Positions 1 to 54,940 of a DNA stretch of 54,940 nt are shown piece after piece. The notes under the pieces were generated by a model, which did no database searches, was not told the origin of the DNA, and worked only from the letters and a program-made list of their open reading frames with translations. The position numbers and the translations under genes are program-made. Within the stretch, counting starts at the first letter, position 1. Each line of letters starts with the position of its first letter. The stretch comes from an uncultured Proteiniphilum sp. (GTDB taxonomy: Bacteria > Bacteroidota > Bacteroidia > Bacteroidales > Dysgonomonadaceae), in contig CAZNRT010000002.1 of the NCBI GenBank assembly GCA_964575445.1, positions 6,328-61,267 of the forward strand, given 5' to 3'.

Positions 1-2
1 AC

Positions 3-1607
3 ATAGACCCACCTTACAACACAGGCAATGATGGCTTTGTATATAATGACGACAGAAAATTTACTGCGAAGGAGTTGCAAAATCTGATTGGCGTAGATGC
101 CGAAAAAGCAAAACGAATTTTAGATTTTACACAAAGCAATAGCAATAGTCATAGTGCTTGGCTCACGTTTATGTATCCGCGTCTTTACATAGCTAAGCAA
201 TTATTAAAAGATGATGGCGTGATTTTTATTTCCATTGATGATAACGAAGTGGCACAACTGAGATTGTTGATGGATGAAGTGTTTGGGGAGGAGAATTTTG
301 TGGCGGATATGATTTGGAAAAATAAAAAAGGAGGAGGTAATGATGCAAAATATATTGCAATAGAAAATGAACACATATTATTCTTTGCTAAATCTATTAA
401 TAATGTTCAAAAACTTTTTCATAATTACTCGGACGAGTATCTAAAAAGATATAAAGAGGAAGATGATAAAAGTTTGTTTTTTTGGGATACATTTAAACGA
501 AAATCAGGTAAGCAGTTTTACAAAATTGTTTGTCCCGATGGTTCAATCATCGAAAATGATGAATATGGAAATCCAATAAGCTGGTTACGTTCAGAAAAAA
601 CATTTAATGAAGATTTACAATCTGGGGAAATTAGAATAGTGGAAATCTCTAATCAATGGTCTGTACAATTCAAACAAAGATTACCAGAAGGAAAAAAACC
701 AAGAAGTATTATTGAAAATTATGGAACAACAAGTGAAGGTTCAAAAGAATTATTAGAATTGTTTGAAAAAAATATTTTTGATAACCCTAAGCCTACAAAT
801 TTAATTAAGCATTTATTTGATATTATAACTGACGAAAACGATATCATTCTCGATTTCTTCGCTGGTTCCGGCACCACTGCCGATGCGATAATGCAACTTA
901 ATGCCGACCCTTCGACGGGCTCAGGGTACGGCAATAGAAAATTTATCTTAGTGCAACTCCCCGAAGCCATAGACCCAAAGAAAAGCAAAGCCGCTTACGA
1001 TTTTGTAAAGAACGAACTCAAAGCCGAGCCTACTATTTTTGAAATTACCAAAGAAAGGCTTTTAAGGGCAGCTAATAAAATAAATGCAGAATTGGACGGC
1101 AAAATTGAAAAACTACAATCAGAGCTCCCAACAGAAGAAACAAAGAATGAAATCGAACAATTAGAAAAAATTAAAACGCAAAATACTTTCAAAGTTTTTG
1201 AAACTACCCCCATTTGGGAGGATTATGATTTTGAAGCAGAACAGTTTGATAGTTCGCAAACGCTTTTTGACGCTGGTAAGCTTTCAGATGAAGATATCAA
1301 AGCCTTGCTCACTACGTGGAAAACGTATGATGGTATTGCATTAACGCAAGAGTTAGAGAGTATTGATTTAAGCGGATATACCGCTTATTATGGCAATGGC
1401 AGGCTGTATTTGATGAATAAAGGTTTTAAAACTGACAGCCTTATAGCATTGTTGGAAAAGATAGATTCAGACAAACATTTTGAACCTAAAAGTATCATCG
1501 CTTTTGGTTATCACATGGAGAGTAAGTGCTTACGAGAGATTTCTGAAAATGTAAAAACGTACAACAATAAGAAGAAAAGCGATATCGATTTTATAACAAG
1601 GTATTAA
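3..1607 (+). CDS. mod: Type III restriction-modification methyltransferase (Mod), 5'-truncated by the window edge
   Basis: The frame is open from base 3 (IDPPYNTGNDGF, catalytic DPPY motif). SAM-binding motif LDFFAGSGTT; conserved WLTFMYPRL and KPTNLI blocks; directly upstream of res. Confidence 0.95.
   Translation: MDPPYNTGNDGFVYNDDRKFTAKELQNLIGVDAEKAKRILDFTQSNSNSHSAWLTFMYPRLYIAKQLLKDDGVIFISIDDNEVAQLRLLMDEVFGEENFVADMIWKNKKGGGNDAKYIAIENEHILFFAKSINNVQKLFHNYSDEYLKRYKEEDDKSLFFWDTFKRKSGKQFYKIVCPDGSIIENDEYGNPISWLRSEKTFNEDLQSGEIRIVEISNQWSVQFKQRLPEGKKPRSIIENYGTTSEGSKELLELFEKNIFDNPKPTNLIKHLFDIITDENDIILDFFAGSGTTADAIMQLNADPSTGSGYGNRKFILVQLPEAIDPKKSKAAYDFVKNELKAEPTIFEITKERLLRAANKINAELDGKIEKLQSELPTEETKNEIEQLEKIKTQNTFKVFETTPIWEDYDFEAEQFDSSQTLFDAGKLSDEDIKALLTTWKTYDGIALTQELESIDLSGYTAYYGNGRLYLMNKGFKTDSLIALLEKIDSDKHFEPKSIIAFGYHMESKCLREISENVKTYNNKKKSDIDFITRY
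908..926 (+). repeat. Short REP-like element CCCTTCGACGGGCTCAGGG inserted in frame in mod
   Basis: Protein reads LNADPSTGSGYGNRKF where Mod proteins usually read about LNAEDGGNRKF. The DNA resembles the dispersed CCCTTCGACARGCTCAGGG repeat as I recall it (not searched). Confidence 0.55.
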
Positions 1608-1608
1608 T

Positions 1609-4575
1609 ATGAAGGGATTTAATTTTGAGAAAAATCTGTCGCATCAGGAAAAAGCAGTAATAAGTACGTTGGCAGTATTTGAGAATTTACAACAACACCC
1701 TATTTCGCACGTTGATAAAAACTACATTAACCTTGTTTATAATAATATTGAGAAGCAGGGTAATGTATTCCACAATATCATTCTGCCTGGAAATCAGTAT
1801 TATAATAATATAAAAAATAAACAAAGCTACAATGGTATAGAAGAAAATGCAAAGAGCAAGAGCAACATTATTGATATAATGATGGAAACTGGAACGGGGA
1901 AAACATACACCTACACCAAAACTATTTTTGAACTTAATAAAAACTATGGCATTTTCAAATTCATTGTAGTGGTGCCTACTTTATCAATCAAAGCTGGCAC
2001 TATTGACTTTTTGAAATCGGACAGTAGCCGAGAGCATTTCAAAGAACAATACAGCAAGACGATTCATTTACATATTGTAGAAAGTCAGAAAAGCAGCAGA
2101 AACAAAAAGTCATTCATTCCACCTGCAGTAAGCAGTTTTGTAAATGCTGCAAACTTTGATAAAAACAGCATACATGTGATGATTATCAACGCAGGTATGA
2201 TCAACTCTGATACTATGCAAAAGAGTTTTGACAAAGGCTTGTTTGACAAATACACCGTTCCTTTTGATGCGATTGGAGCTACAAAACCGTTTATGATTAT
2301 TGACGAGCCACACAAATTTGTGCAGAGCAATAAGACTTGGGAGAACATTCAGAAAATGAAACCCCAATTTATCTTGCGTTATGGTGCAACTTTTCCTGAT
2401 AAGGAAGTGAAACACAAAGATATTTTGTCAAACAAAATGGTGACTACCTATGTCAAAGATTATCATAATCTTATTTATCAATTAACGGCGGTAGATGCAT
2501 TCAACAATAATTTGGTAAAAGGGATTATCGGACACATCACTGAGTTTGAATCGGGCAGAAATGAGGTTGTGAAATTTGTTGACTCTAATGGTACAGAAGC
2601 CACTTTTCAATTAAATAATGAGAAGCCCATCACGCTTACCAAAAAAGAAAGTCTCAAAAAGGTTCATTCTGAAATGAGCGATTTAGGAATTGAGAATTTG
2701 AACAAAAGCACGGTTGTTTTAACCAACGGTTTGCAAATGAAAAAGGGTGATAAAATAAACCCTTATTCTTATGCTGAAAAGCTACAAGAAACGATGATTC
2801 AAAAAGCAATCAAACACCATTTTGAAATTGAAAGGCAACTTTTGATTAGAGATGTGAAGATTAAACCTTTGACTCTTTTCTTTATTGATAATATAGACGA
2901 ATACCGAAACAAAGAAGGATATATCCGCAAAACTGTTGAGCAATATATCAAAGCAGAGATTGAAGAATTATTGAAAACAGAAACAAATGCTTTTTACAAA
3001 TCCTATCTTGAAAAAACATTGATAGACCTTTCGGCAACCCATGCAGGATATTTTTCTAAAGATAATACAGAGAAAGATGAAGCTATAGAAAAAGAGATAA
3101 ACGAAATTTTGCATGACAAACAAGCAATGCTTGATTTGAAAAATCCCAGACGATTTATTTTTTCAAAATGGACGTTGCGTGAAGGTTGGGACAATCCGAA
3201 TATTTTTCAAATCTGCAAACTCCGAAGTAGTGGAAGCGAGATTTCAAAATTGCAGGAGGTTGGGCGTGGTTTGCGATTGCCAGTTAATGAATATGGCAAT
3301 CGTGTAAAAGACGAACAGTTTTATCTCAACTATTTTGTGGACTTTACCGAAAGCGATTTTGTAGATAAATTGGTGGATGAAATCAATGAGAAATCGGGAG
3401 CCATTTCTATTGAACAAGTTCCAGACAAACTTTCTGAGCAAATGATCAAAAAGATTTGTGAACTATACGAAACAACCGAAGATGAACTTTTGGAAGTTCT
3501 GGACAATAACAATGCGATCACACGAACAAATTCATTCAAAACAGACGGTTTTGACTTCATAAAACAAAACTATCCAATAATATTTGAAGGTGTTAATTCT
3601 AACAAAGTTCGCAAAGCAACCGACCCTAAAAAGAAAGTAGTTGTGAGAACAGAGAAATATCAAGAACTGAAAGACCTTTGGGAAAAGCTGAATGAAAAAG
3701 TAATTCTTGAATATAAGTTTGATAACGAAGACAGTTTTAAAACATTGTTTACCGATTTTCTAAAAGAACAGAAAGACAATTTTACATCGGACGGAATCAA
3801 TGAGAAAGTTTCAAAAGTTGAAATCAAAGACAACAAAGCAATTGTGAATGAACCAGAATCCATTTATAATCGCAAAACTGCAACTATCTCAACAATGAAA
3901 TACAGCGACTTTTTGAAAGAGCTTTCGAGGATTCTGAACATTAATATCGCAACAATTCATCAGTCAATCATTGATGCTGGGACAGATATAAACAAGTATC
4001 TTAACCAAACAACGTTGAGAATAATCAAGCAAAGATTTGACTTCTATCTAATGACGCAAGCCTTTAACAAGTATTCAATTGAATATAAAAAGGTTTCAAA
4101 CAGCATTCATCCCACCAAGCTGACAGACGAAAAAGGAAATGTGCTGAAAGAAATTTCTGCATCAGATGTTGGAGTTTTGTTTTCAGAGGGGGATGTAGCA
4201 AAATCTTACTTCTTTGACGAATTGTTTTACGACTCAGATTTAGAGAAAACAAATATCGAAACAGAGATAAATGAAGTAATAGTGTTTACCAAAATTCCGA
4301 AAAATTCAATCAAAATTCCAGTTGCAGGTGGCAAATCATATTCACCTGACTTTGCATATGTGCTAAAATTCAAAAATGGGGAGCAAAGGCTAAACTTCAT
4401 TGTAGAGACTAAGGATGTAAACAGCAAAGATGAGCTGCGAGACGAAGAAAAACTCAAAATCAAGCATGCTGAAAAATTCTTTGAAGGCAAAGTGAAAATT
4501 GAATTTAAAACACAGTTCAGCAACAACAAATTAATCGACTTAATAAAAGAAATTAGCCAACGTATTGTTGGTTGA
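1609..4575 (+). CDS. res: Type III restriction endonuclease (Res)
   Basis: Walker A METGTGKT, DEPH box, LREGWDNPN, QEVGRGLR, C-terminal PD-(D/E)xK (SPDF...VETK); 988 aa; starts 1 nt after the mod stop. Confidence 0.96.
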   Translation: MKGFNFEKNLSHQEKAVISTLAVFENLQQHPISHVDKNYINLVYNNIEKQGNVFHNIILPGNQYYNNIKNKQSYNGIEENAKSKSNIIDIMMETGTGKTYTYTKTIFELNKNYGIFKFIVVVPTLSIKAGTIDFLKSDSSREHFKEQYSKTIHLHIVESQKSSRNKKSFIPPAVSSFVNAANFDKNSIHVMIINAGMINSDTMQKSFDKGLFDKYTVPFDAIGATKPFMIIDEPHKFVQSNKTWENIQKMKPQFILRYGATFPDKEVKHKDILSNKMVTTYVKDYHNLIYQLTAVDAFNNNLVKGIIGHITEFESGRNEVVKFVDSNGTEATFQLNNEKPITLTKKESLKKVHSEMSDLGIENLNKSTVVLTNGLQMKKGDKINPYSYAEKLQETMIQKAIKHHFEIERQLLIRDVKIKPLTLFFIDNIDEYRNKEGYIRKTVEQYIKAEIEELLKTETNAFYKSYLEKTLIDLSATHAGYFSKDNTEKDEAIEKEINEILHDKQAMLDLKNPRRFIFSKWTLREGWDNPNIFQICKLRSSGSEISKLQEVGRGLRLPVNEYGNRVKDEQFYLNYFVDFTESDFVDKLVDEINEKSGAISIEQVPDKLSEQMIKKICELYETTEDELLEVLDNNNAITRTNSFKTDGFDFIKQNYPIIFEGVNSNKVRKATDPKKKVVVRTEKYQELKDLWEKLNEKVILEYKFDNEDSFKTLFTDFLKEQKDNFTSDGINEKVSKVEIKDNKAIVNEPESIYNRKTATISTMKYSDFLKELSRILNINIATIHQSIIDAGTDINKYLNQTTLRIIKQRFDFYLMTQAFNKYSIEYKKVSNSIHPTKLTDEKGNVLKEISASDVGVLFSEGDVAKSYFFDELFYDSDLEKTNIETEINEVIVFTKIPKNSIKIPVAGGKSYSPDFAYVLKFKNGEQRLNFIVETKDVNSKDELRDEEKLKIKHAEKFFEGKVKIEFKTQFSNNKLIDLIKEISQRIVG

Positions 4576-4637
4576 TTTTTGGCTTGCTCACCCACACTGA
4601 AAGCCTTATATAAGAATTTTATACAGCTACACATACC

Positions 4638-4671
4638 AAAAAAGAGGTGCTCATGATATTGAGCACCTCTT
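4638..4671 (-). terminator. Intrinsic terminator between res and the DUF1846 gene
   Basis: AAGAGGTGCTCA / TGAGCACCTCTT 12-bp stem; the A-run on its left is the U-tract for the minus strand. Confidence 0.8.
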
Positions 4672-4695
4672 AATATAATTTTGAAAAGTAAATAT

Positions 4696-6222
4696 CTACT
4701 CGCTCACGAATAATCTCTTTCCTGAAAACAATGGATCGCTTGTCACATTTATTTTAAGTTTTCTCAGTCCCGCTTCATCACCAGGAGTGGGGATGTGTGT
4801 GGAGTGCATTTCGCAATTGTTTAGTTCCGTGAGTTTATGCAGTGCCATCTGAGCAGCTGGATTAGATATAGCACTAATTGAGAGAGCTATCAATGTCTCT
4901 TCAACATCCAAGCTGGTGGTTTTGCCATCAAGAATATCTTTTTTGAGATGCGTAACCGAATCAATTATATTTTCGGGCAATAGAATCATATTGTCGGGCA
5001 ATCCTGCAAGATGCTTTATAGCATTGAGAATCATTGCTGAAGAAGCATGGAGCAGCATAGAGTTGTTGCCCGTTATGATACAGCCATCCTTTAGCATTAT
5101 GGCTGCCCCACAAAATATACCATCATATCCCTTATCTTGTGATTCAGCCTCTTTGGCTGCCTGTCTTGCGGGCTCCACCACTTTTCTGTCTTCATCTTTA
5201 GCATTCACGCTCGACATTATTTGTGCATATCTATCAAGTGCATCGGCATCTATTTGCCCATTAGCATAGTCGACAAAGCTTCTCAGATGTCTGCGAATAA
5301 TTTCTTGGTAAGCTGCTTCGCTACAAGTTTTGTCATCAATTATGCCTGCGCTAATTCTGTTTACACCCATGTCGGTAGGTGATTTATAAATACTATCGTC
5401 TCCCGTAATTTTATTTAGTATTGCTTTGAGTAGTTTGAACGCCTCAATGTCACGGTTGTAGCTTACGGCTTCAACGCCGTATGCGTCAAGATGATATGGG
5501 TCTATCATGTTCTCATCGCCCAAGTCGGCAGTGGCGGCTTCGTAAGCAATATTCACATTATGCTTTAAGGGTAAATCCCAAATCGGAAATGTTTCAAATT
5601 TAGCATATCCGCTACTATTGCCTTGCCTATAATCGTGATATAGATTGCTTAATGCTGTGGCAAGCTTTCCGCTACCAGGTCCAGGACCCGTTATTACAAC
5701 AATGGGCTTAGTGGTTTCGATATATGGATTTGCTCCATAACCCTCGCCACTAACTATTAAGTCGATATTTTGTGGATATCCACGAGTGGGGTAGTGCAGA
5801 TACACTTTTATGCCATTCAGCTCCAATTTATTTTTAAAAATATCAGCTGCAGGTTGTTTTTCATAACGGGTGATTACTACTGCGGTGACGTCGATACCAT
5901 ACCATTTCATGTCATCAATGCTCTTCAGCACATCCACGTCGTATGTTATACCAAAGTCGGCTCTTATTTTATTTCTCTCTATATCGCCAGCATAAATACA
6001 CATTATAACTTCTACTTGGTCCTTCATTTTTTGTAGAAGCCTCATCTTCACATTGTAGGCAAAGCCTGGCAAAACCCGAGATGCATGATAATCGTATAGA
6101 ATCTTTCCGCCAAACTCTAAGTAGAGCTTATCATTAAATTTGCTTACGCGCTTCAGAATTGCCTCAGTCTGTTCATGTAGGTATTTTTCATTATCAAAAC
6201 CAATACTTTCAAAATTTTCCAT
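4696..6222 (-). CDS. DUF1846 (UPF0371) family P-loop protein
   Basis: GFDNEKY, KLYLEFGGK, GPGPGSGKLAT, YAKFETFPIW and SPTDMGVN are family-typical blocks. Confidence 0.88.
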   Translation of the reverse strand: MENFESIGFDNEKYLHEQTEAILKRVSKFNDKLYLEFGGKILYDYHASRVLPGFAYNVKMRLLQKMKDQVEVIMCIYAGDIERNKIRADFGITYDVDVLKSIDDMKWYGIDVTAVVITRYEKQPAADIFKNKLELNGIKVYLHYPTRGYPQNIDLIVSGEGYGANPYIETTKPIVVITGPGPGSGKLATALSNLYHDYRQGNSSGYAKFETFPIWDLPLKHNVNIAYEAATADLGDENMIDPYHLDAYGVEAVSYNRDIEAFKLLKAILNKITGDDSIYKSPTDMGVNRISAGIIDDKTCSEAAYQEIIRRHLRSFVDYANGQIDADALDRYAQIMSSVNAKDEDRKVVEPARQAAKEAESQDKGYDGIFCGAAIMLKDGCIITGNNSMLLHASSAMILNAIKHLAGLPDNMILLPENIIDSVTHLKKDILDGKTTSLDVEETLIALSISAISNPAAQMALHKLTELNNCEMHSTHIPTPGDEAGLRKLKINVTSDPLFSGKRLFVSE

Positions 6223-6416
6223 TGTAAAATGTCTTTATAATCATTGCAAGCCACACATTAATAATACACAACAACAATAAAGCTATTACATGATAGCAAT
6301 ATTAACTTATTTCCTCAGATAGATTGTGAGCTGTGTTTAAATAACAGGGGCACTATTTTCAAAATTGAGTTCAAAAATACTCAAATTTTAGATGAACCTA
6401 CCAATATTTGGGTATT

Positions 6417-6624
6417 AAAATAATTTTTTTGACGGGTTTCACATCACCGGGTGAATCGAAAATAATTTTTTTAGCGAGTTTTACAGTGCGGGGTGGATCG
6501 AAATAAAATTTTTGACGGGTTTTACATCACCGTGTGAATCGAAATAAAACTTTTTTGCCAGTTTCACATCACCGTGTGGATCGAAATAAAATTTTTGACG
6601 GGTTTCACAGTGATGTTTAGATTG
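6417..6624. repeat. Tandem array A: 5 copies, 41-42 bp unit, consensus AAATAAAATTTTTGACGGGTTTCACATCACCGTGTGRATCG
   Basis: Units start at 6417, 6459, 6501, 6542 and 6584. Confidence 0.95.
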
Positions 6625-6765
6625 CAATAATAAATTTATTTTCATTCCCCGTGCACTCGTAGCATAATGATTATTTATTTTTGATACCGTAAATGTTCGT
6701 TGTGAATGCTATCTATACCTAAATTTCTTTTGACTGCTAAAAGTGAAAATGAATAGTATTTTTTG

Positions 6766-6773
6766 TATTTTTG
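6766..6773 (+). promoter_or_regulatory. Bacteroidota -7 promoter element for ettA
   Basis: TATTTTTG (TAnnTTTG) about 30 nt upstream of the ATG at 6805. Confidence 0.6.
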
Positions 6774-6804
6774 CGCAAAGTGTAATTTAATAATACAAAA
6801 TAGT

Positions 6805-8487
6805 ATGTCAGACGACAAAAAGATTATTTTTTCGATGGTGGGCGTTAGCAAAACATTTCCACCACACAAACAAGTTTTGAAAGATATCTATCTTTCGTTT
6901 TTCTATGGAGCCAAAATTGGAATTATTGGTCTGAATGGTTCTGGAAAATCAACTTTATTAAAAATAATAGCAGGCATTGAGAAAGAATTTCAAGGAGAAA
7001 TAGCCTCAGATAAGAGTTTTTCAGTAGGTTATTTAGAACAAGACCCTAAGCTTGACCCAAGCAAAACAGTCATAGAGATTGTTCGTGAGGGTGTAAAGCC
7101 TATTATTGATATGCTTGCCGAGTATGAAGAGATAAATCTTAAGTTTGGATTGCCCGAATATTATGAGGATGAGGATAAGATGAATGGTCTCTTTGCACGC
7201 CAAGCCACACTTCAAGACCAATTGGATGCGGTGGATGCATGGAGTATCGATAATCGCCTTGACCGTGCTATGGACGCACTTCGCTGTCCGCCTGAAGATC
7301 AGCCAGTGAGCGAACTATCTGGAGGTGAAGCACGCCGTGTAGCACTATGCAGACTATTGCTACAAGAGCCTGATGTGTTGCTGCTTGATGAGCCCACCAA
7401 CCACTTGGACGCCGAATCAATTGATTGGCTCGAAATGCACTTGCAACAATATAAAGGCACAGTGATTTGTATTACTCACGACCGCTACTTCCTTGATCAT
7501 GTGGCTGGATGGATTTTGGAACTTGACAGAGGAGAGGGTATCCCTTGGAAAGGAAATTACACATCGTGGCTTGAGCAAAAAACCAAAAAGATGGAGCAAG
7601 AAGAGAAACAAGCAAGCAAACGCCGCAAAACTCTTGAGCGAGAGTTGGAATGGATCAACTTGGCTCCCAAAGCTCGACATGCAAAAGGTAAGGCTCGTTT
7701 GAACTCTTATGAGCAACTACTTAACCAAGATCAAAAGGAGAGAGAAGAGAAATTAGAAATTTTTATTCCAAATGGTCCTCGTTTGGGCAATAAAGTGATA
7801 GAGGCTCATGGAGTATCCAAAGCATTTGGTGACAAACTATTATTTGATGACTTGAACTTTGTGTTGCCACCCAATGGCATTGTGGGAGTGATAGGACCCA
7901 ATGGTGCTGGAAAAACAACTCTTTTTAGATTGATTCAGGATATCGAGAAAGCCGATAAAGGAATATTTGAAGTGGGTGAAACAGTAGTAACAGCTTACGT
8001 AGATCAGGCACACGAAGCAATAGATCCAACCAAAACTGTATATCAGGTAGTATCTGATGGTGCAGATTTTATTAGAGTAGGGGGTAGAGAGATTAATTCG
8101 AGAGCATATCTATCTCGTTTCAACTTTACTGGTGCTGATCAAGAAAAACTTTGTGGTATTTTGTCTGGTGGTGAGCGAAATAGACTTCACCTTGCATTGA
8201 CTCTAAAGGCGGAGGCTAACGTATTGCTTCTTGATGAGCCCACCAACGATATTGACGTAAACACATTGCGTGCTTTGGAAGAGGGGCTTGAAAACTTTGC
8301 GGGTTGCGCAGTAGTTATTTCCCACGACCGTTGGTTCTTAGACAGAATCTGTACTCATATCTTAGCTTTTGAGGGCAACTCAGAGGTGTTTTATTTTGAG
8401 GGTTCTTATAGTGAATATGAAGAGAACAAGAAAAGAAGATTAGGAAACGTAGAGCCCAAAAGAGTGAGATACAGAAAGCTACAATAA
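6805..8487 (+). CDS. ettA: ABC-F translational throttle ATPase EttA
   Basis: Two ABC domains (GLNGSGKST, GPNGAGKTT, LSGGE twice, LLLDEPTN twice), no transmembrane segments. Start moved to MSDDKK. Confidence 0.93.
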   Translation: MSDDKKIIFSMVGVSKTFPPHKQVLKDIYLSFFYGAKIGIIGLNGSGKSTLLKIIAGIEKEFQGEIASDKSFSVGYLEQDPKLDPSKTVIEIVREGVKPIIDMLAEYEEINLKFGLPEYYEDEDKMNGLFARQATLQDQLDAVDAWSIDNRLDRAMDALRCPPEDQPVSELSGGEARRVALCRLLLQEPDVLLLDEPTNHLDAESIDWLEMHLQQYKGTVICITHDRYFLDHVAGWILELDRGEGIPWKGNYTSWLEQKTKKMEQEEKQASKRRKTLERELEWINLAPKARHAKGKARLNSYEQLLNQDQKEREEKLEIFIPNGPRLGNKVIEAHGVSKAFGDKLLFDDLNFVLPPNGIVGVIGPNGAGKTTLFRLIQDIEKADKGIFEVGETVVTAYVDQAHEAIDPTKTVYQVVSDGADFIRVGGREINSRAYLSRFNFTGADQEKLCGILSGGERNRLHLALTLKAEANVLLLDEPTNDIDVNTLRALEEGLENFAGCAVVISHDRWFLDRICTHILAFEGNSEVFYFEGSYSEYEENKKRRLGNVEPKRVRYRKLQ

Positions 8488-8504
8488 GAGGTCTGAAATA
8501 AGCT

Positions 8505-10079
8505 ATGGTGAATAAATCCATTACTGCTTTATTATTATTTTTTTTATGCTTCAATATACATGCCCACAATATAATATTGGAGGGCATTGTATATGATGCA
8601 AAGCTTAATATCCCTATACCTGATGCCGAAGTGTATGTGGAAGGCACCTACATTGGAACAACGACTAATAGTGTTGGCAAATTCTATCTTTCCGTCCACG
8701 ATTCGTTATCAAATTATAATTTAGTAGTTAGCGCACATGGGTATATGCCTGTGCATCTCCCAATTGAGATTGTGAAAGCTCCACTTATTGAGATTTTCTT
8801 AGACATTGATTATCGAAAAGAAATAGAGAGCCACGAAAGCAATGGTGGTTTTGCAAATTATATAGATAAAGCACTCACATTTGTAATGAATGATTGGGTG
8901 CCACTTGGAAAGAAAGAGACAAATAAATTTGATTTCGGAAGGCTGCAAACAATACCAACAATAAATCCTATAGAGGGATTTAGATTAAGAGGTGGCATAG
9001 CATCCAATTCTCGTTTTAGCCCACATTTTTTTACTAAAGGATATATAGCATACGGTTTCAAAGATCAAAAAATTAAATATAGAGCTGAAGCCATATACTC
9101 ATTCAACAACAAAGTATATCATGACGATGAGTTTCCAATAAATAAGCTTAGCATGATATATGAAGATGATATTTATTCTCCTGGCGAGATGCATCCACGA
9201 GCAATGAATGATCTGCTATTGGTAACCTACAAGCGATCTAAAAATGAAACCACATATCGAAACTTTGCAGAAATTAATTATGACAGAGAGTATCAAAATG
9301 GTTTCAGGCATACGTTGTGGTTGCGAAAATCATATCTGAGACCTCAGGGCAATTTGCATTTCAATAAATTATCGCCTGATGAATCTTATGCAAGTGCAAT
9401 CAATAATTCCGAATTGGGTATTAGCTTTTTATGGTTTGGCAATAAGGAATATTCTCAAAACAAGCGTATAAGAACTCCACTGAATATTACAGCTCCATTA
9501 ATTCTGTTTTCCCATGCTGTGGGGTTAAAAAACTTTATGGGTGGAGAGACCTCATATCATAGAAGCGAGCTATCTCTTCAAAAACGATTTAAGATTGATG
9601 ATATAGCCACCGCAGATGTAGTGGGAGAGATAGCAAAAGTTTGGAATCAGGTGCAGTTTCCTTTATTAGTATATCCCAACCAACGTCACAAGTTTTATAT
9701 AGAAAATAATGCTTTCTTTTTGAGCCGGTCGCTTGAATTTGTGGCAGATCAGCAGGCTACCCTAAGAGCCACTTTTGTGGGAAAAAATCTGTGGCTCAAT
9801 AAAGTTGATTTCTTGAAAAAATTGGGCGTTAAAGAATTGATTTCATTCAGAGCCAGCTACGGCAGTTTGAGTGAAAAGAATATTCCAACTAAATACAATA
9901 GTCTTTATGCAATTCCTAATCAATCTCACCAATACGAATATGGCATTCCATATATCGAAGGTACTATCGGGATTACTAATATTTTAGGACTATTTCGTTT
10001 GGAGTATGTGCATAGATTCAACTATCGAAATTATCCTAATGCTATTTTAGGAGCCCTGAGATTAGATATTATTATTTAG
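8505..10079 (+). CDS. Exported protein: CarboxypepD_reg-like N-terminal domain plus DUF5686-like outer-membrane region
   Basis: Signal peptide; GIVYD...IPDAEV...GTTTNSVGKF domain; NPIEGFRLR, YIAYGFKDQKIKY and PYIEGTIGITNI blocks. Confidence 0.7.
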   Translation: MVNKSITALLLFFLCFNIHAHNIILEGIVYDAKLNIPIPDAEVYVEGTYIGTTTNSVGKFYLSVHDSLSNYNLVVSAHGYMPVHLPIEIVKAPLIEIFLDIDYRKEIESHESNGGFANYIDKALTFVMNDWVPLGKKETNKFDFGRLQTIPTINPIEGFRLRGGIASNSRFSPHFFTKGYIAYGFKDQKIKYRAEAIYSFNNKVYHDDEFPINKLSMIYEDDIYSPGEMHPRAMNDLLLVTYKRSKNETTYRNFAEINYDREYQNGFRHTLWLRKSYLRPQGNLHFNKLSPDESYASAINNSELGISFLWFGNKEYSQNKRIRTPLNITAPLILFSHAVGLKNFMGGETSYHRSELSLQKRFKIDDIATADVVGEIAKVWNQVQFPLLVYPNQRHKFYIENNAFFLSRSLEFVADQQATLRATFVGKNLWLNKVDFLKKLGVKELISFRASYGSLSEKNIPTKYNSLYAIPNQSHQYEYGIPYIEGTIGITNILGLFRLEYVHRFNYRNYPNAILGALRLDIII

Positions 10080-10160
10080 ACCTTACTATTATTTATCTTT
10101 AAAAATACTTTTTTATATATTGGATTTCCCCTTTCATTAAAAAAGTAAAATAAAAAGCCA

Positions 10161-10168
10161 TACCTTTG
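10161..10168 (+). promoter_or_regulatory. -7 promoter element for wza-wzc
   Basis: TACCTTTG matches TAnnTTTG. Confidence 0.6.
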
Positions 10169-10244
10169 TCGGCTTGAAATTAAAATTATAAACTGTAATA
10201 GGATAGTATCTATCCTGAATGAATTGTTTTACAATCAATAAATT

Positions 10245-11051
10245 ATGAGAAAACTAAATTATTTGTGGATTATAGCTTTTGTGGCTATACTAATGAGCGG
10301 GTGTGGCTCCTCCAAAAAGGTAGCATACCTCCAAAAATCTGAGGATATTACAGAAGAAGAATACGCTGTGCAATTGACGCCAATGTATGAGGCACGCATA
10401 ATGCCTAAAGATATATTGACAATTACAGTATCTACGAGCGACCCAGAAGCGGCAAGACCATTTAATATCACTGTGCCAATCTCGGAGACTGGGAGTATGC
10501 AACGTATTACTACTCAAACTCAATTAAGCACATATTTGGTAGATAATAAGGGGCAAATCAACTTTCCCGTTATAGGAATGATTACTCTAAAAGGTAAAAC
10601 AAATCGCGAAGCTGAACAGGAAATTGCAAATCTTCTAAAACCATTCATTAAGGAAGAACCATTAGTGATTGTAAAATTTGGCAACTACAAAATATCTGTA
10701 TTAGGAGAGGTATCTCATCCTGGCTCTTTTACTGTAACTCAAGAGAAAATCAATATTTTAGAGGCATTGGCAATGGCTGGCGATATGACTATTTATGGCG
10801 TGCGAGATAATGTAAAGATTATTCGTGAAGATGCTAATGGCAATAAGAGAATTATGCAATTGGATTTGAATAATCCTTACTTAGTGTTTACACCAGATTA
10901 TTATCTACAGCAAAATGATGTAATATATGTAGAGCCCAACAAAGTGAAGGCACAAAATGCAAGAATTGGTGCTGCAACATCATTGTGGATTTCTGGAATA
11001 TCCATAGCCGTGACAGTCACAAACTTATTGATTAATATACTAAAAAAATAA
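10245..11051 (+). CDS. wza: Polysaccharide export lipoprotein (Wza/Poly_export family)
   Basis: Lipobox LMSGC; YLVDNKGQINFPVIG; SLBB motif VLGEVSHPG; LQQNDVIYVEP. Confidence 0.88.
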   Translation: MRKLNYLWIIAFVAILMSGCGSSKKVAYLQKSEDITEEEYAVQLTPMYEARIMPKDILTITVSTSDPEAARPFNITVPISETGSMQRITTQTQLSTYLVDNKGQINFPVIGMITLKGKTNREAEQEIANLLKPFIKEEPLVIVKFGNYKISVLGEVSHPGSFTVTQEKINILEALAMAGDMTIYGVRDNVKIIREDANGNKRIMQLDLNNPYLVFTPDYYLQQNDVIYVEPNKVKAQNARIGAATSLWISGISIAVTVTNLLINILKK

Positions 11052-11055
11052 ATTA

Positions 11056-13419
11056 ATGGAAAAACCGCAAAACATACCTGAACTTACATCAGGTCAAGAG
11101 AATGACTCATTTTCTATTGTGGAAATAGTAGGTAAATATGTCAAGCACTGGAAATGGTTTATAGCTTCTATTGTTTTGATAATGGCAATTGCCATAGTAT
11201 ATTTGCGCTACTCAACACCAATTTACACCGTCACATCTGACATAAAACTGAAGGACGCGGGCACAGCAAAAGGAATGCCAAGCGGAATGATGATTGAAGA
11301 GATTGCCATGATAGGCGCAGTTGACAATATTGCAGATGAAGCTGAGGTGATCAGATCGCGCACTATTGTACGTACAACTATTAATAGGCTCAATCTTCAT
11401 ACATCATATATTGTAGAAGGACGTATAAAAAGTAGCGACTTGTATAAGAAGAGCCCCGTAGTGGTGGGAATGGAACAAAGCCAATTAGATAGTTTGACTG
11501 CACCAGTGGAGTTCTCAATGATATTCGATGATAAAGATGTTCTGCATATTAAAGGAATAATAGGTGGAGTAGTTGCCGACACTACTTTTGGGATGTTGCC
11601 CGCACTACTTAAAACTCCAGTTGGCAATATTAGCTTTGTAAGACGTGATGGTATTGAAAGAAACACCTCGCTACTAAATGTAATAATTGAAAATCCAAAC
11701 TCAGTTATAAGCAGATATCAAAAAGATTTGACCATCGTTTCAAAAAATCCGCGCGCTCGTTCAGCAGTACTCACAATGACATTCAATACTCCATTTACTG
11801 AAAAAGGGAGTGATTTTCTTACTACCCTTGTTGATGTTTACAACAATGAGATGATTGAAGACAAAAACATGGAGGCTCGCAATACTCAAACATTTATTAA
11901 TGAGCGTTTGGCTATTATTGATACAGAACTTGGTCATGCAGATTCAAATGTGGAGCAATATAAGCAGTCTCAGGGTTTGACAGATATGCAGGTGGATTTG
12001 CAACGCAATATGCAGATGGGTAGTCAATATGAGCAACAGCTTGTGAAAGTGGAAACACAGCTTAGCGTTGTAAGCTCTCTTGGTGGATACGTTAAAGACC
12101 CTTTGAATAAAGATAAACCAATTCCGAGCAATATAGGTATAGATGATCCAACACTTGTGGCAACAGCAAACGAGTACAACAAGCTATTGCTTGAGCGTGA
12201 ACGAATGTCACAAAGTATGACTGATGAGAACCCCGCAATGAAAAGACTAAATGAACAAATTGCAGGATTAAGATCAAACATCAATTCATCAATATCGAGC
12301 GTGCAACAAGGATTGAATATTCAGCGAAGAGATGCACGCAATCAGGCAAGCATGTATGGTGGACGCTTGGGTACAATGCCTACTCAGGAAAGAGAGTTTG
12401 TTGATCTTACTCGTGAGCAACAGATTAAGCAAAATCTATTCCTTATGCTCCTTCAAAAACGTGAAGAGAATGCTCTCGCTCTGGCTGCAACCAGCAATAC
12501 TGCAAAGATATTGAATGAGGCAGTGATAGGGGGTAAAGTGTTCCCTAAAACTAAAATAATTTTATTAGCTGCATTCTTGTTGGCTTTAATCATTCCTGTA
12601 GGTATTATATATCTTTTAGATTTGCTTCACTTTACAATCCGCACACGAGCTGATGTTGAGCGAGTATCTAAGTTGTCAATATTGGCAGAGATTCCATCTC
12701 ATGATGATGATACAAATGTGGTTGTTTCCGAAAACAAGACTTCTGAGTTGGATGAAGCTTTCCGTATGTTGCGTACCAATCTATTGTTTACTTTGGGCAA
12801 AGACAAGCAAGTTGTAATATTTACTTCCACAGTGTCTGGCGAAGGAAAAACTTTCGTTTCAATTAATACCGCAATTAGTCTTTCACTTATTAATAAAAAA
12901 GTTCTGTTGATTGGTGGTGACTTGAGAAGACCTCGATTGTCTGAGCATCTAAACTTGAAGTTTGATAAAGGTTTGACAAACTATTTGTCTGGTTTTGAAA
13001 CTAATTTGGATAAACTAATTGTTCCTTCAAATATATCAGACAACTTGTTTATAATGCCAGCAGGTCCTATTCCACCTAATCCTGCGGAGCTTATGTCACG
13101 CCAAACATTGGATGATGCAATAGCAGAGCTTAGAACTAAATTTGATTATGTCATCATAGACTCAGCCCCTGCAAGCCAGGTTACTGATACATTAATTATG
13201 AACCGCATTTCGGATGCTACTGTATATGTGGCACGGGCTAACTACTCTCATAAGCACAATTTGCTATTTGCAAATGAATTGTATTCTCATAACAAGCTTA
13301 CTAACATGACCCTATTAATTAATGATATCAAAGATTTCCGCTCAGGATATGGGTACGGATATGGATATGGATACGGATATGGATATGATTCAAAAAAGAA
13401 GAAAAAAGTAAAGAAATAA
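11056..13419 (+). CDS. wzc: Polysaccharide co-polymerase / tyrosine autokinase (Wzc)
   Basis: Two transmembrane segments around a coiled-coil loop; EAFRMLRTNL; Walker A GEGKT; DLRRP; IIDSAP; C-terminal (GY)7 tyrosine cluster. Confidence 0.92.
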   Translation: MEKPQNIPELTSGQENDSFSIVEIVGKYVKHWKWFIASIVLIMAIAIVYLRYSTPIYTVTSDIKLKDAGTAKGMPSGMMIEEIAMIGAVDNIADEAEVIRSRTIVRTTINRLNLHTSYIVEGRIKSSDLYKKSPVVVGMEQSQLDSLTAPVEFSMIFDDKDVLHIKGIIGGVVADTTFGMLPALLKTPVGNISFVRRDGIERNTSLLNVIIENPNSVISRYQKDLTIVSKNPRARSAVLTMTFNTPFTEKGSDFLTTLVDVYNNEMIEDKNMEARNTQTFINERLAIIDTELGHADSNVEQYKQSQGLTDMQVDLQRNMQMGSQYEQQLVKVETQLSVVSSLGGYVKDPLNKDKPIPSNIGIDDPTLVATANEYNKLLLERERMSQSMTDENPAMKRLNEQIAGLRSNINSSISSVQQGLNIQRRDARNQASMYGGRLGTMPTQEREFVDLTREQQIKQNLFLMLLQKREENALALAATSNTAKILNEAVIGGKVFPKTKIILLAAFLLALIIPVGIIYLLDLLHFTIRTRADVERVSKLSILAEIPSHDDDTNVVVSENKTSELDEAFRMLRTNLLFTLGKDKQVVIFTSTVSGEGKTFVSINTAISLSLINKKVLLIGGDLRRPRLSEHLNLKFDKGLTNYLSGFETNLDKLIVPSNISDNLFIMPAGPIPPNPAELMSRQTLDDAIAELRTKFDYVIIDSAPASQVTDTLIMNRISDATVYVARANYSHKHNLLFANELYSHNKLTNMTLLINDIKDFRSGYGYGYGYGYGYGYDSKKKKKVKK
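13345..13386 (+). repeat. Hexanucleotide repeat (GGRTAY)7 encoding the Wzc tyrosine cluster
   Basis: ggatat gggtac ggatat ggatat ggatac ggatat ggatat. Confidence 0.9.
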
Positions 13420-13443
13420 TTTTTCAGAAATTATAATATCAAC

Positions 13444-13496
13444 AAAAAAAACGTTTGTCAATACTCTTACAAGTATAATGACAAACGTTTTTTTTT
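13444..13496. terminator. Bidirectional intrinsic terminator (wzc / sdaA)
   Basis: A-run + ACGTTTGTCA ... TGACAAACGT + T-run between convergent genes. Confidence 0.85.
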
Positions 13497-13518
13497 ATAT
13501 ATAGTTTCAGTTAGATTA

Positions 13519-14736
13519 TTATTTGATGATATACTCTTTTGCCAATCCTCCTTCGCTGGTCTCTTTATACAATGATGGCAAGTCGTGCCCTGTTTGCTTC
13601 ATTACTTCTACAACATGGTCAAAAGAAATGCGATGACTGCCATCCGTAAAAGATGAATAAAGATTGGCATCAAGTGCTCTTGCTGCTGCAATAGCATTGC
13701 GCTCAATACAAGGTATTTGCACCAAACCACAAACGGGGTCGCATGTCATACCCAAATGATGCTCTAAACCCATCTCAGCAGCATATTCTATTTGCGATAC
13801 ACTACCGCCGAATAGTTGGCTCGCAGCAGCAGCAGCCATAGAGCAGGCAACACCAATCTCCCCTTGGCATCCCACTTCTGCTCCAGATATTGAAGCATTT
13901 CGCTTTACAATATTGCCAAACAGTCCAGCTGTGGCAAGTGCTCGAAGTATTCTCATCTCAATGAAATCTCTGCTTTCGGCAAGATGATATAACACTGCTG
14001 GCAAAACGCCACACGATCCACAAGTAGGTGCAGTTACAATCTCGCCTCCTGCTGCATTTTCTTCAGAAACTGCAAGAGCATAAGCAAATACCATCCCCCT
14101 GGATTTGAGGCTTGATGTTTGTCCTTTTGACTTGATAAAATATGAAGCAGCTTTTCTGGGGAGTTTGAGAGGACCCGGAAGTACGCCCTCATTTTCTAAA
14201 CCTCGTTCAACGGCGGTTTTCATTACACGCCACACTTTGCGCAGATAATCCCATATTTCGGGACCTTCGTGCATCTCAACATACTCCCAAAATGTGCGTC
14301 CATTCTTTTCGCACCACTCCTGAATATTGGCAAGATTGGTATCAGGGTAGGGATCTGATATTTGCTCTTCGGTGATACCAATAGTAGTAGTGCCATCACT
14401 CAATGCACCACCACCCACACTATATACGGTCCATGATTCCATAATATTGTCATCCTTATCAAATGATTCATACTTCATGGCATTGGGGTGAAATGGTAGA
14501 AAAGTCTTGGGCATCCATTCAATCGTTGTTGTGGTAATTGGGCTAAGCACATTTAGTATTGCACTATCAGTAAGATGCCCTTTGCCAGTAGCTGCCAAGC
14601 TTCCATAAAGAGTAACTACAAACTTTGTGGCATCCATATTTCTTTCTAAAAAAAGTTCGGCCGCCTTCTTAGGTCCCATCGTATGGCTACTTGATGGTCC
14701 ATTTCCTATTCTGTATAGTTCTTTCAGTGATTTCAT
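13519..14736 (-). CDS. sdaA: L-serine dehydratase, Fe-S dependent, single chain
   Basis: GPSSSHTMGP, GSLAATGKGH, TAPTCG, GCQGEIG, TCDPVCGLVQIPCIERN. Confidence 0.95.
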   Translation of the reverse strand: MKSLKELYRIGNGPSSSHTMGPKKAAELFLERNMDATKFVVTLYGSLAATGKGHLTDSAILNVLSPITTTTIEWMPKTFLPFHPNAMKYESFDKDDNIMESWTVYSVGGGALSDGTTTIGITEEQISDPYPDTNLANIQEWCEKNGRTFWEYVEMHEGPEIWDYLRKVWRVMKTAVERGLENEGVLPGPLKLPRKAASYFIKSKGQTSSLKSRGMVFAYALAVSEENAAGGEIVTAPTCGSCGVLPAVLYHLAESRDFIEMRILRALATAGLFGNIVKRNASISGAEVGCQGEIGVACSMAAAAASQLFGGSVSQIEYAAEMGLEHHLGMTCDPVCGLVQIPCIERNAIAAARALDANLYSSFTDGSHRISFDHVVEVMKQTGHDLPSLYKETSEGGLAKEYIIK

Positions 14737-14849
14737 ATCGTGAGTTTCAATGAAAAAGGTTAAAGTAAAAAGGTTAGAGCCACAATAATATTTGCTGCTC
14801 TTCCCTTTAGCCTTTAACCCTTTTTGCTTGTTATATTTTATATTGATTA

Positions 14850-17399
14850 TTAATATGTTTCTCTCAAGTGGCGTACTGTTATTGGGGTTTTATCCTTTGC
14901 TTTCAACTCTTCAGAAGTGATTTCGATCACTTTCTTTTGTCCTGGCAATAGGGTAAAGAAGTTATCAGTGAAACGTGCTCCAAGCGTTGGAATCTCAATA
15001 AATACATCCTTAGCCAACTTCTTGCTAACTAATGTAACAGTATATTTACCATCAGCATATTTTATGGATGTATTGATTTTGGTTTCGGGCAAGTTAAGCT
15101 TGTTTGGCCAATAGAAGAAATAATCGCGAGTAGATACTACATTGCCCTTGCTATCTGATAACCAAGCATGAACAATGGTGTTATGTTTTTGCTCTTCGGT
15201 TACTAATTCTGCTGAATCAAATACTTTCACAATTTCGCTTGTATTTGCCTTTGCATTCACCTTTTGATTGAATTTTTTAATCACTTTACCATCAAAATCA
15301 ATAACCTGAACATTTAGAGTCAGATTATTAGTGTCCTGCAATAAGTCAGACATGGTGTAGTAGCTAATCTTGTTATCTTTAAATTCAACACCAAGAGCTA
15401 ATGGTGCAAAAACGTTGCGCATCTTATAATGCTGAGATTTCCAATTATTGAAGTAGTCGATACTTGACCATGATACCACTGGCCAGTCGTCATTGATCTG
15501 CCAATACAAAGCGCCCATACAATATGGACGACCACGACGGTTAGCCTCCACCGCCTCTTCCATTCCATTGCCCTGCATTATAAGACCTACATAAACAAAA
15601 TCCTCAAAATTCTTTGGTTCATGATAATACATATCCATATATTGCTTGATGATGGTGTTACCTATTGGGCTCTTTTGATGAATCTCCATCACGTCAGAAT
15701 TGATATCAAAATCATCCTCAGTAGCAAAAGTGCGAATAGTTTTCATTTCGGGGAATGATTGGAAACCAAATTCGCTACTAAATCGTGGCAATCTGTCAGC
15801 CATTGCTTCAAAAGGCATACGACCATGCCATAACCCCCAATCGTGCACGTCACTTCCATTAAATTTGTTTACATTACCCCAATTGCTATCATAGGGTGAA
15901 CCATGAATATAGTTGCGAGTGCCATCAAACTCTTCTACCATCTCTGGGAGAAGCCCTCTGAAAAGCTTGTCATACCCTTCAAACCATATTTTTCTTTCCT
16001 GATCATTGGCTCTATCTTTCCAGCCCCAAAACTTTAATCCTTCTTCTACTTCATTATTGCCACACCAAAATGCAAGTGAGGCATGATTGCGAAGTCTTCT
16101 GATATTCCATTCAGCCTCTTCTTTCACATTGGCTAAGAACGAATCATCAGTAGGGTAAATGGTGCAGCCAAAAATAAAATCTTGCCATACAAGAATTCCT
16201 CTCTCATCTGCCTGCTCATAGAATGTATTATTCTCATACGTGCCGCCACCCCAGATACGCACAAAGTTGAAGTTGGCATCTTCCATATTGTCAAACAATC
16301 GTTTGTAATATGCATCATCTTGTTGTGAGCGTAATATTTCGCCAGGTATGTAGTTGGCTCCCTTTGCAAAAATTGGTTTTCCGTTGACTTCAAAATAGAA
16401 TGAGCGTCCGTGTTCATCTTTATCCTGAACAAGGCGAACCGAACGAAGTCCTACGCGCTGTGTTTTTTCTGCTACAAGATTTTCTCCTGTCAATACTTTC
16501 ACCGTGAAATCATATAGATTTTGCTTTCCCCAATGGATAGGCATCCACAAATGAGGATTCTTGATTTCAAGAGGTATATTGATATTATTTTTACCAGGCT
16601 GTAGAGTTACGTCAAAGGAGTGTTCTAATGGTTCAGTACCTTTTAAACCATACGAAAGAATTACTTTTGATTCCGTAGGCTGTTTTGCAACCGATATAAT
16701 CTCTATTTGATTATCAATCTTAGCAATATCTTCCGAAATTTCTGTTTGTTTTACGTAAAGGTCTTCTATTCTTGCATTATTGTATAATGTCAGTGTAACA
16801 GGCTTCCACAATCCCATCTGCACAATACGTATCCCCCAATCCCAACCAAATTGATATGGTGCCTTGCGGTTATACACGCTCAAGCGCTGATCACTATGAT
16901 CATTATCTGCAGGATACTCAAAGCCAGCAGTAATACGAGCAGGGTCCATACGAGTTATTGGAGAGTAGAATCTAATGTAAAGTCTATTTTCACCTTCACG
17001 AAGTGAATATTTTACTGGTACTTTATGCCCCACGAACATATTTTCGGATTGCAATATGCGTGATCCATTTAAGAATACATCTGCGTGTGTGTCAATCCCT
17101 TCAAAGAACATAATAGCATCATCACTCTGAAGCTGCTCGGCTGTTAAAGTAAAAGTTTTGCGAAAGTCCCAATCTTCAAGTTCAGGCCATTGAACATCAT
17201 TTTCGTTGGTTCCAAAATATGGGTCTGGCAATACATTATGTCGTATCAGATCTCTCTGTACAGATCCAGGCACTTCGGCATCATACCATGTGTCTTTGCC
17301 TTTTTGACTAAATTGCCATCCTTCATTTAATGAAATAGTTTGTGCCGAAAGGGCAAAACTAAATACTGTTGTTACTAATAGTGTAAGAAGTCTATTCAT
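14850..17399 (-). CDS. Glycoside hydrolase family 2, probable beta-mannosidase, secreted
   Basis: Signal peptide; RKAPYQFGWDWG, KGANYIP, RIWGGG, WCGNNE (acid/base), SEFGFQS (nucleophile). Confidence 0.9.
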   Translation of the reverse strand: MNRLLTLLVTTVFSFALSAQTISLNEGWQFSQKGKDTWYDAEVPGSVQRDLIRHNVLPDPYFGTNENDVQWPELEDWDFRKTFTLTAEQLQSDDAIMFFEGIDTHADVFLNGSRILQSENMFVGHKVPVKYSLREGENRLYIRFYSPITRMDPARITAGFEYPADNDHSDQRLSVYNRKAPYQFGWDWGIRIVQMGLWKPVTLTLYNNARIEDLYVKQTEISEDIAKIDNQIEIISVAKQPTESKVILSYGLKGTEPLEHSFDVTLQPGKNNINIPLEIKNPHLWMPIHWGKQNLYDFTVKVLTGENLVAEKTQRVGLRSVRLVQDKDEHGRSFYFEVNGKPIFAKGANYIPGEILRSQQDDAYYKRLFDNMEDANFNFVRIWGGGTYENNTFYEQADERGILVWQDFIFGCTIYPTDDSFLANVKEEAEWNIRRLRNHASLAFWCGNNEVEEGLKFWGWKDRANDQERKIWFEGYDKLFRGLLPEMVEEFDGTRNYIHGSPYDSNWGNVNKFNGSDVHDWGLWHGRMPFEAMADRLPRFSSEFGFQSFPEMKTIRTFATEDDFDINSDVMEIHQKSPIGNTIIKQYMDMYYHEPKNFEDFVYVGLIMQGNGMEEAVEANRRGRPYCMGALYWQINDDWPVVSWSSIDYFNNWKSQHYKMRNVFAPLALGVEFKDNKISYYTMSDLLQDTNNLTLNVQVIDFDGKVIKKFNQKVNAKANTSEIVKVFDSAELVTEEQKHNTIVHAWLSDSKGNVVSTRDYFFYWPNKLNLPETKINTSIKYADGKYTVTLVSKKLAKDVFIEIPTLGARFTDNFFTLLPGQKKVIEITSEELKAKDKTPITVRHLRETY

Positions 17400-17430
17400 A
17401 GATTTAAATTAATTGATTTATGTATAAGCA

Positions 17431-17438
17431 CAAAGATA
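17431..17438 (-). promoter_or_regulatory. -7 promoter element for the GH2 gene
   Basis: CAAAGATA reads TATCTTTG on the minus strand. Confidence 0.6.
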
Positions 17439-17549
17439 AGACTAATTAATTATTAAAGTCGAAAAAATATGCTACAATCAACTGATGTTATATCTTCTAA
17501 AACTAAGCCTAAAGCAAGAACCTGCATGCTAACTTCTCAGTTTTTTTTC

Positions 17550-17557
17550 TACATTTG
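17550..17557 (+). promoter_or_regulatory. -7 promoter element for relA/spoT
   Basis: TACATTTG about 30 nt before the ATG. Confidence 0.6.
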
Positions 17558-17586
17558 TATTTTATCATCAAATTTAATCTATAACG

Positions 17587-19779
17587 ATGGTCAATTCTAC
17601 AATTGCTAAAGGAGATTTTTTAGCTTTATATTCCAAATTGTATTCATTCTTTCGTCAGGAGTGGAGTGTGGAAAAGGTTGATAAGCTAAAAAAAATATTG
17701 AATCAGTATGTTGCTAATGATAATAGCACTGAATGCACTTATAATCTTGTGTTGGAGATGCATACATCAATAATAACTATTGAAGAAATTGGTTTAAAGC
17801 AATCTACAGTATGTGCTATTTTGTTATTTCGTCCTGCGCTCAATAATAGTGCTCTCATTGCGGAAGTAAAGAAACTATTTGGAGACGAAGTGGTGCTAAT
17901 CTTGAAAGGGCTTATAAAAATTAATGAGCTCACTGATAAAAAAACGGCGGTAGAATCTGACAATTATATCAAACTATTGCTTTCGATTGCTGAAGATGTT
18001 CGTGTAGTTTTTGTGCTGATTGCTCAACAGCTCCAGCTGATGCGTGATGCAAAACATATGGAGCAGTCAAAACGTATAGAATTGTCCGTAGAATCTATAT
18101 ACTTATATGCGCCTTTGGCACACAGATTGGGTCTCTATAAAATTAAATCAGAACTTGAAGATTTGTCTATAAAATATACTGATAGAGACACTTACAGTTA
18201 TATAGCTCGAAAACTAAATGAGACTAAAAGATCTCGTGACAAATATATTAATGATTTTATTACTCCAGTAAAAGAGGTTTTGGATAAGACCAATCTAAAA
18301 TATGATATCAAAGGAAGAACAAAATCAATACATTCGATAAATAATAAGCTTAAAAAACAGAAGATTGAGTTTGAAAACATATATGACTTGTTTGCTATAC
18401 GTGTAATCTTGGAATCGCCGATAGAACTCGAGAAAGCTCACTGTTGGCAAGTATATTCTGTAATCACTGATATGTATCAACCCAACCCCAAAAGGCTTAA
18501 AGACTGGCTATCAATACCTAAAAGCAATGGGTATGAATCATTGCATATCACAGTGATGGGACCAAACTCTAAGTGGGTGGAAGTGCAGATACGAACCAAA
18601 CGAATGGATGAAATAGCTGAGCGCGGATTGGCAGCACACTGGAAATATAAGGGGGTGAAAGGCGAATCCACATTGGACAATTGGCTTACTAACCTGCGCG
18701 AGTCTATGGAAAACAAGGATTCTGATATTACAGAAAAGTTGGGTGATTTTAAGCTTGATCTGTATGAAGAGGAAATATTTGTATTTACACCAAAGGGAGA
18801 TTTGATGAAGCTGCCAAAAGGTGCATCAGTATTAGACTTCGCTTTTTCTATACACACCAAGTTGGGCTCAACCTGCGTTTCAGGCAAAGTAAATGGCAAA
18901 AATGTTCCAATTAAATATGTGTTGAAGAGTGGTGATCAAGTGGAAATACAGACATCATCTCATCAATCAGCAAAACAAGACTGGCTTAACTTTGTCGTTA
19001 CCTCCAAATCTCGCACAAAAATCAGGCAATTGCTCAAAGAAGAAGCTGGCAAACAGGTGGATATTGCCAAGGAGATGTTGTCTCGACGGATGAAGAATAG
19101 AAAGATCGAGCAGGATGAGTCTGTACTTATGCAGCTTATCAAAAAGCTAAAATATAAGACAGTTACCGACTTTTATGTTGATATTGCAGCCGAAAAATTA
19201 GATGTCAATTGGATTATTGACCAATATTTAGAGATGGGCAGCAAAGATATGTCTCATAAAGACTTATCTTCTGCGACGAGTGCTAATAAATTTGTTTATA
19301 AAGCTCATTCGGAAGAAGTAAGTAGTGGTGATGAGCTCATTATTGACCAAAATCTAACAGGCATTGATTATAAATTAGCCAAATGCTGTAATCCAATATA
19401 TGGAGATGAAATTTTTGGATTTGTATCTACTCAAGGTATAAAAATCCATAGAACAAACTGTCCTAATGCCACCGATTTGTTTTCAAGATTTGGCTATAGA
19501 GTAATCAAAGCAAGATGGTCTGGCAAGAGTGCGGGCTCATCAAGATATATATCCACTCTGAAAGTGATTGGGAATGACCAAATAAATATTGTATCCAACC
19601 TGATTTCAATAATATCAAAAGAGGATGGGGTACAGCTCCGTTCAATTTCTATTGATTCAAACGATGGACTGTTTCAGGGCAATATTTCAGTTGTACTTGC
19701 AAGTACATCGATGCTGGAACAGTTGATAAAGAAATTAAAATCAGTCAAGGGAGTCAAAACAGTAGATAGACTGAACTAA
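17587..19779 (+). CDS. relA: Long RelA/SpoT homologue, (p)ppGpp synthetase with degenerate HD domain
   Basis: APLAHRLG, GRTKSIHSI, RLKD, NGYESLH, EVQIRT, AAHWKYK; TGS domain (FVFTPKG, DFAF); AKCCNP; C-terminal ACT domain. Confidence 0.9.
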   Translation: MVNSTIAKGDFLALYSKLYSFFRQEWSVEKVDKLKKILNQYVANDNSTECTYNLVLEMHTSIITIEEIGLKQSTVCAILLFRPALNNSALIAEVKKLFGDEVVLILKGLIKINELTDKKTAVESDNYIKLLLSIAEDVRVVFVLIAQQLQLMRDAKHMEQSKRIELSVESIYLYAPLAHRLGLYKIKSELEDLSIKYTDRDTYSYIARKLNETKRSRDKYINDFITPVKEVLDKTNLKYDIKGRTKSIHSINNKLKKQKIEFENIYDLFAIRVILESPIELEKAHCWQVYSVITDMYQPNPKRLKDWLSIPKSNGYESLHITVMGPNSKWVEVQIRTKRMDEIAERGLAAHWKYKGVKGESTLDNWLTNLRESMENKDSDITEKLGDFKLDLYEEEIFVFTPKGDLMKLPKGASVLDFAFSIHTKLGSTCVSGKVNGKNVPIKYVLKSGDQVEIQTSSHQSAKQDWLNFVVTSKSRTKIRQLLKEEAGKQVDIAKEMLSRRMKNRKIEQDESVLMQLIKKLKYKTVTDFYVDIAAEKLDVNWIIDQYLEMGSKDMSHKDLSSATSANKFVYKAHSEEVSSGDELIIDQNLTGIDYKLAKCCNPIYGDEIFGFVSTQGIKIHRTNCPNATDLFSRFGYRVIKARWSGKSAGSSRYISTLKVIGNDQINIVSNLISIISKEDGVQLRSISIDSNDGLFQGNISVVLASTSMLEQLIKKLKSVKGVKTVDRLN

Positions 19780-19839
19780 TTTATCTGGTTAGTGATTGGC
19801 GATTGGTAGCAGATGTATGATAAATTGTATTAAAAAACA

Positions 19840-19881
19840 AAACGTTATGTTGCTCATCTATGGAGTGGCAACACAACGTTT
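19840..19881. terminator. Hairpin between relA and the convergent HPPK-like gene
   Basis: AAACGTTATGTTGC ... GCAACACAACGTTT imperfect stem. Confidence 0.6.
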
Positions 19882-19924
19882 GAAAGATTGAATATGTATA
19901 ATAACTTTCTAAAGTCTTTAATCC

Positions 19925-20296
19925 TTACTCTTCTAATTCAATCAACAGTTTTTGAACAAAATCTTTTTCCAAATCTTCAGTTCGAATTACAACTTCATCA
20001 TATTGAATCAAGTTGATATTCATTACTATCTTGCCTGATTCTTTGTCATGTGATTGTTTTCCTAAAGCAAATTCTATAGTTTTTAATTTGCCACTTACAT
20101 CAATTAATGGAGTATCGGTATAAAAAACACCTAAAACATTTCTGATAGGGAATGAAATTCTGCTATCATCCGAAACTGTGATAACTGTGCTCGTAAATGA
20201 TGCATCAGGGAAATCATATCTAATCATGCGCATTGCGCGATCAATATTGCTCTTAGCGTAAATATTTGAAGCTATACTAATGAGAACTTTATACAT
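19925..20296 (-). CDS. Short HPPK/FolK-like protein, probably degenerate
   Basis: ISIASN (cf. xSLGSN), RNVL (cf. F.N.V), LKTIEFALGK (cf. L..IE...GR), MNINLI (cf. LDLDIL). Confidence 0.6.
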   Translation of the reverse strand: MYKVLISIASNIYAKSNIDRAMRMIRYDFPDASFTSTVITVSDDSRISFPIRNVLGVFYTDTPLIDVSGKLKTIEFALGKQSHDKESGKIVMNINLIQYDEVVIRTEDLEKDFVQKLLIELEE

Positions 20297-20398
20297 AGTA
20301 GATTTAATTTAAAATGCAAATATATGTATCTTTTGTGTCAACTGCAACGATTTATATGGAAATCAGATTATCTTTGTGTGAAATCAATCTATATTAAA

Positions 20399-21787
20399 AT
20401 GAAAAATATTAAATGCTTTGTATTGGTTCTATTAATACTATCATTTGGTGAGATATATGCCAATAATGATAATCCATTGATTTATAAGATAAATATCAGA
20501 CAGAATATTGGTAGCAACACGTGGGTATATCTACAAAACGGACTGCACGAGGCACTAAATAAAAATTCTTCTTGTGTGCTAATCCATATGAATACTTATG
20601 GAGGATCAGTAGTGGAGGCAGACTCTATGAGAACTGCTATTTTGAATTATCCCCTTCCAGTATATGTATTTATAGATAATAATGCAGCTTCGGCGGGTGC
20701 ACTTATTTCTATTGCATGCGATAGTATTTTTATGAGAAACAGTGCATCAATAGGAGCCGCCACGGTGGTGACTGGTGATGATGGATCTAAGGCACCTGAC
20801 AAATATCAATCATATATGCGAGGTATTATGCGAGCTACGGCAGAGAGTCATGGTAAGAAACCAATTATTCAACAAAATGGAGATACAGTAATGGTGTGGC
20901 GAAGAAATCCGCTAATTGCAGAGGCTATGGTGGACGAGAGGATTGTGGTGAAGGGATACGCCGACTCTACTCAGATATTGACTCTTACGGCTTCGCAAGC
21001 TGTTGATTTGGGCTATTGTGATGGGGTGGCAGATAATATAAACCAGATAGCAATAGAATATCTTGGTTATAAAGATTATGATATCGTGGTTTACAACCCA
21101 ACGTTTTATGACAAAATAAAAGCATTTCTTATGAATGGCTTTTTGCAAGCCTTTCTGATAATGTTTATAATAGGGGGCATATACTTTGAGCTTCAATCAC
21201 CTGGCATAGGATTTCCTACTGCTATTGCCGTCACTGCAGCAATACTATATTTCACGCCTTTGTATCTTACTGGATATGCACAAAACTGGGAGGTATTAAT
21301 ATTTGTTTTGGGCTTGATTCTTATTGTATTTGAAATATTTGTAATTCCTGGTTTTGGATTTGTGGGTATATCGGGAATAGTGCTGGTGGTTGCCTCATTG
21401 ATATTGTCGCTTATTGGCAACATTCATTTTGATTTTAGCACTATTTCATTCAAAGAGTTATATAGAGCAATGATGATTGTGACTGCTGGTTTGGGTGCTG
21501 GCATAGTGATAATAATATATGCTTCGAGCCGAATTGGCAAACCAGGAGTGTTTCAAAAAGTTGCACTTGTGGCAGATCAGGAAGGGTATGTTTCTGTGCC
21601 TTTGGAGCCAAAAAACCTTGTTGGAAAAACGGGGATTGCTGCTACCGTATTACGACCATCGGGCAAGGTGTTAATTGACGAGCAGTATTATGATGCTATT
21701 TCAATAAAAGGTTTTTTAGAAAAAGATGATACCGTTATTGTGAAACGATACGAGAACTTTCAATTATATGTGTTGAAAAAGAGCTAA
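20399..21787 (+). CDS. nfeD: NfeD family membrane-bound ClpP-class protease
   Basis: MNTYGG, NAASAGALI, ELQSPG, transmembrane bundle, C-terminal OB fold (TVLRPSGKV). Start moved downstream of TATCTTTG at 20369. Confidence 0.88.
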   Translation: MKNIKCFVLVLLILSFGEIYANNDNPLIYKINIRQNIGSNTWVYLQNGLHEALNKNSSCVLIHMNTYGGSVVEADSMRTAILNYPLPVYVFIDNNAASAGALISIACDSIFMRNSASIGAATVVTGDDGSKAPDKYQSYMRGIMRATAESHGKKPIIQQNGDTVMVWRRNPLIAEAMVDERIVVKGYADSTQILTLTASQAVDLGYCDGVADNINQIAIEYLGYKDYDIVVYNPTFYDKIKAFLMNGFLQAFLIMFIIGGIYFELQSPGIGFPTAIAVTAAILYFTPLYLTGYAQNWEVLIFVLGLILIVFEIFVIPGFGFVGISGIVLVVASLILSLIGNIHFDFSTISFKELYRAMMIVTAGLGAGIVIIIYASSRIGKPGVFQKVALVADQEGYVSVPLEPKNLVGKTGIAATVLRPSGKVLIDEQYYDAISIKGFLEKDDTVIVKRYENFQLYVLKKS

Positions 21788-21794
21788 TCTATTT

Positions 21795-22256
21795 TTATAT
21801 CATTGCTTTTAGTGTTTTGTAATCAGGTATGTCATCTACAAAATGATATGTCATATTATCATAATCCATTAAGCAACAATAGTGAGCTACGCCATTGGAT
21901 ACTATTAAATACTTCACTTTAAGTACAATATTATATCTCGCAATCTGGTCAAATACTTCTTGGGTAATTTCTATCTCGGGGTTTTTGTATTCACAGATTG
22001 CCAACGGCTTCAAGTTGTTATCATAAACCACTGTGTCACAACGCTTGGTGAGCGAGTTTAGCTTTATAGCAGTCTCATTAGCCATCAGGGTTGGAGGATA
22101 GCCCTTGTGGTTGATTAGGTAATTAACAAAGTTTTGTCGCACCCATTCTTCAGGTGTCAAGTATAAGTATTTTCGACGTAGAATATCAAATATTTCAAAG
22201 CTATCACCAGCTTTTCTGATTTTTGCTTCATATTTGGGTAGATTTAATGCCGACAT
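21795..22256 (-). CDS. Type I restriction HsdR N-terminal-domain protein (standalone)
   Basis: LTPEEWVRQ, KRCDTVV, ICEYK, FDQIARYN, VSNG. Confidence 0.85.
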   Translation of the reverse strand: MSALNLPKYEAKIRKAGDSFEIFDILRRKYLYLTPEEWVRQNFVNYLINHKGYPPTLMANETAIKLNSLTKRCDTVVYDNNLKPLAICEYKNPEIEITQEVFDQIARYNIVLKVKYLIVSNGVAHYCCLMDYDNMTYHFVDDIPDYKTLKAMI

Positions 22257-22308
22257 ATTGTATCTTTGTTTTGAAGAATTATTTGTGACCTACAAAAATA
22301 GATGAAAT

Positions 22309-23085
22309 ATGATAACTAAACAACAAATTGTAGAGAATTGGCTGCCAAGATATACTAAGCGCCCATTAGAAGAATTTTCAAAATATATTTTGTTGACAAA
22401 CTTTCAAAAGTATGTCGAGATATTTGCGAATCACTTTAATTCTCCAATTTTGGGTTTGGATGCTAATATGCCCAGTTCGTCGGCAAACGGAATCACTATT
22501 ATAAATTTTGGAATGGGGAGTGCTAATGCTGCTACCATAATGGACTTGCTGAGTGCAGTTTCTCCAACAGCTGTATTGTTTTTAGGAAAATGCGGAGGCT
22601 TAAAACCTCAAAACAATTTGGGGGATTATATACTGCCAATTGCTGCAATAAGAGGAGAAGGAACATCTAACGATTATCTACCCCCCGAGGTGCCATCGCT
22701 GCCTGCATTTAGTCTTTTACGCTCGGCTTCATCAAATATTAGAGATTTCGGAAGGGACTATTGGACAGGTACAGTATATACAACTAATCGGAGGGTATGG
22801 GAATATGACGATGATTTTAAGAAGTATCTGATAAAGCTTCGTGTAATGGCGGTGGATATGGAGACAGCTACTGTCTTCACATGTGGCTTTGCAAACCATA
22901 TATCAACAGGGGCTCTGCTTTTAGTTACCGATCAGCCAATGATTTCGACTGGAGTAAAAACAGATAAAAGTGACAAAATTATTACTGAAACTTTTGTAGA
23001 GGAGCATGTCAAAATCGGCATAAAAACATTGACTACACTTATTAATAAAGGAACCACAGTAAAGCATCTAAGATTTGACTTTTAA
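22309..23085 (+). CDS. amn: AMP nucleosidase (Bacteroidota type)
   Basis: NWLPRYT, ILLTNF, INFGMGSANAA, LGKCGG, IRGEGTS, VDMETAT. Confidence 0.9.
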   Translation: MITKQQIVENWLPRYTKRPLEEFSKYILLTNFQKYVEIFANHFNSPILGLDANMPSSSANGITIINFGMGSANAATIMDLLSAVSPTAVLFLGKCGGLKPQNNLGDYILPIAAIRGEGTSNDYLPPEVPSLPAFSLLRSASSNIRDFGRDYWTGTVYTTNRRVWEYDDDFKKYLIKLRVMAVDMETATVFTCGFANHISTGALLLVTDQPMISTGVKTDKSDKIITETFVEEHVKIGIKTLTTLINKGTTVKHLRFDF

Positions 23086-23094
23086 TTACACTTT

Positions 23095-24117
23095 ATGGCT
23101 AAGAAAATTGCAACCTTTGATTCAATTAAACAAGATATTATAAATAGAAAATTTGCTCCCATATATTTACTTATGGGTGATGAGTCATATTTTATTGATC
23201 AGTTGACAGAATTATTGCTCAAAACAGTATTAACTGAAACAGAGAAAGACTTTAATCTATTGACATTTTATGGAATAGACTCGGATGTGAAAAACATTGT
23301 TGCCTCAGCTCGACGATTTCCATTAATGTCGGAATATCAGCTAATAGTAATAAAAGAGGCACAAAATCTATCCGAGATTGAAGTATTGGATTCATACGCA
23401 AGAAATCCATTGAGGAGCACCATTTTAATAATAAATTATAAGCATGGGCGTATAGACAAAAGGCGTGCATTGGTGAAAAGTATTGAAGATAAGGATGGAA
23501 TTGTATTTGAATCAAAGAAACTGTATGAAAATCAGATCCCAGCCTTTATCAAAAGCTATTTCGCAAATAAAAATGTGCGTATTGACGATAAATCTGCACA
23601 AATGCTCACAGATTTCCTTGGAAATGATATTAGCAAATTAATCCAAGAATTAGAAAAACTAATCATATCATTGCCGAAAGGCAACAATACGATTACAGCT
23701 GAATTGATAGAGAAAAATGTAGGAATCAGCAAGGACTTTAATAATTTTGAATTACTCAAAGCAATTATTAGCAAGGATTATCTTTCGGCAAACAGAATTG
23801 CAATCTATTTTGACAAAAATCCAAAAGAAAATCCTACAATTGTAACTTTAGCGGTACTATTCAACTACTTCAGTACTCTATTGGAGTGCTTTTGGTTGCC
23901 TCAGAAGAATGAGCAGAGTGTGATGGCATTGTTAAATTTGAAGTCTTCATTTTTTGCACGAGACTATATGATGGGTTTGAGAAACTATAACGCAGCCAAA
24001 GTAATGGGTGTTATTTCTGATTTGAGAGTTTTTGATGCCAAAATTAAGGGTATAGGAAACGTATCAACTCCGTCAAGCGAACTACTTAAAGAGTTAATAT
24101 ATAGAATTATGCATTAA
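23095..24117 (+). CDS. holA: DNA polymerase III delta subunit
   Basis: PIYLLMGDESYFID, DFNL, ARRFP, ELEKL, GISKDFNNFEL. Confidence 0.9.
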   Translation: MAKKIATFDSIKQDIINRKFAPIYLLMGDESYFIDQLTELLLKTVLTETEKDFNLLTFYGIDSDVKNIVASARRFPLMSEYQLIVIKEAQNLSEIEVLDSYARNPLRSTILIINYKHGRIDKRRALVKSIEDKDGIVFESKKLYENQIPAFIKSYFANKNVRIDDKSAQMLTDFLGNDISKLIQELEKLIISLPKGNNTITAELIEKNVGISKDFNNFELLKAIISKDYLSANRIAIYFDKNPKENPTIVTLAVLFNYFSTLLECFWLPQKNEQSVMALLNLKSSFFARDYMMGLRNYNAAKVMGVISDLRVFDAKIKGIGNVSTPSSELLKELIYRIMH

Positions 24118-24140
24118 ATATGTGGATACAATAATTAGTT

Positions 24141-24695
24141 CTAATCTCCTTCTAACCAATCTAATACTACTTTGCTTTTGGGGCTATCTTTGGGCATTAA
24201 TACATTGATGATGTTGCCATGCTCATCAATTAGGTACTTTTGAAAGTTCCAAGTAACCTCTTGATCTGTAACACCATTTTTCTTCTTATTGGTTAGCCAT
24301 TCATAAATGGGTGCTATATCGTCACCCTTTACACTAATTTTTTCCATTAATGGGAATGTAATAGAATAATTATTGGCGCAAAACTCCTTTATCTCTTCAT
24401 TAGTACCTGGTTCTTGATTTTTAAAGTTGTTTGCTGGGAATCCGATAATCACAAATCCCTTATCCTTATACGAATCATATAAGTCTTGCAACTCTTCGTA
24501 TTGAGGAGTAAATCCACACTTGGATGCAACATTCACTATCATTACTTTCTTATTCTTGAGCGATGACATATCGAACTCTTTACCATCAATATCAGTAACC
24601 TTGAAATTGTATAGGTTCATATGTGAAATATTTTGTGAATTTGCTATTGACATTATCGTGAATATATATAAAACAGCCACTATTATCTTCTTCAT
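24141..24695 (-). CDS. Glutathione peroxidase family protein (Cys type) with signal peptide
   Basis: VNVASKCGFTPQY, GFPANNF...QEPG, WNFQKYLID. Confidence 0.92.
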   Translation of the reverse strand: MKKIIVAVLYIFTIMSIANSQNISHMNLYNFKVTDIDGKEFDMSSLKNKKVMIVNVASKCGFTPQYEELQDLYDSYKDKGFVIIGFPANNFKNQEPGTNEEIKEFCANNYSITFPLMEKISVKGDDIAPIYEWLTNKKKNGVTDQEVTWNFQKYLIDEHGNIINVLMPKDSPKSKVVLDWLEGD

Positions 24696-24961
24696 AAATT
24701 TTTGTATTTCAATTGCAATAATATATATGTAATATCTTACTAAATCATAATAAGTAATTATTAGAGAAATTTCTTCAACATAGATTTCGGAGCATAACTA
24801 CTTGTGTATTAAACAAGTTATGTCAAAGTAAAGTTCACCAGAATCGAATAAAATATTTATTACAACAAGGTGGACTAAAAACAAACAATGTTGCAAAATT
24901 GAGTAATAAAAACAATTCATTTGATAGCGATAATTGGATTATTATAGCCATAAATTATAAC

Positions 24962-25439
24962 TATACATTTGAATTGTGTAAATATAATAAGCAACATGCG
25001 CAATTAAATATACAATTGTATTGCATTGGTCAACATATGTATTAGTATAATTGTGTATATCAAATGTATATTATCATTGGCTCACAATTTACATATCTAT
25101 ATAGATGGACTTAACAGATATCTTAAATAAGTACATCTTCAACATATTAGTGTATATATAAGCGTGTTATAAAATATATTTAAAGCATATCTTTTATAGA
25201 ATTGATTTTAAAATTTAAAATATGATTACAGTGTTAAAATAAAATTTAATCAGTGATATACTATGCTAATAATTAATGATTTACAAATAATATATAAAGT
25301 CTTGAGTAATTAATTATATCGAGTGATTACAATTCCACCGCAATTGGCGGAACATTTGTATATCTATTTGACTACAAATGTTCACGCATATGTAATCAGG
25401 CTTGATTTGCATATGTAAATTTTAATATGTACATTTGTA
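24962..25439. promoter_or_regulatory. Cluster of ACAWWTGT-like dyads (putative operators) and -7 element upstream of the HTH gene
   Basis: Exact or near matches at about 24965, 25012, 25033, 25060, 25091, 25352, 25374, 25386, 25409 and 25431. The last overlaps TACATTTG (25430-25437). Confidence 0.55.
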
Positions 25440-25486
25440 TTGGATTTAAAGAGGTGTATATATATACAAAACAGCATTGTTACGAC

Positions 25487-25936
25487 ATGAAAGAGAGAAT
25501 TAAACAAATAATCGATAGTGAAGATATTACTCCCGCAAAATTTGCAGATATGTTGCAGATTAATCGTGCTGTAATATCACATATTTTGAATGGACGCAAC
25601 AATCCAAGTTTAGATGTTGCATCAAAAATATTATTAGAGATGCCATATATTGATCCAACCTGGTTGTTAAATGGTATAGGAGAAATGTATAAAGATGGAT
25701 ATGAAAAATCTCATCGAATAGATAAAGGTTTATTCAACGAGGAGCTTGATGGTAGTGCAGATGGTAATACAAATGATTTTAAAGCTAAGGAATCTATAGT
25801 TAACAAGGTATTTAATTCTGCCCATTCACCTAAAAATGAGCAGAATATATTGCAAAAAGGAGTTGTGAAAAAAATCAGGCAAATAATTATCTATTATGAT
25901 GATAATACATTCGAGACCTTTGTGATGGACAAATAA
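25487..25936 (+). CDS. XRE-family helix-turn-helix protein
   Basis: MKERIKQII...FADMLQINRAVISHILNGRNNPSLD...WLLNGIGEM; C-terminal KKIRQIIIYYDDNTFE. Confidence 0.85.
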   Translation: MKERIKQIIDSEDITPAKFADMLQINRAVISHILNGRNNPSLDVASKILLEMPYIDPTWLLNGIGEMYKDGYEKSHRIDKGLFNEELDGSADGNTNDFKAKESIVNKVFNSAHSPKNEQNILQKGVVKKIRQIIIYYDDNTFETFVMDK

Positions 25937-25946
25937 TGTCTTTGTA

Positions 25947-26528
25947 TTATTTCTTTATTCTATCCTGATTGTGAGTAGCAAAATCTTTCCAACTTTTAAA
26001 TTTTGTACCCCCTTCGGATTGGATTCCCTGCGATTGATAGAAGTGGCACAAAGCAGCTGCCACACCATCGGTTGCATCAAGCTGGGGAATCATATTTTCA
26101 TCGGGTATCTTCAATATTTTCTGCAGCATATAAGCTACTTGCTCTTTAGCTGCACGTCCATTGCCAGTAATTGCCATTTTAATCTTTAAAGGTGCATATT
26201 CAAATATGGGTATATCTCTTGAGATTGCAGCAGCCATGGCAACACCTTGAGCTCTACCAAGCTTGAGCATACTTTGCACATTCTTTCCAAAAAAAGGAGC
26301 TTCAATTGCAAGCTCGTCAGGCAGATACTCTTCTATTAGTCCTAAAACTCTCGAATGTATTTTTGAAAGTCTTAGATAATGATCTTCATATTTATTGAGC
26401 TGGATAATTCCCATATTTTCAAGCTGGGGTTTATTATTTAGGATTTTAATAACACCATAGCCCATAATATGAGTACCTGGATCAATACCCATTATGATAC
26501 GTTCTTTTATTATTTCATTATCTTTCAT
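25947..26528 (-). CDS. ruvC: Holliday junction resolvase RuvC
   Basis: [34 protein letters not shown]. Confidence 0.96.
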
Positions 26529-26833
26529 AGCTCAATTGGCTGCAATATAGTAGAGAATCCCAAAACCTTTTGTTGAAACTTTGACATTAGCAAAATATAA
26601 AGTTCTTTGCCAGTCTGTATGTTCCAAGCTTCTAATATCTCTATGTTTGCAACCTTAAATTCTAACGCATATGCGAGCCCCGCTTTTTCATCTACTGAAT
26701 GTATTCTTGATAATCTTGGCTCAGAGATCATATTATTTTTGAGAGCTCTTGGTATATATTCTTTGCCAATGAAATCTAAAAACTGTTCGTCCAAAGCATT
26801 CTCTACACTAAATGTTGTATTATATATTATCAT
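26525..26833 (-). CDS. DUF4286 family protein
   Basis: MIIYNTTF start and VLGFSTIL end; about 100 aa; overlaps the ruvC start. Confidence 0.75.
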
Positions 26834-26894
26834 TACTTTTTTGTCTATGTATTATTTACTATTCGAATATCTTTGCAAATTTAAATAAAAACTG

Positions 26895-26902
26895 TATCTT
26901 TG
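26895..26902 (+). promoter_or_regulatory. -7 promoter element for tRNA-Ala
   Basis: TATCTTTG about 20 nt upstream of the tRNA. Confidence 0.65.
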
Positions 26903-26923
26903 CCAAGCAATATTAAAATGAAT

Positions 26924-26997
26924 GGGGGATTAGCTCATCTGGCTAGAGCGTTTGACTGGCAGTCAAAAGGTGATCGGTTCGAGTCCGATATTCTCCA
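26924..26997 (+). tRNA. tRNA-Ala (anticodon GGC)
   Basis: Acceptor stem GGGGGAT/ATTCTCC with G3:U70; anticodon arm TTTGA-CTGGCAG-TCAAA; T-loop TTCGAG; CCA not encoded. Confidence 0.96.
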
Positions 26998-27038
26998 CAA
27001 TCTTAAACTGTAACTTACCACAAAATTGAAACACAATG

Positions 27039-27073
27039 AAGAGACAATTATGATTAGCATAGTTGTCTCTTTT
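27039..27073 (+). terminator. Intrinsic terminator after tRNA-Ala
   Basis: AAGAGACAATTATG / CATAGTTGTCTCTT stem followed by a T-rich tail. Confidence 0.7.
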
Positions 27074-27427
27074 AATTTTATGCCATTCTCGATGCTTAAC
27101 TTAGGCGTAAACTTCATAGCGAAAATAGAACAACATAGCCTAACTCATATCAGAGTAAGATTGCTTAGGATTACTGCTCAGGTATTACTAAACGTTGAAA
27201 AGAAGAATGATGTAAATATATTTAGACCTTCGTCAAGTACTTAGCTGAATGATATAAAATTAGAATTAACACCAAAACACAACTCGGCGAATAGCTAAAA
27301 ATTTATTTTTTACTTGGTAGGGTGTTGTTTGGATAATAGAAAAAATAAAAAGGGCTTGATTCATTGTTGCCATACCTTACAAAAATATTTTTTCACTAAA
27401 AATAGATGCTTTGCATGACGAAAAGTA

Positions 27428-27721
27428 GTGAATAATGGTTTTGTAAAGCGTGGCGGAAGCTAAAAAAAAGTGAATGATGGTTTTGTAAAGCATTGCGAGT
27501 ACAAATAAAAAGTGAATAATGGTTTTGTAAGGTGTGGCGAGTAGTTGAAAGTTGTGAATAGTGGTTTTGTAAAGCATGGCGGGTGAGTAAAAATAGTGAA
27601 TAGTGGTTTTGTAACCCTTGTCGCATCATTGAAACTTGTGAATGGTGGTTTTGTAAAGCGTGTTGGATAATAAAAAAAAGTGAATGGTGGTTTTGTAAGT
27701 TGTGTCGTATTTTGAAATTTA
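27428..27721. repeat. Tandem array B: 7 copies, exact 42-bp period, 19-bp core GTGAATRRTGGTTTTGTAA plus a 23-bp diverged part
   Basis: Cores start at 27428, 27470, 27512, 27554, 27596, 27638 and 27680. Confidence 0.97.
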
Positions 27722-27945
27722 TTTTTTGCCGTCTAAAACAAGTATTACGGATACGTGAAATTTATTTTTGGTGTAAAGCACATATAAGTTCAGTTATTTA
27801 AAAAATTGTGTCGCACCTACGACATATAATTTGAATACTCAAAAAAAATTATTGCTCTTGACAAGTAATCTGACGAGGGGTACAAAAATATTTATCCCAG
27901 CATCATCTAAACAGGGGACTATTCAGGGGATTATTCATCAGATTG

Positions 27946-27977
27946 TTTGTATTTCTCAAAATAATGATGTAATTTTG
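27946..27977 (+). promoter_or_regulatory. Sigma-A promoter for rplU-rpmA
   Basis: TTTG (27946) - 20 nt - TAATTTTG (27970): canonical Bacteroidota -33/-7 spacing. Confidence 0.75.
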
Positions 27978-28061
27978 CACCTCAATTTGCCAACAGGCTA
28001 AAAAAGAAGTAGTGATGTTACTACTCGCCTAAGGTAATAACTAAATAGTTATTTTATAAAT

Positions 28062-28373
28062 ATGTACGTAATTGTAGATATCCAAGGTCAGCAATTCAAA
28101 TTGCAACAAGACCAAAAAGTATTTGTTCACAGAATTGATGCTGAAGAAGGTAGCACTCTGGAATTTGAAAAAGTAATGCTCATCGATAATGATGGCAACA
28201 TTCAAGTTGGTACGCCAGTTATTGACGGAGCCAAAGTTATAGTTGAAGTACTATCACACGTTAAAGGTGATAAAGTTCTTGTATTTAAAAAGAAAAGAAG
28301 AAAAGGTTACAGAAAATTAAACGGACATCGTCAACAATTTTCTCAAATCAGAGTTAAAGAAATTATTGCTTAA
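28062..28373 (+). CDS. rplU: 50S ribosomal protein L21
   Basis: [13 protein letters not shown]...[17 protein letters not shown]. Confidence 0.98.
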
Positions 28374-28395
28374 TCATTTTAAAAATTAGAAGAAA

Positions 28396-28659
28396 ATGGC
28401 ACATAAGAAAGGTGTTGGTAGTTCAAAGAACGGTCGCGAATCGCATAGTAAACGATTAGGCGTGAAAATATTTGGTGGAGAAGTAGTAAAAGCAGGCAAT
28501 ATCATCGTACGCCAACGTGGCACAGCTCATCATCCTGGTGATAACGTGGGTATTGGCAAGGACCACACATTGTTTGCATTGACAGACGGTACTGTGGTAT
28601 TCCGTAAGCGTCACAATAATCGCTCATTTGTATCTGTGCTTCCAAATGCTGAGGCATAG
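28396..28659 (+). CDS. rpmA: 50S ribosomal protein L27
   Basis: [16 protein letters not shown]...RLGVK...RQRGT. Confidence 0.98.
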
Positions 28660-28711
28660 TATATTAAGAGTATAAGGATAATATCCATAGAATTATATTT
28701 TTTTAGTTTAT

Positions 28712-28748
28712 AAAACAACCTGTCTTGTATTAGCCAGGTTGTTTTTTT
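28712..28748 (+). terminator. Intrinsic terminator after rpmA
   Basis: AAAACAACCTG ... CAGGTTGTTTT followed by a T-run. Confidence 0.8.
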
Positions 28749-28777
28749 ATTTTATACAACCTAAATACATTGCTGAA

Positions 28778-29971
28778 ATGATATTATCACCTCAAGATAA
28801 AGAGTTTATATTACAGAATGAAAAAGCAAGTGTTGCTGATATAGCATTAAGTTTAAGCAAAGGCGATATTGACAAAGAGAGGATTAATTTCCTATTGAAT
28901 CAGATTGTCGGCAGACAATTATCAAAAAGAAAAATATTGAAATGGCACAAAAACGGAGAGATCATTTATCCGCCACATTTATCCGTTGAGCAAGCCTCTT
29001 CGGAAGATACTGCCAAGTTCAAAGCATCATTAATTAAAGATAATGACACTTCTTTTATAGATCTCACTGGTGGATTTGGGGTTGATTTTTCTTATTTTGC
29101 AGAGAAATTTAAAAGTGCAACATATATTGAGCAAAACAAGGAACTTTGTGAGATTGCCAAGCATAACTTTATTGCTTTAGGGCTAAATAATATCAACGTG
29201 GTTAATGGCAATTCTGAGGATTTTTTAGCGTCAATGTTGGATGTCGTTGATGTAATATACTTAGATCCTGCAAGAAGAGGCATTTTGGGAAATAGGGTCT
29301 TTAGAATAGAAGATTGCTCTCCAAATGTGATTGAGATTCAAGAGTTACTATTGAATAAATCATCTAAGATTATTATTAAATATTCTCCGATGTTAGACAT
29401 TTCATCTGCTTTAAAAGTATTAGATCATGTATCAGATGTATATATTGTTTCTGTAGATAATGAATGCAAAGAGTTATTGTTTATCATTTCAAAGTCTGAC
29501 CAACCTATATCATATAACGCCATTAATATCAGAAAAAACAATCATAAGGAAGAGTTTTCTTTTATTTATGAAAACGAATTGAGTCTTGACATTCCTTATA
29601 CAGACACAATACTTAGATATCTATATGAGCCAAATGTATCAATCCTAAAAGCGGGTGCCTATAAGACAATTGCACAACGTTTTAATCTTAATAAATTACA
29701 CCCTAATAGCCATCTGTACACATCTGATTTATTAATTGAAGATTTTCCTGGAAGACGATTCGAGGTTAAGCATTCTTTTCCACCAAATAAGAATAATCTA
29801 AAACAACATCTAAGCAAAATCAATAAAGCAAATATATCTATTAGAAACTACCCTATGAGCGTGGATGAAATAAGAAGCACTATGAAATTACACGATGGAG
29901 GGGACATCTATATATTTGCTACTACCATTCAATCAGGTAAAAAAGTATGGATTATTTGTGATAGAATATAA
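28778..29971 (+). CDS. Class I SAM-dependent methyltransferase with THUMP-like C-terminus
   Basis: SVEQASSE, DLTGGFGVD, YLDPARR, YEPNVSILKAG. Confidence 0.82.
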   Translation: MILSPQDKEFILQNEKASVADIALSLSKGDIDKERINFLLNQIVGRQLSKRKILKWHKNGEIIYPPHLSVEQASSEDTAKFKASLIKDNDTSFIDLTGGFGVDFSYFAEKFKSATYIEQNKELCEIAKHNFIALGLNNINVVNGNSEDFLASMLDVVDVIYLDPARRGILGNRVFRIEDCSPNVIEIQELLLNKSSKIIIKYSPMLDISSALKVLDHVSDVYIVSVDNECKELLFIISKSDQPISYNAINIRKNNHKEEFSFIYENELSLDIPYTDTILRYLYEPNVSILKAGAYKTIAQRFNLNKLHPNSHLYTSDLLIEDFPGRRFEVKHSFPPNKNNLKQHLSKINKANISIRNYPMSVDEIRSTMKLHDGGDIYIFATTIQSGKKVWIICDRI

Positions 29972-29976
29972 ATAAA

Positions 29977-30005
29977 AACGGAGATAATCATTATTTATCT
30001 CCGTT
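29977..30005. terminator. Hairpin terminator between convergent genes
   Basis: AACGGAGATAA / TTATCTCCGTT perfect 11-bp stem. Confidence 0.75.
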
Positions 30006-30031
30006 ACTTTAACAATATCTCGCAAATGCTT

Positions 30032-30856
30032 TTACAAATATTCTTTTAGCATTTTAGCCATATCAGTTTGTATCTTTTTAGCTTCATCAGCAGCCACAAA
30101 AGCAAAGTTCTCACTATTATCAGCATAAATAATGGCACGAGATGAGTTTACTAATAATCCACACTGTTTATTCATACCATACTTACACACATCCTCCAAT
30201 GAACCACCTTGCGCACCTACACCTGGTACCAGAAGAAAGTAGTTAGGTGCAATTTTTCTAACATCTTCAAACAATCTACCTTGTGTAGCACCAATTACGT
30301 ACATCATCTGATTTTCATTTGCCCACTTTTGAGAGGTTTTGATAACCTTCTCGAAAAGCTTTTCACCTTCAGCATCTTCAATAAATTGGAAATCATTAGA
30401 ACCTTTATTGCTTGTCAATGCAAGCAGAATCACCCATTTGTTCTTATAATTAAAGAAAGGTGTAACACTATCTTCGCCCATGTAGGGTGCTACTGTTACT
30501 GCATCAACTTTAGCAGTTTCAAAGAAAGTACGTGCATACATTTCGCTTGTATTGCCAATGTCGCCACGTTTTGCATCTGCAATAATGAAAATTTCAGGAT
30601 ATCTTTGATTGATATATGCTACAGTCTTTTCAAAAGCCAACCATCCTTGCAAACCCAGACTTTCATAAAATGCCAAATTAGGCTTATATGCAACACAGTA
30701 TTTTGCGGTTTTATCAATTATTTCTTTGTTAAAAGAATAAATAGGATCTTCTTTCTCCAATAGATATTCAGGGATTTTCTTTATATCTGTATCCAAACCA
30801 ATACATAAGAAAGATTGTTTCTTTTGTATCTGTTCGAAAAGTTGTTCTTTTGTCAT
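30032..30856 (-). CDS. pyrF: Orotidine-5'-phosphate decarboxylase
   Basis: [36 protein letters not shown]. Confidence 0.96.
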
Positions 30857-30869
30857 ATTTGTGGTCTAA

Positions 30870-31955
30870 TTAAATTTCTGCTTCCTTCATCTTCTCTGCA
30901 TTCTCAGTAATAATCAATTGATCAATTACACCTTGAATATCACCATCCATAAATGCAGACAAATTATATGATGTATAATTTATTCTATGGTCTGTAATAC
31001 GTCCCTGAGGATAATTATAAGTACGTATTTTAGCGGATCTATCTCCTGTCGAAACCAATGTCTTTCTTCTTGAAGCAATGTCTCCAACACGCTTTGTCAA
31101 TTCAATATCATAAAGTCTCGTTCTCAACACTTGCATTGCAGTCTCTCTATTTTGCATTTGCGAACGACCTGCCTGACATACTATCACAATACCAGTAGGC
31201 TTGTGAGTAAGCTGCACTTTTGTTTCTACTTTATTTACGTGCTGTCCACCAGCACCACTCGAACGGGCAGTCTGTATTTCAATATCTGCTGGGTTGATTT
31301 CAATATCAAATTCTTCTGCTTCAGGCAAAACAGCAACAGTTGCTGCTGAGGTATGAACACGTCCTTGTGTTTCGGTTTGAGGGACTCTCTGAACTCGATG
31401 CACTCCTGATTCATATTTCAGAGTACCATAGATATCATTACCAGATACCTTGAAAATAATTTCTTTAAAACCACCAGCTGTACCCTCTGTAAAACTTGTT
31501 ATCTCGGTCTGCCAACCTTTATCCTCACAATATTTAGTGTACATTTTAAATAAGTCGCCAGCAAAAATTGAGGCTTCATCACCACCTGTTCCTCCACGAA
31601 TCTCCATGATCACATTTTTTGAATCTTCTGGATCAGCTGGAATAAGCAGCAACTTAATTATTTCTTCAAGTTCAGGAATCTTATCAGAATTAATAGATAA
31701 ATCTTCATTAGCTAACTGTCTTAAATCTGTATCATTTTCGTTGTCCAAGATATACTTTGCTTCTGCTACTGCATCGATTGCCTTTTTAAATTCATTTCTC
31801 GCATCGACAATCTTTTGCAAGTCTCTATATTCTTTGTTTAACTTTACAAATCGCTTCATATCACTAATAACTTCTGGATCAGTTATTAAAGTTCCTATTT
31901 CGTCGAATTTGGTAACTAAATGATTCAGCTTTTCTAATAATGAGTTTTCTGACAT
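30870..31955 (-). CDS. prfA: Peptide chain release factor 1
   Basis: GGQ motif, PxT motif (RVPQTE), [10 protein letters not shown]. Confidence 0.97.
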
Positions 31956-31997
31956 ATTTTATTCTTTATAAATATCGTATTATTTTTTATTACGTGT

Positions 31998-33173
31998 TTA
32001 GTTGTATTCAAATATTCCAAACTCACTTTTAATTATTAGTTCCTTTTTATCTGATTTTTCAACTCGTCCCACAATCTGAGCATCCACATTAAATGATTGG
32101 GAAATATCAATTACAGATTGTGCATATTCTTTAGGCAAATAAACTTCCATTCTATGTCCCATATTGAATACTTTATACATCTCTTTCCAATCAGTATTTG
32201 ATTGATTCTGAATGATATCAAACAGAGGTGGGATGGGGAACATATTATCTTTTACTACACGTAGATTATCATTTAAAAAATGCAATATCTTAGTTTGTGC
32301 ACCACCAGAACAATGTACCATTCCATGAATTTTTGATCTCATCTCTTTTAAAATAACAGATATAATTGGGGCATAAGTACGAGTAGGGGATAATACTAAT
32401 TTTCCTGCATCAATTCCCAATTTTTCAATTTGATCTGTTAGCTTAATATTCCCAGAATAAATCAATTCTGATGGTATTAAATTATCATAACTCTCTGGAT
32501 ACTTGTCAGCAAGATAATTATGGAATACATCATGTCGAGCTGATGTTAGACCATTACTACCCATACCGCCATTATATTCCTTTTCATAGGTAGCTTGCCC
32601 AGAAGAGGATAATCCAACAATAACATCACCTTCCTTAATATTATAGTTGTCAATAACATCATCTCGCTTCATTCTACAAGCAACCGTGCTATCAACAATT
32701 ATTGTACGCACTATATCACCAACATCCGCCGTTTCACCACCTGTTGGATACACATTAACGCCAAGTGAGCTCAACTCTTCACAAAGTTCATTTGTACCAT
32801 TTATTATAGCCGAAATTACATCACCAGGAATTAAATTCTTATTTCGTCCAATAGTAGAAGACAATAATATGTTGTCTGTAGCACCTACACAAAGCAAATC
32901 ATCAATATTCATAATCAAAGCATCTTGTGCAATTCCTTTCCATACAGAAATATCTCCCGTTTCACGCCAATAAACATATGCTAAAGAAGACTTTGTTCCA
33001 GCACCGTCAGCATGCATAATATTGCAATATTCAGGATCACCCCCAAGAATATCTGGAATAATTTTACAAAATGCTTTTGGATACAACCCTTTATCAATAT
33101 TTCTTATAGCATTATGGACGTCTTCTTTTGATGCTGAAACACCTCGTTGAATGTATCTTTGATTGTTATTCAT
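31998..33173 (-). CDS. purM: AIR synthase (PurM-like, Bacteroidota type)
   Basis: HADGAGTKS, MNIDD, GGETAD, SNGLT, VFNMGHR. Confidence 0.85.
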   Translation of the reverse strand: MNNNQRYIQRGVSASKEDVHNAIRNIDKGLYPKAFCKIIPDILGGDPEYCNIMHADGAGTKSSLAYVYWRETGDISVWKGIAQDALIMNIDDLLCVGATDNILLSSTIGRNKNLIPGDVISAIINGTNELCEELSSLGVNVYPTGGETADVGDIVRTIIVDSTVACRMKRDDVIDNYNIKEGDVIVGLSSSGQATYEKEYNGGMGSNGLTSARHDVFHNYLADKYPESYDNLIPSELIYSGNIKLTDQIEKLGIDAGKLVLSPTRTYAPIISVILKEMRSKIHGMVHCSGGAQTKILHFLNDNLRVVKDNMFPIPPLFDIIQNQSNTDWKEMYKVFNMGHRMEVYLPKEYAQSVIDISQSFNVDAQIVGRVEKSDKKELIIKSEFGIFEYN

Positions 33174-33352
33174 AATAAATGAGTTTACTTATATTTGATA
33201 GTATGTAATATGTTTGATAGAATATGGATAGTGATTATTTTTAGTGCCTGTAGATATGTACCATAGTCTTATTATACAAAAATTATAATCCTATAAACGA
33301 TACAAAAGTAATAAAAAAGACTTACATTTGAGTAAAATTTAAAGGTTATAAT

Positions 33353-33380
33353 TTATATTATAATCACCATTATGTTTAAT
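33353..33380 (+). other. Candidate dif (XerC/XerD) site TTATATTATAA-TCACCA-TTATGTTTAAT
   Basis: 11-6-11 layout with ATAA-N6-TTAT; right arm matches the canonical XerD arm TTATGTTAAAT at 10/11; intergenic; lies near the gene-orientation switch. Confidence 0.6.
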
Positions 33381-33398
33381 GACAACTGCTAAACAAAA

Positions 33399-33453
33399 CT
33401 CTAATCAAAAAAAAGGCTTCTAATTTAAATTAGAAGCCTTTTTTTGATTAGAG
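33399..33453 (-). terminator. Long palindromic terminator after the gyrA-TPR operon
   Basis: CTCTAATC-A8-GGCTTCTAATTT / AAATTAGAAGCC-T7-GATTAGAG. Confidence 0.85.
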
Positions 33454-33464
33454 CAAATTAGTAT

Positions 33465-34745
33465 TTACAATCCTAATTGATCTTCTATCTCTTTTAGTTG
33501 AACTGATTTATCAACACCCATCATGCTTAAGTTGTAATATACATTTCTTAATTTCATAAGTGCACCATCAAGCTCTGTTTGGTCAGCTCCTCTTGATTTT
33601 AATGTATTTGTAAATTTCTCAAGAAATGGCAGTGAAATTTCATAAAGCTCAATTGTTTTCTTATCATTCTCAAGCTGTACTTTTCTATCAGAAATTGTTG
33701 CAGTAATTTCTTTTAGATCTTGTGCTTGCAGGATATAATTAACTGCCAATTGTTCAAGAGCTCTTTCACAATTAGGATCTTGTTCTAATGCTTTTCTATA
33801 CTCTTGTTCAGCACCTTTAAAATCACCCTTTTCTGCTAATAAAGCACCCTTCACACTATTCAAATCGCATGAATTGGATGGGTCATTTTTAATTGCAGTG
33901 TCAAGATAAGCCATAGCTTTATCATTCTCACCGTTACGTATAAAAATGTTTATTAGATTTGGAATAAAATATTTACTTTTAGGGAATTTATCAGCACCCT
34001 CGTATAATGTTTCAACATATTTTACTGTATCTCCAAGTTGCATATACTCACTTGCCATTAATTCATAAATATCACTCTCTTGGAATGCGCTATTCGCAAT
34101 AAATGGCTCTTTAGCAGCTCTCTTAAGCAATGACAATGCTCTTTTATGTTGCTCTCCTTGAATTGCTGTAATAATTGCATAATACTTAATTGTTTGATAA
34201 GTACTATCTAAAACAAAAGCATCTTTTACTCCCTCAAACATAGAAAGAGTTGGTATATCCCAGAATATTTCGAAAAAGTCTGTTGCTTTTGTGTAATCAT
34301 GCTTCTCATTATAGAAGATACCGCCATTAATATAAAACTGATGATTAGCAATCAGCTTACCCTGAATCTCTTTTCTAAATCTATTTTTTACTTTACCTTT
34401 AGCATTGGGTATCTCACCTAATGAATCAGCCTTTACATATGGAGCATACGCCTCCAAAAGTCCATCATACATAGCTTGTTGGTTAGCTGATTTACCAAGC
34501 ATTTCATTTGTTTTTTCATTATCAAATGCTTTGTCACCAATATCGCCATATAATTTCCATGTTTCGGCATCAGTTGCTGTTTCAGCATTTTCAACTGCTA
34601 ATTTTATTAAGGTACGAGCCTCTTTAAGATCATTACTTCCAAGTGATCTTTTCGCATCTCGAACAACTGATTTTTGCGCAAAAACTGCAGTAGTGGCAAA
34701 AATAGTTACCATAGTAAGGGATAATAATTTTTTCATCACTCTCAT
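33465..34745 (-). CDS. Exported tetratricopeptide-repeat protein
   Basis: Signal peptide (start may be 34736, MKKLL); TPR-like helices (AMAYLDTAIKNDP, AEQEYRKALEQDP). Confidence 0.8.
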   Translation of the reverse strand: MRVMKKLLSLTMVTIFATTAVFAQKSVVRDAKRSLGSNDLKEARTLIKLAVENAETATDAETWKLYGDIGDKAFDNEKTNEMLGKSANQQAMYDGLLEAYAPYVKADSLGEIPNAKGKVKNRFRKEIQGKLIANHQFYINGGIFYNEKHDYTKATDFFEIFWDIPTLSMFEGVKDAFVLDSTYQTIKYYAIITAIQGEQHKRALSLLKRAAKEPFIANSAFQESDIYELMASEYMQLGDTVKYVETLYEGADKFPKSKYFIPNLINIFIRNGENDKAMAYLDTAIKNDPSNSCDLNSVKGALLAEKGDFKGAEQEYRKALEQDPNCERALEQLAVNYILQAQDLKEITATISDRKVQLENDKKTIELYEISLPFLEKFTNTLKSRGADQTELDGALMKLRNVYYNLSMMGVDKSVQLKEIEDQLGL

Positions 34746-34841
34746 TGTTATTTTTCTTTTTTTAAATTAATATTGTCGTGAAATTAACGATGTCTATTAT
34801 TAATAGACTGTAAAGGTAGAAATAGTTTAAATATAACAGGA

Positions 34842-37385
34842 CTATTCGTCAGAGTTTTCTTTAAGATTGTCGATATTTTCTATATTATCTGCAGATAAAT
34901 CAATAATGTCTTCTTCGTCGTCTATTGAGTTTACTTTACACACAGAAGCTATCTCATCATTCCTTTTGTCCAAATTAATCAACCTTACACCTTGTGTGGC
35001 TCTACCCATAGTTCTTAGTTCAGCTATCTTGAGACGAATTGTAATTCCTGATTTATTGATTATCATCAAATCATTTTCATCGGTAACGCTTTTAATAGAA
35101 ACGAGTTTTCCAGTTTTGTCTGTAACATTTAATGTTTTAACTCCCTTGCCACCTCTTCGGGTAATTCTATATACTGGCTCACCATCTTCATCATTTAGAA
35201 GAGTGCGCTTACCATATCCCTGCTCAGATACAACTAATATAGATTCAGGTGAATCAGAATCCATTGCTATCATTCCAATTACCAAATCATCATTTTCATC
35301 AATGGTCATACCTTTTACTCCACTTGCCGTACGCCCCATTGGTCTAACATCAGATTCATTAAATCTAACTGCTCTACCATTTCTATTAGCCATTATTATA
35401 TCTTTATTCCCATCTGTAAGCCTTACAGCTACCACCTTGTCTTGATTTCTAAGACCAATGGCAATCACACCATTCTGACGTGGACGCGAATAAGCCTCTA
35501 ATAATGTTTTCTTTACCATTCCCATCTCAGTAGCAAATACCAAGTAGTTTGAATTTATATAATCTACATCTTCTAATGTATTCACTCTAATGAATGCAGT
35601 TATATTATCGTCTGAATCAATATTCAATAGATTTTGAACAGCTCTTCCTCGAGAGACCTTTGTACCTTCAGGAATTTCAAAAACTCTCAACCAATAACAT
35701 TTCCCTTTTTGAGTAAAGAAAATCATATAGTTGTGATTTGAAGCAGGATATATATATTCTACAAAATCTGCTTCTCTTGTTTGAGAGCCACGTGCCCCTA
35801 CTCCACCCCTATTTTGAGATTTAAATTCGCTTAGTGGTGTCCTCTTGATATAACCCAAATGTGAAATCGTAATGATCATCTCATCATCAGAATAAAAATC
35901 TTCAGGATTCATCTCCTCTGAGGCAAACACAATCTCTGAACGGCGTTTATCTCCAAATCTTTCTCTAATCTCAATTAATTCATCCTTAATAATTTGCATT
36001 CTTAGGCTCTCGTCATTAAGAATACTATTTAAATGAGATATAAGCTTTTGTATTTCATCATATTCTCCACGTAATTTGTTCTGCTCGAGTCCTGTCAATT
36101 GTCTCAATCTCATTTCAACAATAGCGCGAGACTGAATTTCACTCAATTTAAAGCGCTCTATTAGCCCCTGAATAGCATCCTGAGGCGTAGATGAACCACG
36201 AATTATTGAAATAACCTCATCAATATTATCAGAAGCAATAATTAAACCTTCCAAAATATGAGCTCTTTCTTCTGCTTTGCGCAATTCAAACTTTGTTCTT
36301 CTAACAACAACTTCATGACGATGCTCTACAAAATATTCAATCATTTGTTTTAGATTAAGCATCATCGGACGCCCCTTCACTAAAGCAATATTGTTAACAC
36401 TAAATGAGGATTGTAGCGCAGTAAATTTGTATAATGTATTAAGTACAACATTTGCATTTGCATCACGTTTCACATCTACAACAATACGCATTCCCTGACG
36501 GTCAGACTCATCATTGATATTTGAAATACCCTCTATTTTTTTATCGGAAACTAAGTCGGCAATGGTTTTTATCAAATCAGCTTTGTTCACGAGGTATGGT
36601 ATCTCTGAAATTATAATCTGATCTCGATTTTTGTCAGTTTCAATTTCTGCTCTACCTCTCATTACAATACGCCCTCTTCCTGTTTCGAATGCTTCTTGTA
36701 CGCCCTTATATCCATAAATATATCCACCAGTTGGAAAATCGGGAGCTTTCACAAAATGCATCAATTCCTCAATTGTAACATCGTTATTATCAATGTATGC
36801 AATTATTCCATCAATAGTTTCGGACAAGTTGTGAGGTGCCATATTAGTAGCCATACCCACCGCAATACCAGACGCACCATTAATTAATAGGTTTGGTATT
36901 CGTGTAGGAAGCACTGTAGGCTCTTGAAGTGTATCGTCAAAGTTCAGTTGAAAATCTACAGTATCTTTTTCGATATCGCGGAGCATTTCTTCAGACAGTT
37001 TATTCAAACGGGCTTCGGTATAACGCATAGCCGCTGGACTATCACCATCCACACTCCCCATATTCCCTTGTCCATCTATAAGGGTATATCTCATACTCCA
37101 TGTTTGCGCTAAACGCACCATAGCATTATAAACTGAATAATCTCCATGTGGGTGAAACTTACCCAACACCTCACCGACAATTCTTGCTGACTTTTTATGA
37201 GGCTTATCCGAATAGTTACCTAATTCAGACATACCAAATAGAATACGTCTATGAACTGGCTTAAAACCGTCTCTAACGTCTGGCAAAGCACGTGATACAA
37301 TAACGGACATCGAATAATCGATATACGCTGATTTCATCTCATCTTCAATGTTAATCTTAATGACTCTGTCTTCTTGGTCAATCAT
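34842..37385 (-). CDS. gyrA: DNA gyrase subunit A
   Basis: [21 protein letters not shown], GyrA box QNRGGVG, C-terminal beta-pinwheel repeats. Confidence 0.98.
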
Positions 37386-37580
37386 ATTTTTATGTGATTA
37401 ATTTGCTTTATTATATATTTATAAATCATTGATTTTCATGATAATAAATATTTGCAGTATATGTATTTAAAATATCACACTAAGATACTGCTATTTCATG
37501 ATTTAACAAAAATAATTCACTATTTTCTATTTTCATTTAATCTTTTTTCAACAATCAAACGTGGAGATGTTTTAAACTAA

Positions 37581-37613
37581 AAACCCGAAGAAATTTTAAT
37601 CTCTTCGGGCTTT
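37581..37613 (-). terminator. Terminator after secA
   Basis: CCCGAAGA ... TCTTCGGG stem with an A-run on its left. Confidence 0.65.
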
Positions 37614-37639
37614 AATATAATAGTTAGTGAATATACTTA

Positions 37640-40600
37640 TTATTCATTCCTACCATGACAACTCTTATATTTCTTTCCACTTCCACAAGGACACGGTTCA
37701 TTTCTACCAACCTTCTTCTCAACACGAATAGGTGCTAATTTACGTTCCGCTTGTTTCGGAGAGCCGTCACTATTTGATCTATTCTCCAACTCATCTTTTT
37801 GAGTTTTATATTTACTATAGTCAGTCTTCTGTTCTGGAGCAGCTTGTTTTACATTCTGAGGATCTTGTATAGGTATCTGTCCTCTCATCAAAACCGAAAC
37901 AGCTTTTGAATTGACATCATTAACCATCAACTTAAACAGACTGAATGACTCAAGTTTATATATTAGTAATGGATCTTTTTGTTCATAACTGGCATTCTGA
38001 ACCGATTGACGCAAATCGTCCATTTCTCTCAAGTGATCTTTCCAATTCTCATCAATAGTATGTAGAAGAATGGATTTCTCAAAGGCTTTCACTAATTCTT
38101 TCGAACCCGACTCATAAGCATCTTTTAGGTTAGTCGAAATATTATATACTTTTTTACCATCAGTAATAGGAATTAGAATATTTTCATAAAGTGCACCTTG
38201 TTTTTCATACACATCTTTAATCACAGGATGTGCAATTTCTGCGAGTCTATCTGTTTTACGCTTGAAGGCAGCAATAGCACTTTCAATCACTCTATCTGAT
38301 TGAACTTCCAATTTCATATCCTTCATTTCTTCTTCTGAGAAAGGGACATCTAAAGCCATCACTCGATAGAGATCTATTTTCATACTTTCAAAATTGCTTT
38401 CGTTCTCTTCCACAATTTCTTTTGCTGCATCTTTTATAATATTTGCAACATCATTCTCTATTCTTTCACCAATAAGAGCATTTCTACGACGTTTATATAT
38501 TACTTCACGTTGAGAATTCATCACGTCATCATATTCCAACAGACGCTTTCTAATCCCAAAGTTATTTTCTTCAACTTTCTTCTGTGCTCTTTCCACTGAC
38601 TTATTGAGCATATCATGCTCTAATACATCACCTTCTTTAAAGCCCATTCTATCCATCAGACTGGCTATTTTCTCAGTTGCGAACAAGCGCATTAAATCAT
38701 CTTCAAGAGAAACAAAGAATACTGAAGAGCCAGGATCACCCTGACGACCAGCACGCCCCCTTAACTGCCTATCGACACGACGGCTTTCATGTCGTTCGGT
38801 ACCAATAATTGCTAATCCCCCAGCATCTTTCACTGCCTTGCTAAGCTTAATATCAGTACCACGCCCCGCCATATTTGTTGCAATAGTCACCATTCCTTCT
38901 TGTCCTGCGTTAGCTACTACCTCTGCCTCTCGTTGGTGTAATTTAGCATTCAGCACATTGTGTTTAATCTTTCTCAAGGTGAGCATGCGACCAAGAAGCT
39001 CTGATATTTCAACCGAAGTGGTACCCACTAATACAGGACGACCTTTAGAGATATAGCTTTCCACCTCGTCGATTACAGCAGTATATTTCTCTCTTTTTGT
39101 TTTATATATACGGTCATTCATATCATTTCTCACAATTGGTCTATTTGTGGGTATTACCACAACATCCAATTTGTAAATATCCCAAAGCTCTCCAGCCTCA
39201 GTTTCAGCCGTACCTGTCATACCCGATAGCTTATTATACATCCTGAAATAGTTCTGAAGTGTAATTGTTGCAAAAGTTTGAGTGGCAGCTTCCACTTTCA
39301 CATATTCTTTTGCTTCAATTGCCTGATGCAGACCGTCAGAATATCTACGACCTTCCATAATACGACCAGTCTGCTCATCTACAATTTTCACCTTATTATC
39401 AATAACTACGTACTCATCATCTTTTTCAAAAAGAGTATAAGCCTTCAACAATTGATTTACTGTATGAACGCGCTCAGATTTTATTGCATAATTCTGTAGA
39501 AATTCATCTTTTGCATTAGATTTCTCTTCGTCTGACATATCCATATTCTCCAACTCTGCAAGTTGTCCTGCAACATCTGGCAATACAAAGAAGTGTGGAT
39601 CATCTGAATTTCCTGTCAGTGCATCAATACCCTTATCAGTCAATTCAATGCTATTATGCTTTTCATCAATCACAAAGAACAAAGGATCTGTAGCAACATG
39701 CATGTTCCTTGATTGCTCTTGCATATAAAATTCTTCAGTCTTCAACAAGGCAGCCTTCACACCCTGCTCACTCAAGTATTTTATAAGAGGTTTATATTTA
39801 GGCATTCCTTTATATGATCTAAACAAAAGCAACATTCCTTCCTCTTGTTCTTTTTTATCTTCAGAAGCCATCTTAGTTCGCGCATCAGCAAGGAGTCTTG
39901 TTGTGAAATCCCTCTGCATTTTCACCAATTGCTCAACTTTGGGTCTAAAAACATCAAACAGTTGGTCATCACCTTTCGGCACTGGACCCGATATAATCAA
40001 TGGAGTTCGCGCATCATCAATCAATACAGAGTCAACCTCGTCAACAATAGCAAAATTATGAATCCTTTGAACTAAATCTTTAGGCGAGATTGCCATATTA
40101 TCACGTAGGTAATCAAACCCAAATTCATTATTGGTGCCAAATGTAATGTCTGCCTCATAAGCTTTACGCCTTGCATCTGAGTTGGGTTGATGTTTATCAA
40201 TACAATCAACAGATAGACCATGAAACATATACATAGGTCCCATCCATTCCGAGTCACGTTTTGATAAGTAATCGTTAACAGTAACCACGTGTACTCCTCT
40301 ATGGCTAAGTGCATTTAAGAATACAGGAAGTGTAGCTACCAAAGTTTTACCTTCACCAGTTGCCATTTCCGCAATCTTACCTTGATGAAGAACCACACCA
40401 CCAAAAAGCTGCACATCATAGTGAATCATCTCCCACACTATTTCGTTACCACCAGCTATCCATCGGTTCTTGTATATAGCTTTGTCTCCTTCGATCTGAA
40501 CAAAATCATGAGAAGCTGCCAAGTCTTTATCAAAATCTGATGCAGTTACAACCACATTCTCATTTTCTGTGAATCTTTTTGCAGTTTCCTTTACAATCGA

Positions 40601-40933
40601 AAAAGCTTCAGGTAAAACATCTTCAAGAACCTGCTCTAATTTTGAGGTTATACCCTCTTCGATCTTATCAATTTCTTTCCACACCGATTCTCTTTTTTCC
40701 ATATCGATGCTATTGATATTGCTCTTTAGCTCACTAATTTTAGCCTTATCCTCTTTGATAAAATCATGAATTCTGCTTTCAAGTTCTTTTGTTTTAGCTC
40801 GCAGCTCATCATTTGAAAGTTTTTCAATTGCAGGATATGCCTCTTTTATCCTATTTACAATAGGGTTTATATTGTTTAAATCCCGTTGGGCTTTGTTGCC
40901 AAATATCTTACTTATAAATTTATTGAATCCCAT
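37640..40933 (-). CDS. secA: Preprotein translocase ATPase SecA
   Basis: [39 protein letters not shown] motif [13 protein letters not shown]. Start moved to MGFNK. Confidence 0.98.
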
Positions 40934-40983
40934 ATTATAGTCTTGTTTATTTTCTAATTTAAAAAAATCTGTTGATGTAATAC

Positions 40984-42570
40984 TCAAAATAGCTCTCTCA
41001 AAATTAATGCCCGAGCAGCATTAGGAGCTCTAATTCTCAATCTATGAGCAACACTTGGTGCTATTTCTGTCGCATCTATAACTCTATTTATTTTTTGAGA
41101 TTGAATATTATTCCCATAAAATATGATAGGTGATACTATTGCATTTTGTCTTATTCTATAATTATTTTCAGTATGCTCATCCTCATATTTAATGCACCAT
41201 CCTGGTTGCAACTCAAGATACAAATCTCCAGAAATTCCCTTAAAATATCCATTTCTATAAAACTGCACGTTCTGATTGTAGGCTCCATGAAGCATCTGAT
41301 GTGACGTTACCACATCTTGTATGCCTGCGGATTGAACCAAAAACTCAGCAGCCTTTTGTTGCAGTTCCACAAAATTGATTTTTTTGTCTTCTATCAATTT
41401 TCTATTAAAAAATATCTGTTGATTATAGTATCTACTAATCCACTGTTCGCGTCCATAGATTGCCATCAGATACATATTTAACAACGCAGCACTTCTTTCA
41501 GGATAAAAGTCACCTCCTGCAGAGATATAATTTTCAGGAAAAAACTCTTGTTCATTAAAGTATCCAGTAGAAACAACAAATATTAATGCGTTATTTAATC
41601 CAATACTCTCATCTATTATATCCAACAAGTCGGCAATATCTTTGTCTAATCGATGATATATATCCTGTATCTCTACCGAATAGTTTTTATCTAAAGACCT
41701 CTCATAAGGACCCGCATAAAAAGTAAGAGCTAAGAAATCAGGATTCTCCCTTTTTCCTAAATTATTAAATTTCAATACTTTTTCAGCAATATTTCTCACT
41801 TCACTATTCACGAATGGAGACTGCTTTAGCAGCTTAATGCCATGTTTCTTGTCAGCACCAAAATGATGTTGAAAGTTATATATATTCTGTGTGTATGGAA
41901 AGGCATGATAATTAGAAACATCAATTTCTGGTTTCCAATATATAGAACTTACCCTTTTAGACAAAGACTCCTGAGTTTTGTTATATTGGTCAACTAATGA
42001 TCTTTGAGTTTTATAGAAAGATGTGGTAGCCCAATTTCCTGTCATATTATCTACCCAATATGCGGCAGTTGCTGCATGTCCACCCGTGCTCAATGCTTGG
42101 GATTCTTCAGGCGCAAAAGCAAAAACATCAGACTGTCCATTTGATGCAATTTTTAATTCATCAGTAATTGTGGATACTCTAACCGCTAAAGGAGAATAGT
42201 GCTCTCCAGTGAAAACACCTGGATAATAATCATCTTTAAATGAAGATACCTCAATATTCTCATTATGACTCAACTTCTTCTCTCCCACTATCCCATGATA
42301 AGCAGGATTTGAACCTGTGTATATTGTAGCTATTGCCGAGGCACGATCAACATTGGGAAAGTTAAATTTCATATCTGAATATACCAATCCTCCATTTATC
42401 AATCTCTTGAATCCCTTTTCGCCAAAGGTATGTTGAAATAACTCCAAATAGTCACCTCTTAATTGATCAATAGTAATTCCAACCACTAATTTTGGTGGTA
42501 CATGAGCCTCCCCTGCTATTGCGGAAGCTATAGAGAATAGTGCTAAGAGCGAAGATAATATTTTTAACAT
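40984..42570 (-). CDS. Alkaline phosphatase superfamily (PafA-like) exported protein, catalytic motifs degenerate
   Basis: [24 protein letters not shown]...HGIV, GDL; signal peptide from MLKIL. Confidence 0.8.
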
Positions 42571-42613
42571 TGAATTTATGTACTGTTTGTCTTTATTATT
42601 TGCAAAAATCGTG

Positions 42614-43876
42614 CTAAACATTAGCTCCCCACCCTGCTTTTACATATTTTGAAGATGTATATTGATTCTTATTCATATTTTTTCTTCTTTGCATGAGGAT
42701 ATGAGTTCCCGATCTAAGCAACAAGCTTATTGAAAACGGAATAGTTGCAAATGGAAGACTCTGTGGTAGCATCCACCATAACAACAGGAATAGCGTTAAG
42801 GCTACAAAGTTAATAAAATGATATATATATACCACATTTTTCATGGGATTTAGCCAAACAAATAGAGGTACTATCAATGCAAAGATGTTCATCCACACAA
42901 AATTCCAGTTCGAATCGGTAGCTGGGTGCTCAGAAAAGAATGTTAGAAAAAAAATAATTGCGCCCCCTACTCCAATAACACCAAAAAGAATGGAGTCATA
43001 AATTTTTAGAGCCAAAGTATAGCTTAAGTTTTTTGTTTGAAAAACTAAAATCAATAGTGTTATCAATATTAGTGCGAATGCTATGGGTATAGGAGATGCA
43101 ATATGCCATTCGCTAATATACTTATCCTCGCTGCTTTTCTCCACAATCACTTGTTCTATTTTCACAACAGGCTGAACCACAGAATCATTCTTAGCAACAG
43201 TAGTATATTCGAGCGCATTCATTAGATATACTGGCAGAAACATTTTCTGTCTAAGTGTTATTGGCTTATCGGCATCACTGCCAATTATCAAATCAATACC
43301 AAATTGTATCCATGGGTAGAATTTCACACACTCATGAATCAAATCTCTATAAGTCTGTACATTATTATCTTCAGGATAACTTAGCTTTCCTTCCACAAAT
43401 GTTTCAATTAAATCACGAGGTCGTGTTACGCAGTTATCATAAAAGTAATTATATCTGTATTTCCTATTTTCGGGCAATTGATTTATGTACAATGCCTCCC
43501 ACATTTTTTGTTTTTCATCTCGAGTCATATTCAACTCTTGTTCCACCACCTCTACGCCCTTTACTTTATAGTCTTCAATAAATTGCTCCAAGCTCTGAAC
43601 ACCCAAAACATAATCAGTCTTACCTCTAATAAAATTATACATGAAATGGGGTTTCGATTGATCAAAAAAGCCATAATTAAAAACACCCTCTACTCCCGTA
43701 GAGTCGTCCTCTACAAAGATAGCAGTATGTCCAAATAAAGCATACGAAGCCCCCGACCAAGGCGAAGTTGTCATTAAGCTAATCTTTGCATTGTCGCTCA
43801 ATTGCACTTGAGCACCAATTGTTGTAGCAAAAGATAACAAAAAAAGAGAGATTGATATAATTAGTGGTTTTAGCAT
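42614..43876 (-). CDS. lnb: DUF4105 membrane protein, Lnb-like lipoprotein N-acyltransferase
   Basis: FGHTAI, FNYGFF, YRYNYFYDNCVTR, MFLP, plus a C-terminal transmembrane bundle. The Lnb assignment is from family knowledge. Confidence 0.7.
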   Translation of the reverse strand: MLKPLIISISLFLLSFATTIGAQVQLSDNAKISLMTTSPWSGASYALFGHTAIFVEDDSTGVEGVFNYGFFDQSKPHFMYNFIRGKTDYVLGVQSLEQFIEDYKVKGVEVVEQELNMTRDEKQKMWEALYINQLPENRKYRYNYFYDNCVTRPRDLIETFVEGKLSYPEDNNVQTYRDLIHECVKFYPWIQFGIDLIIGSDADKPITLRQKMFLPVYLMNALEYTTVAKNDSVVQPVVKIEQVIVEKSSEDKYISEWHIASPIPIAFALILITLLILVFQTKNLSYTLALKIYDSILFGVIGVGGAIIFFLTFFSEHPATDSNWNFVWMNIFALIVPLFVWLNPMKNVVYIYHFINFVALTLFLLLWWMLPQSLPFATIPFSISLLLRSGTHILMQRRKNMNKNQYTSSKYVKAGWGANV

Positions 43877-43978
43877 TTTAGTCGTTTCTATTTATATTGT
43901 GATACAAATATATTAATTATTTTTCATTTGTTCTGTTTTCATCTTTCGCTCATCTTCCAATATCTTATCTAATTGTGA

Positions 43979-44875
43979 TCACGAAATAGAAACCTTTCTT
44001 GATGTTTTCTTTTTGATAACCATAGTTATTACGGTGGCTGCAACAAATGGAAATGTCAACTGAGTGAGACCTGAAACAAACATTCCAATAGCAATTACTA
44101 ATGAAAGAATCACAGATACAATAGACCATACTACACCTGTCGTATTTTTATTGGCAAATACTATAGCACATAACACAGCATTATAACTAAAAAGCCCATA
44201 AAACACCAAATCGGTTGGCATTGACAATGTCAGAGCTATAACACCTGACAAAATCGACCCCACAAGCGCATAAATTGATGCAATAGGTGAGTTTATCATG
44301 ATTCCAACAAAGAAGATAACGCCCACAATCAATTTTTCTTGAAATATTACCTGTCCGATTCCTCTAAAAGCAAATGTATATCCCTCTGTTATTGCCTCAT
44401 TATTGTTCAACAAGTGTGAAGGAGCTATCGGGTATAAGTTATTAATCAGATAGAGAATACCCCATGTCACCAACACAAATGGAAATGTAAATGCTGGTAT
44501 CTTTTTCACAATAAAATAATGCTGCAACATTGCTGCAAGCATTGAACCAATAATTATAATCACCCAAACCAACACTTGTGGCTCATAGAATAAAGTTAGT
44601 GCCACACCCACCAAGGCTGCACTAAAACCATACAACCCTGCATCAATCTCTTTTCTATCGTATTTAAGCAAAACAGCTATTAAGTTACCACTAACAACCG
44701 ACACAACTGTAGCAATTGCCATTGTGTATGATCCTATTGATATCCCAATCAAAAACAGCAAACCAGTTATAGAGTTTTCTTGCAACATGATTTGCCCTAT
44801 CCCCTTCAGCAGAACTGAAATATAGGGCATTCTTTCTGAAATGTATAAATTGATTCTACTTGATATTGTATGCAT
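43979..44875 (-). CDS. Urea transporter (UT family)
   Basis: Duplicated GIGQ motif, GLYGFS / GLFSYNA, and TFPFV twice; hydrophobic. Confidence 0.88.
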   Translation of the reverse strand: MHTISSRINLYISERMPYISVLLKGIGQIMLQENSITGLLFLIGISIGSYTMAIATVVSVVSGNLIAVLLKYDRKEIDAGLYGFSAALVGVALTLFYEPQVLVWVIIIIGSMLAAMLQHYFIVKKIPAFTFPFVLVTWGILYLINNLYPIAPSHLLNNNEAITEGYTFAFRGIGQVIFQEKLIVGVIFFVGIMINSPIASIYALVGSILSGVIALTLSMPTDLVFYGLFSYNAVLCAIVFANKNTTGVVWSIVSVILSLVIAIGMFVSGLTQLTFPFVAATVITMVIKKKTSRKVSIS

Positions 44876-44896
44876 TATTTGTAAAATTATTATTTA

Positions 44897-46354
44897 TCAA
44901 TATTTCTTTCTGGCCATGTCTATTCTTAGGAATATAAACAATAGTATTGTGAAAGCTAAAATTGAAGAACCACCATAACTAAAGAAAGGAAGTGGAATAC
45001 CTATAACAGGCATAATACCGATAACCATTCCAATATTAACCAACAAGTGAAATAGTATGATACTGACCACCCCATATCCATACACTCTACCGAAAGAATT
45101 AACCTGACGTTCGGCCATAAACGTCAGTCTTACAATGAATATTGCAAACAGAATAAGAGTGAGCACGGAGCCCACAAATCCCCATTCTTCACCTATTGTG
45201 CAAAAAATAAAATCTGTATCTTGTTCGGGTACGTATTTAAGCTTAGTTTGGGTGCCATTCAAATAGCCTTTGCCCATCATTCCTCCTGAGCCAATAGCTA
45301 TTTTTGACTGCCCCACGTGATATCCTGAGCCCTGCAAGTCTTGCTCCATACCGAGTGTAACCCTTATACGCATCTGTTGGTGTGGCTGCATCAAATCTTT
45401 AAATACATATTCACTTGATTCTACAAAAGCAAACGAACCGGCAACAAATAAAAGGATATACAAATATGTTCTCTTCCTATATCTAACAAGAAGATACAAC
45501 AGATATAGTGAAACAGCACTTAGCGCAATTATTGCCATCAAGCCAACATTTACATTGATATCTATTTTATGCATAATAAATCCAATACCAGATATCAATA
45601 GCATAATCGATATCATAATAATGGGAACATCACGTCGCTTTAAATAATTTCTGACAAGCAATGCGGCAAAAATAATAATCAATACGACTGTAGCAACTTC
45701 ACCAAGTGATAGCATTCCCAATTCAGTTTCCGAAAACTTTATGGTAAGTATAAAATAGATTATGAAAGATACGCCCATAAACAAGAACCCACCAGGCAAC
45801 CCCTCTCTATATAATACGAATATTAGACTCAAGTAAACCAATGCCGTTCCAGTCTCACTCTGCAAAATCACTAATAGAGTAGGCAACAAAATTACTGCTG
45901 CCACCATTATTAAGTTTCTGTACTCCATGAGTTTAAAGTTGTATATACTAAATATCTTTGCCAACATCAATACATTAACAAACTTCATAAACTCAGCTGG
46001 CTGCACTCTCACACTACCTATCACTAACCACGAACGTGACCCTTTGATATCTGGTGCTATGAAGCATGTCAACAACAATACTCCTATACCTATTATATAA
46101 AATAGAAAAGCATTATTTTCGAAAAACGAAATATCAATTTTGAGAATTGTAAATGCCACAATCAATGAAATACCTATCCAAACAAGCTGCATACCAGCAC
46201 GTCCAGACAGATCAAACATACTTACAGAAGTCTCAAGGTCAAAGCTTGCAGCATATATATTAAACCACCCTAAAACAACAAATAGCAGGTACATTATTAC
46301 AATGTACCAGTCCACATGTCCTTTATCCTTAGATGAATTATTAATTCTATACAT
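44897..46354 (-). CDS. rodA: Rod shape-determining SEDS protein RodA
   Basis: GSRSW, QPAEF, QSKIAIGSGG, PEQDTDFIF, LPFFSYGGSS; follows mrdA. Confidence 0.95.
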   Translation of the reverse strand: MYRINNSSKDKGHVDWYIVIMYLLFVVLGWFNIYAASFDLETSVSMFDLSGRAGMQLVWIGISLIVAFTILKIDISFFENNAFLFYIIGIGVLLLTCFIAPDIKGSRSWLVIGSVRVQPAEFMKFVNVLMLAKIFSIYNFKLMEYRNLIMVAAVILLPTLLVILQSETGTALVYLSLIFVLYREGLPGGFLFMGVSFIIYFILTIKFSETELGMLSLGEVATVVLIIIFAALLVRNYLKRRDVPIIMISIMLLISGIGFIMHKIDINVNVGLMAIIALSAVSLYLLYLLVRYRKRTYLYILLFVAGSFAFVESSEYVFKDLMQPHQQMRIRVTLGMEQDLQGSGYHVGQSKIAIGSGGMMGKGYLNGTQTKLKYVPEQDTDFIFCTIGEEWGFVGSVLTLILFAIFIVRLTFMAERQVNSFGRVYGYGVVSIILFHLLVNIGMVIGIMPVIGIPLPFFSYGGSSILAFTILLFIFLRIDMARKKY

Positions 46355-46375
46355 CTTTCTTTTAGGCTACTTTTT

Positions 46376-48274
46376 TTATTCAACGTTGCTCACGGTCAAG
46401 CTCTTCTCCATATTCTTTTTATATATGAAAGGTAAGATTACTCGCTCGGCAAGTGATTGCTCAAGATATTTGTCCTGCTCCATTATATCCCCCATCAAAT
46501 ATTTCTGCAACATCAATCTGGCTATTGGCACAGCATTCGTCGCACCAAAACCACCATTTTCCACTATCACGGCTATTGCCACTTTAGGATTATCTTTTGG
46601 TGCAAAGCCAATAAATAACGAGTGGTCGGCACCATGTGGGTTTTCAGCTGTTCCTGTTTTTCCACACACTGTCAAATGGGGTTCCATATTTACTCTCCTA
46701 CAAGTACCATTAGTTACTGCGTCCGCCATTCCAGCAACAGTAAGCTCATAATGAGCTCTATCAATTCCTGATTCTCTTCTCTTAGAATATAATGTGTCCA
46801 ATGGTGCACCTTTTCTTTCCTTCACCACATGAGGCTTATAGTAAAATCCCCGATTGGCAATAAGAGCCGAAAAGTTGGCAAGTTGAATTGGAGTTGCCAA
46901 TATTTCTCCTTGCCCAATAGCAATTGAAATAATATTATGGGCATTCCATTTTTCTGTCTTAAAGGAGTTCGAGTAATATTTACTATTTGGTATAAACCCT
47001 CTTTTTTCTGAAGGCAAATCCACATCCAATTTATATCCAAAGCCCATATTTACCATATGATCTTTCCACACTTCAAATGCGTCTATGTTGCTTGCATATT
47101 TTGTCCGATTACTTATCATAGCATTCAATCCATAACAAAAAAACGCATTACATGATGTGGCTAATGATGGTTGAAGATTCAAAGGCGATGGATGCCCATG
47201 GCATCTTGGTCTCCCCCCCAATGGTGGATATCCACCATAACAACTATATCTTGTGTCTGGACTAATGATCCCTTCTTGCAGAAAAATCAAACCCTGCGAT
47301 GGTTTGAATGTTGAACCTGGCGGATACAATCCTGATGTTGCTCTGTTAATCAACGGTTTGTAAGGATCTCTCTCAAGTAGTAGATAGTTTTTGCTAAAGT
47401 TCTTGCCAGTTAGCAAAGATGGGTCGTAAGATGGTGCTGCCACCATACATAGTATTTCTCCCGTTTCGGGCTCAATCATAATTATTGACCCAATTTTATT
47501 CTGCATGAGATATTCGCCATATGCCTGCAAGTCTATATCAACAGAAAGAGTAAGATCACGACCCGAAATGGGTTGCTTATCATGTTCCCCATCTTTATAT
47601 TTGCCCTGCACTCGCCCATGTGCATCTCGCAACAATACTTCTACTCCTTTTTCTCCTCTCAGGTCTTCTTCATGCGAAAGCTCAATTCCCGATTTTCCAA
47701 CATAATCGCCTCTCACATAATATGGGTCGGCTGCCATCTTGTTTTTATCGACCTCTGCCACATATCCCAAAATCAATCCCATATTGGGATATTTATATTG
47801 TCGCTCAGTTCTGTTTTGAATATATATGCCTGGAAACTTGTAAAGCTTTTCTTGCAACAAGCCATACTCCTCAATATCGAGTTGGGTTTTAAATATTTGA
47901 GGTGTATATGACGAGTATCCAGGATTTCTTCTCCTATCTTTCATATCAGCATCAAGCTGCAAAAAGGTTGGAATATCAATGTTAAGGGTGTTACAAAAAT
48001 CAAGTGTATCAAAATCGCCCATTTCTCTCACCACCATCATTACATCATAGGTGGGCTTGTTATATACGATCAACTTCCCAAGCCTATCATATATTGATCC
48101 TCGAGCTGGATAAAGAGTTTTGCTATAAAAGGCGTTACTATCAGCATATTTTCTATACTCTGGGCTCAGTATTTGCAATTTAAACAATTGGATAGAATAA
48201 ACCACAATAATCATTGCCACAATGGCAATAATTACATATTTTCTATTTCCATATTTATTTTTCTCGTTAGCCAA
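46376..48274 (-). CDS. mrdA: Penicillin-binding protein 2
   Basis: PARGSIYDR, SxxK (STFK), SCN, KTGT. Confidence 0.95.
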   Translation of the reverse strand: MANEKNKYGNRKYVIIAIVAMIIVVYSIQLFKLQILSPEYRKYADSNAFYSKTLYPARGSIYDRLGKLIVYNKPTYDVMMVVREMGDFDTLDFCNTLNIDIPTFLQLDADMKDRRRNPGYSSYTPQIFKTQLDIEEYGLLQEKLYKFPGIYIQNRTERQYKYPNMGLILGYVAEVDKNKMAADPYYVRGDYVGKSGIELSHEEDLRGEKGVEVLLRDAHGRVQGKYKDGEHDKQPISGRDLTLSVDIDLQAYGEYLMQNKIGSIIMIEPETGEILCMVAAPSYDPSLLTGKNFSKNYLLLERDPYKPLINRATSGLYPPGSTFKPSQGLIFLQEGIISPDTRYSCYGGYPPLGGRPRCHGHPSPLNLQPSLATSCNAFFCYGLNAMISNRTKYASNIDAFEVWKDHMVNMGFGYKLDVDLPSEKRGFIPNSKYYSNSFKTEKWNAHNIISIAIGQGEILATPIQLANFSALIANRGFYYKPHVVKERKGAPLDTLYSKRRESGIDRAHYELTVAGMADAVTNGTCRRVNMEPHLTVCGKTGTAENPHGADHSLFIGFAPKDNPKVAIAVIVENGGFGATNAVPIARLMLQKYLMGDIMEQDKYLEQSLAERVILPFIYKKNMEKSLTVSNVE

Positions 48275-48785
48275 TTATACGTCCCTTTCTATAAAAAAGT
48301 GAGTCTATAGATAGTAAAAGAATTGTAGTTAACAAAACGGAGGAACCGATTCTAATAACTGTTTTAGTTATATCAAATAATGTTAGAGCATCGATTAGGA
48401 AAAGCAATGTGTGATGAAGCAGCACCATTGTCAAAGTATATTTTATGAAAGCCCCAGCATTGCCTCTTATGCTTGGTACAATAATATCCAATTCATTCTT
48501 GGGATAAAATAGAGGTGCAATTATCACTCTCAGAGTAGCAACAATAGTAATTGCTGCTGCATTAACACCTGGCGTATTGAGAAAGATATCAATAATTAAT
48601 CCCATCAAGAATGATAATAATATCACATAAAATCTATTCCTGCCAAAGGGTAGTTTAATTACAAAATAAACATAGATAAGTGGAGAAGCAACACCAAACA
48701 ATGTTACATGATTGAAAACAAGAACCTGCAACAGCACCAATAAGACAAACAAAAAAATCTCTCTAAAAACATCTACTACTCTCAT
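48267..48785 (-). CDS. mreD: Rod shape-determining protein MreD
   Basis: Hydrophobic 172 aa protein with GLIIDIF; lies between mreC and mrdA. Confidence 0.88.
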   Translation of the reverse strand: MRVVDVFREIFLFVLLVLLQVLVFNHVTLFGVASPLIYVYFVIKLPFGRNRFYVILLSFLMGLIIDIFLNTPGVNAAAITIVATLRVIIAPLFYPKNELDIIVPSIRGNAGAFIKYTLTMVLLHHTLLFLIDALTLFDITKTVIRIGSSVLLTTILLLSIDSLFYRKGRIIG

Positions 48786-48786
48786 A

Positions 48787-49632
48787 TCAATTAATAGATT
48801 TTTCTAAATTGTTTTTCTCTTCAAAGTTCTTATCCTCAATGATCAATACACCCATCAAAGAATGAAAATCAGTAGCAAGATTTATATTCAGATTATTGAA
48901 GTTATCATCCTTCGATTGTGCCTTGTCTTTTATATATCCAATCACAATATCTTTTGGGAATATTCGAGAGAAGCTTGTCACAACAGTATCGCCCAATTCA
49001 AACACCTCATGTTTGGGGAGTTCGCCAATTTGTGCAATGCTCAGATCCTTTCCGTCCCAAGAAATTGAGCCCGAATTTTCTGAGTTCTTTAGCTTTGCAC
49101 TCAACCTGAATTTTGGATTAATAATAGGAATAATTACCGAATAGTTTTTTGATACAGTAAGCACCACCCCCACCACTCCGTTATTAGATACCACTCCCAT
49201 ATCAGACTTTACACCGTGTGCAGATCCTTTGTTGACAGTAATAAAATTATTATTTCCCGAGAAGCTCACATTCGTTACTTCAGCAGGAATAAAATTGAAC
49301 TGAGAACTCATATCAACTGAGTCTTTCAAAAAGGCATTAGTACTTAGAGTATCTAATTTTATATCATCAATATACGCTTTTAGAGAAGTCAATTCCCTCT
49401 CCAAATAGGCGTTATGTTCCAAAAGCTGTTTATTGTTTTGTTTGAGATGCATGAATGAGTTCACCTCGCTCGAAACATCAAACACCAAGCCCGCAGCATG
49501 ATTTGCAGAGCTCAAATATATGCTTCTTTGAAATGAGTTGTGGGTAAATACAAGATAGAAGCTGATAACAATTAATAAAATTGCTACCAGCCATGAACTA
49601 TTTCTTATAATGAATTGGAAAAGATTCCTCAT
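48787..49632 (-). CDS. mreC: Rod shape-determining protein MreC
   Basis: N-terminal transmembrane segment, coiled coil, ITVNKGS..GV..DMGV, GDTVVTS. Confidence 0.93.
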   Translation of the reverse strand: MRNLFQFIIRNSSWLVAILLIVISFYLVFTHNSFQRSIYLSSANHAAGLVFDVSSEVNSFMHLKQNNKQLLEHNAYLERELTSLKAYIDDIKLDTLSTNAFLKDSVDMSSQFNFIPAEVTNVSFSGNNNFITVNKGSAHGVKSDMGVVSNNGVVGVVLTVSKNYSVIIPIINPKFRLSAKLKNSENSGSISWDGKDLSIAQIGELPKHEVFELGDTVVTSFSRIFPKDIVIGYIKDKAQSKDDNFNNLNINLATDFHSLMGVLIIEDKNFEEKNNLEKSIN

Positions 49633-49690
49633 ACCAATAATTACCCATAAGCTTGAATTATCTCATAAAACATGAGACAAAACGACTTAC

Positions 49691-50716
49691 TTATCTCATC
49701 AAGAAAGTAAACTTATCAATATTTTTTAGAGCAATACCAGTTCCTTTAGCTACCACATGCAATGGATCGTCCACTACTTTAAATGGAATACCAATCTTAT
49801 CGGTTAGACGCTTTGCCAATCCTCTCAAGTGAGCACCACCACCTGTCAAATAAATACCATTGCGCACAATATCTGCATATAGCTCTGGTGGCGTCTGCTC
49901 CAAAGCACTCAACACGGCCGAGTCAATCTTTGATATTGACTTCTCAAGGCAATGTGCAATCTCTTGATACGATATTGGCACATCCATCGGAAGCGAAGTC
50001 ATACGGTTAGGACCATGAACAACGAAATCTTCAGGCGGATTATCAAGTTCTGTTAGCACCGAACCAACATTTATCTTGATTTGTTCCGCAGTTCTTTCTC
50101 CCACTTTCATACTATGTTGGCGACTCATATAGTCCATAATATCCTCAGTAAGATCATCACCTGCAATCTTTATCGATTTGTTGGAAACAATACCACCAAG
50201 CGAAATCACAGCAATCTCTGTAGTTCCACCACCTATATCCACTATCATATTTCCTTCAGGTATCTCCACATCTAAGCCAATGCCCAGCGCAGCAGCCATA
50301 GGCTCAAACAGCATATACACATCACGTCCACCAGCATGCTCAGCAGAGTCACGAACCGCTCTTATTTCTACTTCCGTGCTGCCCGATGGGATACATATTA
50401 CTACACGAAGAGATGGAGAAAACAACCCACCTCTATTTTTGGTTGCCATTTTAATCATACCCCTAATCATCTGCTCTGCAGCATTAAAATCTGCTATCAC
50501 GCCATCTCTCAAGGGTCTTACGGTAATAATATTTTCGTGCGTCTTTCCGTGCATCTGTCTTGCCTTCTCTCCAAGAGCAAGCATCTTGTCGGTCTTTCTA
50601 TCTAAAGCCACAATAGATGGTTCATCCAAAAGGATTTTACCATTATTGCCCACTATTATTGAATTGGCGGTACCAAGGTCCATAGCCAATTCTTGCGTAA
50701 ATGAAAATAACCTCAT
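49691..50716 (-). CDS. mreB: Actin-like MreB
   Basis: DLGTAN, PLRDGVIADF, EPMAAA, DIGGGTTE, LTGGGA. Start moved to MRLFSF. Confidence 0.97.
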   Translation of the reverse strand: MRLFSFTQELAMDLGTANSIIVGNNGKILLDEPSIVALDRKTDKMLALGEKARQMHGKTHENIITVRPLRDGVIADFNAAEQMIRGMIKMATKNRGGLFSPSLRVVICIPSGSTEVEIRAVRDSAEHAGGRDVYMLFEPMAAALGIGLDVEIPEGNMIVDIGGGTTEIAVISLGGIVSNKSIKIAGDDLTEDIMDYMSRQHSMKVGERTAEQIKINVGSVLTELDNPPEDFVVHGPNRMTSLPMDVPISYQEIAHCLEKSISKIDSAVLSALEQTPPELYADIVRNGIYLTGGGAHLRGLAKRLTDKIGIPFKVVDDPLHVVAKGTGIALKNIDKFTFLMR

Positions 50717-50750
50717 ATTCTTATCTTTATGCTTGTAACTATTCTTATTA

Positions 50751-52274
50751 TTAGTGCTTAAAGTGTCTAACACCTGTAGTCACCATCGACATATTATTGT
50801 TGTTACAATAATCAATAGACTCCTGATCTTTTATGGAGCCCCCAGGTTGTATTACCGCAGTAATTCCTGCTTTCCCAGCAATCTCAACTGAGTCGGGAAA
50901 TGGGAAAAATGCATCTGATGCCATTACAGCACCATTCAAGTCAAAGTTGAAAGTATTAGCTTTTTCAATAGCTTGTTTCAATGCATCCACTCTCGATGTC
51001 TGCCCCGTTCCACTTGCTATCAACTGTTTGTTTTTAGCCAACACAATAGCGTTAGACTTTGTGTGTTTCACCAAAATATTTGCGAACAACAAGTCATCTA
51101 TCTCGCTTTCCGATGCTGATTTAGAAGTCACTTGTTTTATATCCTCTTTGGTTTCCACGTTTTTATCCTTATCTTGCACCAACACGCCGTTAAGCAACGA
51201 ACGGTATTGAGTGCTATTTAGTGCCTTCACATCAGCTTTTTGTTTCAAGATAATTCTATTTTTCTTTTCGAATAGGATACTAAGAGCCTCTTTTGTGTAT
51301 TCTGGAGCAATCAATACCTCAAAGAATATCTCACTAATAGCCTTTGCGGCACCCTCATCCACCTTTCTGTTAGTAACTACTATCCCTCCGAAAGCCGAAA
51401 TTGGGTCAGCTGCCAATGCAGCATCCCAAGCCTCTTTCACAGTTGGTCGGCAAGCCATGCCGCAAGCATTATTGTGCTTCAATATTGCCAAAGCTGTTTC
51501 ATCAAAATCACTGATTAGCGAAACTGCCGCATCAATATCCAATAAGTTGTTGTAAGAGATCTCCTTTCCATGAAGTTGTTCAAACATTTCATTGAAGTCT
51601 CCATAAAAGTTACCTTGTTGATGTGGATTTTCTCCATATCTCAATTCTTTTTTGTCATCAGCCACAACTCTCAATGACGAGCTGTTGTCGCCATCAAAAT
51701 AATTAAATATTGCAGAATCATAAGCTGAAGAAACAGCAAAAGCATCTTTCGCAAAATCTCGCCTATCTTCAATATCGCTTACTCCATTTTTATCTATAAG
51801 CAATTGTGCAAGCTTAGCATACTGTTTCTTAGATGGCACAATCACCACATCATTAAAATTCTTTGCTGCTCCTCTAATTAGGGATATGCCGCCAATATCT
51901 ATTTTCTCAATAATATCAGCTTCATCAGCGTTAGACGCCACAGTGTCCTCAAAAGGATATAGATCTACTATTACTAAATCAATTGATGGAATATTATATG
52001 ATTTTATAGTCTTTTTATCAGAGTCATCCTCGCGACGATACAAAATTCCACCAAATATTTTTGGGTGTAAAGTTTTTACTCTTCCACCCAATATAGATGG
52101 ATAGTTTGTAATCTCCTCTACCGACTCACAGTCATAACCTAATGACTGAATAAAGTCACGTGTACCACCAGTTGAAATTAATTTTACGTTTAAATCGTTT
52201 AGTGATTTCAATATATCATCCAATCCATCCTTATGATATACTGAAATCAGTGCTGATTTGATTTTCTTTGACAT
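50751..52274 (-). CDS. purH: Bifunctional AICAR transformylase / IMP cyclohydrolase
   Basis: STGGT, GGRVKTLHP, DIGG, LRYGENPHQ, SDAFFPF, RHFKH. Confidence 0.97.
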   Translation of the reverse strand: MSKKIKSALISVYHKDGLDDILKSLNDLNVKLISTGGTRDFIQSLGYDCESVEEITNYPSILGGRVKTLHPKIFGGILYRREDDSDKKTIKSYNIPSIDLVIVDLYPFEDTVASNADEADIIEKIDIGGISLIRGAAKNFNDVVIVPSKKQYAKLAQLLIDKNGVSDIEDRRDFAKDAFAVSSAYDSAIFNYFDGDNSSSLRVVADDKKELRYGENPHQQGNFYGDFNEMFEQLHGKEISYNNLLDIDAAVSLISDFDETALAILKHNNACGMACRPTVKEAWDAALAADPISAFGGIVVTNRKVDEGAAKAISEIFFEVLIAPEYTKEALSILFEKKNRIILKQKADVKALNSTQYRSLLNGVLVQDKDKNVETKEDIKQVTSKSASESEIDDLLFANILVKHTKSNAIVLAKNKQLIASGTGQTSRVDALKQAIEKANTFNFDLNGAVMASDAFFPFPDSVEIAGKAGITAVIQPGGSIKDQESIDYCNNNNMSMVTTGVRHFKH

Positions 52275-52302
52275 GTATGAATTTGTTTATTTTAAAGGGT
52301 TA

Positions 52303-52310
52303 CAAAGGTA
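52303..52310 (-). promoter_or_regulatory. -7 promoter element for the purH-mre operon
   Basis: CAAAGGTA reads TACCTTTG on the minus strand. Confidence 0.6.
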
Positions 52311-52420
52311 TAAAATCTATCTATGATTATCATGATATTATGATGGTTTTTTAATCTCATGCTTTTGATTTCAGATTTGTTTAGAAGTAGATACCAAATT
52401 TGCAATTTAAAAACTATAAA

Positions 52421-52849
52421 TCATAAATCTAACCTATAGAAATTGGTATCTCTCACCACAAACCCCATGTTTCTATACATATTGTTTGCTGCCACCCGAG
52501 CAGGATTAGACGTAAGTTCAATCTTATAAGCATTATTATTGCGGGCAGTGTCTATAGCTTTATTCATTAGCATTGTGGCAATTCCTTTGCCTCGTGCACT
52601 CTCATCCACCATCACATCTTCAATGATTCCCTTCAGTCCTGTTGGTATTCTATACAGCACTATCGTGAGCGAACCCACAATTTTGCGATCATCATCTTTA
52701 GCTACAAACAAGTAAGTGGTTTCGGCACTTACTATATTATTCAAATCATCACTCGAGGGATAATCTGTATTGTTAGTAAGCTGTGGCACAAGCTTCTTGA
52801 ATGCCTCTACCACATCATTGTCTATCTCAGTTATTCGTTCTATCTTCAT
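52421..52849 (-). CDS. GNAT family N-acetyltransferase
   Basis: IEDVMVDESARGKGIA, LTSNPAR.AAN..Y...GF. Confidence 0.9.
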   Translation of the reverse strand: MKIERITEIDNDVVEAFKKLVPQLTNNTDYPSSDDLNNIVSAETTYLFVAKDDDRKIVGSLTIVLYRIPTGLKGIIEDVMVDESARGKGIATMLMNKAIDTARNNNAYKIELTSNPARVAANNMYRNMGFVVRDTNFYRLDL

Positions 52850-52936
52850 GTTTATAATTTAATACTCTTTTTATAACTACTTCTCACTTTGCAAGATCTT
52901 AATCCTCCAATATTCAATCAAATACAAAAACGTCGA

Positions 52937-52976
52937 AAGCGGCGACTCTCTATTAGTAAGAGAGAATCACCGCTTC
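52937..52976 (-). terminator. Hairpin after rpmE2
   Basis: AAGCGGCGACTCTCT ... AGAGAATCACCGCTT imperfect stem. Confidence 0.6.
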
Positions 52977-53001
52977 CAAGCTAAAATCTATTATGAAAGA
53001 C

Positions 53002-53256
53002 TTATTTTTTGTTGCGATTACCGTAGCGGCTCATGAACTTATCAACGCGACCTGCGGTATCTACCAATTTTTGTTTACCAGTATAGAATGGGTGCGATGC
53101 ACTTGTGATCTCTAACTTTACTAATGGGTAAGTAACACCATCAATTTCAATTGTTTCTCTTGAATTTACTGTAGAGCGTGAAATAAAAATTTCATCGTTT
53201 GAGATATCCTTAAACACAACTGGGCGATAATTGCTTGGATGTATTTCTTTTTTCAT
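53002..53256 (-). CDS. rpmE2: 50S ribosomal protein L31 type B
   Basis: [16 protein letters not shown]...[21 protein letters not shown]; no zinc-binding cysteines. Confidence 0.96.
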
Positions 53257-53407
53257 TGCTGTATATTTGTTATATTTTTTAGTTTCGTTATAATTTTCGG
53301 AATGCAAAGATAGGACAATTCATTTAATTACAAAAATTATTATCACTATTTTCCATCAAATCAGCATCAAAAGCTTAATTTTGCAGTCGATACTTTATGT
53401 TTGCATT

Positions 53408-54640
53408 ATGAAAATAGAAATTATTACAATAGGCGATGAGATTTTGATTGGTCAAATCTTAGACACCAATTCCACATGGATGGCATCAGAACTAACCAAG
53501 CTTGGGTTTGACATTGTGGCAATTACCTCAATTGGTGATAGCTCTCAAAGCATTACTAATGCCATAGATACTGCTTTCAATCGAGCTAATATTGTTTTGA
53601 TGACAGGTGGTATCGGTCCCACAAAGGATGACATCACCAAAGTCACACTTTGCTCATATTTCAATACTCACATGGTGTTTGACGAATCCGTAATGCATAA
53701 TATTGAGAAAATATTCGCAATCAAAAAATTTAATATCAACGAGCTAACTCGCAATCAAGCCTTTGTGCCTAACGATAGCAGAGTGATACAAAACACGGTT
53801 GGCACTGCCCCACTCCTTTGGTTCGAGAAAGAGAACAAAGTCTTAGTATCAATGCCTGGTGTGCCCTTCGAGATGAAAAACGCAATGAGCAATGAAATAA
53901 TTCCACAGCTCATCAAGCATTTTAGAGTTGACAACTATCAAAGTATCACTATATCAGTTTCAGGAATCACCGAGTCTGCCTTAGCAATGAAGTTAGAGGT
54001 TTTCGAAAACAACTTGCCCTCTTATGCTTCGCTTGCATATCTTCCATCCTACGGGCTGATCCGCTTGCGCTTGTCAATAAGAAGCAGCGGCAATGGGGCT
54101 AACCTCACATTATTGGCTGATGATCTAAAGCAGTTGGTCAATGATTATCTAATAGATGATATCGACAGACCAATTGAAGAGCTCTTAGGCACAATTTTAA
54201 AAGAAAAAGGACTATCATTGGCTACAGCCGAAAGTTGCACAGGTGGCAACATATCGCATCGCATCACTGAAATATCTGGCTCGTCAATATATTTCAGAGG
54301 TGGAGTAGTGTCATACGCCAACGAGGTTAAAGAAAACATATTAGGTGTGTCTCCCTCCACATTATATACATATGGTGCCGTTAGTGCGCAAGTTGCCGAA
54401 CAAATGGCTCAAGGAGTAGCCAATATTCTAAATACAGATTGTGCTATAGCCGTTACTGGAATTGCGGGACCAAATGGTGGAAGTGCCGAAAAACCAGTAG
54501 GTACTACATACATTAGCACCAAGCTTGGAGATAATATAACTACTGTGAAATATCAATTTGGCACCTCTCGCCAAGAAAATATAAACAGAGCAACCAACAT
54601 GGCCATATTGCAACTCATAAAAATGTTGACAATAAAGTAA
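53408..54640 (+). CDS. cinA: CinA / NMN deamidase-related protein
   Basis: IGDEILIGQILDTN, GGIGPTKDDIT, PGVPFEM, AESCTGG, TGIAGP. Confidence 0.94.
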   Translation: MKIEIITIGDEILIGQILDTNSTWMASELTKLGFDIVAITSIGDSSQSITNAIDTAFNRANIVLMTGGIGPTKDDITKVTLCSYFNTHMVFDESVMHNIEKIFAIKKFNINELTRNQAFVPNDSRVIQNTVGTAPLLWFEKENKVLVSMPGVPFEMKNAMSNEIIPQLIKHFRVDNYQSITISVSGITESALAMKLEVFENNLPSYASLAYLPSYGLIRLRLSIRSSGNGANLTLLADDLKQLVNDYLIDDIDRPIEELLGTILKEKGLSLATAESCTGGNISHRITEISGSSIYFRGGVVSYANEVKENILGVSPSTLYTYGAVSAQVAEQMAQGVANILNTDCAIAVTGIAGPNGGSAEKPVGTTYISTKLGDNITTVKYQFGTSRQENINRATNMAILQLIKMLTIK

Positions 54641-54705
54641 CCTTACACCATAATACATTAAGCAGAACTTATTTTTAGGCACTTATATGTAATATTTTCT
54701 TGCTA

Positions 54706-54940
54706 AATAATCTTTTTTTATCACTCTTGCTGATCAGCATAAGTGAGAATAATCTTTTTTAATCACTCATGTTGGTCAGCATGAACGGGAAAAATTGATT
54801 TTAATCATTCATGTTGGTCAGCATGAACGAGAATAATTGATTTTAATCACTCATGTTGGTCAGCATGAACGGGAAAAATCGTTTTCAATCACTCATGTTG
54901 GTCAGCATGGATGGGAATAATCTTTTTCAATCACTCATGT
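54706..54940. repeat. Tandem array C: at least 6 copies (runs off the window), exact 42-bp period, consensus AATAATCTTTTTYAATCACTCATGTTGGTCAGCATGAACGGG
   Basis: ATCA(C/T)TC anchors at 54720, 54762, 54804, 54846, 54888 and 54930. Confidence 0.97.

Follow-up and report, generated by a model that had tools for sequence, protein, structure and literature searches.

The stretch of uncultured Proteiniphilum sp. DNA analyzed here (54,940 nucleotides; the window) contains three intergenic tandem arrays, A, B, and C. Their shared 42-bp period had been pointed out in an initial annotation and was recovered at three places with TRF. Array A (6418..6624, no strand assigned; family F4) consists of about five units of 41–42 bp (TRF span 6418–6609, 4.6 copies, 78% matches). 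It is flanked by a gene for a PRK13663 hypothetical protein (4696..6222, minus strand) and by ettA (6787..8487, plus strand). A TAnnTTTG box, the −7-type motif of Bacteroidetes promoters, precedes ettA at 6766..6773 (+) and is shared with the closest relative, G001. The core of array B (27427..27707, plus strand; family F7) has 6.5 units of 42 bp (TRF span 27427–27698 or 27707, 75% matches) and is part of a gene-less element of 666 bp at 27248..27913 (+), referred to as element B. The host flanks are a tRNA gene (26924..26997, +; Ala-GGC according to the identical copy in G001) and rplU (L21; 28062..28373, +). The TAnnTTTG box of rplU (27970..27977, +), also common to G001, lies 57 bp downstream of the end of element B. 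Array C (54706..54940, no strand assigned; family F6) follows a cinA-family gene (53381..54640, +) and has at least 5.6 units of 42 bp (TRF span 54706–54940, 87% matches); the window end is the contig end and cuts the array.

The consensus units of A, B, and C are as unrelated as first proposed, since their pairwise alignments were no better than those of shuffled sequences (P 0.84, 0.78, and 0.056). The units in the window contain the A/T block. The imperfect dyads described for them were not individually significant against shuffled units (P 0.15, 0.31, and 0.13 for A, B, and C), and none was convincing in B. Arrays A and B are no assembly artifact, a concern that the initial annotation had itself raised. 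A 946-bp contig from another public run covers 27141–28086 with one difference, and contigs from other public runs cover 5800–6549 (one difference) and 6473–6670 (none). One run also has a joint skipping 6396–6747, with 28 bases on one side, which may derive from a relative. RNA contigs touch only 27008–27226 and 27296–27468, at low depth. Among 40 relatives, B gave only marginal matches of 36–39 bp, in two of them.

The whole genome (G000) contains 62 merged loci with a period of 41–43, belonging to about nine sequence families. Matches between non-coding 10-mers peak at lags 42, 43, and 41 (1264, 888, and 344, respectively), compared with 13 at lag 40 and 51 at lag 44. The genome-wide peak anticipated for 42 bp is thus present and far exceeds chance, and periods of 41 and 43 are common besides 42. 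Some arrays overlap mechanical ORFs.

These arrays are linked to genes for DUF6261 proteins (PF19775), of which G000 has 18 paralogues at scattered sites. An array was found upstream of 8 of 13 DUF6261 genes in G000 vs. 37 of 1685 other genes (Fisher p 1.5e-10). The same was seen at 75 of 100 DUF6261 loci in other Bacteroidota genomes (control lags, 0/100; downstream, 4/97) and at 52 of 56 held-out metagenome loci, 50 of these with period 41. No array above threshold was present at the remaining 5 of 13 genes in G000 and 25 of 100 other loci, and the genome G007, with 11 DUF6261 matches, had zero arrays in the 239 kb sampled. Seven genomes without a PF19775 match had zero arrays in ≈650 kb sampled. 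A co-occurring gene family had been suggested as something to look for, and DUF6261 is such a family, with no member in the window: its contig gave no match to PF19775 or to our own profile, so A, B, and C adjoin no DUF6261 gene. Of the unlinked loci in the genome, 30 of 54 are near contig ends, where the DUF6261 gene could sit off-contig.

Each array in the window matches the upstream region of a different DUF6261 paralogue. Array A resembles an array 259–482 bp upstream of the gene on contig C11 (70.6%), and array C the one upstream of the gene on contig C3 (67%). Element B matches positions −757 to −90 of the gene at C19:26752 at 91%, and its array core is identical to the C19 copy, unit by unit, in 276 of 281 columns; the C19 protein is below the Pfam cut-off and was placed in the family by tblastn (1e-16) to paralogues above it. 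Across the family, unit similarity falls to chance below ≈35% protein identity and the period remains 41–43. A quick tree with long branches implies 17 or more period switches, all within 41–44. The constraint on length proposed at the outset is borne out. Judged from these sequence relationships, the array families are not independent convergences on 42 bp, as each appears to descend with a DUF6261 paralogue.

A, B, and C each have a host gene next to the gene-facing side, which points leftward in A and in C; in C it is at the cinA 3′ end. The orientation of gene-less arrays relative to host genes varies, with the gene-facing side at a gene start in 23 cases, at a gene end in 11, and at a contig end in 13. 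An inverted partial unit (27369..27392, minus strand) marks the gene-distal edge of B, a feature not shared by most arrays (2/55), and degenerate inverted units lie at 6606–6657, near A. Empty orthologous sites, another of the proposed checks, were found in G001. At A, approximately 6396..6721 is missing, including the degenerate inverted units (651 vs. 329 bp compared), and element B is absent (1177 vs. 390 bp compared). A derivative on contig C18 lacks the middle of the gene but retains its final ≈170 bp, along with the array and the upstream region.

Protein and repeat change together in one clade with a 41-bp period, from genomes other than G000. The identity of base 6 in the palindrome goes with that of protein residue 11: base C is found with K or R; base G with N, S, or T; and base T with A, V, or L. 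This rule was discovered on 21 loci, residue 11 being chosen from ≈230 columns × 3 bases (training z 6.7; 1 of 15 null maxima higher), and then held for 38 of 39 held-out loci (25 of 26 non-redundant). It was kept in 46 of 48 cases on a tree that excluded the N-terminus and requires 11 base changes, and in five of five independent pairs on starred branches (sign test p 0.0625). The top partner of base 8 is residue 9. Synonymous codons are irrelevant to the code, and the coding region is unlike the array.

Dyads are present in 58% of 62 consensus units vs. 16% of shuffled ones. A forward −7 box is found between array and ATG, within 200 bp, in 43 of 83 loci (reverse, 10/83), vs. 22 of 83 before the array. 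In the 41-bp clade, 16 of 22 loci have this box 46–52 bp before the ATG. The palindrome lattice is phase-locked to it (12/17 within 0–6 of 41; 15/17 held-out loci within 1–8). A fixed promoter geometry is not general, because arrays end 10–1188 bp from the ATG.

DUF6261 is a large family, comprising 4873 clusters at 50% identity, with an all-helical structure model. Among 224 sequences R76 (94%), R171 (84%), K/R187 (93%), and R234 (77%) are conserved, the C-terminal helix is basic, and no conserved catalytic set could be identified. A PDB sequence search gave no match, Foldseek found nothing at E ≤ 0.001 in the PDB and viral libraries, and the best VIA-align hits (Z 9.9, rmsd 2.8, 107 aligned) are generic four-helix bundles within the background for helical proteins. 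No known DNA-binding family was matched by fold, with no ParB among the matches listed. The homodimer prediction scored 0.34 (mark 0.42). Kinship to Csm2, Cas13a, and type IV Cas11 was rejected, as these were weak single-member matches far below the cut-off. DUF6261 loci have no conserved neighbor gene (largest cluster, 4 of 111 loci), and a tblastn search with a single member, of low reach, gave no match in plasmids and phages. HagB and HagC of Porphyromonas gingivalis may be DUF6261 proteins with 42-bp upstream repeats; our searches gave no confirmation of this. The few mentions of DUF6261 in the literature text available come from Streptococcus genomics.

Each 41–43-bp array is probably a row of candidate binding sites for its own DUF6261 protein, with the arrays of the window as gene-less copies. 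On this reading DUF6261 would be a new, all-helical family of sequence-specific DNA-binding proteins, each coating an array of its own with four-turn spacing. Binding of a protein to its own array is likely because one protein residue changes with one repeat base, and direct contact with DNA through the N-terminal arm seems quite likely. The size of the protein and its packing on DNA would likely hold the period near four helical turns, and protein and site sequence would drift together with the period unchanged. Such binding would likely explain the constant length of unrelated repeats. We lean slightly toward cooperative coating of the same DNA face as what sets the period. Control of the gene's own promoter is nearly an even question, leaning toward no. 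The gene-less arrays probably arose by gene deletion and re-copying, and the G000 paralogues, with their weakly palindromic sites, would work likewise. The initial annotation was right about the constrained length, the genome-wide peak, the associated gene family, and the empty sites; its candidate mechanisms fared less well. The evidence favors a cognate protein-DNA array over each of them: a generic nucleoid scaffold, a hairpin RNA, and a templated-addition process (the genome has no RVT_1 match).

The hairpin RNA is the likeliest of the rivals. The array, possibly transcribed antisense to the gene, would give a repeated-hairpin RNA bound unit-wise by the DUF6261 protein, as in type III toxin-antitoxin systems, and gene-less arrays would be orphan RNAs. 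A repeat array upstream of a lone gene looks like this, and RNA binding would fit the residue-base covariation too. Inner palindrome positions keep Watson-Crick symmetry in three to four pair types, the sense strand is C-rich in 44 of 63 arrays, and at stem positions 3–8 it has 29 A-C vs. 14 G-T mismatches. However, the overall G-T vs. A-C counts are 90:101 and 108:95, neither strand folds better (34/63, p 0.51), and many dyads have spacers of only 0–2 nt (19/36). Of 42 loci, one has a terminator separating array from gene, vs. 17 of 40 with a terminator after the gene, and the promoter box is downstream of the array. The only Rfam match in the window is one tRNA, and no PADLOC family is common to more than 1 of 63 members. 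We consider an RNA unlikely. Slightly more unlikely is that array and gene form a selfish mobile module, whose protein coats the array and recruits host or helper recombination or transposition, with gene-less arrays as non-autonomous MITE-like derivatives. This is compatible with binding of each protein to its own array and differs in the purpose of the binding. The scattered paralogues, the unconserved neighbors, the empty sites in G001, the dispersed 91% copy, the internal-deletion derivative on C18, and the number of clusters would all suit such a module. Against it, element B is without a terminal inverted repeat, copy ends are variable, G001 is too diverged for a target-site duplication to be read, and catalytic residues are absent. 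The genome has no RVT_1 match, one DDE_Tnp_1 match, and two Y1 transposases, both on one contig that has 53-bp repeats of its own.

The arrays could also be sequence-independent structural DNA (phased A-tracts, cruciforms, or a scaffold for host nucleoid proteins) hitch-hiking with DUF6261 genes. The period is close to 4 × 10.5 bp, the window units have their A/T block, and gene-less arrays are enriched in divergent intergenic regions (12/22 vs. 55/242, p 0.003); a structural role has been proposed for constant-length satellites in the available text of PMC8161180. Structural DNA does not predict residue-base covariation or a one-sided, phase-locked position, and the ≈650 kb sampled from the seven genomes without a PF19775 match are array-free; we regard it as very unlikely. 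Neutral minisatellites or decayed genes for 14-amino-acid repeats, the latter foreseen as a possible refutation, are scarcely credible. The number 42 is divisible by 3, mechanical ORFs overlap some arrays, and B is stop-free in one frame, but each of the six frames of A and of C contains stops, periods of 41 and 43 are common, and the many period switches stay within 41–44. Linkage and covariation largely refute this reading.

Constant-length, variable-sequence satellites of bacteria, as far as described in the text available from Subirana and Messeguer (PMC8161180), have units of 20–21 and 52 nt, the latter only in Firmicutes. Why some bacteria have many unrelated satellite families of one length is treated there as an open question; the authors suggest a protein requiring constant repeat size, and that text names none. 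As in those satellites, G000 has several species-specific non-coding tandem families of one length and unrelated sequence, patchy between relatives and lineage-specific in sequence and position. Unlike them, the period is 41–43 and each family tested leads to a DUF6261 paralogue; the 2020 survey of all bacteria may list Bacteroidota arrays. DUF6261 is a named candidate partner, and its code gives a point prediction of one residue for one base pair. It is conceivable, if rather doubtful, that the DUF6261 proteins make up a new and very large class that binds DNA sequence-specifically by a simple residue-base code in an N-terminal arm, with each member polymerizing on an array of its own at four-turn spacing. 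Protein and array would then be the two parts of a selfish module, and gene-less copies would seed binding platforms beside host promoters such as those of rplU and ettA. If true, the missing protein of the constant-length bacterial satellites would have a name, and thousands of orthogonal pairs of protein and site would be available from nature.

The sopC-SopB system of the F plasmid has 43-bp direct repeats; each contains a 16-bp inverted repeat to which the protein encoded by the adjacent gene binds (PMC3177203, as far as available). An inverted repeat per phased unit is seen in 58% of DUF6261 arrays and is weak in A, B, and C. Unlike sopC, DUF6261 loci have no ParA-like partner, and they form chromosomal multi-paralogue families with the array upstream of the gene's promoter. 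The MITEPgRS/MITE464 and BrickBuilt elements of P. gingivalis, also one of the Bacteroidales, are likewise dispersed between genes and contain tandem repeats (the MITEPgRS unit is 41 nt) whose copy number varies, and the text available from PMC2575886 and PMC4596501 links no gene family to them. They have IS-type terminal inverted repeats, unlike element B, for which the best local score between the 40-bp ends was 5. In type III toxin-antitoxin systems, tandem repeats also lie upstream of a single co-evolving gene (PMC3401426, text available); DUF6261 loci differ in the near absence of an array-gene terminator, in the promoter lying downstream of the array, and in having no toxin-family match. 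By the features tested, the arrays are none of type III toxin-antitoxin, sopC/ParABS, CRISPR, or coding repeats. The DUF6261 gene-array module departs from each of the named systems in a defining feature, and its likely working principle, an adjacent gene product on phased palindromes, is known from sopC. As for CRISPR, whole units repeat here instead of constant repeats with unique spacers, and the genome's own CRISPR has a period of 64–67.

Repeat detection on the window sequence found the three arrays with 41–42-bp units where the initial annotation had placed them. Array A (6418–6624) lies between PRK13663 and ettA, array B (27427–27707) between a tRNA gene and rplU, and array C (54706–54940) after cinA, all neighbours being ordinary host genes. 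The consensus units are, as had been claimed, mutually unalignable beyond shuffled controls, while the imperfect dyads proposed for them are each weak when taken singly. In a check for assembly artefacts, A and B were reproduced by contigs of other public runs, and the three-array feature is real. Elsewhere in the window (75–4575), a type III restriction endonuclease gene (1609–4575) is preceded by a large ORF that is probably its methyltransferase.

Whole-genome analysis with TRF of the source genome G000 (2.84 Mb, 228 contigs, numbered C) gave 71 loci with a period of 40–44 or 82–87. Once adjacent loci had been merged and a single short-period locus removed, 62 remained: 8 linked to a gene of the family described below, 24 internal without such a gene, and 30 unlinked but near contig ends. 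All-against-all BLAST sorted the array loci into 14 components, nine with at least two members. The genome-wide peak anticipated earlier was also present, since matches between non-coding 10-mers show sharp maxima at lags 41–43 and at multiples of these. In composite arrays at C1:60500–61200, C6:30290–30910 and C18:7370–8100, units of family F2 pass into F10 units with the period unchanged, and one family thus turns into another inside one element. Although the units of family F3 are unrelated to those of F5, the two families share a ≈110-bp gene-facing segment with promoter-like sequence (C19:3440–3556, C10:35117–35236, C102:1–117 and about ten more); at C102 a DUF6261 gene follows 650 bp further on. 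Two small contigs, C191 and C193, carry the same gene (protein 100% identical) beside slightly different F8 arrays at contig ends, and are either strain variants or assembly duplicates.

Clustering of the array-adjacent ORFs revealed the kind of co-occurring gene family that the initial annotation had proposed to look for, a single paralogous family corresponding to Pfam DUF6261 (PF19775; 4873 clusters at 50% identity). Five of eight proteins score above the Pfam cut-off, one just below, and two have no match, among them the C19 protein, assigned to the family by tblastn. G000 has 17 PF19775 matches, or 18 genes with our own profile. An array is located ≤800 bp upstream of 8 of the 13 DUF6261 genes with enough sequence, compared with 37 of 1685 other genes. 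At other Bacteroidota DUF6261 loci an upstream array was found in 75/100 (0/100 at control lags; downstream 4/97), and in held-out metagenome loci (80 fetched, 66 with an intact N-terminus) in 52/56, these counts covering mutually related loci and the GTDB and metagenome sets forming one clade. No neighbour gene is conserved at DUF6261 loci.

Each window array matches sequence upstream of a different paralogue: A that on C11, B that on C19 and C that on C3. Element B (27248–27913, forward strand) is a 91% copy of the stretch between −757 and −90 ahead of the C19 gene (core 98%, flanks 93 and 80%), and the C18 element comprises array, upstream region and gene end, the gene middle being absent. 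A, B and C are very probably orphan arrays of an undescribed gene–array module.

Comparison of orthologous loci, also suggested earlier, showed array-free spacers in G001, the closest relative sampled, shorter by 322 bp at the A site and by 787 bp at the B site, and no array after cinA. Element B had only marginal matches, in 2 of 40 relatives. Samples of relatives contained 11 arrays in four DUF6261-bearing genomes and none in ≈650 kb from seven relatives without a DUF6261 match. Despite 11 and 2 DUF6261 matches, respectively, G007 (239 kb sampled) and G010 (152 kb) were array-free in these samples, and no array was found in seven further, thinly sampled DUF6261-bearing genomes. In another relative, G004, the tRNA–rplU spacer where the window has B holds an 84/42-bp array and a different DUF6261-family gene (L005:9241–9452); this spacer is possibly an insertion hot spot.

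A quick tree of 85 proteins requires at least 17 changes of period, yet all values stay within 41–44, and the best lag was 41–43 in most loci when lags 30–60 were scanned freely. Mean unit-similarity score is 14.7 at ≥65% protein identity, 9.5 at 50–65%, and at chance level below 35%. The families thus share descent, and the proposed length constraint stands in that the period is held while sequence turns over, but not as a property of unrelated sequences.

The AlphaFold model of the DUF6261 protein is confident and all-helical with an extended N-terminal arm (pLDDT 91.8, pTM 0.69), and structure comparisons gave no fold match above background. Conserved features are four arginines and a basic C-terminal helix; a conserved catalytic set is absent. 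When all protein columns were scanned against the palindrome bases (21 training loci, 5 near-duplicates dropped), residue 11 ranked first for base 6. Used as a fixed prediction, this rule was right in 38/39 held-out loci with callable sites, and in 25/26 once those ≥90% identical to training loci or each other were removed; sites were called from at least 5/8 paired positions, slightly favouring symmetric sites and without using the residue. With the N-terminus left out of the tree, base 6 changes 11 times and 46/48 rows show the matching residue class; L170/L172 and L334/L339 are examples of sister loci that contrast. For K/R with C, 5/5 independent pairs on starred branches agree (p 0.0625), as do 3–4/4 for N/S/T with G, none being opposite. 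Synonymous codon choice leaves the pairing unaffected, and the DUF6261 coding region and the array are dissimilar, which places the link at the protein level. Lys and Arg pair with guanine, here on the partner strand, and Val and Ala with the thymine methyl in general protein–DNA chemistry, and the pairing fits this. Judged from these sequence comparisons, cognate DNA binding by DUF6261 would on balance be the ruler of repeat length.

Each protein most likely uses its N-terminal arm to recognise the cognate site, and the proteins most likely pack on one helix face, every four turns, upstream of their own promoter. Protein and site would co-evolve into new repeat families that look unrelated, and orphan arrays, A, B and C among them, would arise through gene loss with re-copying. 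Element B has no terminal inverted repeats, the ends of copies vary, and no reverse transcriptase match was found in G000.

A TAnnTTTG box, which we take to be the Bacteroidetes −7 element, sits between array and ATG at many DUF6261 loci. In the clade with period-41 palindromic arrays it lies ≈50 bp ahead of the ATG, the 19-bp palindromes being in phase with it. The gap between the end of element B and the −7 box of rplU is 57 bp, and the corresponding gap at the C19 gene is 45 bp. The arrays might instead act as RNA: on the antisense strand, inner stem positions favour G-U by 29 to 14, and the sense strand is C-rich in 44/63 arrays. However, neither strand folds better, there is no overall bias of G-T over A-C, and dyad spacers are often 0–2 nt. 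Action as RNA is also disfavoured by a −7-type box downstream of the array and by a terminator in the array–gene gap at just 1/42 loci.

Constant-length bacterial satellites of 20–21 and 52 nt are known (PMC8161180, PMC8625621, PMC6749651), and other known systems used for comparison are sopC (PMC3177203), MITEPgRS and BrickBuilt (PMC2575886, PMC4596501, PMC5771137) and type III toxin–antitoxin loci (PMC3401426). In the literature covered, DUF6261/PF19775/IPR046228 turned up, by listing, in two Streptococcus papers. We found no description of the array–DUF6261 link in literature that mostly leaves out subscription journals, and Bacteroidota arrays may appear in the supplements to the satellite papers.

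G000 also contains dispersed intergenic repeat families with periods of 16–18/34/52, 11/22/33 and 8/16/24 (contigs C43, C55, C62, C67, C72, C143, C173, C224 and others), which often adjoin 42-bp arrays or come after DUF6261 genes and may likewise be paired with particular genes. From C11:157 to at least 18628, and across C46:1–228, runs a very long CRISPR array with a 30-bp repeat and a period of 64–67; in the TRF output, blocks of its spacers look like repeats or near-copies of one another. At C157:1548–3693, two RAYT-like Y1_Tnp genes stand in tandem, score identically and are flanked by 53-bp repeats containing a short palindrome.
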